Below are positions 1 through 64,000 of a stretch of 64,000 bases of DNA, in pieces. The DNA is taken from the NCBI GenBank assembly GCA_964612465.1, contig CAZTDF010000001.1:2660-66659 (forward strand). Reading direction: 5' to 3'. Below the pieces are notes generated by a model, which saw only the letters and a program-made list of their open reading frames with translations, had not been told where the DNA came from and searched no databases. A program made the translations under genes and the position numbers. This stretch comes from an uncultured Pirellulales bacterium (GTDB taxonomy: Bacteria; Planctomycetota; Phycisphaerae; Sedimentisphaerales; Anaerobacaceae). The number at the start of each line of letters is the position of its first letter. Positions within the stretch are counted from its first letter, which is position 1.

Positions 1-1185
1 GGATTTGCCCTGTCTGTCAAGAACAAGGTGGCCTTTCCCTTGCGTACGATTTTGAACCTCCTGGGTGCCTTGCGCGAGGGGGATTATTCCATGCGTCTCC
101 GAGGTGCCCGCCGGGACGATGCGATGGGTGAGCTGGCCTGGGAAGTTAATCGTTTAGTCCAGTTCTTACAGCGACAGAGGTTCGACAAAGTCGAATCGAC
201 AGCTCTGCTGAGAAAGATTCTTGCCGAGATCGACGTGGCCCTTTTCGGATTTGATTCAAGGGGCATCTTGCGGTGGATCAATGACAGCGGACGACGATTG
301 CTCAAGCTGAACAATGAGAAGATCATAGGTTGTCACGCCAAGAAATTCGGGCTCGATCTTTGCCTGAGAGGAGCATCACCGCGTATTGTTGATCTTTCAC
401 TTCCGGGAGGCGTGGGACGGTGGGAGCTGCGTCGCGCGACCTACCGGGAGAAAGGTCTGTCACATCAATTGGTTTTTCTGTCCGATATGACCCGTACCCT
501 CCACGAAGAGCAACGCCAGGCATGGAGACGCCTGATTCAAATTCTGCGTCACGAGATTAACAACAGCCTGACGCCCATACAATCCGTGGCTCAGAGTCTG
601 CAAACGCGTCTGAAGCAAAAACCCCGCTCTCAAAACTGGGAGGATGATGTGCGTGAGGGCTTGAAGATCATCGCCGAACGATCCGAGGTATTAGGAGGTT
701 TCATTGCTTCCTATTCCAGATTGACGCGCCTGCCTGATCCGACTTTTGCTGAGATGAACGTTGAGACATGGATACGGCATGTCATCGGTTTGGAGACCCG
801 CTTGTTAGTGGAGATTACGCACGGCCCTGAGCTGTCGATTCAAGCCGACCGCAGCCAGCTCGACCAACTTCTCATCAATATCGTATCCAACGCCGTGGAG
901 GCCAGCCAGGAAACCAAGCGGCAGGCGGACGAACACGTGACGATTACTTGGGGGATCGCCGGATCATTTCTTGAGGTTTGTATCGATGACGATGGCCCCG
1001 GACTCGATACGACTAAGGACCCTTTTGTGCCGTTTTTTACAACGAAATCCCAAGGTTCCGGCATTGGTTTAGCCCTAAGCCGCCAGATTGCCGAGGCTCA
1101 TGGGGGCTATCTGTTGCTCACCAATCATCCGGATCGGCCTGGTTGCCGGGCGCTATTGAGACTGCCCATTGATCGCCGCCCATAG
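1..1185 (+). CDS. Sensor histidine kinase (HAMP-PAS-HisKA-HATPase_c), 5' end cut by the window edge
   Basis: Frame 1 is open from nt 1, with no stop before the GTG at 28. HAMP-like AFPLRTILNLLGALREGDYSMRL; H-box ILRHEINNSLTPIQS; N-box LLINIVSNAVEA; G1 DDDGPGL; G2 GSGIGLALS. Confidence 0.85.
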   Translation, partial: GFALSVKNKVAFPLRTILNLLGALREGDYSMRLRGARRDDAMGELAWEVNRLVQFLQRQRFDKVESTALLRKILAEIDVALFGFDSRGILRWINDSGRRLLKLNNEKIIGCHAKKFGLDLCLRGASPRIVDLSLPGGVGRWELRRATYREKGLSHQLVFLSDMTRTLHEEQRQAWRRLIQILRHEINNSLTPIQSVAQSLQTRLKQKPRSQNWEDDVREGLKIIAERSEVLGGFIASYSRLTRLPDPTFAEMNVETWIRHVIGLETRLLVEITHGPELSIQADRSQLDQLLINIVSNAVEASQETKRQADEHVTITWGIAGSFLEVCIDDDGPGLDTTKDPFVPFFTTKSQGSGIGLALSRQIAEAHGGYLLLTNHPDRPGCRALLRLPIDRRP

Positions 1186-1337
1186 CACGTTCCCTAATTG
1201 GTGAATCCAAAAGAATCTGTCCGATATCGAGCGCGTTTTTTCTAAAATCGGACACTTCATCAAGCATGCGTGGTTGCAAATGCACTTTTTTGACGCCAAG
1301 ATAGCCGATTCTGCAATAAATCGTTCTGGCACGCGAC

Positions 1338-2618
1338 TTGTATATAAGACTCGACATGGATATACCAAGAAAATCTCGAAAAGTCAGGCGTATCGTAATC
1401 CGCATTATTGTTGTGATAATCACGGTCGCAGTCATTACTGTGATTACTCTGGGTCTGTCGCGATTAGAGCCGGCGGCACCATCTGTCGAGCGTCAAACAC
1501 TTCTGATTGACGGTGTTAAGCGAGGTGATATTATCCTTGAAGTCCGTGGTGTCGGCACGCTCATATCGGAAGATATGCTCGTCGTGCCCTCACGAGTTAG
1601 CGGTCGTGCATTGCGCATTTTGATTCAGGCCGGAGCTCCTGTCGAGCCTAATACTGTTATCTTTGAGCTTGGCAATCCCCAGTTGGAATTGAATTGGAAG
1701 GATGCTCAGACCCAACTCAACTCGGCTCAGGCGCAATTTGAGGCTTCAAAGGCCCAACTCCTGAATCAGGAATATACATACAAAGCTGGTATTGCAGCAA
1801 CCGAAGCTCTCGTTAGTAATGCCAGACTCACGTTTGAAGTGGACAAAAAGCAACATGAGGATGGCTTAATTTCCGACCTTCGACTGAAGTTATCAAAAAG
1901 TAACGTTGATCTACTGGAAAACCAGTTAGATGTCGAGAAGAAACAATTTGACGTATGGCTTAACCAGACCAAACCGGCACAGTTGGTGCTGGACAAAGCT
2001 TCGCTCGAGCGGGCGCGGTCTCAGTATAATCTCGCAGAAGAAGACTACATGTCATTGAAGGTGCGTGCAGGAGCAACTGGTGTTCTCGCTCCGATTCAGG
2101 TTCCCATTGAACTGGGTCAGCAGATCGGAGCAGGTCAGATTGTGGCTCGGATCACAAATCCACATCAGCTCATTGCGCGTCTTCAAATCCCTCAAGGTCA
2201 GGCTCGGGATGTACGGATTGGATTGCCCGCAGAGATCGACACCTATAACGGAGTTGTATCAGGCCGTGTTTCGCGTATCGAGCCGACTGTCATGGAAGGT
2301 AATGTGACCGTAGACATATCGCTGGATGGGGAGTTACCCAAAGGATCCCGGCCGGATTTATCGGTGGTCGGGACGATAGAAATCGAACAGCTCATCGACA
2401 TATTATACGTAGGCCGCCCCGTGCTCGCCTCGGCAGACAGCAAGGTCGAGCTATTTAAGCTTATCGAAGACGACCGGTTCGCCGTGCGCGTCCCCGTACA
2501 GTTCGGCAAAACCTCGGTCAGTACTATCGAAGTGCTCAACGGTCTGGTTGTTGGCGATCAGATCATCCTCTCTGATGTATCGCAGTGGGATACGGTGGAT
2601 AAAATACGTTTGAAGTAA
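1338..2618 (+). CDS. Periplasmic adaptor (membrane fusion protein, HlyD/MacA type) of a tripartite efflux pump
   Basis: N-terminal TM helix IVIRIIVVIITVAVITVITLGL. Long coiled-coil segment (QLELNWKDAQTQLNSAQAQFEASKAQLL ... LDVEKKQFDVWL). Beta-rich C-terminal half. Lies 2 nt upstream of the ABC ATPase ORF. The start could also be the ATG at 1356. Confidence 0.75.
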   Translation: MYIRLDMDIPRKSRKVRRIVIRIIVVIITVAVITVITLGLSRLEPAAPSVERQTLLIDGVKRGDIILEVRGVGTLISEDMLVVPSRVSGRALRILIQAGAPVEPNTVIFELGNPQLELNWKDAQTQLNSAQAQFEASKAQLLNQEYTYKAGIAATEALVSNARLTFEVDKKQHEDGLISDLRLKLSKSNVDLLENQLDVEKKQFDVWLNQTKPAQLVLDKASLERARSQYNLAEEDYMSLKVRAGATGVLAPIQVPIELGQQIGAGQIVARITNPHQLIARLQIPQGQARDVRIGLPAEIDTYNGVVSGRVSRIEPTVMEGNVTVDISLDGELPKGSRPDLSVVGTIEIEQLIDILYVGRPVLASADSKVELFKLIEDDRFAVRVPVQFGKTSVSTIEVLNGLVVGDQIILSDVSQWDTVDKIRLK

Positions 2619-2698
2619 TTGTGTGTTCACAGTTATTAGTCCACAGAAAAAAGAAAGTTATGATTACAAACAGTAATCTGGAATCCGGAGAACAAATA

Positions 2699-3412
2699 AT
2701 GAAAGACTCTAATGATGCACTTATCAAGATTGAAGATCTCCACAAGGTTTTTGTCACGGAAGAAGTGGAAACCCATGCCCTTTCTGGGGTGTACCTGAAG
2801 ATCCAAAAAGGTGAGTACGTTTCTATCGCCGGGCCCTCTGGCTGCGGCAAGTCCACGCTGCTGTCAATCATGGGCCTGCTGGATTCACCCACAAAGGGGG
2901 ACTACTGGCTCAACGGCTCTCCAGCGGCAGAGCTGTCGGCCTCGCAGCGAGCGCGTATCCGGAACAGAGAGGTGGGATTCATTTTTCAGAGCTTTAACCT
3001 TATCGGAGACCTGACCGTGCACGAGAACGTGGAGCTGCCCTTGACCTATCGGCGTATGCCCAAGGCCGAACGACAGCAGCGTGTACATACTGCCCTGGAA
3101 CGTGTTGCCATGGCCCACCGTATGAAGCACTACCCCAGTCAGCTTTCCGGGGGTCAACAGCAGCGTGTGGCTGTTGCACGCGCCTTGGCCGGCACCCCGG
3201 CGATTCTGCTGGCCGATGAGCCGACAGGGAATCTCGACTCGGCTAATGGCAAGGCTGTGATGGATCTGTTGGCGGAGCTTCACAGCGAGGGCGCCACAAT
3301 CTGCATGGTTACCCATGATGAACGCTACGCCCACTACGCCCATCGGGCGGTGCATTTGTTTGACGGCCGAATCGTAGATGAAGAGCAAGCGTCAAAAGAG
3401 CAGATAACATAA
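2699..3412 (+). CDS. ABC transporter ATP-binding protein, MacB/LolD type (ATPase 1)
   Basis: Walker A GPSGCGKST, signature LSGGQQQRV, Walker [14 protein letters not shown]-loop MVTHD. Start chosen at ATG 2699, which has GGAG 8 nt upstream. The ORF is open from 2621, and ATG 2660 is also possible. Confidence 0.85.
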   Translation: MKDSNDALIKIEDLHKVFVTEEVETHALSGVYLKIQKGEYVSIAGPSGCGKSTLLSIMGLLDSPTKGDYWLNGSPAAELSASQRARIRNREVGFIFQSFNLIGDLTVHENVELPLTYRRMPKAERQQRVHTALERVAMAHRMKHYPSQLSGGQQQRVAVARALAGTPAILLADEPTGNLDSANGKAVMDLLAELHSEGATICMVTHDERYAHYAHRAVHLFDGRIVDEEQASKEQIT

Positions 3413-3500
3413 AAGTAGATCACAGTTGGATGAAGAGACCCGAAAATTCTGTTGTGATTAGTGATCTTCAATCGGTGAGTTATAAACACGAAGAAATACC

Positions 3501-6029
3501 ATGACGACCTTAATCAACGACTTAAAATATGCGTTTCGTATGCTGGCTAAGCGTCCCGGTTTCACGGCCATTGCCCTGATCACATTGGCGATCGGCATCG
3601 GGGCCAACACGATTATGTTCAGTGTGGTCAATACTCTGCTGTTTCGACCGCTGCACGTCAAAGACCCCGACCGATTGGTGCGCTGTGAGTTTGATAAGTT
3701 CCGTCTCGTCATTTATGCGGGCTATGTCGACCTGCGTGACAATAATCCGGTGTTCAGTGATCTCATCTCCCACAATTATGCCAGAAGAACCTGTACCCTG
3801 GTAAGAGACGGCAGTGCAAGGCATGTGGATCCGCTGTACGTCACGGCCAACTACTTCGACGTCCTGGGGGGTGCACCCCTCTATGGGCGGACTTTCTTGC
3901 CTGAGGAGGAAGTCGCCGGTAGCGAGCCGGTGGTGGTCCTGAGCTACCGAACTTGGCAGCGCCTGGGGGCTGAGCCCGAGATCGTGGGCCAATATGTGCG
4001 TCTCACTGGTAAGCTTTTTAGAATCATTGGCGTTGTACCAAAGACGTTCACAGGCGCATCCGTCATCGGCCCCGACCTCTGGTTGCCTCTGGGCACGTAC
4101 GGTCTTGTGGGCAGATACTATAAAGAGAAGCCGGAGAAGCCGGATGACCGATGGCACTATGCGCCATCGGTCTTAGTGGGACGACTCAAACCTGGCGTGA
4201 GCATATCGGAGGCGCAAGCATGGCTACAATCTATGCTCCCACGCCTGAAGCAGATTGATCCCTGGATGTTTAAAGAGAAGGTCTCGTTTCGCCTCCGCCC
4301 GTTGCCCAGACTCAGCGCCGGTGCTGGCGACAATGACAGGCCCACATTGGGTCGTATCAGCCTGGGTTTGATGGGAATCTCCGGGATCATCCTGCTCATT
4401 GCCTGCCTGAACCTGGCGAGTATGATTGTCGTTCAAGGAGAGGGGCGCCATCGAGAGATCGCCATCCGTGCGGCCATCGGGGGGGGGCGTCTGAGGATCA
4501 TGCGGCAGTTACTTATCGAATCGCTTCTCTTGGCCGTATTCGGAGGTATCCTGGCTGTGGCCGTAGCCCTCTGGGGCATCAGGATTCTCAAGCTGTGGGC
4601 GGCGATGGGTCAGCTTCCCATGCAGTTGGGGGAGGCCATCGCCTCTGGAATCACGCTTGATGTGCGCGTCTTGGGAGCCACATTGAGTTTCTGCCTGATT
4701 GCCACCGTACTCTTCGGCCTGAAACCGGCCCTGCGCCTATCAGGACGCGATCTCTGTGGTGACCTGAAAGAATCCGGTCGAGGTGTACTTCAAGCCACGC
4801 GAACAAGGCGATGGTTCGTACCACGCGGCCTGTCGGTGCTCTGTCAAATGGCCCTGTCTGTTGCGCTCGTCATGTGCGCGACACTCTTGGCTCGAACCGC
4901 GCTGAGGGCCACCCGGACCGAACCAAGTTTTGGCCTGGACGGTAAGCTGATCGTCAGCCTGGAGGCATTCGCAGGAGGGTACAACATTGTTCAAGCAAAG
5001 CAAGCCTGCGAGACCTTGGCCGAGCGATTGCAGGATGTCCCCGAGATTCAGGCAGTTGGCCTGTCTTATAAATCGCCTGTGGACCTGGGGTGGTGGCCTT
5101 GGAGTAAGGAAAGAGTCATCGAGTATGCGCCGGGCCGCGCAGACGAAACGTCAGGCAGCCTATTGACGAAGGCACTTCACGAGTACGAGGTGAACGGCGA
5201 TTACTTCAAGGCGATGGGAATTCGGCTCTTACAAGGCCGGCCCTTTCGCCATCTCGACAGTGCCCCCGATGCAGAGGAAGTCGTGATCATCGATGAGCTT
5301 CTGGCCCGCAAACTCCGGCCGGATGGCAGTGCCCTTGGTTGTCTCATCCAGTATGGCGATGACGGGTTATCGTCGCCCCGCCGAGTGGTCGGAATCGTAC
5401 CGAACCTACAGAGCGTTTGGGGCAATGGGGAAGTTCAACCCCATGTCTATAGCCCACTCAAAGCCCACCATGTACCTGAATCCATCCATCTGCACGCCAG
5501 AAGTACGGCATCGGGAGCCGAGGCCGCCCTCGTGCGAAGCATCGGCGCGCGCATTCGAAAGATCGATCCTCGTCTACCGGTCCTCTCGGTAGCGTCTCTG
5601 GCGGACCAACATCGCAATCATCCCACCGTATTGTTCACGAGAGTCGTTGCCCGACTTGCAGTGATGTTTGGGGCCATGGCCCTGTTCCTGGCCGGTATGG
5701 GCCTTTATGCTGTCAAGAGCCATAGGGTCGCCTCGCGCACCCCTGAGATTGGCATCCGCATGTCGTTGGGCGCCACTCGGCGGGACGTCCTGACCCTGGT
5801 ACTGCGTCAGGGCTCAATATCGACGTTCGTAGGGCTGCTGGTCGGCACGCTACTGGCGATCGTCATGACGCGGGTGATTCGCAGCGTGCTCCACGGCATC
5901 AGTACCATTGATCTTGTGAGCATCGTTGTCACCGTGGCTATGCTCACAGCTACTTCACTGCTGGCCAGTTGCCTCCCGGCGCGTCGGGCTGCGAAGATCG
6001 ATCCGATGGAAGCATTGCGGTATGAATGA
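3501..6029 (+). CDS. Duplicated FtsX/MacB-type ABC permease, ADOP-like paralog 1 (subgroup A)
   Basis: N-term [41 protein letters not shown]. Two FtsX modules ([27 protein letters not shown]; [15 protein letters not shown]), each after a large periplasmic domain. C-term [23 protein letters not shown]-like RBS region before the ATG. Confidence 0.9.
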
Positions 6030-6067
6030 TGAGTAATGATTGTTGAATAAAAACCAAAGGGAATACC

Positions 6068-8536
6068 ATGACAGCCCTTATCAATGACATCAAATATGCC
6101 CTTCGAATGTTAACCAAGAAACCCGGCTTCACGGCCATTGCCCTGATCACCCTGGCGATTGGTATTGGGGCCAATACCATCATGTTCAGCATCTCCGATC
6201 TGTTGTTGCTGGCTCATCCGGGAAAAGTGAAAGCACCTGAGCAGTTGGTGTATTGCGGATTTCAAGACCCGGAAGCACTTGGGTTTCGTTACTCCGAGTA
6301 TCTCACTATCCGTGACAGCGGTCTGGTCTTTAGCGATCTCTTAGCTCAAAGTTTTTGTCCACCTGGGGGAACACTGGTTCATAGAGGATCGGTCCAGCAA
6401 GTTGAGGGATCATATGTTTCAGCGAACTACTTTTCCGTTCTGGGAGTGACGCCGATCCGAGGACGCGGTTTTATGCCGGAGGAAGAGCAGGGTGGCGCTC
6501 GTGTCGTGGTGTTAAGCTGGCTCTGCTGGCAGCGTTTGGGGAGCAATCCTGAGCTTGTTGGGCAATTTGTGAGAGTTGATGGTATTCGTTGTGAGGTCGT
6601 CGGTATCATGCCAAAAGGATTTACCGGTGTCACGTTCAACGGCCCTGACCTATGGCTACCGCTGGGAAGCTACCGGTCTGTCTCTAAAGTGGCTCGACAG
6701 TGGCCGAGACACCAACTGTGGTTTGACCTCGTCGGTCGACTCAAAACTGATTTGACGCTGCCGGTCGCCCAGGGACAGCTCCAGTCGTTGTTTTCGGATT
6801 TCAAACCTGAAGGCCTTGAGCAAGACAGCCGGCCGCCTTTTTTCAAGCTCCGCAAGCCAAGCCGGTTCTGGTTGTTCCTTGAGTATGATGAAGAGGACTA
6901 TTTACGCAAGCCCTTGTTCAATGCCATACTCTTAGCAACGTCCGCTATTATACTGGTAATCGCCTGCCTGAATCTGGCGAATATGTTGATTGTGCAAGGG
7001 GCAGCGCGTCAGCATGAGATAGCTGTACGCCTGGCCCTTGGCGGGGGACGCTGGCGCATCATTCGGCAGTTGTTCACTGAATCGTTGCTCTTGGCCCTGC
7101 TGGGCGGCATGTTAGGTGTGCTATTGGCTTTTGGAAGTATGAAAATCCTTAATACCTGGATAACAACCACTCCGGATTATTACGCAAGAGGTCTGCAGGC
7201 AGGTTTGAATAGTCGTGTCCTGGCGGTCACACTGGGCCTGTGCCTGATCGCCACGCTGCTCTTCGGATTGAGACCTGCGTTATGGTTGTCAAAGCGTGAC
7301 CTTGCCGGCGAGATGAAGGCTTGTGCCGGTAGTGTCCTGGGATCCCTGCGGAGAAAGCGAGATGCACTCGCTGTGATGGGGCAGATCGCCCTGGCTGTGA
7401 CGCTTGTGCTCAGTGCGGTGCTACTGACGCGAAGTGCCCTGCAAATCGCACAGACGGATCCGCGTTTTCCTTTAGATGATAAGTTGATTGTGAAAATCGA
7501 TCCGCTGGCGGCCGGGTACGACCCGGCCCGTAGTGTTCAGGTATGCGAGACTTTGACAGATCATCTGGCATCCCTGCCGGAGGTAAAAGCATTGGGGGCA
7601 TCAATCCGATTGTTCTACGGGGGTGGCGGGCCGATATCGATTAGCGAGAGTTTTCAGAGCGGATGGTGGAGGCCTTTCACCCGGAAAGCTATGCTGGTCA
7701 CGGTCAGTCGGGATTATTTTACGGCCATGGAGATCCCGCTTTTACAGGGGCGATTCTTTACCCCGATGGACCGAGTCCCGAATGCGGAAAAAGTCACGAT
7801 TATCGATGACAGCCTGGCGCGCCGGCTCCGGCCGGACGGTAATGTGCTCGGCTGTTCTATCCGATGGGGTATGTACAGCGAACATTCAGCGCCTTATCGT
7901 GTCGTGGGCATTGTCGCCAACCTGCCGGGCGTAGGAGATCGAGAGGTCTATCCCCAGATATATACATCTGCGGGATCGGAAGAGCTGTCTCCCTGTCTTT
8001 ACGTACATGTCGCCAACAGGGGATCGGTGGATGCCCTGCGGCGGCGCATAGTGGAGGAGATTCGCAGTATTGATGCACGCGTTCCGGTCCTACCGGTGGT
8101 GACTTTGGCCCGGAGACGCGATGGGGATGCAGCCGTATGGCGAGCGAGATTCTGCGCCCGCTTGGGATTGGTAGCTGGGGCTGCAGCGTTGTTTCTATCA
8201 GCACTGGGCATCTTTGCGATCAAGGGCTACATGGTCGCCTCACGCACCTCCGAGATTGGCATTCGCATGGCACTGGGGGCCACGCACGGAAGTATTATGG
8301 GAATGGTCCTGCGGGAGGGCGGCATTGTGACGGTGGTGGGATTGTTGGTTGGGATGGGGCTGGGCCTTGGTGTGGCCAAAGTGTCAGTTCATCTGCTTTA
8401 CGGTGTCAGTCCGATCGACCCGGTCAGCATAGTTGTCACTGTGGCACTACTCGGAAGCGTTTCGCTGTTGGCCAGCTACGTTCCTGCCCGTCGGGCAGCA
8501 AAGATCGATCCGATGGAGGCGTTAAGATACGAATGA
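6068..8536 (+). CDS. Duplicated FtsX/MacB-type ABC permease, ADOP-like paralog 2 (subgroup A)
   Basis: N-term [41 protein letters not shown]. Modules HEIAVRLALGGGRWRIIRQLFTESLLL and EIGIRMALGATHGSI. C-term [17 protein letters not shown]. Confidence 0.9.
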   Translation: MTALINDIKYALRMLTKKPGFTAIALITLAIGIGANTIMFSISDLLLLAHPGKVKAPEQLVYCGFQDPEALGFRYSEYLTIRDSGLVFSDLLAQSFCPPGGTLVHRGSVQQVEGSYVSANYFSVLGVTPIRGRGFMPEEEQGGARVVVLSWLCWQRLGSNPELVGQFVRVDGIRCEVVGIMPKGFTGVTFNGPDLWLPLGSYRSVSKVARQWPRHQLWFDLVGRLKTDLTLPVAQGQLQSLFSDFKPEGLEQDSRPPFFKLRKPSRFWLFLEYDEEDYLRKPLFNAILLATSAIILVIACLNLANMLIVQGAARQHEIAVRLALGGGRWRIIRQLFTESLLLALLGGMLGVLLAFGSMKILNTWITTTPDYYARGLQAGLNSRVLAVTLGLCLIATLLFGLRPALWLSKRDLAGEMKACAGSVLGSLRRKRDALAVMGQIALAVTLVLSAVLLTRSALQIAQTDPRFPLDDKLIVKIDPLAAGYDPARSVQVCETLTDHLASLPEVKALGASIRLFYGGGGPISISESFQSGWWRPFTRKAMLVTVSRDYFTAMEIPLLQGRFFTPMDRVPNAEKVTIIDDSLARRLRPDGNVLGCSIRWGMYSEHSAPYRVVGIVANLPGVGDREVYPQIYTSAGSEELSPCLYVHVANRGSVDALRRRIVEEIRSIDARVPVLPVVTLARRRDGDAAVWRARFCARLGLVAGAAALFLSALGIFAIKGYMVASRTSEIGIRMALGATHGSIMGMVLREGGIVTVVGLLVGMGLGLGVAKVSVHLLYGVSPIDPVSIVVTVALLGSVSLLASYVPARRAAKIDPMEALRYE

Positions 8537-8566
8537 AAATCAATAATTGATGAGTTAAGGACGGCA

Positions 8567-10984
8567 ATGAAGACTTTATGGCAAGATATTCGTTACGGCG
8601 TTCGGATGTTAACCAAACGGCCCGGATTTACTGTTACAGCGGCCCTTGTATTGGCCCTGGGGATAGGTGCTAACACCGCCCTGTTTAGCGTGGTTCACAG
8701 TGTTTTGTTAAGTCCGCTGCCGTTTAAGGATGCCGAACGCATCGTTCTGGTGCAGACGCTCTGGCGTTCCTCTGGTGGAAGGGGAAGCGTTTCCGGGCCG
8801 GACTATATCGACTGGGACGAGCGCAACAGAGTAATGGAAGGATTGAGTGCCTTCGACACCTGCCGGTTAAGTCTTACCGGAGCAGGCGAGCCATTGGCCT
8901 TACAGGGTTTTCGTACAACAGTCAATTTTTTCGATGTTTTAAGGCCTAAACAAATGGCTCTGGGGCGCAGTTTCCGTCCGGATGAATCACAAACGGGGAA
9001 CCACTACGTCACAGTATTGAGTCATAATCTCTGGCGTGACCGCTTTGATTCGGATCCGAATATCATCGGTAAGCCGATCACCCTGGATAGCGCTCCCTAT
9101 ACAGTTGTCGGCGTAGCAGGACCCGCGATGGGCTTTATTGAAGAGATGGTTCGCATCTATGTCCCCCTACAGCGGGAGGAATTGATCAAGGGACACCGCG
9201 GCAGCCATTACCTCAACGTGTTAGGACGTATCAAACCTGATGTCTCGTTTGCCCAGGCCCAGGCCCAGATGGACCAGGTCGCTATGCAGGTTGAAAGAGA
9301 GAATCCTAACTCGAATGTCAATAAGGGAGTGCGCATCGAACCTCTTCACGAGATGTTAATCGACAGTGTACGCACGGCCTTTCTCGTTTTGTATGGAGCT
9401 GTAACGGTCCTGCTTCTGGTTGCCTGTGTGAATGTTTCCAATTTGCTTGTTGCAAAAGCATCGGCACGCAGTCGGGAGATTGCCATACGTCAGGCTTTAG
9501 GTGCAGGCCGGGTGCGGCTAATGCGGCAATTGCTAACCGAAAGCATCTTACTTGGTATACTCGGCGGCATCCTCGGACTCATCTTGGCCTTCTGGAGTCT
9601 GGATATGCTTCAATTGATAGCCCCTAAGATTCAACAAACCGGCGGCGGCGGAATCCCCGGATTTGAGGAAATCCGAGTGAGCCTGCCTGTGCTGGGATTC
9701 ACGATTGGCTTGTCCCTTATTGCCGGATTACTCTTCGGTATGGTTCCGGCATGGCAGGGTTCACGTCACGGCCTGAGCAACACATTGAAGGAAACGGGCC
9801 AAAGTGTCTCTCGCGGCCGCACACGTCACCGCACGTTGGGTACGCTTGTCGTTGCACAAATCGCCCTTGCAATGATTCTGCTGACCGGGGCGGGTTTGCT
9901 AATTAAAAGCTTTATCAAACTACAACAGTCTAATCCCGGATTTAAAGCCGATAGGCTTCTGGCTCTGCATGTGGTGCGTCCCGACAACTCAGAAAATCGT
10001 AATCAACGACACCGCGTTGACTATTTCAATAGAGTTATTGAGAAGTTGGCTGCCATGTCGGGTGTGGAAGCTGCCGGAGCGATTGACATGCATCCCATGA
10101 ATCCATCAAACAGTAATAGCTCGTTCAGTATTGTCGGGAAAGAGGGTTCGCCGTCCGCTGAGAACCGTATGGTGTCTTGCGACTACTTTCGCTGTCTAAG
10201 CATACCCCTGATGCAGGGGCGAACCTTTACACCTCAGGATAACGATCAAAGTCAGCGTGTAGTGGTTGTTAATCGAGAACTTGTACGACGTTATCTCCCC
10301 GATCGGGATCCGATTGGACAGGTGATCAACTTTTGGGGAAGTGAAAGAACGATCGTAGGAGTAGTGGGAGACGTTAAAATCAGAACCTTGCGAAGTGACG
10401 ACTACTCGGCTTTTGTCTATATGCCCATCGCACAGCAATGTAGGTACAACATGACCTTTTTCATTTGTACTACTGGTGATCCCATCCAATGGGCCAGCGC
10501 CGCTCGAAAAGTTTTGTGGGATATTGATCAGAGTCAGCCGATTCTTTATGTGGAAACCATGGATCAACTCGTTCTGAATTCCATCTCGGTCGAACGCTTT
10601 TGTGCGATTCTCTTGACTGTAATGGCCGGCGTGGCCCTGATCATGGCTCTTGTGGGGCTCTATGGCGTGATGGCCTTTGCTGTTACGGAACGTCGTAACG
10701 AGATCGGTATCCGTATGGCTCTCGGTGCACAGGGCACAGATATTCTTCGCTTGGTTATCAAGAAGGCCTTTGTTCTGACAATCATCGGTCTGGCGATTGG
10801 TCTGGCGTGTACTTTAGCCGTCTGTCGTCTTATGACCAGCCTGCTCTACAGTATCAGCGTATACGACCCGGCGACGTTTGTGCTGATTCCTGTGTTGCTC
10901 TTCACTGTGGCTATGCTGGCTTGTTATCTCCCGGCACGCAAGGCCGCGCAGTTGGACCCCCTGGAGACGCTCCGCTATGAATGA
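8567..10984 (+). CDS. Duplicated FtsX/MacB-type ABC permease, ADOP-like paralog 3 (subgroup C)
   Basis: N-term [41 protein letters not shown]. Modules REIAIRQALGAGRVRLMRQLLTESILL and EIGIRMALGAQGTDI. C-term PARKAAQLDPLETLRYE. Confidence 0.9.
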   Translation: MKTLWQDIRYGVRMLTKRPGFTVTAALVLALGIGANTALFSVVHSVLLSPLPFKDAERIVLVQTLWRSSGGRGSVSGPDYIDWDERNRVMEGLSAFDTCRLSLTGAGEPLALQGFRTTVNFFDVLRPKQMALGRSFRPDESQTGNHYVTVLSHNLWRDRFDSDPNIIGKPITLDSAPYTVVGVAGPAMGFIEEMVRIYVPLQREELIKGHRGSHYLNVLGRIKPDVSFAQAQAQMDQVAMQVERENPNSNVNKGVRIEPLHEMLIDSVRTAFLVLYGAVTVLLLVACVNVSNLLVAKASARSREIAIRQALGAGRVRLMRQLLTESILLGILGGILGLILAFWSLDMLQLIAPKIQQTGGGGIPGFEEIRVSLPVLGFTIGLSLIAGLLFGMVPAWQGSRHGLSNTLKETGQSVSRGRTRHRTLGTLVVAQIALAMILLTGAGLLIKSFIKLQQSNPGFKADRLLALHVVRPDNSENRNQRHRVDYFNRVIEKLAAMSGVEAAGAIDMHPMNPSNSNSSFSIVGKEGSPSAENRMVSCDYFRCLSIPLMQGRTFTPQDNDQSQRVVVVNRELVRRYLPDRDPIGQVINFWGSERTIVGVVGDVKIRTLRSDDYSAFVYMPIAQQCRYNMTFFICTTGDPIQWASAARKVLWDIDQSQPILYVETMDQLVLNSISVERFCAILLTVMAGVALIMALVGLYGVMAFAVTERRNEIGIRMALGAQGTDILRLVIKKAFVLTIIGLAIGLACTLAVCRLMTSLLYSISVYDPATFVLIPVLLFTVAMLACYLPARKAAQLDPLETLRYE

Positions 10985-11026
10985 TTATCAAAGAATATGG
11001 AACACATAAGATCGAAGGAATGATAA

Positions 11027-13507
11027 ATGAAGACAATATGGCACGATATGCGTTATGGGCTTCGCCAATTGCGTAAGAGCCCCGGTTTCACTGCGGTCGC
11101 GGTGCTGTCACTGGCCCTGGGCATTGGAGCTAACACGGCGATCTTCAGTATGATCAACGGGATTCTGTACAAGTCTTTGCCGGTTCGCAATCCGCATGAG
11201 TTGCGTGTGATTAACTGGACAAGTCGTAAGTGGCCTCAGATGCGTCATCCTGCAGGGGGCTTCGAACACACCAAGTCTAATGAGTTCTACAGCGGTTCCT
11301 TCCCGTATCCTGCATACCTCGACTTCGCCGAACAGGCACGAGGATTCTCCGATATTTTTGCCTTTTCCCGTACTGATAGTCCCAAGACGATCAATGCAGG
11401 CGGCGTTGCGACTTTGGCAAACGGGCAGATGGTGTCGGGCAACTTTTTCAAGAGCTATGGTGCACGTGTCTTGATTGGAAGACCTATTACGCCCGAGGAT
11501 GACCTTCCTGACGCTCCGCCGGTGGCCGTCCTCACCTATCCTTTTTGGCAACGCGTCTATGGTCTCGATCCTCACGTTTTAGGCCGGACTCTCACAGTAG
11601 GCAAAACAGGTTTTACCATCATTGGTGTACTGCCTCGTCGTTATATAGGTCCACTGGCCAGTGTAATGCACACCGATTTCTATGTGCCTATGATGGCCCG
11701 GCCGCGACTGACAGGCGAAGAAGATGGGTGGTTGAACTCCGATAACGCATGGTGGGTTCAGATGATGGGGCGATTGGCTCCGGGGGCCAATGATGCTCAG
11801 GTGCAGGCATCATTGGAACTTCTTTTCAGTCATGTTGTCAATCGCTCTGAAGCGGAGTTAAACCGGCCCGGGATCTTCTTGCAAAAAGGTCAGCAAGGGG
11901 TATTGGGTGAACGTCGACGAATGGCTGAATCCTTATGGTTTCTGCAGATCGTGGTGGGTCTGGTCCTGTTAATCGCCTGCACGAATCTGGCAGGTCTGCT
12001 TCTGGCCAGGGGGGCAGCCCGTCAACATGAGATGGCCGTGCGTGCGGCGATAGGCGCCGGGCGGTGGCGTCTCATACGCCAGTCACTCACGGAGAGCATG
12101 ATCCTGTCACTGGCGGGTGTTTGTCTCGGGTTGGTATTCTCCGTATGGATAAGAGCGGCACTGACCGGCTTTGTTATCGATCCGTCGAGCAATAGACACT
12201 TCAACCTACAGGTTGATGCGAATGTTTTGATGTTTGCGCTGGCCGTTAGCGTGGTCACTGCCTTATTGTCCGGTCTTTTTCCTGCATTGCGTACTGGCAA
12301 CACCGACCCATCTGCAGGGCTTAAAGACGGCGGGAGCCGCGGCGCCCCCCGGCTTCGCCTGGGGAAAGTGTTGGTCACTGCGCAGGTGGGTTTGTCCATC
12401 GTTCTGGTCCTGTTCGGCGGGCTTCTATGTCGAACCCTGATCAATCTCTATCGAACGGATACGGGATTCGACACGGAGAATCTCTTGTTGGTTCCAATCT
12501 CTCCTGGACAGTCCCTATCCCCACCGAAAGATCGTGAAGGTTTCTTTAATTCCGTGCGTCAGAAGATCACAGGCATCCCTGGCGTCCGGTCGGTTGCCCT
12601 TTCAAATTGGACATTGCTGGAAGGAAGGGGAAAAAGCCCTGACATATCGATCCCCGGCCGTCCCGAGGAAAAGCCGCGCGAGTCCCTTTCACTGTTTGTG
12701 AGTGACGGATACTTTGCGACAATGGGGATCGACCTGCTGCAAGGGCGAGACTTCCGTGCTGCGGATACACGAGGCTCCCAGGATGTCGCCATCGTCAATG
12801 AGGAATTCGTACGTTTGTTTTTCCCGGATGAGAATCCCCTGGGCCAGTTCATAACGGTCGGAAGTGTACAATATCAAATCGTGGGTTTATGCAGTAACCA
12901 CGGATGTCAGAACTTGCGTTTAGACATTTCACCGATTCTTTATAGACCTCATTCACAACATTCACTGTCCAATATGACTTACGCGATACGCACTGTGCTT
13001 CCACCGATGTTTCTGATACCTGTTGTGCGCAAGGCCGTGGCCGATATAGACCGCAACCTGCCGCTGGAGGGGATGACCACACAAAAACTCGCTATCAAGG
13101 AGTCTCTTCGTCTGGAACGCCTCATGACATCGCTTTGTGGAAGTCTTGCCCTACTGGCCCTGGCGCTGTCCTGCATCGGTCTGTATGGGATCATGGCCTA
13201 CAATGTCGCGCGCCGAACCGGCGAAATGGGCATTCGCAAGGCTTTGGGTGCGCAGCCCTCAGATGTGGCCTGGCCGATCCTCCGAGAGGCCCTGATACTC
13301 ACGGCCATAGGTATAGCCATCGGCTTACCTGTCGCCTTGGCTTTGGTCCGCGGGATGCGTAGTGTTTTCTACGGCATCGAACCTCATGATCCTATCACGA
13401 TAATCGGGACCGTCGTGATTATGGTCACGGTCGCGGCCATGGCCGCATGGATACCTGCCCGCCGGGCGGCAAAGGTCGATCCCATGGAGGCGCTGCGGTA
13501 TGAGTGA
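11027..13507 (+). CDS. Duplicated FtsX/MacB-type ABC permease, ADOP-like paralog 4 (subgroup B)
   Basis: N-term [41 protein letters not shown]. Modules HEMAVRAAIGAGRWRLIRQSLTESMIL and EMGIRKALGAQPSDV. C-term [17 protein letters not shown]. Confidence 0.9.
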   Translation: MKTIWHDMRYGLRQLRKSPGFTAVAVLSLALGIGANTAIFSMINGILYKSLPVRNPHELRVINWTSRKWPQMRHPAGGFEHTKSNEFYSGSFPYPAYLDFAEQARGFSDIFAFSRTDSPKTINAGGVATLANGQMVSGNFFKSYGARVLIGRPITPEDDLPDAPPVAVLTYPFWQRVYGLDPHVLGRTLTVGKTGFTIIGVLPRRYIGPLASVMHTDFYVPMMARPRLTGEEDGWLNSDNAWWVQMMGRLAPGANDAQVQASLELLFSHVVNRSEAELNRPGIFLQKGQQGVLGERRRMAESLWFLQIVVGLVLLIACTNLAGLLLARGAARQHEMAVRAAIGAGRWRLIRQSLTESMILSLAGVCLGLVFSVWIRAALTGFVIDPSSNRHFNLQVDANVLMFALAVSVVTALLSGLFPALRTGNTDPSAGLKDGGSRGAPRLRLGKVLVTAQVGLSIVLVLFGGLLCRTLINLYRTDTGFDTENLLLVPISPGQSLSPPKDREGFFNSVRQKITGIPGVRSVALSNWTLLEGRGKSPDISIPGRPEEKPRESLSLFVSDGYFATMGIDLLQGRDFRAADTRGSQDVAIVNEEFVRLFFPDENPLGQFITVGSVQYQIVGLCSNHGCQNLRLDISPILYRPHSQHSLSNMTYAIRTVLPPMFLIPVVRKAVADIDRNLPLEGMTTQKLAIKESLRLERLMTSLCGSLALLALALSCIGLYGIMAYNVARRTGEMGIRKALGAQPSDVAWPILREALILTAIGIAIGLPVALALVRGMRSVFYGIEPHDPITIIGTVVIMVTVAAMAAWIPARRAAKVDPMEALRYE

Positions 13508-13542
13508 GAAAAACAGAATAAAGAATACAGAAGGAATGACAT

Positions 13543-16014
13543 ATGAAGACAATATGGCATGACGTGCGTTATGGGTTTCGTCAGTTGCGTAAGAGCCCCG
13601 GTTTTACTGCCGTGGCAGTAGTATCGCTGGCATTGGGAATCGGTGCAAATACAGCGATCTTTAGTCTGATCAATGGTGTGCTACTCAAGTCCCTGCCTGT
13701 GCGCGATCCGCAAGAATTACGCGTGATCAACTGGGCCTGCTTTGGGTATGAACTCTCCAGCTTTTCAGGAAGTACAAATCGGAGCAAATCCGGCCAGTCC
13801 TCTTCAGGGTCTTTCCCATATCCGACCTATTGCGATTTCCGAGACCAGTCTGCAGGATTCTCGGAAGTCTTTGCTTTTTCTGAACTTGGTAATATGACCG
13901 CTATCGCGAACGGTATGGCTTTTACTGCTGACGGCCTTATGGTCTCCGGTAACTTCTTCAAAGGATATGGGGCACAGACTTTGATCGGACGGCCTATTCT
14001 ACCCAGGGACGACCAGCCTGATTCAGAGCCCGTTGCCGTGATTACCTATAGAGCATGGGAGCGGCGTTTTGGACTTAATCCGAACGTCCTCGGCCAGACC
14101 GTCATCCTGAACAAGTCGGGCTTCAGTGTTGTCGGCGTTCTACCTCGCCGATATGCCGGGCCGCTGGCCGGTGATCAAGCCGACTTCTATGTCCCAATGG
14201 CAGCCCAACCACAACTCAAATCCGGGTACCCACTGGCATCGCGAAATCATTGGTGGCTTGAAATCATGGGACGTTTGTCCCCGGAGGCGAGTGATGCGCA
14301 GGCCCGAGCTTCGCTTGAGGTTCTTTTGGACCAGACTTTAGCCGTCTCAAACTCGAAATTCAAGGAGCCGAGTATCCTCCTGGAGGATGGCAGTCGCGGC
14401 CCTCTGATGCAACGTAAATGGGCTGCTCAGCCTCTTTTGGTATTGCAGGGCGTTGTTGGGCTGGTTTTGCTGATTGCTTGTGCGAACATGGCGGGAATGC
14501 TATTGTCTCGCGGCGCCGCCCGGCAACATGAAATGACGGTCCGCGCAGCTATCGGCGCCGGGCGCTGGCGACTGATCCGGCAATCATTGGTCGAGAGCCT
14601 GGTCCTGTCGCTGGTAGCCGCCGCTTGCGGACTTATCATTTCATCGTGGCTCAAGATCACTATCATGAATTTCGTCACTGGTTCTCTTGGTGAGATCCAT
14701 TTTAATATGGCGCTTGATACGAGGGTTTTGCTTTTTACCCTGGGAGCTGCCGTGGCCACGACTTTGCTGTTCGGATTCCTGCCGGCCCTTCGTGTTTCCA
14801 GGGTGAATCCAGCCACAGGTTTGCAGAACGCTCGTTTGCAGGGAGCATCACGTGTACGACTGGGCAAGGTTCTGGTTGTAACGCAGGTAGCACTGTCCTT
14901 GTTGTTAGTCGCTGGCACAGGTTTACTCGTTCGTTCGCTTGTGAATCTGAAGAATATCGATCCGGGTTTCGATACGGAGAACTTGTTGGTCTTTCGCCTC
15001 AACGCCGGCGATGCCGGATACAACGGAACAGAACGCATAGACTACTACGAAACTGCGAGTCGCTCCATCGCAGCTATCCCCGGCGTGAGCGATGTAGCGT
15101 ATTCAAGTACCAGCCTCTTGGCTGGACGAGTCTCATCCTCCGGTTTTTCCCTGCCCGGGCGCCCGACCAATCCGGATGAAAACTTGCAGGCTAATGAGCT
15201 TACAGTTAGTGAGGCTTTCTTTAGCACTATGAAAATCCCTTTGCTGCGCGGCCGTACATTTGCCGGGACGGACACGCAGACTTCGACTAAGGTGATGATA
15301 ATCAACGATGCTTTTGTCCATACTTTCTTTTCAGATGAGAATCCTATTGGCCACTATGTCAAGATGGGGGAAAACGAGTATCAGATTATTGGTGTCTGCG
15401 GGAATACAAAATATAACAGCGTCCGAAGTGATATCGCACCCACCATGTATCATTCGTATCGACAAGCTCCGTCGGGTAGCGTATCTTTTGAAGTGCGAAC
15501 GGTCCTACCCGAATTATCCCTGGTACCTGCGGTACGTAAGGTCGTTTCCAGTCTCGATGAAAGCATCCCCATTCAGGAGCTGACAACGCAGACCGACTTG
15601 TTCAACCGCTCGATTATCATGGAAAGGCTCTCCACGACTTTGTGTGGTTCTCTTGCTATGCTGGCGGTAGTGCTGGCCTGCATCGGTCTGTACGGCCTGC
15701 TGGCCTACCACGTTGCGCAGCGCATGGGTGAGATTGGTATTCGCATGGCCTTGGGTGCCCGGCCGCAAGACGTGGCCCGGCCGATCCTCCGTCAGGCCGT
15801 GCTGTTGGCGACGTTGGGTGTAGCCGTTGCCATGCCTGTCACGCTGGCCCTGTCCCGGGCGATGCGAAGTGTCGTTTACGGCATTAAATCGCACGATCCT
15901 CTTACCATGATCGGTGCCGCCGTGCTCATGATTGCCGTTGCGGCCCTGGCGGCCTGGATTCCCGCCCGAAGGGCGGCGAAGATCGATCCGATGGAGGCTC
16001 TACGGTATGAATAA
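13543..16014 (+). CDS. Duplicated FtsX/MacB-type ABC permease, ADOP-like paralog 5 (subgroup B, closest to paralog 4)
   Basis: N-term [41 protein letters not shown]. Modules HEMTVRAAIGAGRWRLIRQSLVESLVL and EIGIRMALGARPQDV. C-term [17 protein letters not shown]. Confidence 0.9.
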   Translation: MKTIWHDVRYGFRQLRKSPGFTAVAVVSLALGIGANTAIFSLINGVLLKSLPVRDPQELRVINWACFGYELSSFSGSTNRSKSGQSSSGSFPYPTYCDFRDQSAGFSEVFAFSELGNMTAIANGMAFTADGLMVSGNFFKGYGAQTLIGRPILPRDDQPDSEPVAVITYRAWERRFGLNPNVLGQTVILNKSGFSVVGVLPRRYAGPLAGDQADFYVPMAAQPQLKSGYPLASRNHWWLEIMGRLSPEASDAQARASLEVLLDQTLAVSNSKFKEPSILLEDGSRGPLMQRKWAAQPLLVLQGVVGLVLLIACANMAGMLLSRGAARQHEMTVRAAIGAGRWRLIRQSLVESLVLSLVAAACGLIISSWLKITIMNFVTGSLGEIHFNMALDTRVLLFTLGAAVATTLLFGFLPALRVSRVNPATGLQNARLQGASRVRLGKVLVVTQVALSLLLVAGTGLLVRSLVNLKNIDPGFDTENLLVFRLNAGDAGYNGTERIDYYETASRSIAAIPGVSDVAYSSTSLLAGRVSSSGFSLPGRPTNPDENLQANELTVSEAFFSTMKIPLLRGRTFAGTDTQTSTKVMIINDAFVHTFFSDENPIGHYVKMGENEYQIIGVCGNTKYNSVRSDIAPTMYHSYRQAPSGSVSFEVRTVLPELSLVPAVRKVVSSLDESIPIQELTTQTDLFNRSIIMERLSTTLCGSLAMLAVVLACIGLYGLLAYHVAQRMGEIGIRMALGARPQDVARPILRQAVLLATLGVAVAMPVTLALSRAMRSVVYGIKSHDPLTMIGAAVLMIAVAALAAWIPARRAAKIDPMEALRYE

Positions 16015-16104
16015 GGTGGAGCGGACACAATCCAATGTTTTGAAGTCAAAGAGCCTTAATGTGCTTTACGAATCCTTCAAAGAACTAAGAAAAGGAATCA
16101 CAAG

Positions 16105-18531
16105 ATGATGATACTTGTCAACGACATCAAATTCGGTATTCGCCAGCTACTAAAGTCTCCCGGCATTACGGCGATTGCAGTGCTGACGCTGGCTATTGGC
16201 ATCGGGGCGAATATCACGATATTCAGCTTCTTTAACGCTTATTTACTGCGCCCCTTACCGTATAAGGAGGCTGATCACCTGGTGACCATCCAGGAGCAGG
16301 ATAGAAAGACAGGTGACAGGAGAGGGAATATCTCGTATGCCAACTATCTGGACTGGACCGAACACAACCAATGCTTTGAGGCGTTGGGTTGTTATGGTTT
16401 TGGTAGCTATACCCTTAAGGTCCAGGATGCGTCTGAACGCTTCACCTGTATACAAGCCACCGGCAACCTGCTAACCATGCTCGGTGTGGAACCCATAGCC
16501 GGTCGACTATTCGGGCCGGATGACGATCAGCCGCAGGCAGAAAGGACCGTCATTCTAAGTGATGCAATGTGGCAACGCTGCTTTGGGGGTAAGACCGATG
16601 TGCTTGGCAAATCCATTACACTCAATGAACGTCCTTATACGGTTATCGGCGTGTTACCGGCTTCGTTCGCCTTCCCTCCCATAGGCCAGACGGATCCAGT
16701 GGACCTATGGACTCCCATGGCACCCATGACAGTGATTCCTGGAAATGAGTGGATTGCGGAACGAGGTAACTATGCGGGAACCACAGGTATCGGGAGACTC
16801 AAACCGGGAGTGTCCCTAATGCAGGCTCAGGCCGAAATGGATCTGGTGGCACGGCAATTGGAGCAAGCCTATCCTGCCAATAAAGACAAGGGCATCTTCG
16901 TGGGATCATTCCATCATCGTCTCGTCCAGAACGTTAAGCCTGTGATGTTGCTGTTGATGGGTGCGGTTGCCTGTGTCCTCTTGATTGTATGCGTAAATAT
17001 CGCCAACCTGCTGCTGGCTCGTACAGGTGCACGGGCTCAGGAATTCGCGGTACGTAGTGCCTTGGGGGCGGATCGCTATCAGCTCTTTCGTCAGTTATTC
17101 TGCGAGAGTCTGTTGTTGGCCGGATTGGGGGGCATAGGAGGGCTCATATTGGCCTGCTGGGGTATGAATCTTGTCAAGGGCTTATTGTCGGATCCTCCAG
17201 GCGGCAAATTTGTCGATGCAACTATGGTTCTATTTATACTGGGCGCCACTATGGGCACCGCTTTGATCTTCGGTTTATTGCCGGCGCTGCGGTCATCCCG
17301 TGTGAGCTTAAGCGGCATGCGCCGTGTGACTACCGGGCCGCGCAGCAATCGATTGCGCGATGCCCTGGTGGTCTCCGAGATGGGCCTGGCCCTGATTTTA
17401 CTGGTCGGGGCCGGCTTATTGCTCCGCAGTTTTATTCATTATATAGGGAGTGATCCCGGTTTCAATACTGAGAGTACCCTGGTCATGAGTCTTGACTTGC
17501 CCAAAAGAATCGGTCAAGAACCTCAACAGAAACAGGACTTTTATCGAGAACTCGTACGACAGGTCCAGCCCATCACCGGTGTTGAGCACGTGGGCGCGGC
17601 CTCGAACATCCTGGGGCATTGGGGCCAGACTTACTATGTTGAAGGCAGCCCTATACCAGAGCCCGGTAAGAGCAGTGGGGCCAACATAGGTAATGTCACG
17701 CCAGGATTTTTCCAGTCTATGGGGATTCCACTTTTGGAGGGGCGTTTTTTCACAGAGCATGATCATCGAGACGCGGTCCGGGTGGCTATCGTGGACGAGA
17801 AACTGGCACGCAAATGGTGGCCCGATGAAAGTCCCATTGGAAAACGTCTGCAACGCAATTCGCGACCTGACCCTAATGATCCTTGGTATCAGGTAGTCGG
17901 CATGGTGGCTCACACCAAAAACGACGGTGTCGATCAGGACGCAGGGGAATACCTGTATTTTAGCGCTTATCAGTCCGTTCAGACCTTCTGGGACAGCATT
18001 ACACTCATCGTACGTAGCGACGGTGATCCCATGCGTCTGGTAGGTGGGATTAAACAGGCTCTTGCTGTTGTTGACTCCGAGGTATCCACCAGCAACATCC
18101 GCACCTTGCAGAGGATTGTAGGCAAGCAATCCTATATGCGACGTCTCATCACGACCGTCTTGGGCCTATTCGCAGTCACAGCCCTGGTGCTTTCCAGCCT
18201 GGGTATTTATGGTGTGATGGCCTATTCAATGTCCCAACGGACGCATGAAATCGGCATCCGCATGGCTCTCGGGGCCCACGTTGGTGATGTCCTGCGACTC
18301 GTCCTCACCCATGGAATAAAACTGACACTCTTGGGTATTGGTCTGGGACTTTTAGGCACCTTAGTGTTGAGTAGGCTGGTCGATAGCTTTCTCTTTGGTG
18401 TTACCGCGCGGGACCCGATCACATTCCTTGTGGTCACTGGCATCTTAACCGGAGCGGCCCTGTTGGCCTGTTATCTGCCAGCACGGCGAGCAGCAAGGAT
18501 CGATCCGATGGAGGCGTTGAGGTATGAGTGA
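16105..18531 (+). CDS. Duplicated FtsX/MacB-type ABC permease, ADOP-like paralog 6 (subgroup C)
   Basis: N-term [41 protein letters not shown]. Modules QEFAVRSALGADRYQLFRQLFCESLLL and EIGIRMALGAHVGDV. C-term [17 protein letters not shown]. Confidence 0.9.
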   Translation: MMILVNDIKFGIRQLLKSPGITAIAVLTLAIGIGANITIFSFFNAYLLRPLPYKEADHLVTIQEQDRKTGDRRGNISYANYLDWTEHNQCFEALGCYGFGSYTLKVQDASERFTCIQATGNLLTMLGVEPIAGRLFGPDDDQPQAERTVILSDAMWQRCFGGKTDVLGKSITLNERPYTVIGVLPASFAFPPIGQTDPVDLWTPMAPMTVIPGNEWIAERGNYAGTTGIGRLKPGVSLMQAQAEMDLVARQLEQAYPANKDKGIFVGSFHHRLVQNVKPVMLLLMGAVACVLLIVCVNIANLLLARTGARAQEFAVRSALGADRYQLFRQLFCESLLLAGLGGIGGLILACWGMNLVKGLLSDPPGGKFVDATMVLFILGATMGTALIFGLLPALRSSRVSLSGMRRVTTGPRSNRLRDALVVSEMGLALILLVGAGLLLRSFIHYIGSDPGFNTESTLVMSLDLPKRIGQEPQQKQDFYRELVRQVQPITGVEHVGAASNILGHWGQTYYVEGSPIPEPGKSSGANIGNVTPGFFQSMGIPLLEGRFFTEHDHRDAVRVAIVDEKLARKWWPDESPIGKRLQRNSRPDPNDPWYQVVGMVAHTKNDGVDQDAGEYLYFSAYQSVQTFWDSITLIVRSDGDPMRLVGGIKQALAVVDSEVSTSNIRTLQRIVGKQSYMRRLITTVLGLFAVTALVLSSLGIYGVMAYSMSQRTHEIGIRMALGAHVGDVLRLVLTHGIKLTLLGIGLGLLGTLVLSRLVDSFLFGVTARDPITFLVVTGILTGAALLACYLPARRAARIDPMEALRYE

Positions 18532-18622
18532 AACGTGTAGCGATTTATTAGTTGTTGGTTATTCGTTGTTCATTGGAATTGCTTAGAACTATGAACTACG
18601 AACTAAAAATTGGAGTTATAAG

Positions 18623-21061
18623 ATGACAACCCTAATCAATGACATCAAATATGCTTTACGACAACTGGGAAAAAATCCTAGCTTTATGATGGTGGCTGTT
18701 CTAACACTGGCCATCGGTATAGGGGCAAATACAGCGGTCTTTTGTCTATTGAACTCAGTGTTATTGCGTCCCTTACCTGTACGGAATCCAGATGAATTAC
18801 GCGGAATTAATTGGATTGGAGATTTCTGCCCCGGACATATTCATGGGCGTGTCACAGGTGCATCCAACGGAGAACAGATATCTAATACCTTCACCTACCC
18901 GGCTTTTTGCGAATTTCGTGACCGCGGTGCGAGTTTGGCGGAGGTCTTTGCATATTTGGGATTCAATCCGTTTGGAGTTCCTACAGTCCGGATTCGCGGC
19001 CAGTCTTATACCATGGATGGCATGATAGTCTCGGGCAATTTCTTCCAGGGATTGGGCCTGAAACCTTTATTAGGCCACACAATTATGCCGGAACATGACC
19101 GACCTGGAGTCACACCGGTTGCCGTCATTTCCTTCCACGCCTGGCAAAAGTATTTCGGCGGGGATCCGAATGTCATCGGCCAAACAATTGTTTTGAAACA
19201 GACCAATGCCACGGTGATCGGCGTGCTTGACAAAGGTTTTCTCGGAGTGGAAAAGGGCCGAAGGTGCGATATTTACGTCCCCTTGGCATTGCAACCTCAA
19301 ATAGAGGGTATCTGCGCGCTGGAATCTACTGACCACTGGTGGGTTGAAGTGATGGCCCGTTTGAAACCGTCAGTCGATGAGTTTCAGGTCAGTCGCTTGC
19401 TTGGGGGGGTGTTTGTGCAAACGACCAGTGAAACAGTTGCCAACGCGTCTGAGAAGAACCTTCGCATTGTCCTGACCGACGGCAGCGGCGGCCTGATTGG
19501 TGCTTTAGCACCGCGCAGACTTATGATGGCTAAGCCCCTCTACCTTCTATTCGGATTAGTGGGGATTGTCCTGCTGGTGACCTGTGTTAATCTGGCGGGA
19601 CTCCTTCTGGCTCGGGGTGCGATGCGCCATCATGAATTTGCCGTGCGTGCGGCCTTAGGCGCCCGACGCAGTCGGTTGATACAACAGTTGCTTACAGAGA
19701 GTATAGTGCTGTCAGTGTTCGGTGCAGGTTGCGGATTTCTGCTGGCCTCCTGGATAAAACCAGTTCTGGCCCGTGTTCTTTGGTCTTCGGATACTGTCAT
19801 CAACTTACAGAGCGATCTCTATGTGTGTGGATTTATATTGGCAGTCCTGGTGGTCGCCACGGTTTTATTCGGCCTTTTACCTGCCCTGCGCGTTGTGCGT
19901 ACAAATCCAGTGATCCATTTCAAGAACAGAACGATACTTGGGGAACCACGCTTGCGTTTAAGCAGAATGCTAATCTCTACCCAGGTGGGGCTTTCACTAC
20001 TATTGCTGGTGGGCGCCTGTTTGTTCACCAGGACGTTAATCAATATCCGGCGTATCGAGACCGGTTTCAACATCGAAAATCTGTTGATGTTCCGTGCGGA
20101 AACGGGCGAACGCCAGGCAGAATTTATCGCAGCTATTAGCACCTTGCCCGGCGTGAAGGCCGTAACGTATTCTAATCTTACCTTGTTGGATGGCGGTAGG
20201 AGCAGCACGACAATACCTTTGCCTGGAAGACCTTCCGGAAATCTAAATATTCTAAAATTGGATGTCAGTGAAACGTTTTTGCAAACCATGGGTATACCGT
20301 TGTTGGCCGGGCGTGACTTTCAGACGGTCGATACGCAAGAGTCACAGAGAGCGATTATCGTGAATCGGTCTCTGGTCGAATCCGCTTTCCACGATGAAAG
20401 TCCGATTGGTAAAATCCTGAGAATTAATCAAAAGGATTATACGATTGTGGGAGTTTGCGGAGACACCAAGTACTACGACCTCAAGACGGCCTGCGAACCT
20501 ATTGTTTTCTTTCCCTCCGGCCAGGGAGCAAGTTATGCCGTGCGTACAGCAGGGAATCCGCAACATCTGATCCCGGCCGTGCGCCAGACCTTGGCCAGGA
20601 TCGATCTTGGCGCGGCCTTGTCTGGAATACAAACACTAAAGACCAAAATCGATGAGAATATTATTCAAGAGCGATCTTTTGCCTGGCTTGCCTCGTCTCT
20701 GGCGTTCTTGGCGGTTCTGCAATCCTGTATCGGTCTTTACGGATTGTTGGCCCACAATGTGACGCGTCGTACCGGCGAAATCGGCATTCGGATGGCACTC
20801 GGAGCAACACCGCGGGCCGTTGCATGGCCGATCCTTCGCAGCGCCATGCTGTTGGTGACCGCCGGAGTAATGGTTGGCGTTCCTGCTGTTCTTGCCACCG
20901 TACGAATTGTCCGTAGCTATCTTTTCGGAATCGAACCGTACGATCCGGTCACTCTTATCATTGCTATTATTTTGTTGTTTGCGGTTGCAGTTCTGACAGC
21001 ATGGATTCCAGCTCGCCGGGCGGCGAAGATTGATCCGATGGAGGCGCTGAGATACGAGTAG
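18623..21061 (+). CDS. Duplicated FtsX/MacB-type ABC permease, ADOP-like paralog 7 (subgroup B)
   Basis: N-term [41 protein letters not shown]. Modules HEFAVRAALGARRSRLIQQLLTESIVL and EIGIRMALGATPRAV. C-term [17 protein letters not shown]. Confidence 0.9.
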   Translation: MTTLINDIKYALRQLGKNPSFMMVAVLTLAIGIGANTAVFCLLNSVLLRPLPVRNPDELRGINWIGDFCPGHIHGRVTGASNGEQISNTFTYPAFCEFRDRGASLAEVFAYLGFNPFGVPTVRIRGQSYTMDGMIVSGNFFQGLGLKPLLGHTIMPEHDRPGVTPVAVISFHAWQKYFGGDPNVIGQTIVLKQTNATVIGVLDKGFLGVEKGRRCDIYVPLALQPQIEGICALESTDHWWVEVMARLKPSVDEFQVSRLLGGVFVQTTSETVANASEKNLRIVLTDGSGGLIGALAPRRLMMAKPLYLLFGLVGIVLLVTCVNLAGLLLARGAMRHHEFAVRAALGARRSRLIQQLLTESIVLSVFGAGCGFLLASWIKPVLARVLWSSDTVINLQSDLYVCGFILAVLVVATVLFGLLPALRVVRTNPVIHFKNRTILGEPRLRLSRMLISTQVGLSLLLLVGACLFTRTLINIRRIETGFNIENLLMFRAETGERQAEFIAAISTLPGVKAVTYSNLTLLDGGRSSTTIPLPGRPSGNLNILKLDVSETFLQTMGIPLLAGRDFQTVDTQESQRAIIVNRSLVESAFHDESPIGKILRINQKDYTIVGVCGDTKYYDLKTACEPIVFFPSGQGASYAVRTAGNPQHLIPAVRQTLARIDLGAALSGIQTLKTKIDENIIQERSFAWLASSLAFLAVLQSCIGLYGLLAHNVTRRTGEIGIRMALGATPRAVAWPILRSAMLLVTAGVMVGVPAVLATVRIVRSYLFGIEPYDPVTLIIAIILLFAVAVLTAWIPARRAAKIDPMEALRYE

Positions 21062-21107
21062 TTCCGAAAGAATACAGAATGGAAGAAATAAGATATTTAA
21101 GGAATTA

Positions 21108-23639
21108 ATGATGACGACGATATGGCATGACATGCGATATGGCGTTCGGATACTGGTTAAGAAACCCGGATTCACGATTGTGATAGTCCTGACACTCGCT
21201 TTGGGCATTGGAGCCAACACAACCATCTTTAGTTTTCTGGATCGTGTCATACTTCGGCCGCTTTCTGTGGAGAAACCGCGAGAACTGGTCAAGCTGGAAT
21301 ATCAATTTCAATATCAACATGGTAATCATTCCGGTGTGGGTAAGGATAATAAATTCACTTATCCACTCTACGTGAGTTATCGTGATCAGTCTGAAGTGTT
21401 TTCCGGACTGATAGCTTATACATCTGGCAAGCTGTCATCCGGTGTGCGGGTGGGTGATTCGGTCGAGCACGTTGCATCGTTGGCTGTCTCCAGTAACTAT
21501 TTTTCCGTTCTCGGGATTAAACCTGTGATTGGGCGTTTCTTTCTTCCGGAGCAGGAAACCGGACACGGCGCGCATTCTGCTGCCGTGATCAGTCACAGGC
21601 TTTGGCGTCGTTTATTCCACGGCGATCCGGCGGCCCTGGGTAAAACTATTTCTATCAGTAACCATATCTTCATGGTCGTTGGTGTGACGCCCCCCGAGTT
21701 CACCGGAACCGTGGCGATGATGAATCCAGGAGTGTATATCACCCTTGGTGCGCAAGGGCAGATGGACAATTTCCATTGGGACAATCCAGGTAATTTTTCA
21801 TTCTTTTGTCTCGGGCGTCTTAAACCGGGAGTGAGTCGCGCCCAGGCCGAGGCCAAACTCCTTGTTCTGACAGAGCAGATCAATCAAGTGGATTCTTACA
21901 GAACCGCCTATACGAATTTTATGGTCAAGGATGGAAGCCGGGGCACAAATCCTGTTGCCCACGAAAATTATTATTGGCTGGTCGTCGTTTTGTTTCAGAC
22001 ACCCACGATGCTGGTCCTACTGGTTGCCTGTGCCAATGTGGCGAATATATTACTTGCTCGAGGGATGATGCGCCAGCGAGAGATCGCCATTCGCCGGGCC
22101 ATGGGGGCTAATCGACGTGACATCATACGACAGTTGCTGGTAGAAAGCTCGCTTTTAGCGCTATTGAGTGGTGTATGCGGCGCTCTTTTAGCCCATTGGT
22201 TGACGCTCACACTTCGGTCGGCCCTTCCTTTCATCCAACAGATCGGTTTACCTGTAGGTGTGGATGGACGCGTTCTTTGTCTGACATTGCTGGGATCCTT
22301 GGGCTCCGTGTTTCTTTTTGGCCTGGTACCGGCCTTTCAGGTGTCGCGTCCCAACGTGATGACCGTTTTGAAGGAGGGCGCCGGAACGGTCACTTTCTTC
22401 GCCCGGCGCTTTAGCTTGCGCAACATTCTGGTCGTCATCCAGGTGGCTGTTTCTGTGATTGTATTGTCATTTGGTGTATTGTGCTTTCTGAGTCTCCGCG
22501 CGCTTCGAGTTGCTGATCCGGGTTACGATCCTAAAAGAGTGTTAGCCGTATCCTTCGACGTCAAAGACGAATTGCCCGTAAACATCGACTTTAGAGAACT
22601 GTTTACACATTTGCAGGAACGAGTGACTTCCCTTCCCGGAGTGCAGACCGTCAGTCTAACATCGAGTGTGCCGTTAACGGCAACTGGACGGACTAGAACG
22701 GGTGCCGGACATATTGAAGGTTACCAGAAGCCTGCGGACCAGAACTATATCCCCTGGGATTACAGGACGGTTGGCCCGGGGTACTTTCGGACGCTGGGTG
22801 TTCCTTTGTTACGGGGACGGGACTTCACACCACAGGACGGTTCAGGGACGTCCAGGGTTATGATTATCAATGAATTAATGGCGCAGCGTTTCTGGCCGGG
22901 CCAGAATCCGATCGGCAAGCACGTTAATGTCGGGGGGGGGCCGCGGGAGGTGATTGGCATTGTCAAGGCGGTCAAGTTCAGTAACATTCGAGCAAAGCCT
23001 GAGCCGTTATCGTTCTGGCCGATCGCACAGCAATTGGATAAAAATAGTAAGCCATCGCTGTCGGCCGACAAATGGGGTCTGCTCATCCGTACCCAGGGCA
23101 ATCATCAGTCACTGGTGTCCTTATTACAGGGGGAATTGGAGTCTGCGGGTTTGACGCCGGCAACTTACAAGATAGGTACCCTTGCCGAGCGTGCCAATGA
23201 GTTGCACACAGGACAACGTGTCATCACCGCGCTCTTGAGTGTGATTGGAGCAGTGGGGCTCTTGTTTGTGGCGACCGGGATTGCCGGTGTCATGGCTTTC
23301 GAGGTCAGTCGACGGACTCGGGAGATTGGTGTACGCATGGCGTTGGGGGCCCAATGGAAGGACGTACTGAGATTAGTGTTGCGCAAAGGAGCCATCCTGA
23401 CGGGTATTGGATTAGGGCTTGGCCTGGGATTGAGTTGTATCCCTTGTTATATCTTGACCCGCTTAGTGCCGGATATCCGTTTTGTTGACGAGTACGCCCT
23501 TTACGGCGTGCACATGTGGGACCCATTGACTTACTTCTGTGTCGTGCTCCTTGTATCATTAGTCATGCTCGCGGCCTGCTATATCCCGGCCCGGCGGGCC
23601 GCCAAAATCGATCCGATGGTGGCGCTGCGTTATGAGTAA
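21108..23639 (+). CDS. Duplicated FtsX/MacB-type ABC permease, ADOP-like paralog 8 (divergent)
   Basis: N-term [42 protein letters not shown]. Modules REIAIRRAMGANRRDIIRQLLVESSLL and EIGVRMALGAQWKDV. C-term [17 protein letters not shown]. Confidence 0.9.
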   Translation: MMTTIWHDMRYGVRILVKKPGFTIVIVLTLALGIGANTTIFSFLDRVILRPLSVEKPRELVKLEYQFQYQHGNHSGVGKDNKFTYPLYVSYRDQSEVFSGLIAYTSGKLSSGVRVGDSVEHVASLAVSSNYFSVLGIKPVIGRFFLPEQETGHGAHSAAVISHRLWRRLFHGDPAALGKTISISNHIFMVVGVTPPEFTGTVAMMNPGVYITLGAQGQMDNFHWDNPGNFSFFCLGRLKPGVSRAQAEAKLLVLTEQINQVDSYRTAYTNFMVKDGSRGTNPVAHENYYWLVVVLFQTPTMLVLLVACANVANILLARGMMRQREIAIRRAMGANRRDIIRQLLVESSLLALLSGVCGALLAHWLTLTLRSALPFIQQIGLPVGVDGRVLCLTLLGSLGSVFLFGLVPAFQVSRPNVMTVLKEGAGTVTFFARRFSLRNILVVIQVAVSVIVLSFGVLCFLSLRALRVADPGYDPKRVLAVSFDVKDELPVNIDFRELFTHLQERVTSLPGVQTVSLTSSVPLTATGRTRTGAGHIEGYQKPADQNYIPWDYRTVGPGYFRTLGVPLLRGRDFTPQDGSGTSRVMIINELMAQRFWPGQNPIGKHVNVGGGPREVIGIVKAVKFSNIRAKPEPLSFWPIAQQLDKNSKPSLSADKWGLLIRTQGNHQSLVSLLQGELESAGLTPATYKIGTLAERANELHTGQRVITALLSVIGAVGLLFVATGIAGVMAFEVSRRTREIGVRMALGAQWKDVLRLVLRKGAILTGIGLGLGLGLSCIPCYILTRLVPDIRFVDEYALYGVHMWDPLTYFCVVLLVSLVMLAACYIPARRAAKIDPMVALRYE

Positions 23640-23679
23640 TTGAAAACGAATACAGAAAACAGAATACGGAAGCAAAATT

Positions 23680-24377
23680 ATGATTAAACTTAACCACATT
23701 CAAAAACGTTACAACACACGTGCAGGATTTGTCTATGTGCTGCAACAGATCAACCTGACCATCGAAAAAGGAGAATTCGTCACCATCATGGGCCCATCCG
23801 GGGCAGGTAAAACAACGTTGCTGAACATCATCGGCATGTTGGACGGTGAGTGGGAGGGCGAGTATTATCTTGATGAGAATCCTGTGCACGAACTCAAGCC
23901 AAAGAACCGCCTAGCTCTGAACCGGCAATATATCGGCTTTGTCTTTCAGAACTTCAATCTGCTGGATAGTCTTACTGTATACGAGAATCTGGAGGCCCCG
24001 CTGTCCTATCGCAATGTCAAGGGCTCCGAGCGAGCGAGCATCGTCTGCGATACACTGGATCGTTTCAGCATTGTGGGCAAGAAAGACCTTTTCCCCAGCC
24101 AGCTCTCCGGCGGCCAGCAGCAGCTTGTGGGTGTAGCGCGGGCCGTAGTAGCCAGCCCCAAGCTGATCCTTGCGGACGAGCCTACAGGCAATCTGCATTC
24201 GAGTCAGGGCAAGGACGTAATGGCCCTGCTCAAGAAGCTCAATCGCGAGGGCACCACGATAATCCAGGTGACGCACAATGAAGGTTATGCCGCCTACGGC
24301 AATCGCATAATCAAACTCAAAGACGGCTGGCAGGACGGCGAGGTCGTAATCGAACAATCGGTCAAGAAGGAGAATCT

Positions 24378-24381
<4 letters not shown>
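23680..24381 (+). CDS. ABC transporter ATP-binding protein, MacB/LolD type (ATPase 2)
   Basis: Walker [10 protein letters not shown], signature LSGGQQQLV, Walker [14 protein letters not shown]-loop QVTHN. The stop TGA (24379-24381) overlaps the ATG (24378) of the next permease in an ATGA overlap. Confidence 0.9.
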
Positions 24382-26852
<2,471 letters not shown>

Positions 26853-26901
26853 TTGAGCGAGAATACAGAATACAGGAGACAGAATTCAAAAGGAACAACA
26901 A

Positions 26902-29430
26902 ATGAAGACGATATGGCATGACATACGTTATGGTCTCCGAATGTTGAGGAAGAAACCGGGATTCACGGCGATTGCCCTGATTACCCTTGCTATCGGCATC
27001 GGGGCCAACACGATCATGTTCAGCGTTGTCAATGCACTGGTCTTTCGGCCGGTACAGGTCAAGGAGCCCGAGAAGCTGGTATGCTGCAAGATTCGCAACT
27101 TCGGGCTCGGAATAACACCCTATTCCGCTTATCAGATGATTCGTAACGACAGTCAGGTATTCAGCGATCTGATGGTCCAGGACGATGGTTTGGGATATGT
27201 CACTTTGGCGCATGGGCAGAAAGCCAGGCAAGTCTGCGGGATGTTTGTTTCGGCCAACTACTTTTCCTTCCTGGGCGTTACACCCGAATTCGGACGGGGT
27301 TTTCTGCCTGAGGAGGAGCGTCAGAACGCACCATCTGTTGCGATCCTGAGTTTCCGTGCCTGGCAGCGACTGGGCGGTGATCCGGAGATGGTGGGTCAAC
27401 ATCTCCGCGTCAACGGCGTATCCTGCGAGGTCGTTGGGGTAGCGCCGGAGGGATTCACCGGAGTCACGCACCTCGGCCCGGACCTTTGGCTGCCTCTGGG
27501 GAGCTATCTGCGCGTGGTTCGCCTGTCCCGGGGTATAAACAGGCCCGGCAAAGAAGCGAGTGACTGGGGTTATCCCGGTGTCATACCCGTGGGACGACTC
27601 AAGCCGGGTCTGAGCATGTCGGCGGCCCAGGCACAGTTGCAGGCACTTACCCCCCGGCTCAAGGAGCAATATCTGAGACAATGGAAGGGGAATTGCTCGC
27701 TTTACCTTCACCGTCCGCCCAGGTTCGCCATAATCAATGACGACCGTGAGGGGGCTGCAATGGCCGCTTTCAGTCTGATACTTATAGGGGTTTCTGTTGC
27801 CGTCCTGCTTATCGCGTGTCTTAACCTTGCGGGCATGATGATTGTTCAGGGGACCAGGCGCCATCGCGAGATCGCCGTTCGTTTAGCTCTCGGTGGAAGT
27901 CGTATTCTAATCATAAGGCAGCTGCTAATTGAGTCGATGCTGTACGCACTGCTCGGAGGAGCCTTCGGCCTTTTGCTGGCCTTCTGGGGCACGAGGGCTA
28001 TAAATACATGGATAGCAGCTGTACAAGGGCCTCTTGATGCCGGTGCTGCATTAAGAGTCGGTATAAATATGCCTGTACTGGCAGTTACCCTGGGATTCTG
28101 CTTGATTGCCACCATTCTCTTCGGCCTCAGGCCGGCTCTGGGGCTGTCGCGTCGAGATATCATTGGTGAACTGAAAGAATCGGGCAGTGTTATGCTCCGG
28201 CCCTTTAAAAGAAAACGGGGCCGTTTATCCTTGTTTTGTCAGATCTCGCTGGCTGTTGTGCTTGTGATGGGTGCGGTACTCTTTACGCGTGGTGCGCTAA
28301 AAGCCCTTCGACCTAGTTCCGATTTCAGCTTTAAAGGCAAGCTGCTCGTTAAGCTCGATACGTTCGCCGCAGGTTATGACCTGGCGCAAAGCAGGCAGGT
28401 TTATGAAACACTGGTTGAGCGATTGCGGTCGCTTCCGGGAATACGAACTGTCAGCCTGTCGGCCTCATCCCCCTTTGCCGAGGGCGGCGGCTATGGCGGG
28501 GTTGTTCGCGAATACGTACCGGGCATAGAAAACGACAAAAGCCGAGAAAGTGGAGCGTCTCCGCGTCCCGTTAAAGGCGCACCCCATGTACACACAGTAG
28601 GGGCCGATTACTTCGAGGCAGTGGGAATGCCTCTATTACAAGGCCGGCCCCTGCAACGTCTCGACAGCGTCCCTGATGCGGAAAAGGTCGTGATCATCGA
28701 CGAACAGATCGCTCGACGACTCCGGCCGAACGGCAACGCCCTCGGGTGTCTGATTACATATGGTATGGAGACATCACCATTTCGTGTGGTAGGGATCGTA
28801 CCAACATTGCGAATTGCCACTGACGATGAAGTCCCATCCCCCCAAATCTACTTACCGATGGCGGCCGACAGTCGGCCTACCTTCATTCATATTCGCGCCG
28901 CAGAGACCCTGCCTGAAAATGAAGTCGATCTGCAGGAAAACATTCGCATATTAATTCGAGAGATAGATCCTCAGTTACCAATCCTGTTACTGAAAAGTCT
29001 GGCGGACTGTTACTATGATAATCCTTTCGTTTGGATGGCGACAATAGGTGCAAAGCTGGCAGCCATCTTCGGGGCGATGGCCCTGTTCCTGGCGTCGCTG
29101 GGGATTTATGCGGTCAAGGGCTACATGGTGGCTTCGCGCACTCGAGATATCGGCATTCGCAAGGCCCTTGGCGCAACGCAAAGTGACATCATGGGCATGG
29201 TCATCCGGGAGGGAATGGTACTGACAGTGATAGGATTGATCGTTGGATTGTTTCTGGCCTTCGCTATAGGGCGACTGATTAGTAGCCTGCTCTACGGCGT
29301 CAGCCCGGTGGATCCTTTGAGTATCGCCGTGGCCGTGGCATTGCTTGGAATCGCCTCGATGCTGGCCAGCTATATCCCCGCCCGCCGGGCGGCAAAGATC
29401 GACCCGATGGATGCATTGAGATATGAGTGA
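26902..29430 (+). CDS. Duplicated FtsX/MacB-type ABC permease, ADOP-like paralog 10 (subgroup A)
   Basis: N-term [41 protein letters not shown]. Modules REIAVRLALGGSRILIIRQLLIESMLY and DIGIRKALGATQSDI. C-term [17 protein letters not shown]. Confidence 0.9.
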   Translation: MKTIWHDIRYGLRMLRKKPGFTAIALITLAIGIGANTIMFSVVNALVFRPVQVKEPEKLVCCKIRNFGLGITPYSAYQMIRNDSQVFSDLMVQDDGLGYVTLAHGQKARQVCGMFVSANYFSFLGVTPEFGRGFLPEEERQNAPSVAILSFRAWQRLGGDPEMVGQHLRVNGVSCEVVGVAPEGFTGVTHLGPDLWLPLGSYLRVVRLSRGINRPGKEASDWGYPGVIPVGRLKPGLSMSAAQAQLQALTPRLKEQYLRQWKGNCSLYLHRPPRFAIINDDREGAAMAAFSLILIGVSVAVLLIACLNLAGMMIVQGTRRHREIAVRLALGGSRILIIRQLLIESMLYALLGGAFGLLLAFWGTRAINTWIAAVQGPLDAGAALRVGINMPVLAVTLGFCLIATILFGLRPALGLSRRDIIGELKESGSVMLRPFKRKRGRLSLFCQISLAVVLVMGAVLFTRGALKALRPSSDFSFKGKLLVKLDTFAAGYDLAQSRQVYETLVERLRSLPGIRTVSLSASSPFAEGGGYGGVVREYVPGIENDKSRESGASPRPVKGAPHVHTVGADYFEAVGMPLLQGRPLQRLDSVPDAEKVVIIDEQIARRLRPNGNALGCLITYGMETSPFRVVGIVPTLRIATDDEVPSPQIYLPMAADSRPTFIHIRAAETLPENEVDLQENIRILIREIDPQLPILLLKSLADCYYDNPFVWMATIGAKLAAIFGAMALFLASLGIYAVKGYMVASRTRDIGIRKALGATQSDIMGMVIREGMVLTVIGLIVGLFLAFAIGRLISSLLYGVSPVDPLSIAVAVALLGIASMLASYIPARRAAKIDPMDALRYE

Positions 29431-29472
29431 GAAAAACAGAATAAACAACACAGAAGACAGAAGGAATTAGAA

Positions 29473-31989
29473 ATGAGAACTATATGGCAAGACATGCGTT
29501 ACGGACTTCGCCAGTTACGCAAAAAACCGGGATTTACGGCCATCGCTCTGATTACTCTGGCCATCGGCATCGGGGCCAATACGTTGATGTCCAGCATCGC
29601 CGATTGGCTACTGTTTCTTCAGCCCAGACATGTGAAGAACTACGAGCAGTTGGCGTGCTGCGATGTCCGCGCCGCGTCTGATTATACAACTTACATCACC
29701 ATCCGTGACAGCGTCTCGGCCTTCAGCGATGTCATGGCTCAGAGTCGCGACGGTATGGTAGGAGATGTCACTGTGGTTCGTGAGCAGACGGCCTGGCACG
29801 GCAAGGCAACGTACGTTTCGTCGAACTACTTCTCTTTTTTGGGAGTCGCGCCCGTCCTGGGGCGGGGCTTCCTGCCCGGCGAAGACCAGCAAGGCAGCGC
29901 TCCGGTCGTGGTGCTGAGCTATCCCCTCTGGCAGCGGCTGGGGGGCGATCCGAAGCTCGTCGGCGAGTATGTGAACGTCAACGGCGCTGTTTGTCAGGTT
30001 GTCGGTGTGGCGCCGCAGGGGTTCACCGGCACCTCGCTCCTGGGGCCCGGCCTCTGGGTGCCGCTGGGCAACTGGGTGTCGATGGGCAGCATCGGAACGA
30101 TTCGGATGCGGGAACAGACTCGGCCCGCCAACGCCGGGGCCGGTTGGGGCTATCCTTGGGCGCTTCATGCCATCGGACGACTCAAGCCGGGCGTGAGCAT
30201 GTCGGTTGCCCAGACACAATTGCAATTCCTAATCCCGCGTTTTCGAGCAGAGGATCCGGAAGAGTGGCCGGCTGTTGCTTCCTTTTCTCTTCGCCCGCCT
30301 GACCGGCTCTTCCTTGATTCGATCAATCTTCCGTATCTCACCAAATACAGTCTGATCCTGATGGCCGGGTCCGTGGTCACCCTGCTGATCGTCTGCTTGA
30401 ACTTGGCGAGCATGCTGATCGTGCAGGGAGCCTCGCGCCACCGTGAGATCGCCATCCGATTGGCCGTCGGCGGAGGCCGCCTGCGGATTATTCGGCAGTT
30501 GCTCGTCGAGTCTGCGCTGTTGGCGCTGCTGGGAGGAGTTCTCGGTGTTCTGCTGGCGGTCTGCGGGATGCGGATTCTCAATGTATGGTTCGCCGGCGCC
30601 AATTGGGAAGTGATGAGAGCTATCCGAGTTGGCCTGGACATTCGCATTCTGATGGGCACACTGGGTTTCTGCCTGATCGCTACGTTGCTGTTCGGTCTAA
30701 GACCTGCTCTGAGGCTGTCCCGGCGTGATCTTGCCGAGGAGATGAAGGGATCCGCCAGTGGCGTGCTGGGGTCCGTCCACCGCAAGCGAGGCGGTCTTTC
30801 GGTAGCGGGCCAGATCACGCTGGCCGTAGTCCTGGTCCTCGTCGCTGCCCTGCTGTTGCGCAGTGCCCTGGAGACAGCGCGGCCGGACCCACGGTTCCAC
30901 CTGGAGGACACGCTGGTCGTTCGGATCGATCCGGAATCGTCCGGCTATGACAAGGTCCGGAGCATGCAGGCATGCGAGACCCTGGCTGATCATCTGGCGT
31001 CCCTGCCGCCAGTCGAGGCGCTGGGGACAGCACCCAACCTGTTCTACGGGGGTGGCGGGGAGCAAACGATACGCGAATACCGGCCGGGGGAAGAAGGCGA
31101 GCCCTGGAAGCATCGCGCACGACACGCCAACATGCTCGCCATAGGCCGGGACTACTTGCCGGCGCTGGAGGTCCCGCTGCTGCAGGGGCGCCTCTTCGAC
31201 CGGCGAGACAGTGTCCCCGACGCGGAGAAGGTCGCGATCATCAATGAAACCCTGGCGCACAGGCTTCGTCCCGACGGCAGTGCTCTCGGCTGTCTGGTCC
31301 AATGGGGCGTGCCTGAACTTGGTGGCTACTGGTGTCCCGATGTCTACCGGGTGGTCGGGGTCGTCACCGGCCTGCCGGGCATACAGGACCGGGAAGCGAG
31401 TTTCCAGATGTACGTACCCGCCGCCGGACCGGATGACTTACCTTCTTACTTCTACCTGCACGTCAGAGATCGTGAAGCGGTCGAGACTCTACGGTCGCAG
31501 ATGGTCGAGGAGATCCACCGGGTCGATCCGCGTATCCCGGTTCTGTCGGTGACGACTCTGGCAGAGATACACGATACTGATTTCAGAGTATGGTATGCGA
31601 GATTCCACGCTCGTCTGGCACTGACGGCCGGGGTGGTGGCTTTGTTTCTGGCGGCGCTGGGCATCTATGCCATCAAGGGCTATATGGTCACTTCGCGCAC
31701 GTCGGAGATCGGTATCCGTATGGCCATGGGGGCTACGCGCAGGAGCATCATGGCCATGATCCTGCGAGACGGACTGGTGCTGACGGTGGTCGCACTACTG
31801 GTAGGCTTGCTGCTGGGTTTGGCTGTCGCGCGGGTAGGGGCCAGCCTACTCTACGGCGTCAGCCCGGTCGATCCGGTCAGCATCGTAGCAACCGTGGCCC
31901 TGCTCGGCGGCGTTTCCCTCCTGGCCGGCTACTTCCCGGCCCGCCGGGCGGCAAAGATCGATCCAATGAAGGCACTTAAATATGAATAA
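29473..31989 (+). CDS. Duplicated FtsX/MacB-type ABC permease, ADOP-like paralog 11 (subgroup A)
   Basis: N-term [41 protein letters not shown]. Modules REIAIRLAVGGGRLRIIRQLLVESALL and EIGIRMAMGATRRSI. C-term [17 protein letters not shown]. Confidence 0.9.
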   Translation: MRTIWQDMRYGLRQLRKKPGFTAIALITLAIGIGANTLMSSIADWLLFLQPRHVKNYEQLACCDVRAASDYTTYITIRDSVSAFSDVMAQSRDGMVGDVTVVREQTAWHGKATYVSSNYFSFLGVAPVLGRGFLPGEDQQGSAPVVVLSYPLWQRLGGDPKLVGEYVNVNGAVCQVVGVAPQGFTGTSLLGPGLWVPLGNWVSMGSIGTIRMREQTRPANAGAGWGYPWALHAIGRLKPGVSMSVAQTQLQFLIPRFRAEDPEEWPAVASFSLRPPDRLFLDSINLPYLTKYSLILMAGSVVTLLIVCLNLASMLIVQGASRHREIAIRLAVGGGRLRIIRQLLVESALLALLGGVLGVLLAVCGMRILNVWFAGANWEVMRAIRVGLDIRILMGTLGFCLIATLLFGLRPALRLSRRDLAEEMKGSASGVLGSVHRKRGGLSVAGQITLAVVLVLVAALLLRSALETARPDPRFHLEDTLVVRIDPESSGYDKVRSMQACETLADHLASLPPVEALGTAPNLFYGGGGEQTIREYRPGEEGEPWKHRARHANMLAIGRDYLPALEVPLLQGRLFDRRDSVPDAEKVAIINETLAHRLRPDGSALGCLVQWGVPELGGYWCPDVYRVVGVVTGLPGIQDREASFQMYVPAAGPDDLPSYFYLHVRDREAVETLRSQMVEEIHRVDPRIPVLSVTTLAEIHDTDFRVWYARFHARLALTAGVVALFLAALGIYAIKGYMVTSRTSEIGIRMAMGATRRSIMAMILRDGLVLTVVALLVGLLLGLAVARVGASLLYGVSPVDPVSIVATVALLGGVSLLAGYFPARRAAKIDPMKALKYE

Positions 31990-32000
31990 GGAACCATGAA

Positions 32001-33680
32001 ATGCAAAAAAGAAGACTATGTAAACATATGACAAAGCCTGAGGAACACAAGTGTTGCATTTGTCAATGGCTTGTATCCGCCTTAGCTTTGCTGGCGCTGG
32101 CGGGTTGTCCCGCTCCAACTTTGAAAGAGAATCCAAAGGTCGAGACTTTGACCATGGGACTTGATACGATTGATACTGTCCAACCGAAGGACCTTTCGGA
32201 TTCGCCACCGGTTTCCGTTGAACAGGCCACTGCAGAAGTCACCGAGCAGATCGGCGAGCCCAATGAGTTGATCCCTGTGATTGAGCTGACGCTCGAACAA
32301 GTACGCGCTGCTACTCTGGCCAACAACCTGGATCTCAAGATCGATCTAATCGATCCTGCTATTGCACAGCGAGCAGTTGACATTGAACGCGCCAAGTTCG
32401 AAACGACCTTCTATGGCTCTGCGGTATATAGCACCTCAGAGACAAAAGAAGGGATATCATCCACAAGCAATGAATATGATATGGGTATAGAAAGCCCTCT
32501 GCACACCGGCGGTTCGATCGCGGTAGGTTTGCCTTTCGGAGAGTTTGACTCCGACGATTCCGACAGTATGGCCGATGCTGCGATTAGTGTCTCTTTCATC
32601 CAATCTCTGCTCAAGGGGGGGGGGACTCGCATCAATACCCATTCAATTCGCATCGCCGGTTATCAAAAACACGCTGTCGATGCCCAGACCAAACAGACTA
32701 CTATTTATCTGCTGGCGGCTGCTGACATCGCCTACTGGCGTCTCTATATGGCTTGCCGAGAACTTGATATCCGTCGTGAGCAATACAAGCTGGCCCAGGA
32801 TCAACTCAATCATGCTCGTCTTAAAGTGGCCTCGGGCTCATCTCCCAGGATCGAAATTGTGCGCGCCGAGGCAGGCCTGTCCAGTCGGATTGAGGCGCTT
32901 ATCAACGCCGAGACGACGGTTCAAAACCGCCAGCTTGATTTGCAACGCATTATGAACCAGGAGGATATGCCGCTCAATGCGAACATAAAGATCACTCCGA
33001 AGACCGAACCAAATCCACTGGGACTGGACATCGACGAGGAAAAGCTTGTCGGAATCGCGCTCGGAAATCGCATGGAGACCGTCCGGCTTGAATTGCAGTT
33101 GGCTATAGATGAGCTGGACGTCGAATTAGCGCATAATGCAATGCTGCCCGACCTTAAGTTCAATTACAGTTACACCACTCAAACGCAGGCTGGTGATGCT
33201 GGCCATGCCCTTGGAGATTTTGGGGACAAAAATTCTGATTACCATTCCATCGGTCTTTCCGCAAGTATTCCCCTGGGTAACCAGGCTGCCAAAATGCGTG
33301 TGGAGAGGGCGAAACTTCAGCAGCTTCAGGACCAGGCTAGTTACGCCAGGCTCCGTCAGATGATCCAGCAGGAAGTATATAACACGGTCAGGGCATTGCG
33401 AAATAGCTGGCGACGTATTCTGGCCGCTGAAAAGTCTGTTGATGCCGCATACCGTGACTATAAGGTTGAACAATCGCAGTTTCAGCTTGGTCGGAGTAGG
33501 AGTACGGATGTATTATACTCCGCAACGGGTCTGGCGGATGCACAACTGAGCAGGATTCGTGCTCTTACCGAATACGAAATTGCTCAGATTTATCTTGCCC
33601 AGGCGACAGGGACACTGTTGGGATACAGCCGGATAATTTTAGAGCCGACAGATATTCAGGCTCTGAGTGACATTCGCTAA
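32001..33680 (+). CDS. Outer-membrane efflux protein (TolC/NodT-type lipoprotein)
   Basis: Signal peptide with lipobox LLALAGC. Two internally similar alpha/beta halves with long helical segments typical of OEP-family proteins. It is the last gene of the efflux block, 11 nt after permease 11. Confidence 0.8.
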   Translation: MQKRRLCKHMTKPEEHKCCICQWLVSALALLALAGCPAPTLKENPKVETLTMGLDTIDTVQPKDLSDSPPVSVEQATAEVTEQIGEPNELIPVIELTLEQVRAATLANNLDLKIDLIDPAIAQRAVDIERAKFETTFYGSAVYSTSETKEGISSTSNEYDMGIESPLHTGGSIAVGLPFGEFDSDDSDSMADAAISVSFIQSLLKGGGTRINTHSIRIAGYQKHAVDAQTKQTTIYLLAAADIAYWRLYMACRELDIRREQYKLAQDQLNHARLKVASGSSPRIEIVRAEAGLSSRIEALINAETTVQNRQLDLQRIMNQEDMPLNANIKITPKTEPNPLGLDIDEEKLVGIALGNRMETVRLELQLAIDELDVELAHNAMLPDLKFNYSYTTQTQAGDAGHALGDFGDKNSDYHSIGLSASIPLGNQAAKMRVERAKLQQLQDQASYARLRQMIQQEVYNTVRALRNSWRRILAAEKSVDAAYRDYKVEQSQFQLGRSRSTDVLYSATGLADAQLSRIRALTEYEIAQIYLAQATGTLLGYSRIILEPTDIQALSDIR

Positions 33681-33777
33681 GCAGCCTAACGATTTCGCTA
33701 TCATCTATGTTGAATGCCCTATTTAATCCATCCCAAACGAAGCCGATGCGATGTCAAGCATCTTCAGTGATAATTCT

Positions 33778-33827
33778 GGTTCATCCGATTAATGCGTAGG
33801 TTGAGCTATGCATTAATTGGATGAACC
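33778..33827. repeat. Long inverted repeat / hairpin (18-nt arms with 1 mismatch, 14-nt loop) downstream of the TolC-like gene
   Basis: GGTTCATCCGATTAATGC - 14 nt - GCATTAATTGGATGAACC, read directly. There is no T-run after it (TAAAAAG), so it is not a canonical intrinsic terminator. Confidence 0.5.
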
Positions 33828-33979
33828 TAAAAAGTATAAGGAAATTCGAAAGATTACGGCATGACCCAATCCTGTTCGGCACAAGGATTGCTGTGTGATT
33901 TATGGGGGGTAGAAATACCCAAAACTTTTTTTACATATTACCTATTTTAAACTGGCGCGCTGTATGCGCTTGTGTTTAA

Positions 33980-35176
33980 ATGCCTTTCATGAGCAAAAAA
34001 AGGCATAAAATTAAAGAACGCGAACTCCAAGGCTTTAAGTACTTCAAGACCATTTCCAAAATCCTGGAGTCTCTTCATGACGTTGGATGTCAGAGAGATC
34101 TTGCCGGCAACCGAATCCTGCACATGGATCAATATATTTCCTTACTCTTGTTGCATATGTTCAATCCCATCTGTACGTCCCTGCGATCCCTGCAGCAGGC
34201 CAGTGAGCTGAAGAAAGTACAAAAGAAGCTCGGTGTCCCCCGCGCATCCCTGGGTAGTCTGTCAGAGGCAGCGAGGGTCTTCGACAGCCAAAGCATGCTG
34301 GAAATCATCGGACAGCTCGGTGAGCAACTCGAGCCGGTCGCTCAACACGACAAACTCAAAGATTTACCCGGGATCCTCACCGCAGCCGACGGCACCCTTT
34401 TGAAGGGTTTACCCAAGATTGCCTGGGCCCTGTGGATCGACGATAAGCATAAAGCCATCAAGAACCATGTCCACTTTGAAATCCTCAAGGGTGTCCCTGT
34501 CAAGGCCACGATAACAGAGGGCAATGGCAATGAGAAAGATGTCCTGGCCGAGACCCTGGACGCCGGCCGGATCTATGTTCTGGATCGAGGGTATGCCAAA
34601 TACAGCCTTCTGCAAAAGATTCTGGATCACAACAGTTCCTTTGTTTGCCTGATACGAGACAATTACGTCTGTCAGGTCATAGAGGAACGTCCTGTCACCG
34701 CAGACGCCGAAGCGGCCGGCGTTGTACGAGATCGTATTGTTCGATTAGGTTCTAACGCCAAAAGCGACGAAATCCCCGGAGCGGTTCGTGTTGTTGAGGT
34801 GAAATGCCAGCCACATGTCAAACGTATGCACACAGGACGCAGTGGTCCGGAACAGTTAGAGACAATTGTCATAGCAACGGATTTGCTGGATATTGAAGCG
34901 GATGTGATTGCGTTGATCTTCCAATATCGCTGGACGATTGAAATCTTCTTTCGTTTCTACAAACACATTTTAGGCTGTCGTTACCTGCTAAGCTACAATC
35001 AGAACGGCATCGAATTACAGACCTATGCGGTCATCATTGCGTGTATGTTGATATCGCTTTGGATGGGTCGTAAGCCGACCCTGCGAACATATAAAATGCT
35101 CTGTTGGTATTTCACAGGCATGGCCGATGAAGAAGAGTTGTTGTCTCATATTCATCGTCTGCAAAAAATTGGCTAA
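33980..35176 (+). mobile_element. IS4/IS5-superfamily DDE transposase gene (DDE_Tnp_1 type)
   Basis: 398-aa ORF. DDE-region strings YVLDRGYAKYSLL and IATDLLD. C-terminal R-x3-E-x6-K signature in FQYRWTIEIFFRFYKHILG (the YREK-type motif of IS4-like enzymes). Terminal inverted repeats could not be identified by eye. Confidence 0.75.
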
Positions 35177-35274
35177 TTCATACATTGGTTCGTCCTTGGA
35201 GAGAACGAGCGTGGGCTTGGGAATTCGATAAAAGAACGCACTCTCTCGGCTACGACATCACATTGCTCTGATGG

Positions 35275-36354
35275 TCAAGCGGCTAATCTGTGGTACGACT
35301 TCAGCAGGCCACCCAAACGTTCGATGCAGACAATCTCCGCCGTTTCTTCAATAGTGTGTTTGGGCTCAATGATTCTGTCCAGCGATTGATGAATCCGTTC
35401 GTGATGATAATATTCACTATACTGCGCAATCACATATTCAAACTGCTCCACAGATGACAGAATCAAATGATCCAAACGCTCGGATTTTACGGATTTGACA
35501 AAGCGTTCGGTGTAGCAATTCAAATCTGGGCTTCGGGCAGGAAACTTCACCGGTTCTATCCCGGAATTCTTCAGTATCTCATGGAATCCTTCTGTGGTAT
35601 ACAGCGGATCTCGATCATGGATTAAATACCGTTTCCCATGGAGAAAACCATCCTCAAAATCCGTCAGAATCTTCGCCACTTGCTTCATATAGGCCCCATC
35701 CGGCTGAAGCTTGATAGGAGCAAAAAAGACCTTCCGGGTAGCAAGCTCTATAACAAAGAACACTTTACAGCGGACTATTTTGCGGCTCACAAGAAGCTCA
35801 ATGGTAAAGAAGTCACAGGCGGCCAATACGTCCCAATGACTCTTGATATATACATGCCATGTTGATCTGACGGTTAAGTCTGGCTCAAGATCATAACCGT
35901 TTTCGATCAATATATTCTTTACACTGGATTTGCTGATCTTGTCGCCCAGGTAAACGATCTGGTCGGTGATCTTCTGGCATCCCCAACGGGGATTTTCTTC
36001 TTTGAATCGTATCACAAGATTGACAATCTCCTGACCTATTTGTGGTCGACCAGGTGACGTTCGGTTCTGAGACCCATCATACTTCCGGGCAATGAGTTCC
36101 CGAAACCACCGCATGATAGTGTCTGGCGTGAACAACTCTGTACATTGCTCCAGCATCTTTCGGCTGAACCGTTTGGCCTTAGCCGCCAGCCTCATCCGCT
36201 GGCTGTTGTTCAGTCGAATACGTTTATTCTGCTTTTCCTGACGCTCCACAAGGACTCGGACCTGTTCTCGGAGATAGTCAATGGCTTTGTAGAGTTCTTT
36301 ATCGATGCAATAGGCCAGGCAAGTGGTGAGTGTAATCCACATTTTCTGTTTCAT
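35275..36354 (-). mobile_element. IS481/IS3-like DDE transposase gene (HTH plus integrase-core rve domain)
   Basis: 359-aa single ORF. N-terminal HTH-like region, then rve-type catalytic strings WDVLAACDFFTIEL, YLIHDRDPLYT, NCYTERFVKSVKSERL and YYHHERIHQSL. Confidence 0.75.
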
Positions 36355-36719
36355 AGTCCGGATACATTACGAAATCCTCCTTCAACAGGCAATTACTTTC
36401 ATCCGCGACGACCTTATGTCACTTTTGTAGAAGGAGTTATGTGGGTATAATATATGCACCCTATGCCCTTCGGGGTAATTCTGATGAAGAGAGTTAAACA
36501 TTCTTTAAAGCTTCCCGATTCAATTAGGGAGCATTCACACGGGAATGGTTCGGCCGCAAATAGATACGAATATGAGTTTCATCATGGTCGAGTTTGGGAG
36601 AAATTATCTGCGGGGAAAACCGAACTTTCAGCAGGCAGAAGCTTAAGAAATTTTCATGGGGTTTTCTCGGGAATATCACCTCTCAATAAAGGGTTCTCAA
36701 GAGAAGGGTGGCGACTAAA

Positions 36720-36909
36720 AGCTGTTAGTACAACGAAGGCTGTGGCCGGTCCTTTAGTGCCGCGAGCGTTGCCTATAGTATCGATGGCAGTTAGTGCACA
36801 TTCGAATCATGAAATTATAGAACATTCGGGTAACGCAACTGTTATGGTTTATAGAAAGCGATTCATTGAAAGAAAAAAGGAAGATATCCCTATGAAATAT
36901 GCAGGTTAA
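36720..36909 (+). pseudogene. 3' remnant of an EcsC-family gene (paralog of 62398..63279), truncated upstream next to the IS elements
   Basis: The C-terminal about 50 aa of ORF 36454..36909 (LVPRALPIVSMAVSAHSNHEIIEHSGNATVMVYRKRFIERKK) match the C-terminus of the full-length EcsC-like protein (LVPRALPVVSMAVSAHSNHEIIEHSGKAAFMVYRRRFIERKK). The N-terminal 90 aa of the ORF have no counterpart. Confidence 0.6.
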
Positions 36910-38372
36910 GCGAATGAGTCGATTTTCTTTTTGCAGATTTCCTGGGTTAATTCCATAAGCTTTTGGACACATTGCTCAAGATGGGCCATGTCGACTTTTG
37001 TGATATTATATGAGTCTTCGCTATAAATATAAACTTGAGCATTGTTCAGGAGGTTGAAGATTTTGTCCTGTCGCTCGGTTGTACACGGAAAAACAGTAAG
37101 AAAAACAGGTTCGTAACTTGCGACGTACCTGCCAAGCTTTTCAAGGTCACAGCTTTGGGGGTTATAACCGCTAAATACCAGTAGTATCGCTGTATAAAAG
37201 CATTTTATAGACTGGTGAAGTTCAAGGAGGGCTTCGTTGTACCATTTTTTTTCTAAATCATATTGGAAATGAGCATAGAAATGTTTTGCCTTTTCATTCC
37301 ACGCATCGAAATTTTGCTGGGCGATTTGTTTTCTTTTCTTGAGGTTAGTTTTTCGTTTTTTTGCAAATCGGAATCTTCCGGAGTCATAAAGCATTATTCC
37401 TTCTTCTATTATATCGGAGAAGAAGTATTGGTCATTGTTTAGCTGAGCGTTAATATACTGAATATCGTGAAAGATGAGATTTACGGTTGTTTCCGCACGG
37501 TTAAGCTTGCCCTCGACTTTATTCTGCAGTTCCGGGTTATTGGCAGATTCGGCATACTTAGTGACAACCAGGATGTCAAAGTCGGATTTGTATTCGTATG
37601 TGCGATCCTTCTCGTTGCAGACATCTTCAACCCATTTACCACGGGCATAAGAGCCAAACAGGATTACCATCTGAACGTCATCCAGTTCCTTAAGAATAAT
37701 CTCTGTTATGGTAGATAGCTCATTGACCTTGTATTCTGGCAGGTGTGACAAGGATTTCGTCATACTGCTCTTATGGACGACTATCGCAGAAGGATTTTCT
37801 CTTAGACCAGCAGCAGGATTTTTTATCCTGTCATTACCCTGAGCGACATCATGAATAAAATTATCGAGAAAATTTTTCTTTTCAACAGTTGCCCCCATAG
37901 ATTTTCCATCTGGCGTTGCTTCAATCGCGGCAGCGTTGCCGTGAGAACCGAAAAACTTCTCGAAATAGGCGCAACTCAAACAATCTCCCATGCAGCGAAT
38001 GACACCTTTGCCGAATTGTCGCACAACTACGAAGCAGTAATCTATTTCTCTTCCATATATCAGGCAGTTCTTACACTCCCTCTCGCAGTTTGTTTTTTGC
38101 AGATATTCCCAGCAATGTCCTAATGCGCCAGATGTTGCGACCTTCTTCTCTTTGGGAGAACTCTTACGTTGCAGGGTTTCCAGAAAAGATATGGCTTCGG
38201 AGATGGGGATTCTGTGCTTGCCTCCTACGGTTCTGATCGTACTGATTTTGCCCTTGTCGATCCAGCTAAGAATGGTAAAACGCGAGACGCCGCAAAACCT
38301 CGCAAGCTCGGTCGTAGTCAAATACTCTTTCCGCGGACCGGTTCCACTATAAATTGTATTTCTTACTGCCAT
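36906..38372 (-). CDS. Fusion protein: excisionase/MerR-type HTH + 8-Cys domain + minimal nucleotidyltransferase (Pol-beta fold) + HEPN-like domain
   Basis: HTH: TTTELARFCGVSRFTILSWIDKGKISTIRTVGGKHRIPISEAISFL. Cys cluster: CWEYLQKTNCERECKNCLIYGREIDYCFVVVRQFGKGVIRCMGDCLSCAYFEKFF. NTase: ILFGSYARGKW...KSDFDILVV. C-terminal helical HEPN-like: WYNEALLELHQSIKCFYTAILLV. Confidence 0.75.
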   Translation of the reverse strand: MAVRNTIYSGTGPRKEYLTTTELARFCGVSRFTILSWIDKGKISTIRTVGGKHRIPISEAISFLETLQRKSSPKEKKVATSGALGHCWEYLQKTNCERECKNCLIYGREIDYCFVVVRQFGKGVIRCMGDCLSCAYFEKFFGSHGNAAAIEATPDGKSMGATVEKKNFLDNFIHDVAQGNDRIKNPAAGLRENPSAIVVHKSSMTKSLSHLPEYKVNELSTITEIILKELDDVQMVILFGSYARGKWVEDVCNEKDRTYEYKSDFDILVVTKYAESANNPELQNKVEGKLNRAETTVNLIFHDIQYINAQLNNDQYFFSDIIEEGIMLYDSGRFRFAKKRKTNLKKRKQIAQQNFDAWNEKAKHFYAHFQYDLEKKWYNEALLELHQSIKCFYTAILLVFSGYNPQSCDLEKLGRYVASYEPVFLTVFPCTTERQDKIFNLLNNAQVYIYSEDSYNITKVDMAHLEQCVQKLMELTQEICKKKIDSFA

Positions 38373-38636
38373 TTAAAACATCTTTCGTTCAAATCAACAT
38401 ACATTTTCTGTTTTTTCAATCCTGCTAAATCAACCAAAGAAGTAGATATGGTGGAAATAGTAGGTCAAACAAGACGAAGTATCAAGTTATTTCTCCGAAG
38501 ATATGTGAGATGAAAAAATCTTTCAAATGACTCATAAGTAATGTCCTGACAATATCTAAGGGGTCAACAGTACCTTTGTCGAGGTTGCATTTTCTTTAGG
38601 TTGATTGATGTTTTTGTTGAATCTTCTAAAAATAGT

Positions 38637-38665
38637 TTGACAGGTATTGTTGGTGTAATTAAATT
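38637..38665 (+). promoter_or_regulatory. Candidate sigma70-type promoter (TTGACA - 17 nt - TAAATT)
   Basis: Exact -35 TTGACA at 38637-38642, 17-nt spacer, -10 TAAATT at 38660-38665. It lies in a 790-bp non-coding region and points toward the + strand cluster. Confidence 0.4.
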
Positions 38666-39023
38666 GTGCATGTTGTTGATTTGGACAGAGTTGGAAGGTT
38701 GCAACAACGGGTACCGCCAAATGTGTGGTTTATTGCCTTTCGACAAGCTAAAATGAATTACGATGTCAGGCTTGATCGAAAATGGTGCAGGGTATTACTG
38801 TAACCGACGGGGACGGAGTGCGGGATAAGACCGAATGAGTCGAAAAACGAAAACTAGGACGATGCAATTAGACAGGATGTTTTTATGCCGAATAAAAGGC
38901 TTTCGAGAAAATAATGGCTCAGTGATTATCGTTGCGCTATCCATTGATATATGATAACGACCCAATTCTGTAACTTATAGCATAATTGGGCTTGGCCTCA
39001 TAATATCGAGCATGGATAGAATA

Positions 39024-39047
39024 CCAGCAAGGACTGCTGGAGTTTTT
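39024..39047 (+). terminator. Terminator-like hairpin 1 (CCAGCA-AGGAC-TGCTGG followed by AGTTTTT)
   Basis: 6-bp GC-containing stem, 5-nt loop and a short T-run, read directly. Confidence 0.4.
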
Positions 39048-39089
39048 AATACTCCCCGGGGTGTGGCAGGAAAGGTTAGAAAGATATAA

Positions 39090-39130
39090 CCCAGCTGGTT
39101 ATGCAAATGGATAGCCGACTGGGTTTTTTT
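39090..39130 (+). terminator. Rho-independent terminator-like hairpin 2 followed by T7
   Basis: CCCAGCTGG ... CCGACTGGG stem (5+3 bp with an internal mismatch) followed by TTTTTTT at 39124-39130. It ends 35 nt upstream of the first small ORF of the cluster. Confidence 0.5.
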
Positions 39131-39164
39131 AATAGAGAAAAATCAACAGAGAAAGGATTTAGTG

Positions 39165-39320
39165 ATGGCAGTAATAGGGTTGGCTATATTGGGTGTACTT
39201 TTAGGAGCAGCAGGAATGCAGTTTCTTCGTTCAAGTAAGCCGGAACTGGTGGAAAAGGCCGAAGATGGCATAAAGCGATTTTGGAATTCAATGCCTTTTA
39301 CGAAATCGGATGACAAGTAA
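39165..39320 (+). CDS. Small membrane-anchored protein (51 aa), below the ORF-track cut-off
   Basis: ATG 39165 preceded by GAAAGGA. MAVIGLAILGVLLGAAGMQFLRSSKPELVEKAEDGIKRFWNSMPFTKSDDK, stop TAA 39318-39320. Same architecture as the next ORF: an N-terminal Gly-rich TM helix plus a charged helix. Confidence 0.5.
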   Translation: MAVIGLAILGVLLGAAGMQFLRSSKPELVEKAEDGIKRFWNSMPFTKSDDK

Positions 39321-39377
39321 GAAAACAAAAGCCAAATAAAGCAAAACAATTTTGTGTTGACAAGGAAAGGAAATGCC

Positions 39378-39569
39378 ATGCTTAAGAGTTTAGGAATTCT
39401 GATAGGCGGAGTATTCGTCGGTGCTGTAAGTGTAGAAGTTGTTCGCAGGAAGTGTCCGGATGCACTGGACGATCTGTATGTAAAAATCCGTGAAGTAGCC
39501 TCTGAAGTAAAGGAGGCTTTCAAAAATGGTTACGAAAAAGCCGGTCAACCAAAACCGGCTGCCGCTTGA
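39378..39569 (+). CDS. Small membrane-anchored protein (63 aa)
   Basis: ATG 39378 with AAGGAAAGGAAA upstream (the track ORF is open from 39354). MLKSLGILIGGVFVGAVSVEVVRRKCPDALDDLYVKIREVASEVKEAFKNGYEKAGQPKPAAA. Confidence 0.55.
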   Translation: MLKSLGILIGGVFVGAVSVEVVRRKCPDALDDLYVKIREVASEVKEAFKNGYEKAGQPKPAAA

Positions 39570-39683
39570 AGAGCGAGGAATCTATAAAGTTTGAAGAATC
39601 CGGCCTGCAGTTTATTGGCCGTGGTGACTATTGTGGATATTGTTTAAAAGAAAATCTCAGGCTGGAAAAGAAAGGCACCGAGA

Positions 39684-40016
39684 ATGGACAACCATAAATC
39701 AGAGCTTTTGGGAACCGTGGAGACTGTATCTAAATTTGCGGGCACTTTGGCGGGAAAGGTGGTGGTTCGCAGCAGGGAAATCAGCGATTGTGTCAAAAAT
39801 ATGATGACAGAAAAGCTAGAACCCAAACCAAAGCCATCCACCAAGGCAACCGAATCCATAAAGAGCCAGACAAAAAAGAAACTTGCTGAGTTGGAAAAGG
39901 AAAAACCAGCAGCTAAGCAAGACAAGTTGGAAGAAAAACCGGAGAAACTTAAACCGGCGGTTACCAGAGCAAAAAAGACAAGCGTCAAGCCCAAGGGTAA
40001 GATAGACAGGAATTGA
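39684..40016 (+). CDS. Lys-rich hypothetical protein sharing an N-terminal motif with the coiled-coil/HEAT protein
   Basis: MDNHKSELLGTVETVSKFAGTLAGKVVV resembles MDNEKQYLEFVGNASERAGALAGKVAS of ORF 41605. Followed by a low-complexity K/E/P tail. Confidence 0.55.
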   Translation: MDNHKSELLGTVETVSKFAGTLAGKVVVRSREISDCVKNMMTEKLEPKPKPSTKATESIKSQTKKKLAELEKEKPAAKQDKLEEKPEKLKPAVTRAKKTSVKPKGKIDRN

Positions 40017-40111
40017 TTAATAAACCAAGGTTCATCTAAGCTGTTCCTTAAAGACATCATTTTAGGAAAAGAACAATTCGGCCGGTCTCGCCTGAATGGG
40101 CGCATGTAGAT

Positions 40112-41578
40112 ATGACCATATTTGACTATTTAATATTCGCTTTGTATATGGCAGGTGTTTTAACAGTTGGTCTTTATCATTATACTCGTAACAAGAATAT
40201 CGAAGATTATTACGTCGGCAGCCGGTCAATAGGGTCTTCTTATGTTGGGCTTTCAATTGTTGCTACGGATGTCGGAGGGGGCTTTTCCATTGGTTTGGGC
40301 GGCCTTGGTTTTGTGATGGGACTTGCAGGAAGCTGGCTTTTGTTTACCGGTCTGATCGGAGCATGGCTAAGTGCCGTATTTATTATTCCACGAATCAAGA
40401 AAATTGATGCAAAATATAAATTCATGACCTACCCCGATTTCCTTCGGTACAGATATAACGATGAAGTAGCCTTAGTCGCCGCGATAATTTCCGGCATTGC
40501 ATATCTTGGTTTTGCCGGTGTTCAAATGCTCGCCGGTGCCAAGTTGGCTTCCGTGACAATCATCCAGAACAATCCTTTTGGAGTTGAGCCAATAACATTT
40601 GCATTGGTTTTTATGGCGGTTATTACCATAACTTACACGGTTGTCGGCGGCCTTAAGGCGGTCATTTATACCGATGCCGTTCAATGGGTACTGCTGCTTG
40701 GCGGACTGCTCATTACGATCCCTGTAGCGTTGTATAAAATCGGAGGCATGGATGCCCTCAGACAGAAACTGCCGCCGGAATATTTTTCTCTTTCAAACAT
40801 TTCGCCGGCAACATTTATTAATTGGATGCTAACGATTATTCCCGCCTGGCTGATCGGCAATACGATATACCAGCGAATGTATGCTTGCAAAGATGAGTAT
40901 GAGGCCAAACGCGCATGGTATATTGCAGGTTTTCTTGAGTATCCGGTTATTGCATTTGCCGGTGCATTTCTTGGTATGTGTGCCCGTGTTGTCGCTCCTG
41001 GCGCCGAGCCGGAAATGGCAATGCCGATACTTATTCGCGATGTTCTGCCGGCAGGCGTAACTGGGATAGTCATCGTGGCATATTTTTCAGCGATAATGTC
41101 AACAGCGGACAGTTGCCTTATGGCGTCTTCCGGCAACTTCGCGACTGATATTATAGAACGCTATTTTTTTCGCAGAATTTCAACTAAAGCATCGATTCGT
41201 TTGTCGATGTTGATAACTCTTATTATCGGCACTCTTTCGGTTGTTATGGCCGCCCAGTTCACTTCGGTTCTACATGCCGCTCTCTATACATATGCCTTTA
41301 TGGTTTCAGGGCTGTTTGTGCCGACCCTTGGGGCTTATTTCTGGGAGAAGGGCAGTTGCTCCGGTGCTATGGCTGGCATGCTTGCCGGAGGAATAACCAC
41401 AGTTTTGTTGTTAACCAATACCCTTGTTCTTCCGGAAAAACTCGAATCTTTAGGTTTGTATGATGGTTTGTACGGCATAGCCTGTTCCACTGTAGCGTTC
41501 GTCGGCGTGTCATTACTTTTTCCGGATACAACAACTGATTTTGGGGATTTCGCTGTTGCTCAGAGCAACGCAGTATGA
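40112..41578 (+). CDS. Sodium:solute symporter family (SSF) transporter
   Basis: 488 aa and about 13 TM helices. N-terminal SSF-type strings [36 protein letters not shown], plus [17 protein letters not shown]. Confidence 0.8.
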
Positions 41579-41604
41579 TTCATTGTAAATTATAGGTATT
41601 AACG

Positions 41605-43728
41605 ATGGATAATGAAAAACAGTATTTAGAGTTTGTTGGGAATGCATCCGAACGTGCAGGTGCCCTTGCCGGCAAGGTGGCAAGTATTAGCAATAAAATC
41701 GCGAGTCGTGCAACCGGAAGTATCTCAGCGGGAAAAGAAATGCTTGGCTTAGCTGACGAAAAGGTCAAACACAAATCTGAAAAGAAGTCGGACAATACCA
41801 AAACTTCTATACTCAAATCCGACCTTGCCGCAGTCCAACGAAAGTTGACTAACATGGAAAAAACACAATCAAAGCTCGAATCACAGATCAAGAAACTGAA
41901 AACAGAGAATCACTCATTAGTATCCCAGATGGATCAAATGCGAAGTGAACTGAGTGAGACGAAATCCCGCGAAAGTGCGGTAAGGGCACGAGCAGCAGCA
42001 CTGGAATCGGAGCTTGATGATATTAGAAGCCAACTCGAAGAAACACAGAGCAAACCTGCAAAGACAACTGCTGTGGGAGTTGGCCGAAGTAAGCGGGTAG
42101 CCGAGTTGGAATCTGAGCTTGCTGCAACTCAGTGTGAATTGGAAGAGACGCGAAAGAAAGCTGAGCAGGCTCAATCTGAGTTTGCATCGCAACTCGAGGC
42201 TATACAGGTGGAAAACAAATCCTTGAGTTCTGATCTGGAAAAAACTAAAAGTAAAGCAAACCAAGATCAGGCTGACCTCAAGTCTCAAATAAGTAACCTT
42301 CAATCGGAAAATAATTCTTTGAAGTCTGAGCTGGAAAACCAGCGAACTGGGGAAAATAAGATGCTGAATTTAGAAGAGGAATTAAAAACACGGGCAGCCC
42401 AGTTAGAAGCTGACCTTGCCGCAACGCAGAGTGAATTGGCTGAAGCACAAAATCAGGCTGAAAAAGATCAAAATGATATTGCATCGCAACTCAAAGATAT
42501 AAAGGTTGAAAAAGAATCCCTGATTTCGGATTTGGAAAAAACACAGAATAAAGTTAATGAGATAACTTATCGAGAAGAACAAGTGAGCAAACAAGCGGCT
42601 AAGTTAGAATCAGAACTTGCCGCGACACAACAGGAACTGGCCGAAACACAGAATCAGGCTGAATATTCCCAAACTGAACTTATAAAACAACTTCAGAACC
42701 TGCAGGCAGAGAATAAATCTTTGATTTCTGAGCTTAACCAGGCTCGCAAAAAGGCTGACGATGCAGGAATACGAGCCGATTTGATTGAGTCAAAGATAGC
42801 TACATTGGAATCTAATGTCAGCGATGCTCACCTTAAGTCAGAAGAAGAATCAGGTATAGACATCACTTTACCACAAACAGATTATCAGGATGAACCTGCT
42901 GTTGTACCGACTGTGGAAGAAATCAAACCTTTAATTGAATCTGATGTTGTTCAGGACGAGCTCATAAATGCAGACATTGAAAATATTGAAGTGCCGGAAC
43001 CGGAGCCGGAACCGATACTTGAGTCTGATACTGAGATAGATGTTGAAAAAATAGAACCTGAGCTGCTGCCGGAGGTTGAGTTAACAGAGCCAGTGAAAGT
43101 GACAATCGAGGATGTGCAGGCATCTGATTTTAAAAATGAGGCGGAAAGAATAATCTTTACAAAAGCTCTTTCTGATTTTGCCAGCGCCGATACAGCAATC
43201 CGTGTGGATGCAGCTAAAACAATCGGCGGCATTTCTCATGAACTGTCAGCCCGGATCATTGTTGCTCATATAGCCGATGAAAAGTCAGCGGCGGTACGTC
43301 AGGAATGTATCAAGGCATTGTTAACACTTGAAATGGCTGAAGGACTAAGTGCTGTTGAAAGTGCTTTGACAGACGAGACTGCTTCTGTACGTTTAGCTGC
43401 TGTGTGGGGGATATATCGCTTGGCTGGGATCAAGAGTCTGCCGAAACTTTTAGCGATGTTATCTGACGGAGACGTAAGTGTTCGGCGAAGAGCTGTTACA
43501 TGTATCGGCTGGTTAGGCGGACAACTCAAGACCATCGGCGACTCCCGACTTCGTCGAGTTATCTCGGCCTTGATTGAGTGTTTGAACGACTCTGCTGAAT
43601 CAATGAGGAAAGCTACCCTTGATGCCTTACAAGCTGTCACCGGTAAAACTATTTCAATAGGTAAGAGTTCACCCGAGTTTCTGATTGACCAATGGCGTAT
43701 TTGGTGGAAAGAGGAGCTTCTAAGCTAA
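41605..43728 (+). CDS. Large coiled-coil protein with an acidic linker and C-terminal HEAT (PBS-lyase type) repeats
   Basis: About 400 aa of heptad-rich sequence with four copies of the motif LE[SA][ED]L[AD][AD][TI][QR].[EQ]L.E[TA][QR]. Acidic E/P/D linker (VPEPEPEPILESDTEIDVEKIEPELLPEVE). HEAT-like repeats (AIRVDAAKTIGGI, AAVRQECIKALLTL, ASVRLAAVWGIYRL, VSVRRRAVTCIGWLG). Confidence 0.75.
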   Translation: MDNEKQYLEFVGNASERAGALAGKVASISNKIASRATGSISAGKEMLGLADEKVKHKSEKKSDNTKTSILKSDLAAVQRKLTNMEKTQSKLESQIKKLKTENHSLVSQMDQMRSELSETKSRESAVRARAAALESELDDIRSQLEETQSKPAKTTAVGVGRSKRVAELESELAATQCELEETRKKAEQAQSEFASQLEAIQVENKSLSSDLEKTKSKANQDQADLKSQISNLQSENNSLKSELENQRTGENKMLNLEEELKTRAAQLEADLAATQSELAEAQNQAEKDQNDIASQLKDIKVEKESLISDLEKTQNKVNEITYREEQVSKQAAKLESELAATQQELAETQNQAEYSQTELIKQLQNLQAENKSLISELNQARKKADDAGIRADLIESKIATLESNVSDAHLKSEEESGIDITLPQTDYQDEPAVVPTVEEIKPLIESDVVQDELINADIENIEVPEPEPEPILESDTEIDVEKIEPELLPEVELTEPVKVTIEDVQASDFKNEAERIIFTKALSDFASADTAIRVDAAKTIGGISHELSARIIVAHIADEKSAAVRQECIKALLTLEMAEGLSAVESALTDETASVRLAAVWGIYRLAGIKSLPKLLAMLSDGDVSVRRRAVTCIGWLGGQLKTIGDSRLRRVISALIECLNDSAESMRKATLDALQAVTGKTISIGKSSPEFLIDQWRIWWKEELLS

Positions 43729-43734
43729 ACAAAA

Positions 43735-44130
43735 ATGAAGCAACTTGAGAAAAGAAAAAAGACACTTGCCTATCAGGTGCTAAATCTGGAGGGTAAAGCA
43801 TCGCAGATAAACCAGCTATGTGTTGAGTTAGTTAAGTCAATAGGAATCTGCGAAGCTTTTAATGAGTTGTTATCCGACTTATTGGGTTATTTACAATTTA
43901 CCAACACACCGGAGTTTGCCTTTGAGACAGAACTGATGAAGGCTCGCAAGGCCATACATTTTCTACGTAGCCAGACAGAAAACATCCAGGCAAAACTTGG
44001 AAATGCTGCTTCCCTGACAGTTGATATAGGTCTTCATCTTGAATGGTTGCGGGCTGTTAATAAACATCTTTTGGCAATTAAATTTCGCCTTGAAAGTGAG
44101 ATAACAATTTTTAACGTTAGAGAATTTTGA
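43735..44130 (+). CDS. Hypothetical helical protein (131 aa)
   Basis: ORF 6 nt after the previous stop and 4 nt before etfB. No recognisable motif. Confidence 0.5.
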   Translation: MKQLEKRKKTLAYQVLNLEGKASQINQLCVELVKSIGICEAFNELLSDLLGYLQFTNTPEFAFETELMKARKAIHFLRSQTENIQAKLGNAASLTVDIGLHLEWLRAVNKHLLAIKFRLESEITIFNVREF

Positions 44131-44134
44131 GTAG

Positions 44135-44923
44135 ATGATGGATATAATTGTTTGTATTAAACAGGTTCCCGACACCCTTGAGGTAAATATTAACAGGGAT
44201 ACCAATACACTTATTCGCGAAGGCGTAGATAGTGTCATAAATCCTTTTGATTTATATGCTCTCGAAGAGGGTCTGCGTCTCAAGGAACAATATGGCGGAA
44301 TGGTGACAGTTTTATCTATGGGGCCGCCTCAGGCAGTTGAGACTTTACGGCAGGCTTTGAGCTTAGGAGCGGATAATGCTGTTTTGCTTAGCGATATCGG
44401 TTTTGCGGGTTCCGACACACTGGCTACTTCTTATACATTGGCCAAAGCGGTGAAAAAGATAGGCCGCTTCGATTTGGTTTTTTGCGGCAGACAAGCCGTC
44501 GATGGCGATACCGCACACGTTGGGCCTTCACTGGCGGAAAAATTGGGTGTTGGTCATGTCTGTTGTGTTATGAAGATAAGTGAAGTGGGTGATGGCAATA
44601 TGACTGTGGAGCGTATGACCGAAGAAGGTATTGAACGGATAAAGCTTTCACTTCCGGCACTGATTACGGTTTCCAAAGGGATTAACGAGCCGCGGTTTCC
44701 CTCATTGAAATGGAAAGTAAATGCAGCAAGGTCCGAGATTGAAGTCTGGTTTGCTCAGGATATCGGTGCGGACGAAAACAAAATTGGGTTGAAAGGCTCT
44801 CCCACAAGAGTTGTCAAAATGACTACCTCTCAACATAACAGACAAGGTCAGATTCTGGAAGGTTCGACTGCCGAACAGGTAACGGATTTGGTGTCTAAAC
44901 TCCATCAGGCAGAAATATTGTGA
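44135..44923 (+). CDS. etfB: Electron transfer flavoprotein beta subunit (EtfB/FixA)
   Basis: MMDIIVCIKQVPDT... N-terminus. LVFCGRQAVDGDTAHVGP and GINEPRFPSLK strings typical of EtfB. Confidence 0.85.
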   Translation: MMDIIVCIKQVPDTLEVNINRDTNTLIREGVDSVINPFDLYALEEGLRLKEQYGGMVTVLSMGPPQAVETLRQALSLGADNAVLLSDIGFAGSDTLATSYTLAKAVKKIGRFDLVFCGRQAVDGDTAHVGPSLAEKLGVGHVCCVMKISEVGDGNMTVERMTEEGIERIKLSLPALITVSKGINEPRFPSLKWKVNAARSEIEVWFAQDIGADENKIGLKGSPTRVVKMTTSQHNRQGQILEGSTAEQVTDLVSKLHQAEIL

Positions 44924-44934
44924 AGGAGCACAAG

Positions 44935-46194
44935 ATGGGTATACGTATTATTGAGGAGAACTGTAAGGGCTGCAAACTTTGTGTTGCTGCGTGTCCTTTC
45001 GGTGCCATTACCATTACAGAAAAGCTGGCCCGGATTGATATAGCTAAATGCAATCTTTGCGGAGCATGTGTAGATGCCTGTAAAAAGTTCGCAGCTATTG
45101 AGTTGATTCGCGAAGAGACACCGATTATTGACAAGACTCGATATCGAGGTGTTTGGGTATTTGCCGAGCAGAGAGAAGGTCAAATCGCCAATGTTACGCT
45201 TGAGCTTCTCTGTGAGGGCAGGAAATTAGCCGACAAGTTAGGTGAACCTCTTTGTGCGATTTTGTTAGGAGAGGCGGTTGCAAAGGTTGCTCGCGATTTG
45301 GTCTGTTTCGGTGCCGACAAGGTTTATCTGGCTCAGTCGCCGCAATTGGCGGTGTTTATCGAAGAGGCCTTTACAGAAGTAATAACCGGACTGATTAAAG
45401 AGCATAAGCCAAACATTGTTTTACTTGGCGCGACAGCTATCGGGCGTTCATTAGCTCCGAGAGTAGCCAGCCGACTGGAGACCGGATTAACCGCGGACTG
45501 TACAGGCCTTGAGATAGACACTAAAACTAAAAATCTGTTGCAGACAAGGCCGGCCTTTGGCGGCAATCTGATGGCTACTATAGTTTGCCCGAACCACCGT
45601 CCGCAGATGGCAAGTGTGCGTCCGAAAGTTTTCAAACCTGCCCAGCGAGATCAGATGCGTATCGGGAAAATCATCGGATATAATTATAAAGATTATTGCT
45701 TAACTCAAAGAGCCCAACTGCTTGCGGTGGTTAAAGGGGTTGCCGAAGCAGTTAATATAGCTGAAGCTGATGTTATAGTTGCTGGCGGTCGAGGTCTGGG
45801 ATGTGCCGAAAACTTCAAAATTATTGAACGATTGGCGGATGTACTGGACGGTGCAGCAGGAGCTTCCCGTGCGGTTGTAGATGCAGGATGGGTTCCTTAC
45901 GCTCGTCAGATAGGACAAACGGGCAAGACAGTGCGTCCAAAGCTTTATATTGCCTGTGGTATCAGCGGTGCCATTCAGCACCTTGTTGGGATGCAGTCTT
46001 CGGAAACAATCGTAGCTATTAACAAAGACCCAAAGGCGCTGATTTTCAATGTGGCTGACTACTGTATTGTCGGGGATGCACTTGAAGTAGTTCCGGCTTT
46101 AATCAGAGAAGTAGAAAAGATACAACCCCGGGAGCAAGCCGAGCCTGTTGTAACGGATAGCAAATTGGAACATCAGTTTGCTTTGGGCGGTTAA
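44935..46194 (+). CDS. etfA: Electron transfer flavoprotein alpha subunit (EtfA/FixB) with an N-terminal 2x[4Fe-4S] ferredoxin domain
   Basis: Ferredoxin motifs CKGCKLCVAACP and CNLCGACVDAC. The EtfA core has VVAGGRGLG and LYIACGISGAIQHLVGM. ATG 44935 has AAGGAG 6 nt upstream; the track ORF opens at GTG 44920. Confidence 0.85.
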   Translation: MGIRIIEENCKGCKLCVAACPFGAITITEKLARIDIAKCNLCGACVDACKKFAAIELIREETPIIDKTRYRGVWVFAEQREGQIANVTLELLCEGRKLADKLGEPLCAILLGEAVAKVARDLVCFGADKVYLAQSPQLAVFIEEAFTEVITGLIKEHKPNIVLLGATAIGRSLAPRVASRLETGLTADCTGLEIDTKTKNLLQTRPAFGGNLMATIVCPNHRPQMASVRPKVFKPAQRDQMRIGKIIGYNYKDYCLTQRAQLLAVVKGVAEAVNIAEADVIVAGGRGLGCAENFKIIERLADVLDGAAGASRAVVDAGWVPYARQIGQTGKTVRPKLYIACGISGAIQHLVGMQSSETIVAINKDPKALIFNVADYCIVGDALEVVPALIREVEKIQPREQAEPVVTDSKLEHQFALGG

Positions 46195-46237
46195 GTAATC
46201 TGCGTATAAATTTTATTGTAGGAGGATTATTTCTGCC

Positions 46238-46852
46238 GTGCTAAAAGAAACCATAACTAAAAATAAGATCGAGTTGCGGAAGGATTGTCTGACAACGACT
46301 GAACTTGCAAAACTCTGCGGTGTTTCTCGTTTTACTATTATCAATTGGGTTAACCGAGGCAAAATTAGAACAATGAAAACTGTCGGAGGCCATTGCAGGA
46401 TTCCGGTATCCGAAGCAATCGCTTTTTATGAGACTTTTCATGAAGAAAAGACTGGCTTTATATCTGAATCATTGTGCCATTGCTGGGAATATCCACAAAA
46501 GGCCAAGTGCAATAAAGAGTGTAAAGACTGCCTGCTATATAAAAGCCGGATTAATTACTGCTTCGTGGTGGTACGCGAATTTGGCAAAGAAGTGGTCCAT
46601 TGTAAAGGTGATTGTTTGAATTGTGATTATTTTGAAGAGTTTTTCAGTTCTTACAGCAAAATCGAGCAGCTAAACGAGACGGAAGATGGCGAAAGTAAAA
46701 AAAGAGCCAAAGACAAGAAAAGCTTTCTGTATAGTGTCGTATACGGTGTTGGGCGCGGCGTCCAGGAAGTAAAGGAAAGAGTCACGGATATTAAAGAGGT
46801 GTTTGGAGGCAGAGGCTCTCGAACCAAACAGATGGAAGATAGCGATGTCTAA
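46238..46852 (+). CDS. HTH (excisionase/MerR type) + 8-Cys domain transcription factor; short paralog of 36906..38372
   Basis: TTTELAKLCGVSRFTIINWVNRGKIRTMKTVGGHCRIPVSEAIAFY, then CHCWEYPQKAKCNKECKDCLLYKSRINYCFVVVREFGKEVVHCKGDCLNCDYFEEFF. Collinear with the N-terminal 150 aa of the NTase-HEPN fusion. Confidence 0.75.
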   Translation: MLKETITKNKIELRKDCLTTTELAKLCGVSRFTIINWVNRGKIRTMKTVGGHCRIPVSEAIAFYETFHEEKTGFISESLCHCWEYPQKAKCNKECKDCLLYKSRINYCFVVVREFGKEVVHCKGDCLNCDYFEEFFSSYSKIEQLNETEDGESKKRAKDKKSFLYSVVYGVGRGVQEVKERVTDIKEVFGGRGSRTKQMEDSDV

Positions 46853-48158
46853 GTGTGAAGTGGTTATTGTTGGGGCGGGGCCGGCGGGAATTGCCTGTGG
46901 GTATGTCCTTGCCAAAGCAGGTGTGGATGTTGTCATTCTCGAAAGGGGACAGTATCCCGGTGCTAAAAATATGTTTGGTGGGACATTTTTTGCCGACCAG
47001 ATGTGCGAATTGATTCCTGAATTTTATACCGAAGCACCGGTCGAAAGATTTATAGCCAAAAAGCGCTATGCATTGCTGATAAATAATTCAGAAGTTTCTT
47101 TGAATATCGACGCAGAAGAACATAAAAAGTCGCCCTACAATCATTCATTTATCGTCAGACGTTCTGTTTTTGATAAATGGTTTGCTAAAAAGGCAGAAGA
47201 ACAGGGAGCTACAATTATCTGCGGCACCGCGGTAACAGATTTTGTATGGGACGGCAAAAGAATTGTCGGTGTAACTGCCGGTACTGCCGATGACCAGGAC
47301 AATGTCTTGTTAGCCGATGTGGTGGTCTGTGCTGAGGGGGCCAATTCCATGCTCTCGGAAAAGACGGGGCTTCGCAACAGGTTATCGATGCGTGCTCGAT
47401 GTATTTCTGTTAAGGAAGTGATAGAACTGGGGAAAGACGTAATTGACGAAAGATTCGGATTAACAGCCAGAGAAGGTGCGGCATACGAGTATTTTGCCGA
47501 TGCCACACCTGGTATGTTAGGTGATGGTTTTATCTATACTAACATGAATTCGTTGTCGGTAGGTGTCGGCGTTATTATCAGTGAGTTATATGGACGCAAA
47601 AACCCTCCTTCGCCAAACCAGCTGCTGGACAGATTTAAGAGTCATCCGTGTATTTGGCCTTTAATAAAGGGCGGCAAAACGCTGGAATATTCAGCTCACA
47701 TGATTCCGATGGACGGCTATAAAAATCTACCGAGCTTTTATACCGATGGTCTTATGCTGGTCGGCGATGCTGCTGGATTTGTTAATAACAGCATATGCCA
47801 CGAGGGTGTGAACATGGCTATGGCTTCAGGGATGATGGCTGCTGAGACAATATTGGAAAACAGGGGCCAAAGGCGATACGATACCAAGGCACTTCGGCAG
47901 TACGAACGACGACTGAAGAATTCTTTTGTCCTTCAAAATATGAAAAGCAGCAGGGATTTCATCGACATACTGCGTACGCACAAAGAGCTGCTCAACGACT
48001 ATCCACACCTTATAAAAGAGGTGATAACGAAATATTTTGAGGTGAGTGATGTCCCCAAAAGTGCCGTTAAGCGAGATATTGTTCGTATGATACGCGGCCG
48101 AGTAAGTTTAGTTAAAGCTGCCAAGACAGTCATGGCATTGGTGAAGGGCGGAATCTGA
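46845..48158 (+). CDS. fixC: FixC/EtfC-type FAD-dependent ETF:quinone oxidoreductase-like protein
   Basis: Rossmann motif VVIVGAGPAGIACGYVLAKAG immediately after ATG 46845. This start overlaps the regulator stop by 8 nt; the track start at 46803 was rejected. LVGDAAGFVN near the C-terminus. Confidence 0.85.
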   Translation: MSKCEVVIVGAGPAGIACGYVLAKAGVDVVILERGQYPGAKNMFGGTFFADQMCELIPEFYTEAPVERFIAKKRYALLINNSEVSLNIDAEEHKKSPYNHSFIVRRSVFDKWFAKKAEEQGATIICGTAVTDFVWDGKRIVGVTAGTADDQDNVLLADVVVCAEGANSMLSEKTGLRNRLSMRARCISVKEVIELGKDVIDERFGLTAREGAAYEYFADATPGMLGDGFIYTNMNSLSVGVGVIISELYGRKNPPSPNQLLDRFKSHPCIWPLIKGGKTLEYSAHMIPMDGYKNLPSFYTDGLMLVGDAAGFVNNSICHEGVNMAMASGMMAAETILENRGQRRYDTKALRQYERRLKNSFVLQNMKSSRDFIDILRTHKELLNDYPHLIKEVITKYFEVSDVPKSAVKRDIVRMIRGRVSLVKAAKTVMALVKGGI

Positions 48159-48159
48159 T

Positions 48160-48453
48160 ATGGCGACGGCAGAAAAAAACCAACTTAGTCTGAATGATAA
48201 GCTTTTTACTGTTCGCAGAAAGCCGCTCAAAGAATCACATATCAGGCTCGATAAACAGTTGTGTAAAAAGTGTCTCAATAGAATATGCACATATATATGC
48301 CCGGCAGAGGTTTATATTTGGAGTGAATCCAAAAACGAAATTGATATAAGATATGAAAACTGTCTCGAATGCGGCGCCTGTCGCGTAGCGTGTGACAGCA
48401 TAGAATGGGCAAATCCTGTATGGGGAACAGGGATTGCATATAAGAACAGTTAA
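48160..48453 (+). CDS. fixX: FixX/EtfX ferredoxin-like protein
   Basis: 97 aa. CKKCLNRICTYICPAEV and CLECGACRVACD. Starts 1 nt after fixC. Confidence 0.85.
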   Translation: MATAEKNQLSLNDKLFTVRRKPLKESHIRLDKQLCKKCLNRICTYICPAEVYIWSESKNEIDIRYENCLECGACRVACDSIEWANPVWGTGIAYKNS

Positions 48454-48486
48454 TATAAAAACAAAAAGAGGTTAGGTGAAATTGAT

Positions 48487-49179
48487 ATGCTGACAGGACT
48501 TTATACTATATCCGGCTTTGCGGTTGTTTTTTTTGTTGTTTACGGCTTATACGCTCATATCAAGGTTAATCGGCTATATGAAAGATATTCGAAGGAACCT
48601 GTTAAAAAAGGGATTACAGGCAGTCGTCTTGCCAGGACTATGCTCAATTCCGCTGGTTTCAACGAGGTCGTTATCGAAGAGGTTGGGGGTGCTCTCAGTG
48701 ACCATTATGACCCACGCCAAAATGTTGTCAGGCTTTCCCGGCATGTTGCGAGAAACTCCTCTATTGCTGCGATAGGAATCGCCGCACATGAAGCGTCGCA
48801 CGCAATACAGCACGGCAACAACTATCCGCCGGCAAAGTTCAGAAATAATATCGCCCCAATTGTGGAAAAGGCAGGATACTTCATATTGCCGCTTTTGTTT
48901 TTAGGGATAGTGTTGTCCAGGGTCGCCCTGGCATCGTTTTTTATAAACATAGCGTTGCTTTTATTCCTTGCCATAGTCGTTTTTTACCTTGTTACTCTGC
49001 CTGTAGAATTGGAAGCCTCAGCCAGAGCTATGCGATATATCAAAGAGAACAATGTAGCCGACGAGAAGGAGCTTGAAGGTGTCAAAAAGGTGCTCAATGC
49101 CGCAGCACTTACCTACATAATTGCGACGGCCCTTGCCATAGTGCAGTTCCTCAGCCTCCTGGGGATGAAAAGGAAATGA
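48487..49179 (+). CDS. Membrane zinc metallopeptidase (YugP / Zn_peptidase_2-like)
   Basis: HExxH motif in AAHEASHAIQH. N-terminal TM helix and two C-terminal TM helices. 230 aa. Confidence 0.75.
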   Translation: MLTGLYTISGFAVVFFVVYGLYAHIKVNRLYERYSKEPVKKGITGSRLARTMLNSAGFNEVVIEEVGGALSDHYDPRQNVVRLSRHVARNSSIAAIGIAAHEASHAIQHGNNYPPAKFRNNIAPIVEKAGYFILPLLFLGIVLSRVALASFFINIALLLFLAIVVFYLVTLPVELEASARAMRYIKENNVADEKELEGVKKVLNAAALTYIIATALAIVQFLSLLGMKRK

Positions 49180-49269
49180 TAAAACAATGAATCAAGATCA
49201 AAGTCTATCATTCCCGCGAACGCAGGAATCTATTATATTTCAATAAAGTTTAAAGAAAGGAGTTATCGT

Positions 49270-49401
49270 ATGACACTCGGACAATTATTACTTTTAGTGC
49301 TGATCGTTGCAGTATTCTGGATCGCAAGCAAACTGAAAAAACATGACCAAAAAATCGATAAACTGGAAGGCAAGCTTGAAGGCAAGAACGAAAATGAATA
49401 G
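49270..49401 (+). CDS. Small single-TM protein (43 aa), below the ORF-track cut-off
   Basis: Strong RBS AAGGAG 7 nt upstream of ATG 49270. MTLGQLLLLVLIVAVFWIASKLKKHDQKIDKLEGKLEGKNENE, stop TAG 49399-49401. Confidence 0.5.
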   Translation: MTLGQLLLLVLIVAVFWIASKLKKHDQKIDKLEGKLEGKNENE

Positions 49402-49412
49402 GGGTAAAAGCC

Positions 49413-50408
49413 TTGAGGGTTGATAAAAAACAGGTCGGTAAAAGTTCGAAGCGATACTACTGGTTGGCTTTTGTTATCGGCGGGATGACGGCTGCTTTAA
49501 TGGGTTGTTTAGTATATTCGTACGTAACCAAAGGTAACCACAGTCTTTTGAGTAGTGCTGTCGGTAATCCCAAGGCGGATGAAGCGAACGTTCGGACTGA
49601 CCCGACGGAGGAGAAGTCTGTTTCGCCATCCGCTTTTCTCGGAGTAGAGATTATGTCTGTGAATGCGGTTATTGCTGAGCAGTTTGGCCTGTCGAATCCG
49701 TGCGGTGTTCTTGTAAACAGCGTTGTTGACGGCTCACCAGCTCAAGAGTCGGGACTTCGAAGAAGTGATGTTATTCTATCCCTGAATAGCATTGCAGTTG
49801 AGGACGTAAACAGCTTCAGAAGTATTATGAGCACTCTAAATCCCGGTGACAATGTGAAAATTGTGTACATAAGAAACAGGCAAAAAGATACAGTCTATGC
49901 CACATTAGCCGACTCATCCGCCGTTCTGAATGTCGCGAAAGATACAAGTGGTTCTGACTGGGGTGTATTGCTGTCTGTTCTCAATTCGGATTTGCGCAGT
50001 TCGCTGCGTATTCCGGCCAATATCGATGGGATTGTGATTCTGTCGGTAACACCAGGTGGCCTGGCGGATCAGGCTGGTTTGCTGCCCGGCGATGTGATTA
50101 CCGGGATTAACAATACGCCAATTGCAGATATGGGCGACTTCTTCGGTGCATTGTCGTCAGACAAAGACGACAAAGTACTTCTGGATGTTTACAGTCAGGG
50201 CACATTACGTTATGTGGCGTTGGATTCATCCGGTGTCGTCACAGCGGTTGCCAGTACACAGACAAGTCTGCTGGACAGAATACTTTCGGCATTTACTGAC
50301 AACGATAACGTCATACTTACCGAACATACAAATGAAGAGGATGATTATGAAAAGCCGGTATGCAAACGGCTCGAGGAATCAGGGGAACGTTATGAAGATG
50401 AAGACTGA
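49413..50408 (+). CDS. Membrane-anchored double-PDZ protein (the PDZ half of a split HtrA; MamP/MamE-C-terminal-like but without heme motifs)
   Basis: TTG start, TM helix YYWLAFVIGGMTAALMGCLVY. PDZ1: GVLVNSVVDGSPAQESGLRRSDVILSLN. PDZ2: GIVILSVTPGGLADQAGLLPGDVITGIN. No CXXCH. Confidence 0.75.
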   Translation: MRVDKKQVGKSSKRYYWLAFVIGGMTAALMGCLVYSYVTKGNHSLLSSAVGNPKADEANVRTDPTEEKSVSPSAFLGVEIMSVNAVIAEQFGLSNPCGVLVNSVVDGSPAQESGLRRSDVILSLNSIAVEDVNSFRSIMSTLNPGDNVKIVYIRNRQKDTVYATLADSSAVLNVAKDTSGSDWGVLLSVLNSDLRSSLRIPANIDGIVILSVTPGGLADQAGLLPGDVITGINNTPIADMGDFFGALSSDKDDKVLLDVYSQGTLRYVALDSSGVVTAVASTQTSLLDRILSAFTDNDNVILTEHTNEEDDYEKPVCKRLEESGERYEDED

Positions 50409-50423
50409 TAAAAAGGTGTGCAG

Positions 50424-51359
50424 ATGAATTTCAAAAAATGGCTTTCGGAAAATATCTTGTGGGTGCTCGTAGCACTTGTCGTAGTTAACTTTCTCATAGT
50501 GTACTGGGGTACTATCAATCTGGGAATCTATGGCACGCGCAGCTCCCTCCTGAGGTGGGACCTGCTGCAGCGCAAGAAACCGCTCTTACAGGAGCAGACC
50601 ACAGCAGCAAATGTAGAAGTTGATACGCTTACAATGCCGGGTCAGCGTCCGAGTACGGTTGCAAGTAATAATCTTGTATTAACATGTGCGGATGATGATT
50701 TGGCCTCTGCCTTTGCGTCTGTCAGGCCTGCGGTTGTCAATATAACTGCGGACAAGGTAACACAGAGAAGAGGCGGGCCGGCTTTGGCAAGTTCAGTTGC
50801 TTTCGATGACCCGTCCATACAATTCGTTGAAGAGGCATCTCTTGGGTCAGGAATTATCGTTGACCACAGGGGTTATATCGTGACCAATGCTCATGTAGTA
50901 GCCAATGCCACAAGTATCAAGGTTGTAACCTTCAGTTCGGCAAGAGTGGTTTATCCAGCCGTAATCATTCGCAAAGACCTGGAAAATGATATTGCCATTT
51001 TGAAGATCGAACTCGACTCGTCTATGCCTACTGTGATTCTCGGAGACTCCGATATGATAAAAGTGGCTGATATAGTTCTGACCGTAGGCTCGCCTTTCGG
51101 GTTAGAGCAAACCGTTACGGCAGGGATTATAAGCGATGATTCAAGAAACCTTGTCATAGACGGCCAAACCTATGATGATATGATTCAGACAGATGCGGCT
51201 ATTAACAGGGGCAATTCCGGCGGACCGCTTATCAACGTAAAAGGCGAGGTCATAGGCATAAACACAGCCATCTACGCTCCTACCGGCGTATTCACAGGTG
51301 TTGGATTTGCGATTCCTATTAACAAGGTAAAACCAATTGTCAAAGAAACAATCAGGTAA
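50424..51359 (+). CDS. Trypsin-like (HtrA/DegP-type) serine protease domain protein with an intact triad and no PDZ (MamE-N-terminal-like)
   Basis: TM anchor ILWVLVALVVVNFLIVYW. His in YIVTNAHVV, Asp in ENDIAILKI, Ser in NRGNSGGPLIN. GTG 50418 is an alternative start. Confidence 0.85.
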   Translation: MNFKKWLSENILWVLVALVVVNFLIVYWGTINLGIYGTRSSLLRWDLLQRKKPLLQEQTTAANVEVDTLTMPGQRPSTVASNNLVLTCADDDLASAFASVRPAVVNITADKVTQRRGGPALASSVAFDDPSIQFVEEASLGSGIIVDHRGYIVTNAHVVANATSIKVVTFSSARVVYPAVIIRKDLENDIAILKIELDSSMPTVILGDSDMIKVADIVLTVGSPFGLEQTVTAGIISDDSRNLVIDGQTYDDMIQTDAAINRGNSGGPLINVKGEVIGINTAIYAPTGVFTGVGFAIPINKVKPIVKETIR

Positions 51360-51364
51360 AAAAT

Positions 51365-51571
51365 ATGTGGCGAACGATAATAGTTGTAATTGTTGTATTG
51401 ATTATTTTCCTGTTTATTGGCGACAATATGCACACAACACGGGTAAATATGCCTTTCACAAACGGCTTTGAGATAAGAACGGTTTTTCTTTTGGCCTTGA
51501 GCTTTATTGTCGGTTACGGCACGGCGTCCCTCGTAGGTTTTATAAAAAACTCCAAAAATAACAAAAAGTGA
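51365..51571 (+). CDS. Small 2-TM protein with a basic tail (LapA/DUF1049-type; MamL-like by architecture)
   Basis: MWRTIIVVIVVLIIFLFIGDNMHTTRVNMPF...FLLALSFIVGYGTASLVGFIKNSKNNKK. Two TM helices and a Lys-rich C-terminus. Lies between the protease and CDF genes. Confidence 0.55.
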   Translation: MWRTIIVVIVVLIIFLFIGDNMHTTRVNMPFTNGFEIRTVFLLALSFIVGYGTASLVGFIKNSKNNKK

Positions 51572-51582
51572 ATTAATTGCAA

Positions 51583-52455
51583 ATGAGCACAATTAAATTA
51601 TATCCAAATCCTGACGATTCAGTTCAACCATTTCTGGCAGGGCTGCTGGCTAATCTGGCGATTGCCATTCTGAAGTTTGGAATAGCCTTACTGGGCGGCA
51701 GCAGGCTGGTTTTGATGGACGGCCTTTTCTCCTTTATGGCGGCAGTGGCTTTTTTGATTCCATGGCAAGCACAGGTTATAGAAAAAAAGCCTCACGATGA
51801 GAGATACCCGTATGGCTTAGGCAAGGTACTGTTTATAAGTATGGCAGTGATCGGCTTTCTTGGTCTGGTTATTTCTGTTCATATGATTTACTACAGCCTG
51901 GTGGTCATGGCTGGACTACAAATGCATGGTTTATACACCCTGGCGATAATGGTCACGATTATATCTGTAATAACCAACGAGGTTCTTTATCGATATCTTG
52001 CGGAGAAAACCAAAAGTTGCTCAAGTACAGTGTTGGCCATGTCCGGGCGTTACAATCGCATCGGTGCGTGGATTTCGTCTTTTGTCCTGTTATTTTTAAT
52101 TCTTTCTTATCTCGGTGGTGCGTATCTTGAGAGGATTGGTGTCGCAATCATTTCAATCGTTGTGTTTTTTATCAGCCTTCGAATGCTTTTTGTGGGCTTT
52201 AGCGGGATTATGGACAAGGTTCCATCACCCAAAATCCTGGAGCGAATAAGGGTATGCACGCAAAAGGTAAGCGAGGAAAAAGAGATTATAAACGTAAAGG
52301 CCAGGTACGTTGGAACACTGCTGCATATTGATATGTGGATAAGAGTAGATGATGAGCTCAGTATGGAGCAGGCCGATAGAATTGCCCGCCGCGTCAAAGT
52401 ACAGTTAATGGAGAAAATTCCTTTCGCAAGAGAAGTGAATGTTATTATCGCATGA
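51583..52455 (+). CDS. Cation diffusion facilitator (CDF) family protein with a degenerate transport site (MamM-like position)
   Basis: CDF landmarks KKPHDERYPYGLGKV and a C-terminal domain (NVKARYVGTLLHIDMWIRVD). TM2 reads LVLMDGLFSFMAAV and TM5 reads LAMSGRYNRIGAW, so the usual HxxxD/[HD]xxxD pairs are missing. TTG 51577 is an alternative start. Confidence 0.7.
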   Translation: MSTIKLYPNPDDSVQPFLAGLLANLAIAILKFGIALLGGSRLVLMDGLFSFMAAVAFLIPWQAQVIEKKPHDERYPYGLGKVLFISMAVIGFLGLVISVHMIYYSLVVMAGLQMHGLYTLAIMVTIISVITNEVLYRYLAEKTKSCSSTVLAMSGRYNRIGAWISSFVLLFLILSYLGGAYLERIGVAIISIVVFFISLRMLFVGFSGIMDKVPSPKILERIRVCTQKVSEEKEIINVKARYVGTLLHIDMWIRVDDELSMEQADRIARRVKVQLMEKIPFAREVNVIIA

Positions 52456-52934
52456 TAACGACTAAGAAAAAAGTTTTTATTTTAGTAGTTGTTTTGGCTT
52501 TAGCTGTCTTATTAATAGCTGGAAGATTGGTAGTATGCGCCAGGACTGCAGGGGTGGCCCAATCTGCTGACAGTTTTGTTTTTAACTTGCCCAATGAGGC
52601 CGGTTTCTACAATATTACCGTCGTTGAATTGAAGACCAGGATAGACAACAAATCCGATAAGAATTTTATAGTCGTCGATATCAGAGATAACGCATCTTAT
52701 GCCCAGGGTCATATACCCGGGGCGATAAACATACCTTTAAATGAACTGGGCTACCGCGTATTCAGTCTGGATAAAACAAAGGACATAATCGTGTATTGCT
52801 TTACCGGCGTAACAAGCCAGGTTGCATGCCAGATACTTGTAAATGCCGGGTTTAAAGATGTGTATAACGTGATAGGCGGAATAAAAGCGTGGAATTATGC
52901 TGTTGAAACAAGCGATGGCAGAGTAGATATTTAA
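52452..52934 (+). CDS. Membrane-anchored rhodanese-domain protein (sulfurtransferase-like)
   Basis: N-terminal TM helix VFILVVVLALAVLLIA. Rhodanese strings VVDIRDNASYAQGHIPGAINIP and active-site loop IIVYCFTGVTSQVA. ATGA overlap with the preceding CDF gene. Confidence 0.8.
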   Translation: MITTKKKVFILVVVLALAVLLIAGRLVVCARTAGVAQSADSFVFNLPNEAGFYNITVVELKTRIDNKSDKNFIVVDIRDNASYAQGHIPGAINIPLNELGYRVFSLDKTKDIIVYCFTGVTSQVACQILVNAGFKDVYNVIGGIKAWNYAVETSDGRVDI

Positions 52935-52970
52935 GAAAAATGAAGAAAAATTTAGTAGAAAGGAGCAAAA

Positions 52971-53168
52971 ATGTTGCACATTGTTGTAGGAATCATCGCA
53001 ATCGTGATTGGACTGTGGGGGATAATGGGCAACTGGTATATGTTCAAAGATATACTGGTTACTATCGTGCCGCTGGCAGTGCTTTTATTTGGAATAGTGG
53101 CAGTATTAGCCGGTATTCGCAAAATGAAAGCAAACTTGGCTGCCAAAGAGAAAAGTGAGGAGGCATAA
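52971..53168 (+). CDS. Small 2-TM protein, MamI-like
   Basis: Strong RBS AAAGGAG 5 nt upstream. MLHIVVGIIAIVIGLWGIMGNWYMFKDILVTIVPLAVLLFGIVAVLAGIRKMK.... The length, hairpin topology and IGLWG...W...VP...G pattern match my recollection of MamI. Sits directly upstream of the MamA-like gene. Confidence 0.55.
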   Translation: MLHIVVGIIAIVIGLWGIMGNWYMFKDILVTIVPLAVLLFGIVAVLAGIRKMKANLAAKEKSEEA

Positions 53169-53171
53169 AAG

Positions 53172-53834
53172 ATGACAAAGAAGAGCGAAACGAAAGAGCC
53201 CAAAAAGGATCAGGCGGTGCCGCTGACCCTTCGGACGCAGAGTTTTTTCGGCAAACTCAGAGGGTGCCTTGATGGTCTTGTTAATGGCTACTGTAATTTA
53301 ACACATATTGAAGCTGTTGAGGCAAAGGAGCTGGTCTTCAAAAAAGCTGCTGCATTGATGGAGCGTGGTCAGTACGGAAAGGCCATTGACCACTACAACA
53401 AATTGATTGGCATGGGTAAAGAAGAAGCGAATATTTATTACAACCTCGGTATCTGTTGTGAGCGGGAAGGTATGGATGAGGAGGCACAGGAGGCTTATAA
53501 GAAGGCATCTGAGATGGACAAATCCCATACGGATGCTGTCTATAGATTAGGACTGTTGGCCATAAAAAACGATGATTCTGAGGCGGCAGTTAAATATCTC
53601 AGTTCTCTTGCCCGCAAGGATAAAACGTCGTTCGACATTATGTATAACCTCGGTGTTGCCTATGACAAGCTCAAGAATTATGAAAAAGCGATAGAGAGCC
53701 TTATCAAGGCGACAAAAATTGAACCAAACTACTCCAAGGTTCACAAACGACTTGGTTACACCTATGAGGCAATGGGTAAGCGTGAAGAAGCTATGGAATG
53801 TTTCAAAAAGGCTATGGAGCTTGAAGAGATTTAG
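53172..53834 (+). CDS. mamA: TPR protein, MamA-like (220 aa)
   Basis: Five or more TPR units. The C-terminal stretch YNLGVAYDKLKNYEKAIESLIKATKIEPNYSKVHKRLGYTYEAMGKREEAMECFKKAMELEE aligns closely with the remembered Magnetospirillum MamA C-terminus (FRLGVALDNLGRFDEAIDSFKIALGLRPNEGKVHRAIAFSYEQMGRHEEALPHFKKANELDE). Its size equals MamA (about 217 aa). Confidence 0.7.
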   Translation: MTKKSETKEPKKDQAVPLTLRTQSFFGKLRGCLDGLVNGYCNLTHIEAVEAKELVFKKAAALMERGQYGKAIDHYNKLIGMGKEEANIYYNLGICCEREGMDEEAQEAYKKASEMDKSHTDAVYRLGLLAIKNDDSEAAVKYLSSLARKDKTSFDIMYNLGVAYDKLKNYEKAIESLIKATKIEPNYSKVHKRLGYTYEAMGKREEAMECFKKAMELEEI

Positions 53835-53845
53835 AAAGGTTCTTT

Positions 53846-54616
53846 ATGGCGATTCCCTTTAGAAAATCAGCCAGCGAAAAACGTCAGGAAAAGGTGCGAG
53901 TGGTCTTAGGTTCAGAGCATTTTCAGAAGAAGCGGTGGCTGCATTTATTTGGCAGGTTTATTGCTGACTATTACATGCCCATTACCATAACGGTACTGAC
54001 GGTAGCTTGTATATATGCTCATATATACTTTTACAACACATTTACCATGATGAAACAGCAGATAGACAATCGGTTAGCGCAGATAGAAGCCGGGCTTCAG
54101 ATGAGAGAAAATATTGTTACCGGCCTGACGGACGTGGTGAAAGGGTTCGTAGCCCATGAAGAGGACATATTCACATCCGCGATAGAGACAAGGAAAGATT
54201 CCATGACCGTCTCAAATGATTTGAAGAAACTGATCGAGGGCGCAAAGCAATTTGCCGGAAACGAATTTTCGCCGACTGGCTTAACAAGGCTTATGGCTGT
54301 GGCGGAGAATTACCCGCAATTAGTCTCAAGCCAGCCGTACAAAGAGCTCGTTGTTCAAATTGCGAAAGTGGAAAGCCAGATTTATGACAAAAGGCTCGAG
54401 TACAGTGACGTCATGAACATTTATAACACCCAACTGGCCACTTTTCCCGGCAATATTTTCGGGAAGATTCTGCGTTTCCAAAAACAGCCGTACTATAGCT
54501 GGGAAAATGAGGCTGAATGGGTGTTTGAAGCAAATTCACAGTTAGCTAAACCACCAGCAAATGTGGAGTCCGAGGGCATTGGCAAGAAATTAGAAGTTGA
54601 GGCTGATTCTAAATAA
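53846..54616 (+). CDS. mamQ: LemA-family membrane protein, MamQ-like
   Basis: N-terminal TM helix YYMPITITVLTVACIYAHIYF, then LemA-type helices (QIDNRLAQIEAGLQMRENIVTGLTDVVKGFVAHEEDIFTSAIETR). Located between the MamA-like and MamB-like genes, as in mamA-mamQ-(R)-mamB synteny. Confidence 0.7.
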   Translation: MAIPFRKSASEKRQEKVRVVLGSEHFQKKRWLHLFGRFIADYYMPITITVLTVACIYAHIYFYNTFTMMKQQIDNRLAQIEAGLQMRENIVTGLTDVVKGFVAHEEDIFTSAIETRKDSMTVSNDLKKLIEGAKQFAGNEFSPTGLTRLMAVAENYPQLVSSQPYKELVVQIAKVESQIYDKRLEYSDVMNIYNTQLATFPGNIFGKILRFQKQPYYSWENEAEWVFEANSQLAKPPANVESEGIGKKLEVEADSK

Positions 54617-54762
54617 AGGCAGCCTGAGTAAACAAAATAGAAAGTGATGTACCCTTGAAGGGTAATAAAATCCCGCGAGCGGAATTGTAAATTGTTGTAA
54701 AGTACCTTATCCGCGAACGAATGGGGGAATTCAATTTGGAGCACCATATAAAGGTCTGATCT

Positions 54763-55653
54763 GTGGCGATAGTGTGTAAACAATGTAATTGGTGTGTCAA
54801 GCATGTTGGCGGTTTGAATCTGTTTGGCAATATTCTTCTGCTTGCCATAAAGCTTTTAGGTGGAATATTCGGCAGAAGCCAGGCATTGATTGCCGATGCC
54901 TTGCATTCTCTAGGTGATGTTGTTGTGGCACTTATGTTACTGGTTAGCTTGAAGGTATCTTCTGTTCCACCGGATGAGGATCATCACTGGGGCCATGGCA
55001 ATATTGAGTATATCACCTCGGTCATAATAGGTGTATTGCTTATCTGTGCGGCCATTATGATTTCCATATCCGCGATATTTACTATCGTCACAGGAAGGAT
55101 GGATGATCCGGGCATTCTGGCGGTATGGGCGGCTTTGATATCTATTATTGTCAACGGAATTTTATGCAAACAGGGTATTTGTGTCGGCGAACAAATAAAT
55201 TCGCCCGTGATGATAGCAAACGCCCGGGAGAAAAGGTCAGATGCTTACACTTCTCTTGCCGCTCTGATAGGTGTTTTCGGTGCAAAGATGGGGTTTATAT
55301 TCTTAGATCCTGTTGCTGCTATTGTTGTTGGTTTTATGATTGCCAAATTCGGATTAGATACGCTTCTTGAAGGGGTCAAAGGCATATCCGACCGGTCTTT
55401 TGACAAAGAGACCCTTGCCAGCGTGAAAAGACTGGTCTTAAAGAAGGAAAGTATAAAAGATATAGGCCGATTAAGAGCCAGGCAAATCGGCCAGAAAAAT
55501 TGGATCGATCTTGAAGCGATTTTCGCTCCTGAAGTGAAAGTCTCGGAAGTAAGAACTACAATCGCAAGTCTTAGAAAAGACATAATGGAGCGATTCGAGG
55601 GGATAGCTGACGTGGTGATCATATCCCGTGCGTCAAAGCCGGAACTAAAGTAA
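54763..55653 (+). CDS. mamB: CDF transporter, MamB-like, copy 1
   Basis: GTG start. N-terminal CKQCNWC. TM2 ALIADALHSLGDVV. Loop PPDEDHHWGHGNIEYITS. TM5 CVGEQINSPVMIANAREKRSDAYTS. These are collinear with the remembered MamB strings ALVADSLHSGADVV, KPADERYPFGYGNIQYISS and CVGNENNSPAIIANAWDNRSDAISS. Confidence 0.75.
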   Translation: MAIVCKQCNWCVKHVGGLNLFGNILLLAIKLLGGIFGRSQALIADALHSLGDVVVALMLLVSLKVSSVPPDEDHHWGHGNIEYITSVIIGVLLICAAIMISISAIFTIVTGRMDDPGILAVWAALISIIVNGILCKQGICVGEQINSPVMIANAREKRSDAYTSLAALIGVFGAKMGFIFLDPVAAIVVGFMIAKFGLDTLLEGVKGISDRSFDKETLASVKRLVLKKESIKDIGRLRARQIGQKNWIDLEAIFAPEVKVSEVRTTIASLRKDIMERFEGIADVVIISRASKPELK

Positions 55654-55692
55654 ATACAGTTATCATACTTATCACATAACGAATTTAAAACT

Positions 55693-56595
55693 ATGGCAGT
55701 TGTTTGTAAAAGATGTTACTGGTGTGCCAAGCATGTCGGAGGGCTAAACTTTTGGGGCAATCTCGCCCTTCTGGTCGTAAAGCTGTTGGGCGGCATATTC
55801 GGCAGAAGCCAGGCTCTAATCGCCGATGCTGTTCATTCTCTAAGCGACGTTATCGTATCGATATTGCTTATAATCAGCTTAAAGGTCTCTTCGACGCCGC
55901 CGGACGAAGATCATCCATGGGGCCATGGTAATGTAGAATTTATCGTATCAGCCATATTTGGGGTGTTGCTTGTTTGTGCGGCTGTGGCTATTACCGCAGT
56001 GTCGATTACCTCGATTATTCAGGGAAATGTATACAATACAAGTATTTTGGCTGTGTGGGCGGCGGTCATATCCGTTGTCGCTAATGATATAATGTTCAGA
56101 CATTCCTTTTGTGTAGGCCAGAAGGTGAATTCTCCTGCAATGATAGCAAATGCCTTGGAGAACAGGGCCGATGTGTGGTCGTCGCTGGCAGTATTAGCAG
56201 GTGTTTTTGGTGCAAGGATTGGGTTTCCGGTTCTTGACCCCATTGCTGCCGTTATTGTAGGTTTTATGATTGCTAAAAATGGGATAGAAACATTGGTTTT
56301 AGGAATTAAAGGCATGACTGACCGGTCTTTTGACAAGGGAATGCTTGCCCAGGTAAAAAAAATAGTCCTGGAAGAAGTCGCCATAAAAGATGTAAGCAGG
56401 CTGCGTTCCAGACAGATCGGACAAAAAAACTGGATAGACATTGAGGCAATGTTTGATCCACAGATAAAAGTTTCAGAGGTAAAAAAGATAATCGAGAGAA
56501 TTAAGAAAAACATAATGGAAAAATTCGAAAAGATCGGGGATGTGGTAATTGTGTCCCGTGTATCAGAACCCCAGTTAAAGTTAAAGGAAATATAA
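55693..56595 (+). CDS. mamB: CDF transporter, MamB-like, copy 2 (tandem paralog)
   Basis: N-terminal CKRCYWC. ALIADAVHSLSDVI. PPDEDHPWGHGNVEFIVS. CVGQKVNSPAMIANALENRADVWSS. Roughly two-thirds identical to copy 1 by eye. Confidence 0.75.
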   Translation: MAVVCKRCYWCAKHVGGLNFWGNLALLVVKLLGGIFGRSQALIADAVHSLSDVIVSILLIISLKVSSTPPDEDHPWGHGNVEFIVSAIFGVLLVCAAVAITAVSITSIIQGNVYNTSILAVWAAVISVVANDIMFRHSFCVGQKVNSPAMIANALENRADVWSSLAVLAGVFGARIGFPVLDPIAAVIVGFMIAKNGIETLVLGIKGMTDRSFDKGMLAQVKKIVLEEVAIKDVSRLRSRQIGQKNWIDIEAMFDPQIKVSEVKKIIERIKKNIMEKFEKIGDVVIVSRVSEPQLKLKEI

Positions 56596-56597
56596 CT

Positions 56598-59500
56598 ATG
56601 ATATGGGCAAAGAATAAGGATAAAAAGAAAAAGTTAAAAACAATAACTGATGACATGACGCCCAGAGAAAAAGAACAGGTGCTGGAATATAAGAAGCGGG
56701 TAATCAGGCGATGGGCCATAGTGGTAGGGCTTCTGGCTCTTGCAACCTTTGGCTTCCTTTTTATGACGCTGCTTGACCATGTGATTAAAGGTACCCCTGA
56801 CGGTGGGCTTGAGATAAACTACAATAAGCTGGATGCAAAGCTCGCCTGGCTCGGTGCTGAGATTCGGGATTTAGACGCTACTATCAGTAGTGCACTTGGT
56901 TTAACCTCAAGCGAGGGGGTCCTCGTAAACAATGTAACATCAGGTTCACCGGCAGATCAGGTGGGTTTGCAGAGAGGCGACGTTATTATTTCCCTTGATG
57001 GAAGCAAGGTAGTCGATACCTTACAGATACAGGACCGGCTTCGGAAACTTAAACCTGGAGATACTGTCAAGCTTGTTTTAGATAAAGTAAATGGCGGCAA
57101 GAAAAATGTTTATGTTACACTTGGCGTCAAACCGGACGATGATGCTGCAACAACTGATACAAAGATTAAAAAAGTAGCAGGAACCACCGATACTGCTGTT
57201 AATCCGGTATTGTCCACGCATTGGGGAATATCGGTGTCGCCGCTGACAGATGATGCAAGGGTTGCATTCAAAATACCCGAGAAAGTTCAAGGCGTTCTTG
57301 TTGTTGCAGTCGTGCGGGGCAGTCTTGCCGATTCGCAGGGCATTAAGGTTGGAGATGTTATTGTAAGTATCAACCAGGTTTCTACGCCTAACCTGCAGGT
57401 TTTTTATCAGGCTCTCAAAGATGTTGAGAGTGTTTTGATGGATGTTTATTCATCTTCTGACGATAAAAGATTCTTTGTAACGTTTCCTGACGAAGGTGAT
57501 TCACCGCCACAAGTTGTGATGATGAGTTTTGATGAAAAAGTGGCCGAAACCCATCGTATTATCATTCCTTCTGACATGGCAGGCTTGAACGGTCAGGTTT
57601 ATTCCCGGTTTGCATCTGCTCCATATTTTATTCTGTATGATTTCAATACAAATCAGCCGACCGTAATCACTAATCCGTATGCATTACAGGTTCGCGGTGC
57701 GGGGATACCCTTAGCGCAAATGCTGATAGAACAAAAAATTGATGCCGTAATAGTAGGCGGAATAGGTCCGCAGGTATTTGATATCTTTTATCTTGCCAAA
57801 GTTAAAATCTATGGACCAGTTACAGGCAGTGTGCGAACCGCGATAACTAATTATCAGTTAGGCAAATTGCCTGAATTAAAGGAAGCTAACCTTGCCGGAT
57901 ACGGCAATTCATCGACAGCCACAATTCCGACAGGCGGCTCACCTAGGACAGAGACGGATGATACCGCTGATGATGAAGAAAGTGATGGTCTGTCCGGTCA
58001 GCCTTCGGTTATTCCACCTAAAGGCAAACCCCTCGAACTTACTGCCCAGGGCGATGCCCGTGCAAGCAGGCCGGAAACCTGCGTCTGCCCCAGATGTGGC
58101 ACAGAAGTAACTCATCCGGCAAGTACTGCCTGTGCTGATATGGTATGTCCCATTTGCGGTTCTCAGCTTATGACAGCATCGCCTGGAACTGATTCAATTA
58201 CCGGCACGGATATGACAACCCAGCTTCCAGCGACACAGATACCAACCCAGTTGAGACCTATTTCCTTAGCGGCAGGCAGTACAGTAGCACCGACAAGCCC
58301 ACCCAGCAGAATAGCAGCGATACCAACAGCCGCCAATCTATGGGCAATAAGCAATCAGCCCTCAACTACACCGCCTACAACAACACCAGTACAACAAACG
58401 GCGGGTTCTTCAACAACGGTTTGTATATGTCCTCTTGATGGCACAACAGTGACCCATCCGGTTGGTATTCCATGTTCTGCTCTTCAGTGTCCAGTTTGCG
58501 GCGGCAGAATGGTAAGTGCCAGCAGTGCAATCATTGATGGCAGCCAGATATCCAAAACTGCCGGGGTGGTAGTTGGCGGCAAACCCGATGATGTCCCACC
58601 GGTTCAGCAGGTATTTTACATACTTCCTGTTGGCGGCAAACCGGATGACATACCGCCGTCAATGGGTGGCTCGGCACAAACCGTTTCACTTGTTACGATT
58701 GGCGGCAAACCGGACGATGTACCGCCTGTTCAGCAGACATTCTACTTACTGCCAGTAGCCGGCGGACCTCCTGAGGGTATGGGCAGCGCTCCGACTGATA
58801 CCGGCAGTGCTCCGGCTGATGTGGGAGGCTCATCGCAGAGTGCTCGTTCGACAACATGTATATGTCCTGTGGATGGCACAACGGTAACCCATCCGATAGG
58901 TGTTCCCTGTTCGCAGCTTAGCTGTCCTATATGTGGTTCTCGTATGGTTAATGCCGCCCCCGGCGGTGATACTGCCGGCGGTGCAATTCAAACAGGCGGC
59001 AAACCCGATGATGTTCCACCGGTTCAGCAGGCATTTTACTTACTTCCTGTCGGCGGCAAACCGGATGACGTACCGCCTGTCCAGCAGGCCTTTTTCTTAG
59101 TGCCGGTATCGAGCCAGCCTGATGGTGTGCCGCCTTTAGGCCAGAGCACACAGTCGGTAACTCAAGCTCAAAGGACGTCGCTTGTTACGATAGCCGGCGG
59201 ACCTCCGGAGGGTATGGGTATGGGAGGGGCAGCTGATACAGGCACTGCCGTAGATGGGCCGGCACAGGGTGGTGGTCAGTCTGGCTCCGGTGCGGCCCAG
59301 ACTGGTCGCTCAGATTTATGTGTGTGCCCAATGTGTGGCGTAACCGTAACGCATCCAATATCTGTTCCGTGTTCCTCACTTACATGTCCCGTCTGCGGCT
59401 CTCGATTGGTTAACCAAACCCCTGGAGGCACAAGCGGCAATACAGCCGGCAGCAGTTTAGTACCGACAGCGGCAATTACAGTTGCTGCGACATCGAACAT

Positions 59501-59963
59501 AGTTCATGTAGCGGGGAGTTCTAAAAAATTGGTTATCCCATCCACAGGCAGAACTCTTAAATCTAATATTGCGCCGTTACTCGACGATGCTCGTTATTTC
59601 TTAATGTTCGGATTAGGAACATATGAAGCGGTACCCAATCCATATTACAGGGACAAAAGGGCAAGTGGAGATGAAATCGGTCAGTTCATAGTGGCTGAAG
59701 GCGGTTCGATTGTTATTTGCAATAACGTAAGTGCCACAGCACTCAAAGCACTCAAGGACCTGAAAGTCAAGGTATACACCGGCTTTGTGGGCACAGTTCA
59801 GCAGGCTCTTGACATATACAATGATGGCAGGATCAAGGATTCATCGACAGGGAGTGTTCTTGATGATGAAGAAGAACATGGCGGCGGTGGGCCGCCTTCA
59901 TCAAAAACCAAGTCTTCTAAAGAAAAAGACAAAGACAAAGATAATGACACGGAGGTATTTTAG
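56598..59963 (+). CDS. 1121-aa membrane-anchored multidomain protein: TM - PDZ - PDZ - NifX/NifB-type (Nitro_FeMo-Co) domain - four Cys/His knuckle modules interleaved with GGKPDDVPP repeats - second NifX-type domain - acidic/basic tail
   Basis: TM helix WAIVVGLLALATFGFLFMTLL. PDZ: GVLVNNVTSGSPADQVGLQRGDVIISLD and GVLVVAVVRGSLADSQGIKVGDVIVSIN. NifX-like 1: FASAPYFILYDFNTNQPTVITNPY...GAGIPLAQMLIEQKIDAVIVGGIGPQVFDIFYLAKVKIYGPVTGSVRTAITNY. NifX-like 2: LDDARYFLMFGLGTYEAVPNPYY...GDEIGQFIVAEGGSIVICNNVSATALKALKDLKVKVYTGFVGTVQQALDIY. Confidence 0.8.
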   Translation: MIWAKNKDKKKKLKTITDDMTPREKEQVLEYKKRVIRRWAIVVGLLALATFGFLFMTLLDHVIKGTPDGGLEINYNKLDAKLAWLGAEIRDLDATISSALGLTSSEGVLVNNVTSGSPADQVGLQRGDVIISLDGSKVVDTLQIQDRLRKLKPGDTVKLVLDKVNGGKKNVYVTLGVKPDDDAATTDTKIKKVAGTTDTAVNPVLSTHWGISVSPLTDDARVAFKIPEKVQGVLVVAVVRGSLADSQGIKVGDVIVSINQVSTPNLQVFYQALKDVESVLMDVYSSSDDKRFFVTFPDEGDSPPQVVMMSFDEKVAETHRIIIPSDMAGLNGQVYSRFASAPYFILYDFNTNQPTVITNPYALQVRGAGIPLAQMLIEQKIDAVIVGGIGPQVFDIFYLAKVKIYGPVTGSVRTAITNYQLGKLPELKEANLAGYGNSSTATIPTGGSPRTETDDTADDEESDGLSGQPSVIPPKGKPLELTAQGDARASRPETCVCPRCGTEVTHPASTACADMVCPICGSQLMTASPGTDSITGTDMTTQLPATQIPTQLRPISLAAGSTVAPTSPPSRIAAIPTAANLWAISNQPSTTPPTTTPVQQTAGSSTTVCICPLDGTTVTHPVGIPCSALQCPVCGGRMVSASSAIIDGSQISKTAGVVVGGKPDDVPPVQQVFYILPVGGKPDDIPPSMGGSAQTVSLVTIGGKPDDVPPVQQTFYLLPVAGGPPEGMGSAPTDTGSAPADVGGSSQSARSTTCICPVDGTTVTHPIGVPCSQLSCPICGSRMVNAAPGGDTAGGAIQTGGKPDDVPPVQQAFYLLPVGGKPDDVPPVQQAFFLVPVSSQPDGVPPLGQSTQSVTQAQRTSLVTIAGGPPEGMGMGGAADTGTAVDGPAQGGGQSGSGAAQTGRSDLCVCPMCGVTVTHPISVPCSSLTCPVCGSRLVNQTPGGTSGNTAGSSLVPTAAITVAATSNIVHVAGSSKKLVIPSTGRTLKSNIAPLLDDARYFLMFGLGTYEAVPNPYYRDKRASGDEIGQFIVAEGGSIVICNNVSATALKALKDLKVKVYTGFVGTVQQALDIYNDGRIKDSSTGSVLDDEEEHGGGGPPSSKTKSSKEKDKDKDNDTEVF
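58575..59109 (+). repeat. In-frame tandem/interspersed coding repeats encoding GGKPDD[VI]PP[VS]QQ.F[YF][LI][LV]PV (six copies)
   Basis: The DNA unit ggcggcaaacc(c/g)ga(t/c)ga(t/c)gt(a/c/t)cc(a/g)cc(g/t)gt(t/c)cagcag recurs at about 58575, 58632, 58701, 58995, 59052 and, degenerate, at 59110. Read directly. Confidence 0.8.
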
Positions 59964-60871
59964 TGACGGAAAGTAAGCTCGAAAAACTTATAAAAACAAA
60001 GAAACACTCAAAAGCTAATGTGATTATGATCATAATAGTTGTCGGATTTATTATTCTCATAGTGTGCCAATCGGCTTTTATGGGTTTCACAATGAAGGAA
60101 CAAACCAGAACGACTACTGCCCCTCAGGATGGTTCTATCCGAAGCAGCAACATTGCACTGACGGCTTCGAATATACAGCTTGTTGCGTGCACGGATGACG
60201 ACCTTACAGATGCGGTTTCTGCAGTAAAGAGAGCAGTTGTGAATATAGACGTAGCCCCGGCTGATGTTGGTTCTGCGAATAGAAGGGGTGAGCCTGCTTT
60301 GAGTTTTGATATGCCCTCGACAGCAGCCCTGCAAACAAACGAAGAAACTCTTGGTTCAGGTGTTATCGTTGATGCACGTGGGTATATTCTTACCTGCTAC
60401 CACTTAATAAAAGATTGCCCGAACGTTAATGTGAGTGTTTTTAGTTCTGTGCGTCAGATATACAAAGCCCAGGTTGTTGATGTCGATATTACAAATGACC
60501 TTGCAATCCTGAAGATAGAATCGGACAGGCCTTTGCCGGCAGTAAAACTGGCAAACTCCGATCTGGTCAAGATAACCGATGCGATTCTTGCTATCGGTTC
60601 GCCGTTTGGTTTCGAGCACACAGTAACCGCTGGGATAGTCAGCGATAACAAGCGAAGTATCGTCATTGGTAATACTGTTTACAAAGATATGTTACAGACG
60701 GATGCGGCAATAAACCGCGGTAGTGCCGGCGGTGCTTTGATAAATGGTGCCAGCGAAATCATTGGTATTAATACCGCCATCGCGTCTCCATCGGGATATT
60801 TTTCAGGCGTCAGTTTTGCCATACCAATAAACAAGGCCAGGCCGCTGTTGCTGAAGGCAATTGATGGCTGA
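59963..60871 (+). CDS. Trypsin-like (HtrA-fold) pseudoprotease: His and Asp retained, nucleophile Ser replaced by Ala (MamO-like logic)
   Basis: TM anchor VIMIIIVVGFIILIVCQSAF. YILTCYHLI (His) and TNDLAILKI (Asp). DAAINRGSAGGALIN aligns column for column with DAAINRGNSGGPLIN of the active paralog at 50424. GTG start overlaps the upstream stop by 1 nt. Confidence 0.8.
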   Translation: MTESKLEKLIKTKKHSKANVIMIIIVVGFIILIVCQSAFMGFTMKEQTRTTTAPQDGSIRSSNIALTASNIQLVACTDDDLTDAVSAVKRAVVNIDVAPADVGSANRRGEPALSFDMPSTAALQTNEETLGSGVIVDARGYILTCYHLIKDCPNVNVSVFSSVRQIYKAQVVDVDITNDLAILKIESDRPLPAVKLANSDLVKITDAILAIGSPFGFEHTVTAGIVSDNKRSIVIGNTVYKDMLQTDAAINRGSAGGALINGASEIIGINTAIASPSGYFSGVSFAIPINKARPLLLKAIDG

Positions 60872-60882
60872 GAGACAAGTCG

Positions 60883-62070
60883 ATGAAAAAGTTTATACAA
60901 TGGATAGCAGCGAAAGCCATTAAAGATCACCAGAGCGTTAATGATCTGAAGGTCAGGTCACGTTATGGAGCACTTGAAGGCTGGACAAGTATTGTTATCA
61001 ATTTGCTGCTGTTTATTGTTAAGATAGTCCTTGGTCTTTCGATAAGAAGCGTATCTTTGATTGCTGACGCTGTTCATACATTGGCCGATTCCGGCACTTC
61101 AGCGGTAGTTATAATCGGATTTAAAATAGCACGAAAGCCGTCGGATAAAGAACACCCGTTTGGCCATGGGAGAATGGAATCAGTAGCGGCCCTGGTCGTT
61201 TCGGTGTTACTATTTATGGCGGGTTTGGAACTATTGGAAAAGTCGATTCATGCCATTATCAAACCGCAAAGCTCTACAGCTCCGACCGGTGTGATTTTAG
61301 TAATCATCGCAACTATTGTGATAAAGGAACTGATGGCGAGGTTTTCCTATCAGCTTGGCGAGATTATTGATTCGCAGGCTCTTAAGGCAGACGCCCTTCA
61401 TCATCGAAGTGATGTAATCGCTACCGCTCTGGTAGTCGTTGCACTTATCGCAACGCGATTCGGTTATAATAATATTGATGGTATAATGGGCGTTGGTGTT
61501 TCTCTGATTATTTTTTACTCAGCCTTCTTGATTGCCAAAGAAGCGGTCAATCCTTTGCTGGGCGAGGCGCCTTCAAAAGAAAAGATTAAGGAAATAGAAA
61601 AACTGGCAATGACTCACGAAGGAGTTTTGGGCGTTCACGACATAATCTTTCACAAATACGGCCAAACGAGTGTGATCTCTTTGCATATAGAGGTATCGGA
61701 TAAGGATTCTGCTTTCAAGCTTCATGAGCTTGCAGAGCAAGTGGAAGATACAATCACTCAGAAGATTCCTGGAATGGCGGTTGTCCATGTCGATCCGTTA
61801 AACAAGGACCACCCTCAGTATGAGCAAATCACCATGGCTATAAAAGATATTATCTCTGAAGACATAAGAGTAAGTGCTTTTCATGATTTAAGAATCGTCG
61901 GTTGTCGTGCGAATAGATGTAACGTGGTTTTCGACATTGTTTTGGAGCAAGACGCTGATGAGCAGGAAACTCACGACATGATCCATTCTATAGCCGAGAA
62001 GTTCAAAACGAAGTTCCCTGAAATGAAGACAGTTATTAAAGCTGAACCGAAATACGCGTATAATATTTAG
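60883..62070 (+). CDS. CDF transporter with a canonical HxxxD/HxxxD site and an extended (duplicated) C-terminal domain
   Basis: TM2 LIADAVHTLADSG. Loop KPSDKEHPFGHGRMES. TM5 LKADALHHRSDVIAT. 395 aa with two successive CTD-like segments (GVHDIIFHKYGQTSVISLHIEV and AFHDLRIVGCRANRCNVVFDIVL). Confidence 0.85.
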   Translation: MKKFIQWIAAKAIKDHQSVNDLKVRSRYGALEGWTSIVINLLLFIVKIVLGLSIRSVSLIADAVHTLADSGTSAVVIIGFKIARKPSDKEHPFGHGRMESVAALVVSVLLFMAGLELLEKSIHAIIKPQSSTAPTGVILVIIATIVIKELMARFSYQLGEIIDSQALKADALHHRSDVIATALVVVALIATRFGYNNIDGIMGVGVSLIIFYSAFLIAKEAVNPLLGEAPSKEKIKEIEKLAMTHEGVLGVHDIIFHKYGQTSVISLHIEVSDKDSAFKLHELAEQVEDTITQKIPGMAVVHVDPLNKDHPQYEQITMAIKDIISEDIRVSAFHDLRIVGCRANRCNVVFDIVLEQDADEQETHDMIHSIAEKFKTKFPEMKTVIKAEPKYAYNI

Positions 62071-62080
62071 CACTATTATC

Positions 62081-62425
62081 ATGAATCTAATAAAGAAGAA
62101 ACTGGCCGATTTCTTAAACGAGATGAGTAACAAGGGTATAGATAAGATGGATCCGAAGAGTTCTTGCGCTAAATCTTTAAAGGATTTAGATAGAGAGACG
62201 CTCCTAAAAGAGGATATCGAGCGAATTTGCGATGAGATGCGAGTCTTGGAGGCAGGAAAAATCTTGAGATTATCCAACAAACTCATGTGGTCAGGCACAG
62301 CAAATAAGGATGAATTTAGAAAAGAAATAAAATCGATGGCTTCTAAAGTATTGAAACGTGTGGAAAAGAAAGGCGGAAAACTAAATCTTCCACGACAATG
62401 TCGAGATTTGCTGATGAATTTGTAA
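62081..62425 (+). CDS. Hypothetical soluble helical protein (114 aa)
   Basis: ORF 10 nt after the CDF gene. Its 3' end overlaps the EcsC-like gene by 28 nt. No recognisable motif. Confidence 0.45.
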   Translation: MNLIKKKLADFLNEMSNKGIDKMDPKSSCAKSLKDLDRETLLKEDIERICDEMRVLEAGKILRLSNKLMWSGTANKDEFRKEIKSMASKVLKRVEKKGGKLNLPRQCRDLLMNL

Positions 62426-63279
62426 GAGGATTACCAGTGAAGCTAAGTGAATATGAGATCAAAAGCTTGCGAGAAATAAAAAAATGGGAGAAGGACAAAC
62501 ATAAGGGCTTTCATAAGAAAGTCCTCGATGTTGTTTCCAGACCAGTGGATTATGTCCTCGGTAAGATTGGGCAAAGAAAACTCAAAATTTTTGAAGATGC
62601 TGTTGAGAAAACCGTCAATAATCTGCTAACTACTTCAACCTCTACAGTTGATGCCGAAGATCTGATAAAAAGGGCTCATGCTCATGGTGTGATGATAAAA
62701 GACCTGTCGGAACTGAAAGATTGTGATTTGGGATTGTTAGACAATTGTAACCGAAAACATATAAAATTCCACGAGAAGGCGAGTGCTATACAAGGTGCGG
62801 TAGGTGGTCTTGGGGGCATAGTGGTAGCAACAGTGGATCTAACAGCACTTTTGGTCCAGGATTTTCATATGATTCAGGAAATCGCATTTTGCTATGGTTT
62901 CGATCCGAACGATATTATCGAGAAAGAGATAATACTAAGAATAATCGAAATCGGTGTTGGCGGCTCAGAGATAAAATTCAAGGCATTACAGGAAATAGAC
63001 GCCTTAAAAAAAATAAAGACCAAAGTAAGTAAGAAAAAAACAACAAAAAAAGGTGCTTCGGTTCTGGGTTCAAAAGCCTTGGAGGAATACATCGAACAAC
63101 TGACCACAGCTTTGATCGTTCGCCTGGTGCCGCGTGCCCTGCCTGTAGTATCAATGGCGGTAAGTGCTCATTCGAATCACGAAATAATAGAGCATTCGGG
63201 AAAAGCGGCTTTTATGGTTTATCGAAGGCGATTCATTGAAAGGAAAAAGAAAACAATAGAACGACGATATAAGAAATAG
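62398..63279 (+). CDS. EcsC-family protein
   Basis: 293 aa. The central GAVGGLGGIVVATVDLTALLVQDFHMIQEIAFCYGFDPND and the C-terminal LVPRALPVVSMAVSAHSNHEIIEHSGKAAFMVYRRRF are typical of EcsC-family proteins as I recall them. Confidence 0.65.
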   Translation: MSRFADEFVRGLPVKLSEYEIKSLREIKKWEKDKHKGFHKKVLDVVSRPVDYVLGKIGQRKLKIFEDAVEKTVNNLLTTSTSTVDAEDLIKRAHAHGVMIKDLSELKDCDLGLLDNCNRKHIKFHEKASAIQGAVGGLGGIVVATVDLTALLVQDFHMIQEIAFCYGFDPNDIIEKEIILRIIEIGVGGSEIKFKALQEIDALKKIKTKVSKKKTTKKGASVLGSKALEEYIEQLTTALIVRLVPRALPVVSMAVSAHSNHEIIEHSGKAAFMVYRRRFIERKKKTIERRYKK

Positions 63280-63303
63280 ACCAAATAGAAAGGGGAATTA
63301 GCA

Positions 63304-63723
63304 ATGGATGTAACTGATTATTACTGTCCGACAACCGTAACAAGTACGCTTGGTTACTCCATGGGTCGGGCCGTCGGAGCTGCGAGGATAATAACAGTCG
63401 ATGCCATCAATCCTGTTAAAGCCGGTGCCGCCGTAGCTATTTTGTGGGGAAGTATAGCTGCTCTGGTAAATGTAAAAAAATATAAGCAGGGCAAAATAAC
63501 AAAACGGGATGCTGTTGTTGATACAGGAGGCGAAGCGGTAGGCCTGGGACTGGCTGCCGGCCTTGGCTTATTGGCAAGTAATGCAGTAAGAGCTTCGGTC
63601 CTGGTTGCCTCTACCACTTCGCTTGTTCCGTTTACCGTAGGTGTCGCAGTAACATCAGGTATGAAGGTGATGTGGAATTGCAGCACAAAGAAACATCTCA
63701 AATGTCAACCAAAACCATCGTAA
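63304..63723 (+). CDS. Small 2-3 TM protein with a MamC/Mms13-like inter-helix loop
   Basis: AGAAVAILWGSIAALVNVKKYKQGKITKRDAVVDTGGEAVGLGLAAGLGLLASNAV compared with the remembered MamC [55 protein letters not shown]. Shared pattern K..IT...A..DTG.E.VG.GLA. Confidence 0.5.
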   Translation: MDVTDYYCPTTVTSTLGYSMGRAVGAARIITVDAINPVKAGAAVAILWGSIAALVNVKKYKQGKITKRDAVVDTGGEAVGLGLAAGLGLLASNAVRASVLVASTTSLVPFTVGVAVTSGMKVMWNCSTKKHLKCQPKPS

Positions 63724-64000
63724 ATACAAATGTGTGTATTGTCTACCATAGCCTAAAAAAGGTGAGTCTCTGTAAAACACCACGTTTGGTTATACGGGTT
63801 ACTTTTTAATCTCATTTGTAATATCCAGTACGGCAATAATTAGCTTTTATAAATCAGCGACAACAACATTATTGTATGTCGAAGGTGCTTTTATTTGTAA
63901 ACGCAAGATAAAATGGACAAGCATAATTCAAAATAAACAAGTGAGGTAATTACGCCGTGAAAGAGAAAATGGAAAAGAAAAAAAGTAAGTTAAGCGCTCT

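Follow-up and report, generated by a model that had tools for sequence, protein, structure and literature searches.

The window (the whole stretch of DNA that was analysed, 64,000 nucleotides) carries a magnetosome gene cluster in which a gene for a 204-residue protein, the HTH/Cys protein, lies between homologues of etfA and fixC. This part of the window contains the following genes and features:

39165-44130, +: upstream cluster genes (two small membrane ORFs, a 110-aa ORF, an SSF symporter, a coiled-coil/HEAT protein and a 131-aa ORF), from ORFs and synteny
44135-44923, +: etfB (PF01012, E 1.1e-45)
44920-46194, +: etfA, with an N-terminal 2x[4Fe-4S] ferredoxin domain (Fer4, ETF and ETF_alpha)
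46238-46852, +: HTH/Cys gene, 204 aa (ORF; 232 homologues, the best 98% identical)
46845-46852, +: 8-nt overlap ATGTCTAA, in which fixC starts before the HTH/Cys gene ends (read directly)
46845-48158, +: fixC, 437 aa from ATG (NCBIfam PRK10015/FixC-like, 321 bits; ETFQO_UQ-bd)
48160-48453, +: fixX, ferredoxin-like (Fer4_ETF_QO, Fer4_9)
48487-62070, +: downstream magnetosome genes, namely Zn peptidase, PDZ, MamE/O-like proteases, MamB/M-like CDFs, rhodanese, MamA, MamQ and a PDZ + Nitro_FeMo-Co protein (Pfam, NCBIfam)

The HTH/Cys reading frame starts with GTG, and AGGAGG can be read in the window 12 nt 5' of this start. As the pattern of conserved cysteines is retained in the 232 homologues found at E <= 1e-3, the frame is not a chance one; the gene is real, and the small DNA-binding protein that it encodes belongs to a family not described before. 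All members of the family are made up of three parts: a BldC/MerR-like winged helix-turn-helix (HTH), a cysteine module of about 55 residues and a conserved basic C-terminal helix.

The stop codon of the HTH/Cys gene (TAA, 46850-46852) lies just beyond the fixC start (ATG, 46845-46847), and this start, which gives a FixC of 437 residues, agrees with the gene calls of homologous loci. The identical 8-nt overlap is found in orthologous loci (L001/L014, L008-L013 and L087, at 77-96% identity). An earlier note on this DNA had described the gene as interrupting the order etfB-etfA-fixC-fixX and as overlapping fixC by 8 nt; both descriptions hold, and the second extends to the orthologues. Translation of the HTH/Cys gene is probably coupled to that of fixC. 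From 43735 to 49179, the gaps and overlaps between successive genes are 4, -4, 43, -8, 1 and 33 nt, with no terminator-like site between them. A consensus scan of 38300-49500 gave promoter and terminator counts that were not above those of shuffled sequences, a single good sigma-70-like site (38637-38665) and no terminator within the etf-fix stretch. This copy, which belongs to an orthologue group placed between etfA and fixC, is proposed to be co-transcribed with etfBA; with co-transcription at one end and coupling to fixC at the other, the dose of the HTH/Cys protein would follow that of the Etf/Fix module.

The homologues of EtfB, EtfA, FixC and FixX are all encoded in one operon and in the order usual for FixABCX/EtfABCX systems, and the module is predicted from the homology of its parts to be electron-bifurcating. 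In contrast to those systems, the module here lies within a magnetosome gene cluster, with the Zn peptidase and Mam proteins encoded after it. We know of no FixABCX/EtfABCX complex with a DNA-binding or a fifth Cys-rich subunit. No paper on Etf/Fix genes in magnetosome clusters was found in the searchable full-text literature, the coverage of which excludes most subscription papers. The mam genes of the window were recognised by their similarity to MamA (1.6e-43), MamQ (2.5e-24), MamB (6.9e-77) and MamE (3e-61), with scores below the NCBI equivalog cut-offs, and MamI (PF26391) is present in the syntenic locus L001.

Domains and cysteine pattern of the HTH/Cys protein

The following features of the protein and its paralogue were mapped onto the window:

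46289-46414, +: HTH_17/excisionase-type winged helix-turn-helix, aa 18-59 (Pfam, TIGR01764, AF2, Foldseek)
46478-46633, +: Cys module, aa 81-132, with H81-C82-W-E, C91x3C95x2C98, C108 and C122x3C126x2C129-x-Y-F (invariant alignment columns)
46709-46777, +: conserved C-terminal motif KKxFLYxFxYGxGRGxxxxK, aa 158-180 (alignment)
36906-38372, -: paralogue of 488 aa, an HTH/Cys module fused to NTase (Polbeta) and HEPN (tblastn, domains)

The HTH is the best-conserved part of the protein in an alignment of 32 members, and its recognition region (TTxELAxxCGVSRFTIxNW) is invariant or nearly so among paralogues. It matches HTH_17 (PF12728; aa 18-59, E 2.4e-10, 41 bits against a cut-off of 27) and the TIGR01764 'excise' model (34.8 bits against 28.8). 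The AF2 model of aa 21-70 has a MerR-like winged-helix fold at pLDDT 90-98, in which the HTH is followed by a single helix of about 15 residues (aa 57-71) and then by the Cys module. A classical MerR regulator was considered and rejected: PF00376 (MerR HTH) scored 23.8 bits, below its cut-off of 28.2, and the long dimerisation helix and C-terminal effector pocket are missing. The top Foldseek matches to the modelled HTH were to structures of Streptomyces BldC in complex with DNA (6AMA and 6AMK; probability 1.0, TM 0.8-0.87 when normalised to BldC, rmsd 1.0-1.5 Å, with 31-33% of some 50 aligned residues identical), with RacA, SoxR and, more weakly, Xis behind; the sequence match to 6amk had an E value of 8e-4. 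BldC, however, is an HTH alone of about 68 residues, whereas the 204-residue HTH/Cys protein also has a Cys module and a basic tail, and because the NCBIfam BldC model (NF033787) gave only 29.5 bits against a cut-off of 77, the protein is not a member of the BldC family.

The 'excise' match, the weaker structural matches to Xis, the database family name ('excisionase family DNA-binding protein') and two transposase genes (33980-35176 and 35275-36354) would fit an excisionase (recombination directionality factor) of a mobile element that lies here by chance. However, the transposases lie 10 kb from the HTH/Cys gene and are absent from syntenic loci, and the Cys module and tail are foreign to excisionases. 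As no integrase adjoins the gene in the window or in any syntenic locus, and as its place in a conserved operon is fixed across many MAGs, this explanation was rejected as highly improbable.

A parallel in setting is MamR, a 72-residue HTH_17 protein of alphaproteobacterial magnetosome operons with a magnetosome size and number phenotype and without a demonstrated regulatory role (PMC3905215; PMC13452763). MamR is assigned to the same Pfam family (PMC3905215) and, like the HTH/Cys protein, is a small excisionase-like protein encoded among magnetosome genes, but it has no Cys module, is encoded between mamQ and mamB and belongs to another lineage (the mamAB operon of Magnetospirillum). An approximate MamR sequence used as a query matched HTH_17 and gave no BLASTP alignment to the HTH/Cys protein, which is weak evidence and a lead at most.

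Eight cysteines (C82, C91, C95, C98, C108, C122, C126 and C129) are invariant in the 32 aligned members, with the spacing C-x8-C-x3-C-x2-C ... C-x13-C-x3-C-x2-C. The earlier note had counted eight cysteines as shared with the NTase-HEPN fusion, and the number is right for the family as a whole; the first cysteine of the 'CHC' in the window (C80), however, is a ninth that is not conserved, being Gly in the paralogue and in most homologues. The paralogy itself was confirmed by tblastn against the window, in which the first ~180 residues of the HTH/Cys protein aligned with the N-terminus of the fusion (90/179 identities, 50%; E 1e-58). The protein encoded at 36906-38372(-) has HTH_17, Polbeta NTase and HEPN domains, and the fusion is conserved beside cluster heads in five other loci (L009, L011, L015, L021 and L096).

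The Cys module alone had no match in Pfam or the PDB at E <= 10, and no NCBIfam model matched it; a known Zn-finger family, which the earlier note would have counted against its own reading, was thus not among the Pfam or PDB results. In the searchable full-text literature, no paper describing the protein was found, and the family appears to be uncharacterised, as the earlier note had supposed, although most subscription papers are outside that coverage and an earlier gene name, for instance among the mad genes, is possible. In an AF2 model built from a deep alignment that included distant relatives, the module is predicted to be helical at pLDDT 73-82; an earlier AlphaFold model from 32 close homologues reached only about 30-37 in this region. 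Foldseek matches in the PDB were confined to the HTH, with none over the module.

A profile search with the Cys module recovered 103 clusters of relatives at 50% identity, with HTH_17 ahead of the module in 84 of 100, while a word-indexed protein search with a broad alignment of the module gave a single match. Distant relatives keep seven of the cysteines, Cys91 being lost or replaced by a His two residues later, and Cys/His interchange is thus seen at one ligand position. The module is duplicated or triplicated in some relatives; a receiver-like domain follows it in some of the distant ones, and PAS domains also occur.

The eight potential ligands form two half-sites of the form C...[C/H]x(1-3)CxxC, for which Fe-S clusters and Zn both seem possible from the sequence. 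Regulators that sense through an Fe-S cluster or thiols include SoxR (MerR-type, [2Fe-2S], CX2CXCX5C), the Wbl/WhiB proteins, Rrf2 proteins (IscR, NsrR) and ZAS anti-sigma factors such as RsrA (HxxxCxxC, Zn). The HTH/Cys protein resembles these in its logic, as a part that binds DNA (or, in some of them, sigma) is joined to a small metal site with Cys ligands of the kind that reports redox, NO or iron status, but it would have two four-ligand sites where the known sensors have one. Its Cys spacing fits none of SoxR, Wbl and Rrf2, no Pfam or NCBIfam model of these matched, and a SoxR-type [2Fe-2S] regulator was rejected because the C-terminal CX2CXCX5C motif is absent. Each half-site shares the ZAS spacing (C...[C/H]xxxCxxC); the likeness is one of spacing only, and the Pfam ZAS model (zf-HC2) did not match the module at E <= 10.

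Distribution of the family and its relation to Etf/Fix

Homologues found by protein similarity occupy three positions. Two are in the etf/fix-bearing cluster type of the window, where the gene either separates etfA from fixC or stands at the cluster head; the third is the leading position in a second cluster type, which lacks etf/fix and has the order HTH/Cys, MamA-like, MamQ, two copies of MamI, MamE, MamO, MamB. In one single-cell genome the two cluster types occur together, and a separate family member accompanies each. More distant members, about 30% identical, head a cluster in an Omnitrophota MAG and another, of the same layout, in a MAG from an unknown phylum. Judged from these similarity searches, the family appears to be almost confined to magnetosome clusters, inside them or at their heads, of uncultured Planctomycetota and Omnitrophota. 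Every organism found to have the family is uncultured. Genes for Rrf2-type regulators sometimes adjoin those of family members.

The earlier note had read the gene as a redox-sensing feedback device on the flavoprotein complex. In its narrow form, the protein would read and regulate EtfAB-FixCX only, or would take part in electron transfer as an additional Fe-S subunit. The position and the fixC overlap that are kept among the orthologues agree with this, as does the full ligand set, which is present in 13/13 copies found at the etfA|fixC position; family members also lie directly 5' of fixC in L047, in L037/L038 and in the Omnitrophota locus L039, where the HTH protein immediately 5' of fixC-fixX has two Cys modules. 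Eight cysteines would also be enough for two [4Fe-4S] clusters, as in ferredoxins. However, the absence of the gene from comparable fix operons, which the earlier note took as evidence against its reading, was found in L024, L025, L035/L036, L043 and L068: etfA there directly abuts fixC, and a family member is instead at the cluster head. Full eight-Cys paralogues also head some clusters without etf/fix. Neither the HTH/Cys protein nor the Cys module alone matched Fer4 at E <= 10 and the ferredoxin-type motif CxxCxxCxxxCP is absent; the missing Fer4 motif, and an HTH that is conserved better than the rest of the protein, led to the rejection of a ferredoxin-like electron-carrier subunit.

Since etfA and fixC occur together without the gene, and the gene occurs in clusters without etf/fix, the conserved association is with magnetosome clusters and not with Etf/Fix. 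The survey of neighbourhoods that the earlier note had called for, with Mam-like genes set against etf/fix, therefore favours the Mam genes. Of the feedback device, the complete ligands at the etfA|fixC position and the two-module protein of Omnitrophota leave a redox role there plausible; specificity for Etf/Fix did not stand, and a function limited to that complex is improbable.

Many head-of-cluster paralogues lack most of the Cys module and retain the HTH and the C-terminal tail, in which K160, Y165, Y169, G172 and K179 are conserved; the module is therefore dispensable for the core function of the family. HTH-only variants (about 70-86 aa) and Cys-poor variants occur within the same genomes.

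Regulation of the cluster or anchoring

Two conserved non-coding elements lie at the head of the cluster in the window:

38785-38830, +: E3, a conserved motif in which short complementary arms flank a 16-nt core, ACCGACGGGGACGGAG; it may be an operator or a hairpin of a leader
38920-39139, +: E1, an RNA-like element (long hairpin, small hairpin, hairpin with U-run terminator) 5' of the first cluster genes, from conservation

E3 is unique within the window, and 32 distinct copies were found at cluster heads. Its core is near-invariant and is present at the heads of both cluster types; it could be a DNA site or a leader RNA hairpin. E1 is a candidate leader RNA or small RNA, and had no match in an Rfam scan of 38373-39700, the sole hit of which, to Ysr35, is meaningless (23 bits, with the cut-off at 428). 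Cluster heads also carry a 10-bp inverted repeat, TTTTGCAGAA-N~22-TTCTGCAAAA, usually 5' of the family gene located there.

The best explanation for these observations, to which a probability of roughly 0.55 is given, is that the HTH/Cys family is a cluster-dedicated transcription factor of magnetosome genes, probably metal- or redox-responsive. Its HTH would bind DNA in vivo at conserved sites at the cluster heads, and the Cys module, holding either Fe-S clusters or redox-active Zn-thiolate sites, would tie that binding to the redox or iron-sulphur state of the cell. The magnetosome genes, including the Etf/Fix module, would thereby be tuned to conditions that permit mineral formation.

An architectural or anchoring protein without a sensing role is a less probable explanation, though one of some weight. 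The HTH would then bind constitutively or serve a MamR-like role in magnetosome size and number, the role of the Cys module would be structural, with two Zn sites that serve folding or oligomerisation, and the basic helix would tether the protein to a partner or to the membrane. Among small HTH_17 proteins, BldC, Xis, RacA and MamR can be architectural or anchoring factors, which counts against a sensor. Such a role is consistent with the nearest structures, BldC and RacA, which are MerR-like proteins without an effector, and with the phenotype of MamR; the HTH-only and Cys-poor variants, the survival of the C-terminal motif where the Cys module is lost, and the Cys/His interchange, which is common in Zn sites, point the same way. 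However, the family is found at the extreme cluster head beside conserved non-coding elements, the usual place of autoregulated transcription factors; distant relatives have receiver-like or PAS domains, as signal-responsive regulators do; and Rrf2-type regulators are sometimes neighbours.

The transcription-factor reading can be taken further, albeit tentatively and with less confidence than the reading itself: the HTH/Cys family, E3, the TTTTGCAGAA/TTCTGCAAAA repeat and E1 may together make up a dedicated, cluster-encoded regulatory circuit, in which Fe-S (or Zn-thiolate) sensing would couple mam and Etf/Fix expression to redox and iron-sulphur conditions in Planctomycetota and Omnitrophota. 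We know of no magnetotactic bacterium for which such a sensing regulator, encoded in the cluster, has been described. If present, a built-in regulator and its cis-elements would bear directly on attempts to move magnetosome clusters to new hosts. A family of DNA-binding proteins that accompanies these clusters in at least two phyla offers a testable protein, candidate binding sites and a candidate RNA, and the Etf/Fix module that the clusters carry themselves hints that mineral formation may require low-potential electrons.

We are aware of nothing on the regulation of the putative greigite-type clusters of Planctomycetota and related phyla. The regulation of magnetosome genes is known in outline only, in Magnetospirillum, where it involves global regulators encoded outside the cluster (Fur, OxyR, Crp and NsrR). 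NsrR is reported to regulate magnetosome genes directly in Magnetospirillum (PMC11014258).

The HTH/Cys gene and the cluster around it

The HTH/Cys gene encodes a 204-aa protein, read from a GTG start with AGGAGG 12 nt upstream. The gene, its etf/fix neighbours and its paralogue are as follows:

44135-44923 (+): etfB
44920-46194 (+): etfA, with an N-terminal two-cluster ferredoxin domain
46238-46852 (+): HTH/Cys gene
46845 (+): ATG of fixC
48160-48453 (+): fixX
36906-38372 (-): HTH/Cys paralogue fused to NTase-HEPN

The HTH/Cys stop codon (TAA, 46850-46852) overlaps the start of fixC by 8 nt, and the FixC homologue read from that ATG has 437 aa, the same length as the called fixC genes of homologous loci. 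The window's copy is predicted from this arrangement to be co-transcribed with etfBA, and is probably translationally coupled to fixC. Pfam HTH_17 covers residues 18-59 (E 2.4e-10; 41 bits against a cut-off of 27), and TIGR01764, 'excisionase family DNA-binding', scored 34.8 bits (cut-off 28.8). The classical MerR model (23.8 bits; cut-off 28.2) and the BldC model (29.5 bits; cut-off 77) both stayed below threshold.

The sole paralogue found by tblastn against the window shares 50% identity over residues 14-187 (E 1e-58). Its 488 aa comprise an HTH/Cys part followed by Polbeta nucleotidyltransferase and HEPN domains, and the fusion could be a toxin-antitoxin-like or signalling enzyme. The ORF and domain searches agree with the earlier note, which had described a 204-aa HTH/Cys gene amid etfB-etfA-fixC-fixX, overlapping the fixC start by 8 nt; the tblastn result confirms the paralogy that it had claimed with the N-terminus of the NTase-HEPN fusion. 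As ORF, domains, overlap, neighbours and paralogue were all verified, that description is correct except in one detail: eight cysteines are indeed conserved, but the first Cys of its 'CHC' (C80) is an extra, absent from most relatives.

The window carries a magnetosome gene cluster, of which the etf/fix genes are part; they do not form a metabolic operon of their own. Tightly packed 3' of fixX are genes for a Zn peptidase, a protein with two PDZ domains and a protease of MamE/O-like type, followed by those for a CDF transporter resembling MamB/M, a rhodanese, MamA (NCBIfam 1.6e-43) and MamQ; beyond these come two further MamB/M-like transporters, a 1121-aa PDZ and Nitro_FeMo-Co protein and one more protease. 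On the 5' side of the etf/fix genes are small membrane ORFs and a gene for a 707-aa coiled-coil/HEAT protein. The window's proteins are 96-99% identical to those of contigs L008 and L009, from MAGs deposited as 'uncultured Pirellulales bacterium', and its G+C content of 49.5% is consistent with published values of 48-50% for Planctomycetes MAGs whose clusters are putatively of greigite type (PMC7449369).

Comparison of window 44135-49179 with loci L001, L008-L013, L020, L035 and L039 shows that the etfB-etfA-fixC-fixX module, with the Zn_peptidase_2 gene after it, is kept in synteny as an integral component of the magnetosome cluster in Planctomycetota. The 1121-aa protein (56598-59963(+)) carries two PDZ and two Nitro_FeMo-Co (dinitrogenase cofactor-binding) domains and has similar counterparts in L020, L039 and L099. 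Inside the cluster, a sodium:solute symporter gene (40112-41578(+)) lies between a 110-aa ORF and the coiled-coil/HEAT gene; among syntenic loci it was found only in the closest relatives, L008, L009 and L013.

Anatomy of the HTH/Cys protein

The most conserved part of the protein is the HTH, TTxELAxxCGVSRFTIxNW. The eight conserved cysteines (C82, C91, C95, C98, C108, C122, C126 and C129) form a module, H-C82-W-E-x6-C91-x3-C95-x2-C98-x9-C108-F-x12-C122-x3-C126-x2-C129-x-Y-F, composed of two half-sites that each consist of one Cys and then CxxxCxxC. A third conserved piece is the C-terminal tail motif KKxFLYxFxYGxGRGxxxxK. The Cys module had no match among Pfam and PDB sequences even at E <= 10, which bears out the earlier suggestion that the family is uncharacterised.

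A module-only profile searched against 1.84 billion representative proteins returned 103 clusters. The module nearly always begins at residue 65-90 and is preceded by HTH_17 in 84/100. These wider relatives retain seven of the cysteines, C91 being lost or replaced by a His two residues later; in some the module is present in two or three copies, and in some it is joined by a receiver-like or PAS domain. Shortened forms of about 140 aa are frequent at cluster heads (L023-L025, L027, L028, L030 and many of L041-L093); in them the HTH and the C-terminal motif are retained, and a C...CxxC remnant is all that is left of the module. Versions reduced to the HTH (about 70-86 aa) occur as well (L026, L031).

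With a deeper alignment, AlphaFold2 predicted the module as a small helical domain (pLDDT 73-82) and the HTH with higher confidence (90-98). Foldseek against the PDB matched the HTH alone, to BldC first and then to RacA, SoxR and Xis. The protein belongs to HTH_17 alone: the hallmarks of MerR proper, BldC, SoxR, Fer4 and ZAS were sought in it and were not found. It is very likely that it binds DNA. The binding might be architectural or serve anchoring, as with BldC, RacA or MamR, the last being the only HTH_17 protein earlier noted in magnetosome operons (PMC3905215). Such a role is the most likely of the rivals to a regulatory one; the fold matches point to it.

That the Cys module senses metal or redox state is tentative, at slightly under even odds, and Fe-S and Zn are about equally likely as its metal. 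Two [4Fe-4S] clusters would fit, because the eight ligands fall into two groups of four; ZAS-like Zn-thiolate sites would fit equally, given the CxxxCxxC spacing, the exchange of Cys for His and the predicted helical structure. As a sensor of this kind the protein would work like the small Fe-S/thiol-based sensors SoxR, Wbl, Rrf2 and RsrA, joined to a BldC-type HTH.

Placements of the family

Among 5.8 billion proteins searched, 232 relatives reached E <= 1e-3; almost all have 190-230 aa, and those with names came from Planctomycetota MAGs. Genomic contexts were taken from the loci of nine relatives and from a scan of species-representative genomes, all loci being annotated against the window's proteins. 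Four placements recurred. In (a), as in the window, the gene lies between etfA and fixC (13 non-redundant cases); the full ligand set is present in 13/13, and the 8-nt overlap is kept in orthologues at 77-96% identity. In (b) it heads the same cluster type, and etfA is followed directly by fixC (L024, L025, L035/36, L043, L068). In (c) it opens a second cluster type, type B, which lacks etf/fix, in the order HTH/Cys, MamA-like protein, MamQ, two MamI, MamE, MamO, MamB (L002, L005, L006, L032, L033 and many more in the metagenome scan). Placement (d) is the NTase-HEPN fusion, always divergent beside the cluster head (window, L009, L011, L015, L021, L096). One single-cell genome, GCA_042569785.1, has (a) and (c) on two contigs, and a genome or locus may hold up to three or four members (e.g. 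L015).

Two distant relatives (both about 30% identity) are similarly placed: P0126, from an Omnitrophota MAG, lies directly ahead of fixC-fixX-MamI-MamE in a magnetosome cluster, and P0145 heads a magnetosome cluster with haem-synthesis genes. Among the contexts viewed, only two lacked mam genes in the locus: L003/L018, by an Rrf2 gene, and L040, a distant relative by multihaem cytochromes. These recurring placements therefore make the magnetosome cluster, and not Etf/Fix, the constant partner of the family, and its association with such clusters is hardly in doubt.

The earlier note had proposed a redox feedback device tied to etf/fix. The neighbourhood survey speaks against that tie as a general one: in the placement (b) loci etfA and fixC are contiguous, so that fix operons alike in other respects lack the inserted gene, the finding which that note had named as refuting its proposal. 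In these loci, however, the gene has shifted to the cluster head rather than been lost. A functional tie to Etf/Fix electron supply is plausible for the placement (a) orthologue group, because of the co-transcription with etfBA, the probable coupling to fixC and the ligands kept in all such copies, but it does not define the family. A sensor or subunit specific to Etf/Fix, which these features of (a) would favour and the heads of type-B clusters would not, ranks second among the rivals. A stray excisionase, as the TIGR01764 and Xis matches might suggest, is the least likely; the family recurs in the same few placements. The best-supported reading is that the family would be a transcription factor dedicated to the magnetosome cluster, with a probability of about 0.6 that the protein regulates transcription.

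Some neighbouring genes were also recorded. In the Omnitrophota cluster, fixC-fixX again stand before MamI and MamE. At L099 (1272-6205), headed by a distant family member, genes for cytochrome c assembly, glutamyl-tRNA reductase, two radical-SAM/SPASM proteins and NirD/L-like proteins precede MamI and MamE and resemble an alternative haem pathway. Rrf2-family genes (IscR/NsrR type) flank some type-B head members and the copy away from mam genes (L002 7112-7558; L003 5896-6381; L033 3022-3453 and 4867-5316).

Non-coding elements at cluster heads and genes upstream

An operator search found that cluster heads are marked by three conserved non-coding elements, E1, E2 and E3, two of which occur in the window:

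38785-38830 (+): E3, single occurrence
38920-39139 (+): E1

E1 (170-220 nt) is made up of a long and a small hairpin plus one with a U-run terminator, and had no match in Rfam. A pattern scan of public metagenomes gave 58 loci; in every informative one E1 was co-oriented with the cluster genes and 100-450 nt upstream of them, and the first gene after it was a family member (about 27 loci) or a small ORF like those opening the window's cluster (about 24). In L047 it lies between etfA and the HTH/Cys gene. A covariance model found 93 copies in L001-L098, often two in tandem. Pairing held in 94% of cells against 29-47% with partners slid, and compensatory changes affected 11 pairs against 5.3 +/- 1.7 in shuffles, which gives modest but real support to a predicted RNA structure. 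E1 is a candidate cluster-specific small RNA or leader/attenuator.

E2, absent from the window, is a perfect 10-bp inverted repeat, TTTTGCAGAA-N~22-TTCTGCAAAA, present at 18 loci (including L023, L032, L035, L041, L043, L044, L049, L050, L058, L068, L070, L074, L083, L093 and L098), usually between E1 and the head-copy family gene; in L027 a compensatory change affects both arms. E3 has a near-invariant 16-nt core, ACCGACGGGGACGGAG, within short complementary arms (CTGYA/TRYRG), with GATAAT-like boxes downstream. Its 32 distinct copies stand at heads of both cluster types (L002, L005, L006, L009-L013, L024, L025, L027, L041-L096) and are more conserved than the neighbouring genes; E3 may act as an operator or form the loop of an RNA hairpin. 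All three elements are candidate family binding sites or leader RNA.

In the literature searched, with the subscription papers defining the mad genes outside reach, there was no description of the HTH/Cys protein, of Etf/Fix genes inside such magnetosome clusters, or of E1, E2 and E3. The new part is an undescribed Cys module on a known DNA-binding fold, within a family linked to the gene cluster of an organelle.

An unusually large array of eleven tandem paralogues (3501-31989(+); 805-843 aa each) appears to encode MacB-type permeases, and MacB_PCD and FtsX were present in 3/3 of those checked. Midway along the array is an ABC ATPase gene (23680-24381), and a histidine kinase, an HlyD-type adaptor and another ATPase are encoded upstream of the array; an outer-membrane factor (32001-33680) follows. 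Between the array and the magnetosome cluster are two transposase genes, 33980-35176(+) (DDE_Tnp_1) and 35275-36354(-) (rve/HTH_32), both absent from the syntenic loci fetched.

Follow-up and report, generated by a model that had tools for sequence, protein, structure and literature searches.

A probable magnetosome gene cluster without magnetochrome in a low-GC island of an uncultured Planctomycetota bacterium

Magnetosome gene clusters encode the machinery that forms iron-mineral organelles. In Planctomycetota they have been in print since about 2017 and were assigned to the greigite-type group (PMC5955933, PMC7449369, PMC7602337), and clusters free of magnetochrome, which has been called the sole magnetosome redox domain (PMC3971196), are described for Elusimicrobiota (bioRxiv 10.1101/2022.07.08.499144). 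In Desulfovibrio magneticus RS-1, FmpA and FmpB are enriched on early magnetosomes (PMC4287615, PMC12748827), and fmpA and fmpB mutants, in which the NifX-type domain is predicted to be lost, form crystals that are fewer, smaller and misshapen (PMC4287615). The Mad23 protein of RS-1 combines coiled-coil and HEAT domains (PMC12748827). Our literature search returned no imaged magnetotactic planctomycete of the lineage considered here.

We analysed a 64,000-nucleotide stretch of DNA (the window), in which positions 49413-63723 hold 16 ORFs, all intact, on the forward strand and closely packed: neighbours overlap or lie 2 to 39 bases apart, with a sole wider gap of 146 bases before 54763. ORF calls and translations recovered every ORF listed in the first-pass annotation at its position and strand. 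This region is probably a functional magnetosome gene cluster of which the 5' two-thirds are present, carried on a transposase-bounded low-GC island of an uncultured Planctomycetota bacterium (Table 1).

Table 1. Features of the cluster and its flanks (NCBIfam Mam scores all lie below the equivalog cut-offs)
Coordinates	Strand	Feature	Evidence
33980-35176; 35275-36354	+; -	Two transposase/integrase genes	Pfam DDE_Tnp_1; HTH_32 + rve_3
41605-43728	+	707-aa protein, coiled-coil N-terminal part, C-terminal HEAT repeats, Mad23-like by architecture	Pfam HEAT_2 and coiled-coil hits
44135-44923; 44920-46194	+	EtfB; EtfA with N-terminal 2x[4Fe-4S] ferredoxin domain	NCBIfam
46238-46852	+	HTH_17/MerR-type DNA-binding protein	Pfam; kept in L004, L005, L011
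46803-48158; 48160-48453	+	FixC-like FAD oxidoreductase; FixX-like ferredoxin	Pfam
48487-49179	+	Membrane Zn metallopeptidase	Pfam Zn_peptidase_2, 241 bits; 44% identical homolog in L079 cluster
49413-50408	+	Double-PDZ protein, N-terminally anchored, MamE C-terminal / FmpA-like	Pfam, two PDZ; no magnetochrome
50418-51359	+	HtrA-type protease, anchored, MamE protease part	Pfam Trypsin_2; His, Asp, GNSGG Ser intact
51365-51571	+	68-aa 2-TM protein, MamL-like by size, topology, position	Weak LapA_dom (E 7e-4, below cut-off)
51577-52455	+	MamM-position CDF, degenerate transmembrane metal site	NCBIfam MamB 135, MamM 130, FieF 51 bits
52452-52934	+	Single-domain rhodanese, N-terminal anchor	Pfam 82 bits; TM segment
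52971-53168	+	MamI, 65-aa 2-TM hairpin	NCBIfam MamI 69.9 bits, E 1e-19
53172-53834	+	MamA, TPR protein	Pfam TPR; NCBIfam MamA 148.6 bits, full model length
53846-54616	+	MamQ, LemA family, one TM segment	Pfam LemA 102 bits
54763-56595 (54763-55653, 55693-56595)	+	Tandem MamB-type CDFs	NCBIfam MamB 238 and 259 bits; alignment
56598-59963	+	FmpB-like protein, 1121 aa	Pfam, two PDZ + two Nitro_FeMo-Co; motif scan
59963-60871	+	HtrA-fold paralog, anchored, catalytic Ser to Ala	Pfam Trypsin_2; alignment
60883-62070	+	FieF-like accessory CDF	NCBIfam FieF 181 vs MamM 161 bits; alignment + tree
62081-62425	+	No-family protein, 114 aa	No Pfam or NCBIfam match; kept in L004
62398-63279	+	EcsC-family protein	Pfam EcsC 133 bits
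63304-63723	+	MamC-like 2-TM protein	NCBIfam MamC 31.7 bits, E 1.5e-7
63957-64000	+	Double-PDZ protein no. 2, start only, truncated by window end	395 aa on 99.9% identical contig

Homology of the cluster genes

Searched against the curated NCBIfam Mam models, as the first-pass annotation had proposed, the ORFs gave matches to MamI, MamA, MamQ, MamB, MamM/B, MamE and MamC, and a Mam model ranked first for MamI, MamA, MamQ, the tandem MamB pair, the MamM-position CDF and the MamC-like protein. Because the scores fall below the equivalog cut-offs, orthology rests on best-hit rank and synteny together. The predicted products are homologs of MamE, L, M, I, A, Q, B, B and C. For the 220-aa TPR protein, the proposed identity as MamA is upheld by the distance to the next TPR family, which scores 69.8 bits, and MamA structures are among its best natural PDB matches; the LemA protein likewise matches the curated MamQ model (86 bits). 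Transmembrane analysis agrees with the hairpins claimed for MamI, the 68-aa protein and the MamC-like protein, each with two segments. MamI orthologs in other loci bear Pfam PF26391 (MamI), LapA_dom proteins hold the position of the MamL-like gene in loci L076 and L078, a protein identical to the MamC-like one has a precomputed match to PF26373 (MamC), and MamC-like homologs occur in L076 and L080.

All four CDF transporters carry Cation_efflux and ZT_dimer domains (Pfam). In the first, alignment bears out the degenerate site noted earlier: the metal ligands of TM2 and TM5 are gone, and DGLFSFMA and GRYNRIG stand at sites that read H...D and (H/E)...D in the paralogs. The tandem pair, 62% identical to each other and each with an N-terminal CxxCxxC, are MamB-like as claimed, FieF reaching only 105-117 bits. 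In a neighbour-joining tree that carries no support values and has no canonical MamB/MamM sequences among its taxa, the first CDF groups with M-position CDFs and the tandem pair with MamB-position CDFs of other clusters, apart from housekeeping CDFs. The phylogeny suggested for all four thus places three inside this group, but the fourth falls outside it. That protein has a canonical metal site and an additional His-rich C-terminal domain; a 68.6% identical homolog adjoins the L081 cluster, and the gene is fragmentary in L008 and missing from L010 and L011. Although conserved as an accessory gene in clusters of this sort, it is not of MamB/MamM type.

The first double-PDZ protein had been labelled MamP; it is without magnetochrome, and a MamE C-terminal or FmpA-like PDZ protein fits better. 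The protease that follows scores 208 bits with MamE and 244 bits with degP_htrA (NCBIfam). Its paralog is indeed a pseudoprotease, with GSAGG where the active form has GNSGG, a change kept in all eight planctomycete orthologs examined, and its dN/dS is 0.16. The likeness drawn to MamO is no more than an analogy, as MamE (182 bits) outscores MamO (98.5 bits) and there is no TauE domain.

The giant protein comprises a TM anchor, two PDZ domains, a NifX-like domain, four Cys-rich modules (at residues 495, 609, 754 and 908), five GGKPDD[VI]PP repeats and a second NifX-like domain, which an AlphaFold model arranges as beads along disordered linkers. Searches of the PDB matched NifB/NifX-family proteins, for example 1RDU, and gave no significant match for the Cys-rich modules. 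Orthologs occur in L078-L081. The L078 protein reads PDZ-PDZ-NifX-Rhodanese-NifX, and this fusion links the giant to the separate rhodanese of the window, whose catalytic cysteine is retained (C116). The giant has a precedent: in its PDZ and NifX-like make-up it is the counterpart of FmpB/FmpA of RS-1, with their PDZ and NifX/NifB domains (PMC4287615, PMC12748827).

Trypsin, PDZ, CDF, TPR and LemA families are each common, and the top PDB matches are DegP and FieF, both of which favour an ordinary envelope-stress and metal-efflux locus in which HtrA, PDZ and CDF exporters are chance neighbours. Against this, the MamI- and MamC-specific models match, MamA leads its generic family by 79 bits and MamB leads FieF by 121-142 bits, and the collinear order recurs in clusters holding magnetochrome or MamK, so that on sequence grounds the ordinary reading is effectively refuted. 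The first-pass preference for a magnetosome cluster is supported by the Mam matches, the CDF grouping and an I-A-Q-B order kept elsewhere.

Conservation of gene order and the flanking island

The same cluster is found at 64-97% protein identity in many Planctomycetota metagenome genomes. MamB2 homologs at 68-97% identity are spread over more than 120 clusters, the named ones from Planctomycetes or Phycisphaerales genomes, and loci from species genomes bear the label Planctomycetota or Pirellulales. Synteny with L004-L011 is collinear; the whole block is collinear in at least ten other loci, a gene combination far beyond chance. The core order (PDZ, protease, L, M, I, A, Q, B, giant PDZ-NifX, protease) also appears in four far more distant lineages, and the closest non-planctomycete MamB relatives all lie within clusters of this order (L076, L078, L079, L080, L081). 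The I-A-Q-B synteny pointed out earlier is thus kept in other clusters, some with magnetochrome (L076, where a CDF is also fused to NifX) or with MamK above its cut-off. The EcsC gene is found in L004, L008, L082 and L083 and adjoins the L080 cluster.

Clusters of relatives run past the window end into a further double-PDZ gene and a metallophosphoesterase. In the more distant planctomycetes L082 and L083, the downstream order is PDZ, metallophosphoesterase, PDZ-PPase, PAS and MamK (421-427 bits, against a curated cut-off of 400), followed by Fur and FeoAB. No MamK was found in the window or seen in the closest relatives, L004 and L008, which have no PDZ-PPase gene immediately after the metallophosphoesterase. 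The CXXCH magnetochrome motif is absent from the window cluster and from every planctomycete relative examined.

These two absences, with the odd accessory genes (rhodanese, NifX-like domains, FixCX and, in relatives, a PDZ-pyrophosphatase fusion), would suit a homologous cluster whose compartment holds an intracellular iron or iron-sulfur mineral and is no magnetic compass; it might store Fe/S, serve for detoxification or act as a redox buffer, with a non-ferrimagnetic or amorphous phase inside. The Elusimicrobiota authors name a different mineral as one possibility (bioRxiv 10.1101/2022.07.08.499144). However, the Elusimicrobiota genomes with magnetochrome-free clusters came from a magnetically enriched fraction, and distant relatives in the same phylum have MamK above cut-off as well as a Mad23-like protein, both of them components that organise the chain of a compass. 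We consider a non-compass compartment unlikely.

The two transposase genes sit at the boundary between a 54% GC half (0.542 for 1-33900) and the cluster-bearing island of 44% GC (0.441 for 36400-64000). Within the island, the Mad23-like gene, outside the coordinates first annotated, probably belongs to the cluster: its C-terminal part shares 39% identity (E 1e-43) with a HEAT protein within the L076 magnetosome cluster. In L004, L005 and L011, too, the end of EtfA directly precedes the mam genes, the HTH_17/MerR-type protein is a possible local regulator, and FixC and FixX homologs (44% and 42% identity) occur within the distant cluster L079.

Low GC, the adjoining transposases and gene content that varies among close relatives (MamC is absent from L004, and SAG copies are without CDF4, EcsC and MamC) might indicate a horizontally acquired island that is silent, unexpressed or decaying; an unexpressed magnetosome island is described for a non-magnetotactic phototroph (PMC9938234). 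Yet 16 of 16 ORFs are intact, collinearity is maintained across many species and metagenomes, and ten genes, among them those for the giant protein, the Ser-to-Ala protease, the rhodanese and the CDF with the degenerate site, show dN/dS of 0.07-0.18 in comparisons with relatives at dS 0.6-1.7, which indicates purifying selection. Silence or decay therefore seems highly improbable.

Proposed function and relation to known systems

For a functional magnetosome cluster, the steps assigned to Mam proteins below are drawn from the established roles of their families in Magnetospirillum and D. magneticus RS-1. MamI, MamL, MamQ and MamB would remodel the inner membrane to form a compartment, which the MamB pair would load with Fe(II), stabilised by the degenerate MamM-position CDF. 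The active MamE protease and the PDZ proteins may sort and process other components, with the Ser-to-Ala paralog as a putative non-catalytic partner or scaffold. MamA would coat the organelle, and the MamC-like protein and the FmpB-like giant would control crystal nucleation and growth. More speculatively, redox and sulfur handling in the compartment might fall not to magnetochrome hemes but to the giant's two NifX-like domains (Fe-S cluster binding) and its four Cys-rich, putatively rubredoxin/zinc-ribbon-like modules, which could have a redox role; the anchored rhodanese could supply sulfur, and electrons could come from or pass to the neighbouring EtfAB/FixCX module. Such a scheme would fit the iron-sulfide (greigite) product predicted in the literature for analysed planctomycete clusters. 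The mineral that RS-1 forms with FmpA and FmpB is magnetite, and the NifX-like domains are therefore no evidence for greigite.

The first-pass description of an undescribed variant is overstated, given the published Planctomycetota clusters and the magnetochrome-free clusters of Elusimicrobiota. With Planctomycetota magnetosome clusters published since about 2017, the present one is of a known kind. The absence of magnetochrome, the giant's four Cys-rich modules along with its two NifX-like domains, the anchored rhodanese, the Ser-to-Ala protease and the adjacent EtfAB/FixCX genes are real departures within that known kind.

Gene content and assignment of the cluster

The 16 plus-strand ORFs between positions 49413 and 63723 form the 5′ portion of a magnetosome gene cluster that is being maintained, on a mobile-looking island in a planctomycete. 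The first-pass annotation had read the region as a magnetosome gene cluster, a reading borne out by curated Mam models and by a gene order that is conserved in other clusters. Neighbouring ORFs overlap or are 2-39 bases apart, except for one 146-base gap before 54763, a packing compatible with one operon. Promoter- and terminator-like sites did not exceed their frequency in shuffled sequence in our site scans, and a tRNA scan found no tRNA genes. All domains named in the first-pass annotation were recovered by Pfam. A single N-terminal transmembrane (TM) anchor is found in both PDZ proteins, both proteases, the rhodanese, MamQ and the giant protein, while MamI, a 68-aa protein and the MamC-like protein each form a 2-TM hairpin.

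Features of the cluster, with window coordinates, strand and model matches
Feature	Position	Strand	Evidence
Two PDZ domains	49413-50408	+	Pfam
Trypsin_2	50418-51359 and 59963-60871	+	Pfam
Cation_efflux and ZT_dimer, four ORFs	cluster	+	Pfam
Rhodanese, TPR, LemA and EcsC domains	cluster	+	Pfam
Two PDZ and two Nitro_FeMo-Co (NifX/NifB-type) domains, 1121 aa	56598-59963	+	Pfam
MamE-type protease	50418-51359	+	NCBIfam MamE 208 bits; generic Do-family higher, 244 bits
MamM-position CDF	51577-52455	+	NCBIfam MamB 135 and MamM 130 bits vs FieF 51 bits
MamI	52971-53168	+	NCBIfam 69.9 bits (cut-off 80), E 1e-19, 63/69 model positions
MamA	53172-53834	+	NCBIfam 148.6 bits, full model; next TPR family 69.8 bits
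MamQ	53846-54616	+	NCBIfam 86 bits, sole match
MamB1	54763-55653	+	NCBIfam MamB 238 bits vs FieF 105 bits; cut-off 350
MamB2	55693-56595	+	NCBIfam MamB 259 bits vs FieF 117 bits; cut-off 350
Fourth CDF	60883-62070	+	NCBIfam FieF models 181 bits vs MamM 161 bits
MamC-like	63304-63723	+	NCBIfam MamC 31.7 bits (cut-off 100), E 1.5e-7; two TM

At present these genes are annotated just as "cation transporter", "PDZ domain-containing protein" or "hypothetical protein". NCBIfam provides equivalog models for Magnetospirillum-type Mam proteins, with the mamAB operon as the reference system, and all Mam scores in the cluster lie under the equivalog cut-offs, as expected for clusters far from the Alphaproteobacteria; orthology therefore stands on rank and context. 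MamI, a small protein specific to magnetosome clusters, has a single other match, which is marginal (E 0.008), and its orthologs in related loci match Pfam PF26391 MamI. The MamQ call leans on context because NCBIfam gave no rival LemA model. For the MamC-like protein, an identical database protein carries a precomputed match to Pfam PF26373 MamC; L004, the closest relative, lacks this gene. Sequence searches of the PDB with MamA, MamB2 and the pseudoprotease were set aside as a test of Mam identity, as they have no discriminating power: the Mam entries rank level with or behind consensus TPR designs, FieF and DegP, and MamB is represented there by C-terminal fragments only.

Two labels of the first-pass annotation did not hold. 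The double-PDZ protein at 49413-50408 had been called MamP; it has two PDZ domains and no CXXCH, hence no magnetochrome domains, and it reaches 50 bits against a MamP cut-off of 300, over the PDZ part only. The active triad of the first protease is intact (His, Asp and GNSGG), and its PDZ domains come from the separate upstream gene. The second trypsin-fold protein, the pseudoprotease at 59963-60871, had been likened to MamO. It has indeed lost the catalytic Ser (GSAGG, with Ser replaced by Ala in all eight planctomycete orthologs examined), but it keeps His and Asp, has no TauE domain and scores higher with the MamE model (182 bits) than with MamO (98.5 bits), so that a MamO-like function would be an analogy at most.

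The four cation diffusion facilitators (CDFs) differ at their metal sites. MamB1 and MamB2 have an H...D pair in TM2, an E...D pair in TM5 and an N-terminal CxxCxxC within residues 5-11; the MamM-position CDF has lost four of four metal-site positions; and the fourth CDF has a canonical H...D / H...D site with an extra His-rich C-terminal domain. In a neighbour-joining tree without support values that included 17 housekeeping CDFs, both MamB copies cluster in one clade with the B-position CDFs of other clusters, and the degenerate CDF groups with their M-position CDFs, canonical MamM sequences not being part of the tree. This tree sets the MamB copies and the M-position CDF apart from housekeeping proteins, whereas the fourth CDF falls among them. 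Between the window and L081, one of the distant loci with a magnetosome-type cluster, this fourth CDF is 68.6% identical (L081 863-2089) and MamB only 42%, which suggests a separate, more recent transfer or a much stronger constraint.

Giant PDZ-NifX protein, rhodanese and heme motifs

Directly 3′ of MamB2 lies the gene for a giant protein that runs from a TM anchor through two PDZ domains, a NifX-like domain and a Cys/repeat stretch to a second NifX-like domain. The Nitro_FeMo-Co matches are strong (E 1e-26), and the C-terminal domain also matches NifB/NifX-family structures (1RDU, E 1e-13). In the central stretch, four copies of CxCPxxGxxVTHPx5Cx4CPxCG are interleaved with five GGKPDD[VI]PP repeats. 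The Cys positions are invariant in an alignment with six homologs at 30-36% identity, and none of the 23 Cys is part of a CXXCH. CPxCG is the classic rubredoxin-type knuckle, and the modules show non-significant similarity to zinc ribbons and rubredoxins. An AlphaFold model has folded PDZ and NifX-like domains and small β-hairpin Cys modules on disordered linkers, of which the domain boundaries alone are usable owing to the low confidence (mean pLDDT 48, 7-sequence alignment).

The Pro-rich acidic repeat spans 58578-59081 (residues 661-828). Giant-protein orthologs with an overall identity of only about 30% carry two to six copies of it, and in distant lineages, including the giant proteins of L078 and L079, it reads GGKPENIPP or GGKPEDIPP.

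The anchored rhodanese (52452-52934) keeps its catalytic Cys (C116). In the giant protein of the distant locus L078 (10886-14173), a rhodanese domain sits between the two NifX-like domains, a fusion that would tie the rhodanese gene of the window functionally to its giant protein. In another distant locus, L076 (5967-7361), it is the MamM-position CDF that carries a fused NifX-like domain. Different lineages have thus joined such domains to different magnetosome proteins. We considered these domains as a marker of greigite and dropped the idea because Desulfovibrio magneticus RS-1, which has them too, makes magnetite (PMC12748827).

The cluster carries none of the heme motifs of magnetochromes: CXXCH is absent from its 16 proteins. 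In the planctomycete loci L004, L008, L010, L011, L082 and L083, the cluster genes hold it singly at most, as part of the N-terminal Cys motif of a MamB copy (L008, L083), and all other occurrences are on short antisense ORFs. L076, our positive control, has magnetochrome CXXCH motifs, and L078, L079, L080 and L081 have none. The absence was discarded as a statistical signal, as just 0.013 motifs are expected by chance, and it is meaningful only against canonical clusters.

Conservation in planctomycetes and in distant lineages

The planctomycete setting is supported by MamB2: its homologs at 68-97% identity make up more than 120 database clusters, of which the few named ones are metagenome genomes of Planctomycetes or Phycisphaerales. 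Identical proteins are present in the metagenomes JGI 3300031281, 3300031586, 3300031651 and 3300031654 and in SRR8556427 and SRR9705735. A scan of species-representative genomes returned eight loci labelled Planctomycetota or Pirellulales. Together, these names make the phylum clear and the order not, as the order-level labels of the loci conflict (Pirellulales versus Phycisphaerales). Five loci (L004, L005, L008, L010 and L011) keep the gene order of the window, with proteins 64-97% identical to its own, and in L004, L005 and L011 the collinearity takes in the upstream genes for EtfA, an HTH protein, FixC, FixX and a Zn-peptidase. The cluster is under purifying selection: dN/dS against the relatives is 0.07-0.18 for ten genes, including those for the giant protein, pseudoprotease, rhodanese and degenerate CDF, and 0.35-0.44 for two small proteins. 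Accessory genes vary, in that L004 lacks MamC, the fourth CDF of L008 is fragmentary and both cluster copies of one single-cell genome lack the fourth CDF, EcsC and MamC.

That single-cell genome, Planctomycetota SAG AM-311-N14, holds two full copies, L010 (JBHPGW010000001.1) and L011 (JBHPGW010000024.1), at 64-89% identity to the window. The upstream flank of L010 encodes a radical SAM protein, a P-type ATPase and a GNAT protein, that of L011 EtfA, HTH, FixC and FixX. Either the magnetosome cluster is duplicated in this organism or the well contained two cells.

The MamC-like gene ends 277 bases before the window does, and the final 44 bases open a second double-PDZ gene. In the closest relatives, L004 and L008, a metallophosphoesterase gene and small ORFs come next. 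In the more distant planctomycete loci L082 and L083, the PDZ and metallophosphoesterase genes are followed by one for a PDZ-PDZ-pyrophosphatase fusion, by two small genes and by genes for a PAS protein and a MamK-family actin, after which come Fur, OprB, FeoAB and a CDF. MamK was not found in the window, where the scanned ORFs (at least 100 aa, 32-64 kb) were otherwise assigned or without a match. In L082 and L083 it lies about 8 kb past the MamC-like gene and scores 421-427 bits against a cut-off of 400, so that a predicted MamK is shown for the lineage through these two loci, not for the window genome itself.

The pyrophosphatase fusion lies inside the cluster in L010 (17751-20639), L082 (5484-8312) and L083 (12859-15753). 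It is about 960 aa long and consists of a complete membrane-bound, ion-pumping pyrophosphatase (H_PPase, 704 bits) fused with two PDZ domains of the MamE type; this suggests a compartment energised or acidified via pyrophosphate.

Upstream, two transposase genes (33980-36354) mark a step in GC content from 54% to 44%. Within the low-GC part, the gene at 41605-43728 encodes a protein that combines coiled-coil and HEAT regions, as RS-1 Mad23 does (PMC12748827), and whose C-terminal part shares 39% identity with the HEAT protein from a different magnetosome cluster.

Other features of the stretch lie outside this gene set. Just inside the low-GC island and adjoining the transposases, a 488-aa minus-strand fusion (36906-38372) combines HTH_17/MerR DNA-binding, Pol-beta-type nucleotidyltransferase and HEPN domains and resembles a toxin-antitoxin or defence module; it is followed by about 1.3 kb at 40% GC with short ORFs only (38373-39643). 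The GC-rich half (28-33680) encodes a histidine kinase, an HlyD-type adaptor, two ABC ATPases (2621-3412 and 23680-24381), a TolC-like outer-membrane protein (32001-33680) and, between 3501 and 31989, an unusually long array of eleven tandem paralogs of about 805-843 aa, the three scanned being MacB/FtsX-type permeases.

Beyond the planctomycetes, an exhaustive MamB search against representatives clustered at 50% identity found the nearest relatives at 35-41% identity, and all examined contigs of these MamB relatives and of giant-protein homologs carry magnetosome-type clusters. L076, labelled Hydrogenedentota or Spirochaetota, has magnetochrome domains, MamE, the CDF-NifX-like fusion, TPR, LemA, two CDFs, PDZ-TauE, HEAT, ParA and FeoB. 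L080 is labelled "Deltaproteobacteria bacterium". The I-A-Q-B synteny claimed in the first-pass annotation is real, with MamA and MamQ adjoining MamB in the window, and the comparison with other clusters finds this order again in planctomycete and distant loci alike (L076, L078, L079, L080, L081 and L083). As far as the loci reach, the window and L078-L081 share a core order of [PDZ,] protease, small 2-TM protein, CDF, MamI, TPR, LemA, CDF, giant PDZ-NifX protein and protease; L078 lacks the front PDZ gene, and the L079 locus starts at MamI. Accessories in common with the window are a Zn peptidase, a metallophosphoesterase, FixC and FixX in L079; EcsC, a MamC-like gene and a rhodanese domain in L080; and the FieF-like CDF in L081, which also has MamK at 463 bits. 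The magnetochrome-free type of cluster is found in at least four other lineages (L078, L079, L080 and L081).

L078, at 35% GC, has a histidine kinase, a sigma-54 activator and a response regulator inside its cluster (2369-4727 and 5271-5960). They recall regulators reported for Elusimicrobiota clusters, and a relationship between the two is only a guess.

Possible chemistry and relation to known magnetosome systems

The roles of the core genes are inferred by analogy with Magnetospirillum and RS-1 genetics. The magnetochrome-free type may represent a mechanistically distinct route of biomineralization, a proposal that we regard as possible and on balance unlikely. In such a route, the mineral, for which greigite or some other Fe-S phase is most likely, would be built from Fe-S species handled by lumen-tethered NifX-like domains and Cys4 modules, sulfur would come from the membrane-anchored rhodanese, and electrons would be supplied or removed by the flavin-based Etf/FixCX module; heme-based Fe(II) oxidation would have no part. 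Lumenal redox and sulfur chemistry without hemes is a hypothesis whose basis is conserved co-occurrence, one domain fusion and RS-1 phenotypes. For this cluster, both the mineral and magnetotaxis are putative. To our knowledge, no greigite-producing system has been genetically dissected, and the literature searched shows no magnetotactic planctomycete of this lineage.

Metagenomes are rich in this type of cluster (over 120 MamB clusters at 68% identity or above), and its gene set is compact and conserved. It therefore offers concrete candidates for how iron redox and sulfur could be managed with no magnetochrome, namely the PDZ-NifX-Cys giant, the anchored rhodanese, FixCX and, in relatives, the PDZ-pyrophosphatase. 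It also supplies marker genes for locating the cells.

Compared with the Magnetospirillum mamAB operon, the window has homologs of MamE, L, I, A, Q and B, and putative ones of MamM and MamC, in a probable single operon and with matching membrane topologies. It differs in lacking the magnetochromes MamP, T and X as well as MamN, O(TauE), J, R, S and Y, in having MamE split into a PDZ gene and a protease gene, and in its duplicated MamB.

Magnetochrome-free clusters have been described in Elusimicrobiota, where the authors propose another redox mechanism or another mineral (Uzun et al., bioRxiv 10.1101/2022.07.08.499144). Their set of mamA, B, M, I, Q and E plus a gene like mamL resembles that of the window, where mamM is putative. 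Further points in common are the lack of magnetochrome, an anaerobic host, and additional PDZ and CDF genes outside the Mam clades. They are reported there to lack MamK and mad genes, whereas both MamK and a protein like Mad23 occur in planctomycete relatives of the window; the part of the paper available to us mentions no NifX-like domains.

Planctomycetota are among the phyla with published magnetosome clusters (PMC5955933, PMC7449369, PMC7602337, PMC9376291), and Planctomycetes have been grouped with greigite-type clusters (PMC7449369; PMC5955933; PMC7602337). The planctomycete clusters of Uzun et al. 2020 come from Phycisphaerae SG8-4 and UBA1845 genomes; three SG8-4 genomes, at 48-49.5% GC, were found via MamK on scaffolds with other Mam proteins (PMC7449369). 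The first SG8-4 member in culture is Anaerobaca lacustris. Phylum and mam gene set agree with the window, as does MamK with its relatives, and the average GC content of the window (halves of 54% and 44%) is close to that of SG8-4; an identity with the published SG8-4 genomes would be inferred from their descriptions. Planctomycetes bacterium SM23_25 of Lin et al. 2018 (PMC5955933) and Lin et al. 2020 (PMC7602337), at 66.7% GC and of class FEN-1346, is clearly another lineage. In our partial coverage of this literature, we found no discussion of missing magnetochrome, giant PDZ-NifX proteins, rhodanese or FixABCX, nor of the PDZ-pyrophosphatase fusion.

Characterised counterparts of the giant protein are FmpB and FmpA of RS-1, known to us from the descriptions in the papers. 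FmpB combines an N-terminal magnetochrome with PDZ and a NifX/NifB domain (Rahn-Lee et al. 2015, PMC4287615; Nat Commun 2025, PMC12748827), FmpA and FmpB are enriched on early magnetosomes, and mutations predicted to remove NifX-type domains leave fewer, smaller and misshapen crystals (PMC4287615; PMC12748827). The tags DMR_41130-41090 run mamQ, mad2, mamB, fmpB and fmpA, with mamE (DMR_41080) next by number, and a mamB C9Y allele is non-magnetic (PMC4287615). Unlike FmpB, the window protein has no magnetochrome; it is about 1100 aa long and contains a pair of NifX-like domains as well as four modules rich in Cys and repeats rich in Pro. Furthermore, mad1, mad2, mad6 and TauE, all present in RS-1, were not found in the window. 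The two systems nevertheless have in common a protein with PDZ and NifX/NifB domains beside mamB, an order of Q, B, this protein and then a trypsin-fold protease, a Mad23-type coiled-coil/HEAT protein and the N-terminal Cys motif of MamB.

Follow-up and report, generated by a model that had tools for sequence, protein, structure and literature searches.

Two look-alike groups of split HtrA genes in a putative greigite-type magnetosome gene cluster of an uncultured planctomycete

The window analysed here is a stretch of 64,000 nt from an uncultured planctomycete. Seven of its genes had been described in an earlier note as two parallel modules, each with the order PDZ-PDZ protein, trypsin-fold protein and CDF transporter, and their coordinates and domain contents are as claimed there (Pfam, + strand; Table 1). 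They are tightly packed on the + strand with intra-module gaps of -4 to 13 nt, and throughout the operon genes overlap or nearly abut, and sites resembling promoters or terminators are not in excess there. At two places the HtrA architecture is indeed divided between a PDZ-PDZ protein and a trypsin protein, each with its own membrane anchor, and the PDZ gene precedes the trypsin gene. The named genes are thus real, but the picture of two modules is incomplete, as CDF2 and CDF3 lie between the groups and two further PDZ-pair genes, PDZ3 and PDZ4, lie downstream. Within the window the cluster has four CDF genes. The TM+PDZ-PDZ genes also total four (PDZ1, the big protein, PDZ3 and PDZ4); PDZ4 is a fusion to an H+-pyrophosphatase, and neither PDZ3 nor PDZ4 has an adjacent protease gene.

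Table 1. Genes of the cluster, with positions in the window.
Feature	Position	Strand	Description	Evidence or counterpart
PDZ1	49413..50408	+	TM + PDZ-PDZ, 331 aa	Pfam PDZ_2/PDZ_6 x2; alignment to DegP 231-433; mamE-Cter* positional counterpart
TRY1	50418..51359	+	TM + Trypsin_2 protease, 313 aa	Trypsin_2 1.3e-30; mamE-Nter* position
Small 2-TM protein	51365..51571	+	68 aa, two TM helices	76-100% conserved in family
CDF1	51577..52455	+	'MamMB-like' CDF	Pfam Cation_efflux + ZT_dimer; NCBIfam best MamB/MamM
Rhodanese-domain protein	52452..52934	+	N-terminal TM, 160 aa	Pfam Rhodanese 4.8e-23
MamI-like protein	52971..53168	+	65 aa, 2 TM	83-97% conserved in family
MamA*-like protein	53172..53834	+	TPR protein	NCBIfam MamA by far best, 148.6 bits (cutoff 200)
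MamQ*-like protein	53846..54616	+	LemA family	Pfam LemA; MamQ the only NCBIfam match
CDF2	54763..55653	+	MamB*-like; site A H-D-E-D	NCBIfam MamB best, 238 bits
CDF3	55693..56595	+	MamB*-like; site A H-D-E-D	NCBIfam MamB best, 259 bits
Big protein	56598..59963	+	TM + PDZ-PDZ + NifX-like + Cys/His repeats + NifX-like, 1121 aa	Pfam (two Nitro_FeMo-Co); mamT*/mamP-like position
TRY2	59963..60871	+	TM + trypsin-fold pseudoprotease, 302 aa, one TM	Trypsin_2 1.9e-28; mamO* position
CDF4	60883..62070	+	FieF/YiiP-type; C-terminal extension of ~90 aa	Pfam Cation_efflux + ZT_dimer; NCBIfam best FieF
PDZ3 (start)	63957..64000	+	TM + PDZ-PDZ + C-terminal TM, 395 aa	continues past window end (L088:616-1803)

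The active and degenerate states reported for the two groups are borne out. TRY1, for which DegP and MamE are the best named NCBIfam matches, has an intact H-D-S triad (TNAHVV / NDIAILK / GNSGGP); an alternative ATG at 50424 has a better ribosome-binding site than the start at 50418. The triad of TRY2 reads H-D-A (TCYHLI / NDLAILK / GSAGGA), and every orthologue, as well as the divergent representatives, shares the exchange of Ser for Ala. Site A of the CDFs was mapped onto E. coli YiiP D45/D49/H153/D157. CDF1 has F-A-Y-G at these positions, conserved in orthologues, and has therefore lost all four ligands, whereas CDF4 has the canonical H-D/H-D. The GTG start of TRY2, which GGAGG precedes by 8 nt, overlaps the TAG that ends the big gene; TRY2 is predicted to be translationally coupled to the big gene, and this adjacency is kept in 12 of 12 family loci. 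The earlier note had proposed a survey of related genomes for the split order, and adjacency of a PDZ gene to a following trypsin gene recurs at all related loci that include this part, as well as in the clusters of three Desulfobacterales, so that it is not a product of chance.

We consider the region very probably the 'mamAB-like' core operon of a putative magnetosome gene cluster of the greigite type (Fe3S4-type, magnetochrome-free). The two look-alike groups belong to the gene order that is standard for a known kind of magnetosome cluster, the sulfide type, namely mamE-Cter*, mamE-Nter*, small 2-TM gene, mamMB-like, rhodanese, mamI, mamA*, mamQ*, two mamB*, big PDZ/NifX protein and mamO*. 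This order is shown by the analysis, as are the gene content, homology, residue states and tree topologies. The best NCBIfam matches across the cluster are MamA, MamQ (the sole match of its gene), MamB twice, MamB/MamM and MamE. However, every Mam assignment except MamK falls below the NCBIfam equivalog cutoff, which favours a different reading, namely that of an island unrelated to magnetosomes, a membrane-bound metal-handling or envelope quality-control set combining HtrA parts, CDFs, TPR and LemA proteins. The models appear to be tuned to classical full-length Mam proteins, as in the MamE profile of 659 positions. Also in line with such an island are the lack of a CXXCH motif, and hence of magnetochrome, in any protein of the window's cluster and the presence of the housekeeping-type CDF4, an EcsC protein, the rhodanese and an ETF/Fix module in or beside it. 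Magnetosomes in Planctomycetota moreover lack experimental evidence, and since we know of no cultured planctomycete that has been shown to make them, organelle formation and a greigite mineral in this host are predictions from gene similarity.

Several observations nevertheless render the island reading improbable. The MamK-family actin on contig C144 scores 424.8 bits against the curated NCBI cutoff of 400. A MamI homologue lies in the cluster and shares 53-61% identity with the ORFs that occupy the place of mamI in the greigite clusters of three Desulfobacterales. An overlapping 72-aa ORF (52940-53158) is spurious, its frame gaining stop codons in L011. The same gene order, gene by gene, is found in three Desulfobacterales genomes (G562, G446 and G694), one of which, G562, carries a separate magnetite-type cluster with CXXCH besides the greigite-type one. 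In these clusters the PDZ gene likewise stands first, large homologues (986-1325 aa) of the big protein are found at the same position and the MamA*-like gene is syntenic with a TPR gene; G694 has at the corresponding positions a rhodanese orthologue (L113:12549-13010, 42% identity) and a homologue of the 68-aa protein that is weak (L113:14084-14359, E 2e-5 in a small database). The greigite operon order listed for the multicellular magnetotactic prokaryote (MMP) XL-1 matches the window's cluster (PMC9145555), and Fe3S4-type clusters have been noted in Planctomycetota (PMC7602337). Finally, the relative Planctomycetes bacterium MAG_11118_pl_115 (L008; Phycisphaerae, order SG8-4) has been published as an MGC-bearing MAG and grouped there with clusters of the greigite type (Uzun et al. 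2020, PMC7449369). Its cluster is gene-for-gene the same, including the FieF-type CDF, PDZ3, which appears split there, and PDZ4-PPase. Protein identity across the cluster is 62-86%, indicating a different species or genus.

A close described counterpart is the greigite-type operon of magnetotactic Desulfobacterota, MMPs and Desulfamplus BW-1 (PMC9145555), which shares E-Cter*, E-Nter*, the MB-like CDF, mamI, mamA*, mamQ*, mamB*, the T*/P-like gene and mamO*, as well as trypsin-only and PDZ-only proteins, the absence of CXXCH and an MB-like CDF without site A. Because the whole layout is common to these operons, it is old, already described and not a local duplication. Differences are the planctomycete host, a tandem duplicate of mamB*, the lack of a second mamI copy after mamO*, and extra genes for a FieF-type CDF, EcsC, a MamC-like protein and two PDZ-pair proteins, one of them the H+-PPase fusion. 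The triad defect also differs, being Ser to Ala in the second trypsin gene here and Asp to Asn in the first in Desulfobacterales. Split HtrA genes with PDZ genes upstream of protease genes are likewise known from Desulfovibrio magneticus RS-1 and FSS-1 (MamE-Cter (FmpA), MamP-like (FmpB), MamEO and MamE-Nter), and in clusters of that type a PDZ + NifX protein directly follows mamB, as here (PMC4287615, PMC7951924). Those clusters, however, are magnetite-type with magnetochrome domains, and the clades that hold their trypsin domains are different ones (G562mag_EO, G562mag_ENter).

The earlier note had read the parallelism as an ancestral module of TM+2PDZ, TM+trypsin and CDF genes that was copied as a unit and underwent complementary subfunctionalisation, which left the active protease beside a dead transporter in one copy and the reverse in the other. 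The same gene order does occur twice, the residue states are complementary, and identities of 48% between TRY1 and TRY2 and 37% between PDZ1 and the big protein's PDZs are in line with copying. The phylogenies that were suggested there as a check do not support this reading, and for its CDF component the unit duplication is already refuted by the note's own criterion. CDF1 groups with Desulfobacterales greigite MB-like CDFs (96/98), which also lack site A, while CDF4 falls in a clade with E. coli YiiP/FieF (100/98), as does a CDF that this genome encodes outside the cluster. A clade of both is rejected (p-AU 0.002), and CDF1 is the weakest match to CDF4, the two being the most distant CDF pair genome-wide (21% identity; 33 bits). 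CDF4 matches E. coli YiiP/FieF (PDB 2QFI, 3H90) over nearly its full length (3.5e-42) with an equivalent four-residue site A, H-D-H-D instead of D-D-H-D, and carries the extra C-terminal domain; against the NCBIfam FieF equivalog it reaches 181 bits (cutoff 447). Among relatives CDF4 is intact or present at 5 loci, a remnant at 3-4 and absent at 2, and no CDF4 follows mamO* in the Desulfobacterales clusters. CDF4 is an accessory, non-core gene: with a remnant or no copy in roughly half of the relatives, it is not stably associated with the inactive protease. PDZ1 forms a clade with PDZ3, its closest paralogue, and PDZ4 (100/99), while the PDZ pair of the big protein belongs to a lineage of its own, and the two extra CDFs and two extra PDZ genes break the symmetry further. 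We therefore regard the copying of a three-gene module as highly improbable. What stands is the paralogy of the trypsins, the only triplet components that could be sister paralogues.

An ancient tandem duplication of a TM+PDZ-PDZ and TM+trypsin pair without a CDF, in a greigite-type ancestor, with later gain of the NifX/Cys-rich part and inactivation of one protease, is a possibility to which we give limited weight. Both PDZ lineages lie in one magnetosome-specific clade (98/95) apart from housekeeping HtrA PDZs, and a single trypsin-only clade (92/97) unites TRY1 and TRY2 with E-Nter* and O* of Desulfobacterales. MamE-like proteins with CXXCH are the neighbours of this clade, and the HtrAs of the genome itself lie far from it. 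The test does not reject a grouping of TRY1 with TRY2 (p-AU 0.48), both pairs occur in Desulfobacterales and planctomycete clusters, and both have the PDZ gene first with predicted translational coupling. However, the PDZ lineages and the four trypsin groups each form a polytomy, so congruence cannot be shown. Forcing PDZ1 and the big protein together costs 14.9 lnL (p-AU 0.12) and is disfavoured, not formally rejected. Positional, swapped and lineage-specific duplication scenarios for the trypsins score alike (p-AU 0.40, 0.33 and 0.32); TRY1 and TRY2 are assigned as orthologues of E-Nter* and O* by position, and sequence does not decide the question. Furthermore, the magnetite-type cluster of G562 has the order P-like, E-Cter, EO, E-Nter (PDZ, PDZ, trypsin, trypsin), unlike a duplicated pair, and PDZ3 and PDZ4 make it clear that PDZ genes are copied independently of trypsin genes. 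A two-gene duplication would be compatible with the explanation that we favour, in which the parallelism very probably reflects three gene families, each with an expansion history of its own. MamE-derived trypsin domains would have reached two copies and HtrA-type PDZ pairs four, three of these by lineage-specific expansion. The CDFs would have two origins: CDF1 is Mam-type, as are CDF2/CDF3, a tandem pair of recent date, and CDF4 is FieF-type. CDF2 and CDF3 are 62% identical tandem duplicates (100/99) and sister to Desulfobacterales greigite MamB* (95/94). The first group would then correspond to mamE-Cter* (PDZ1), mamE-Nter* (TRY1), the small 2-TM gene and the mamMB-like CDF, and the second to the big PDZ/NifX protein at the mamT*/mamP-like position and mamO* (TRY2), after which the accessory FieF-type CDF was presumably inserted in part of the lineage.

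A competent and a degenerate trypsin-fold protein in one magnetosome cluster recall Magnetospirillum MamE, an HtrA protease, and MamO, a paralogue of it that has degenerated and been repurposed, and among Mam models MamE is the best for both TRY1 and TRY2 (208 and 182 bits). Magnetospirillum MamE, however, is a single chain of TM, trypsin, magnetochrome and two PDZ domains, whereas here the PDZ pair is an upstream gene and magnetochrome is lacking; MamO has a TauE-like multi-TM domain, whereas TRY2 has 302 aa and one TM, and the Desulfobacterota split genes have been placed with MamE, not MamO (PMC9840458). From this analogy, and that with MamB/MamM, we infer the protein-protein assemblies and the activities; the mineral product is predicted as well. 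Membrane-anchored trypsin domains and PDZ-pair proteins may assemble in trans into an HtrA-like machine on the organelle membrane, with TRY1 as working protease and TRY2 as non-catalytic partner or regulator. The PDZ pairs would act as adaptors that bring fused cargo (NifX/Cys-rich domains, H+-pyrophosphatase) to the complex. The MamB*-type CDF2 and CDF3 would be the iron movers, and CDF1, without a transport site, most likely a non-transporting dimer partner or stabiliser of them. A fifth CDF, truncated and MamM-like, lies outside the window, where it adjoins the MamK-family actin gene.

The genes between 49413 and 62070 are co-directional on the plus strand and closely packed. An earlier note had described them as two parallel modules, each consisting of a membrane-anchored PDZ-pair gene, a gene for a membrane-anchored trypsin fold and a CDF gene, that arose by duplication and subfunctionalisation. 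Every domain architecture it had named was borne out by Pfam, and its reading of the active and degenerate sites of the trypsins (TRY1, TRY2) and CDFs holds at the level of single residues. However, the genes that suggest a duplicated module follow the canonical order of an organelle gene cluster that is already known, and they should not count as a new example of duplication or subfunctionalisation. The contig runs 8 kb past the window and carries two more genes for a transmembrane segment with two PDZ domains, PDZ3 and PDZ4, so that the cluster has in total four PDZ-pair genes, two trypsin genes and four CDFs.

Coordinates of cluster genes and related features (window positions unless a locus is named; L088, the window's own contig; L200, contig C144 of the same genome, G000; the other loci are relatives carrying the cluster)
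Feature	Position	Strand	Description
PDZ1	49413	+	TM and two PDZ domains (Pfam)
TRY1	50418/50424	+	TM and Trypsin_2, 313 aa (Pfam)
Two-helix protein	51365	+	68 aa
CDF1	51577	+	CDF (Pfam)
MamI-like	52971-53168	+	65 aa, two helices, conserved across phyla, immediately before mamA*
CDF2	54763	+	between the two modules of the earlier note
CDF3	55693	+	between the two modules of the earlier note
Big protein	56598	+	1121 aa, TM, two PDZ, two NifX-like domains, Cys-rich repeats (Pfam)
TRY2	59963	+	TM and Trypsin_2, 302 aa (Pfam)
CDF4	60883	+	CDF (Pfam)
PDZ3	starts at 63957		TM and two PDZ domains, 395 aa
PDZ4	L088:5165-8053		962 aa, TM and two PDZ domains fused to a complete membrane H+-pyrophosphatase, about 4.5 kb past the window end
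mamK	L200:8458-9585	-	MamK-family actin
Truncated CDF	L200:7589-8020	-	MamM-like, 143 aa, adjoining mamK; followed by a PAS/coiled-coil protein
CDF4 remnant	L009:5923-6242
CDF4 remnant	L117:4128-4379
CDF4 remnant	L012:556-872
CDF4 remnant	L121:439-737

Several lines of evidence identify the cluster. Its best or sole NCBIfam matches are MamA, MamQ, MamB (twice), MamB/MamM and MamE, all under the equivalog cutoffs, and the core genes mamA, mamB, mamM/MB-like, mamQ, mamI, mamE, mamO and mamK are present. Among them, the MamI-like protein has homologues in Desulfobacterales, encoded by ORFs that occupy the mamI position, and the MamK-family actin on contig C144 reaches 424.8 bits compared to the NCBI curated cutoff of 400. 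Since mamK and the truncated MamM-like CDF lie on contig C144, this genome has its magnetosome genes on at least two contigs. Greigite operons have been described with the order E-Cter*, E-Nter*, MB-like, I, A*, Q*, B*, T*, O* (PMC9145555). The window, with PDZ1, TRY1, the 68-aa protein, CDF1, a rhodanese, the MamI-like protein, MamA*, MamQ*, two MamB*, the big PDZ/NifX protein and TRY2, follows this order and that of the corresponding loci in three Desulfobacterales genomes (G562, G446, G694), one of which (G694) also has a rhodanese and a small 2-TM gene at the matching positions. The CXXCH motif is found in no protein of the window's cluster; G562 has a second, magnetite-type cluster 30 kb off with proteins that carry it. 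In both the CDF and the trypsin trees the Mam proteins group with greigite-type and not with magnetite-type homologues. A related locus, L008, comes from MAG_11118_pl_115, a Phycisphaerae (SG8-4) MAG that was published as magnetosome-bearing and whose Mam proteins cluster with the putative greigite type (PMC7449369). We regard the genes as a putative greigite-type magnetosome gene cluster of an uncultured organism that is known from sequence alone. The cluster type, its gene order and the split MamE have all been described before, as has a close relative, and the window adds another member. The membrane-anchored rhodanese between the MB-like CDF and mamI occurs in the planctomycete family (52452-52934 in the window) and in one Desulfobacterales cluster (L113:12549-13010, in G694), and a sulfur-transfer link to an iron-sulfide mineral is possible. 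A 72-aa ORF at 52940-53158 is an artefact; it overlaps the conserved MamI-like frame and is interrupted by stop codons in the related locus L011.

For the CDF component, co-duplication is refuted. Read against E. coli YiiP (D45/D49/H153/D157), the four-residue site A on TM2/TM5 of YiiP-like transporters is present in CDF4 (H-D-H-D) and in CDF2 and CDF3 (H-D-E-D), which are 62% identical to each other, whereas CDF1 (F-A-Y-G) has lost four of the four ligands, a loss conserved in its orthologues. CDF1 and CDF4 are the weakest pair (21% identity), and among the CDFs of the genome that match CDF4, CDF1 comes last (33 bits) and a CDF from outside the cluster first (130 bits). Phylogenetically, CDF4 forms a clade with E. 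coli YiiP (branch support 100/98) and CDF1 with MB-like CDFs from Desulfobacterales greigite clusters (96/98), while the tandem pair CDF2/CDF3 (100/99) has greigite MamB* as its sister group (95/94) and is separate from the magnetite MamB and MamM of G562; a forced clade of CDF1 and CDF4 was rejected (p-AU 0.002). Full site-A loss in CDF1-type MamMB-like CDFs of both Planctomycetota and Desulfobacterales predicts a purely structural partner role. CDF4, a FieF-type protein, is a dispensable add-on and no fixed neighbour of TRY2. It is intact or present in the window and in the related loci L114, L115, L008 and L118, is represented by its first 28 residues in L116, where the contig then ends, and persists in L117, L009 and L012/L121 as remnants of 44-84 aa, whose short pieces (28-84 aa) lie in place between TRY2 and the EcsC gene. 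It is absent from L011 and L119, and from the position behind mamO* in the Desulfobacterales clusters. To judge from these sequences, the remnants in several relatives reflect ongoing gene decay. In locus L009 (JAIVYN010000020.1) the cluster recurs, about 78% identical, in a bin labelled 'Candidatus Aegiribacteria'; either the binning is wrong or the cluster was transferred between phyla.

The PDZ pairs, too, argue against co-duplication. PDZ1 is closest to PDZ3 and PDZ4, with which it forms a clade (100/99), and not to the big protein. The PDZ pair of the latter stands apart and shows a weak affinity to the big proteins of the Desulfobacterales; constraining PDZ1 and the big protein to one clade cost 14.9 log-likelihood units (p-AU 0.12). 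In PDZ4 the Pfam H_PPase match covers 645/645 positions (2e-212), and the fusion is conserved in L008, L009, L011, L115 and L121. Reuse of a magnetosome-type PDZ pair as the N-terminal module of an H+-pyrophosphatase hints at proton pumping recruited to the organelle and suggests control of lumen pH there. The assembly break at the end of the contig is probably due to a transposase-like ORF (L088:8233-8766, minus strand) that sits there, right after the PDZ4-PPase gene.

With the CDFs refuting and the PDZ pairs opposing it, the trypsins are therefore the sole component able to fit the scenario of the earlier note, and we do not find a co-duplicated three-gene module, in which every part of one module would have its nearest paralogue at the matching place in the other. 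TRY1 carries the His-Asp-Ser triad of HtrA/DegP (S1C) proteases; TRY2 departs from it with His-Asp-Ala, a state shared by all its orthologues and by divergent representatives. Both stop right behind the protease domain, hence lack the one or two C-terminal PDZ domains of HtrA, and the PDZ pairs sit in separate genes upstream. This split order, PDZ gene ahead of protease gene, had been pointed out before and recurs in the three Desulfobacterales genomes. RS-1 and FSS-1 likewise have PDZ genes ahead of and apart from the protease genes (PMC4287615; PMC7951924), and in this they resemble the window. The big gene ends in a TAG that overlaps the GTG at which TRY2 starts, a GGAGG lying 8 nt upstream, and PDZ1 and TRY1 are separated by 9-15 nt. 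Each trypsin gene would thus be translationally coupled to the preceding PDZ gene, which fits one-to-one assembly in trans. In trees built from a profile search of 1.8 billion representatives, TRY1 and TRY2 belong to a clade (92/97) whose members are trypsin-only proteins about 300 aa long. Greigite E-Nter* and O* of the Desulfobacterales are part of it; magnetite EO/E-Nter fall elsewhere. The clade adjoins long CXXCH-bearing MamE-like proteins and is distant from the four housekeeping HtrAs of the genome. Its four groups form a polytomy, and lineage-specific duplication, positional orthology and swapped orthology all lie in the confidence set of single-clade and joint constrained AU tests; a count of shared derived characters does not separate them. 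Around the catalytic His, TRY2 and the first trypsin gene of the Desulfobacterales share the motif TCYH, and their nucleophile motif is GS[A/S]GG (compared at L110:18665-19594, L112:7778-8731 and L113:14389-15324), while the generic TN.HV and GNSGG are kept in TRY1 and Desulfobacterales O*. This hints at the same degenerate lineage at different operon positions in both phyla, a reading that the likelihood tests did not confirm; since neither these nor the character count discriminated, we do not take the motifs as evidence for a position swap. In each cluster examined an intact trypsin domain is accompanied by a degenerate one, but which residue is degenerate, and in which of the two genes, differs between the phyla (Ser to Ala in the second trypsin gene here, Asp to Asn in the first in Desulfobacterales). 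When 400 species were sampled evenly across the phylum, no other genome had the trypsin pair, and relatives come from a few MAGs, SAGs and metagenomes; two collection scans gave 160 loci, most of them ordinary single-chain HtrA genes that were left out. TRY2 scores 98.5 bits against the NCBIfam MamO model (cutoff 800), less than against the MamE model. Magnetospirillum MamO, whose protease domain bears a di-histidine transition-metal site, joins a degenerate trypsin to a TauE-like multi-TM domain; TRY2, in contrast, has one TM and no further domain.

In Magnetospirillum, MamM stabilises MamB. According to the literature, function of these two proteins depends on interaction and heterodimerization, and the active HtrA protease MamE works together with its degenerate paralogue MamO. 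By analogy, we propose an HtrA-like complex assembled in trans from separate chains at the organelle membrane. Its parts would be the predicted active, membrane-anchored TRY1, the inactive TRY2 and four membrane-anchored PDZ pairs with differing extra domains, and CDF1, which has no transport site, would act as non-transporting partner of the MamB-type CDF2/3. A broader idea, which we consider rather unlikely, is that the HtrA machine of greigite-type clusters was dismantled into free-standing membrane-anchored parts, leaving the PDZ pair as a portable targeting module. In this planctomycete lineage the pair would have gone through at least three duplications, its copies being fused to different cargo, namely NifX/Cys-rich metal-cluster domains, a complete H+-pyrophosphatase and a second membrane anchor. 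Every copy would dock onto a heteromer in which an active trypsin domain is paired with an inactive one, and the transport-dead CDF would be a similarly non-catalytic partner for the MamB-type transporters. If true, pseudoenzyme partners recur in magnetosome clusters, with degenerate residues that differ by phylum. Four observations may be new: the full site-A loss in MB-like CDFs of two phyla, the differing degenerate positions of the trypsin pair in these phyla, the dispensable FieF-type CDF, and the PDZ-pair expansion including the H+-PPase fusion.

Elsewhere in the window, GC content falls from about 55% to about 44% at about 32 kb. Upstream of this drop, eleven consecutive plus-strand ORFs of 805-843 aa each (3501-31989) could be a paralogue array. 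At the edge of the low-GC island, a 151-aa ORF (36454-36909) is 73% identical over 56 aa to the EcsC-family gene at 62398-63279, and is by this similarity taken as a partial duplicate of it.
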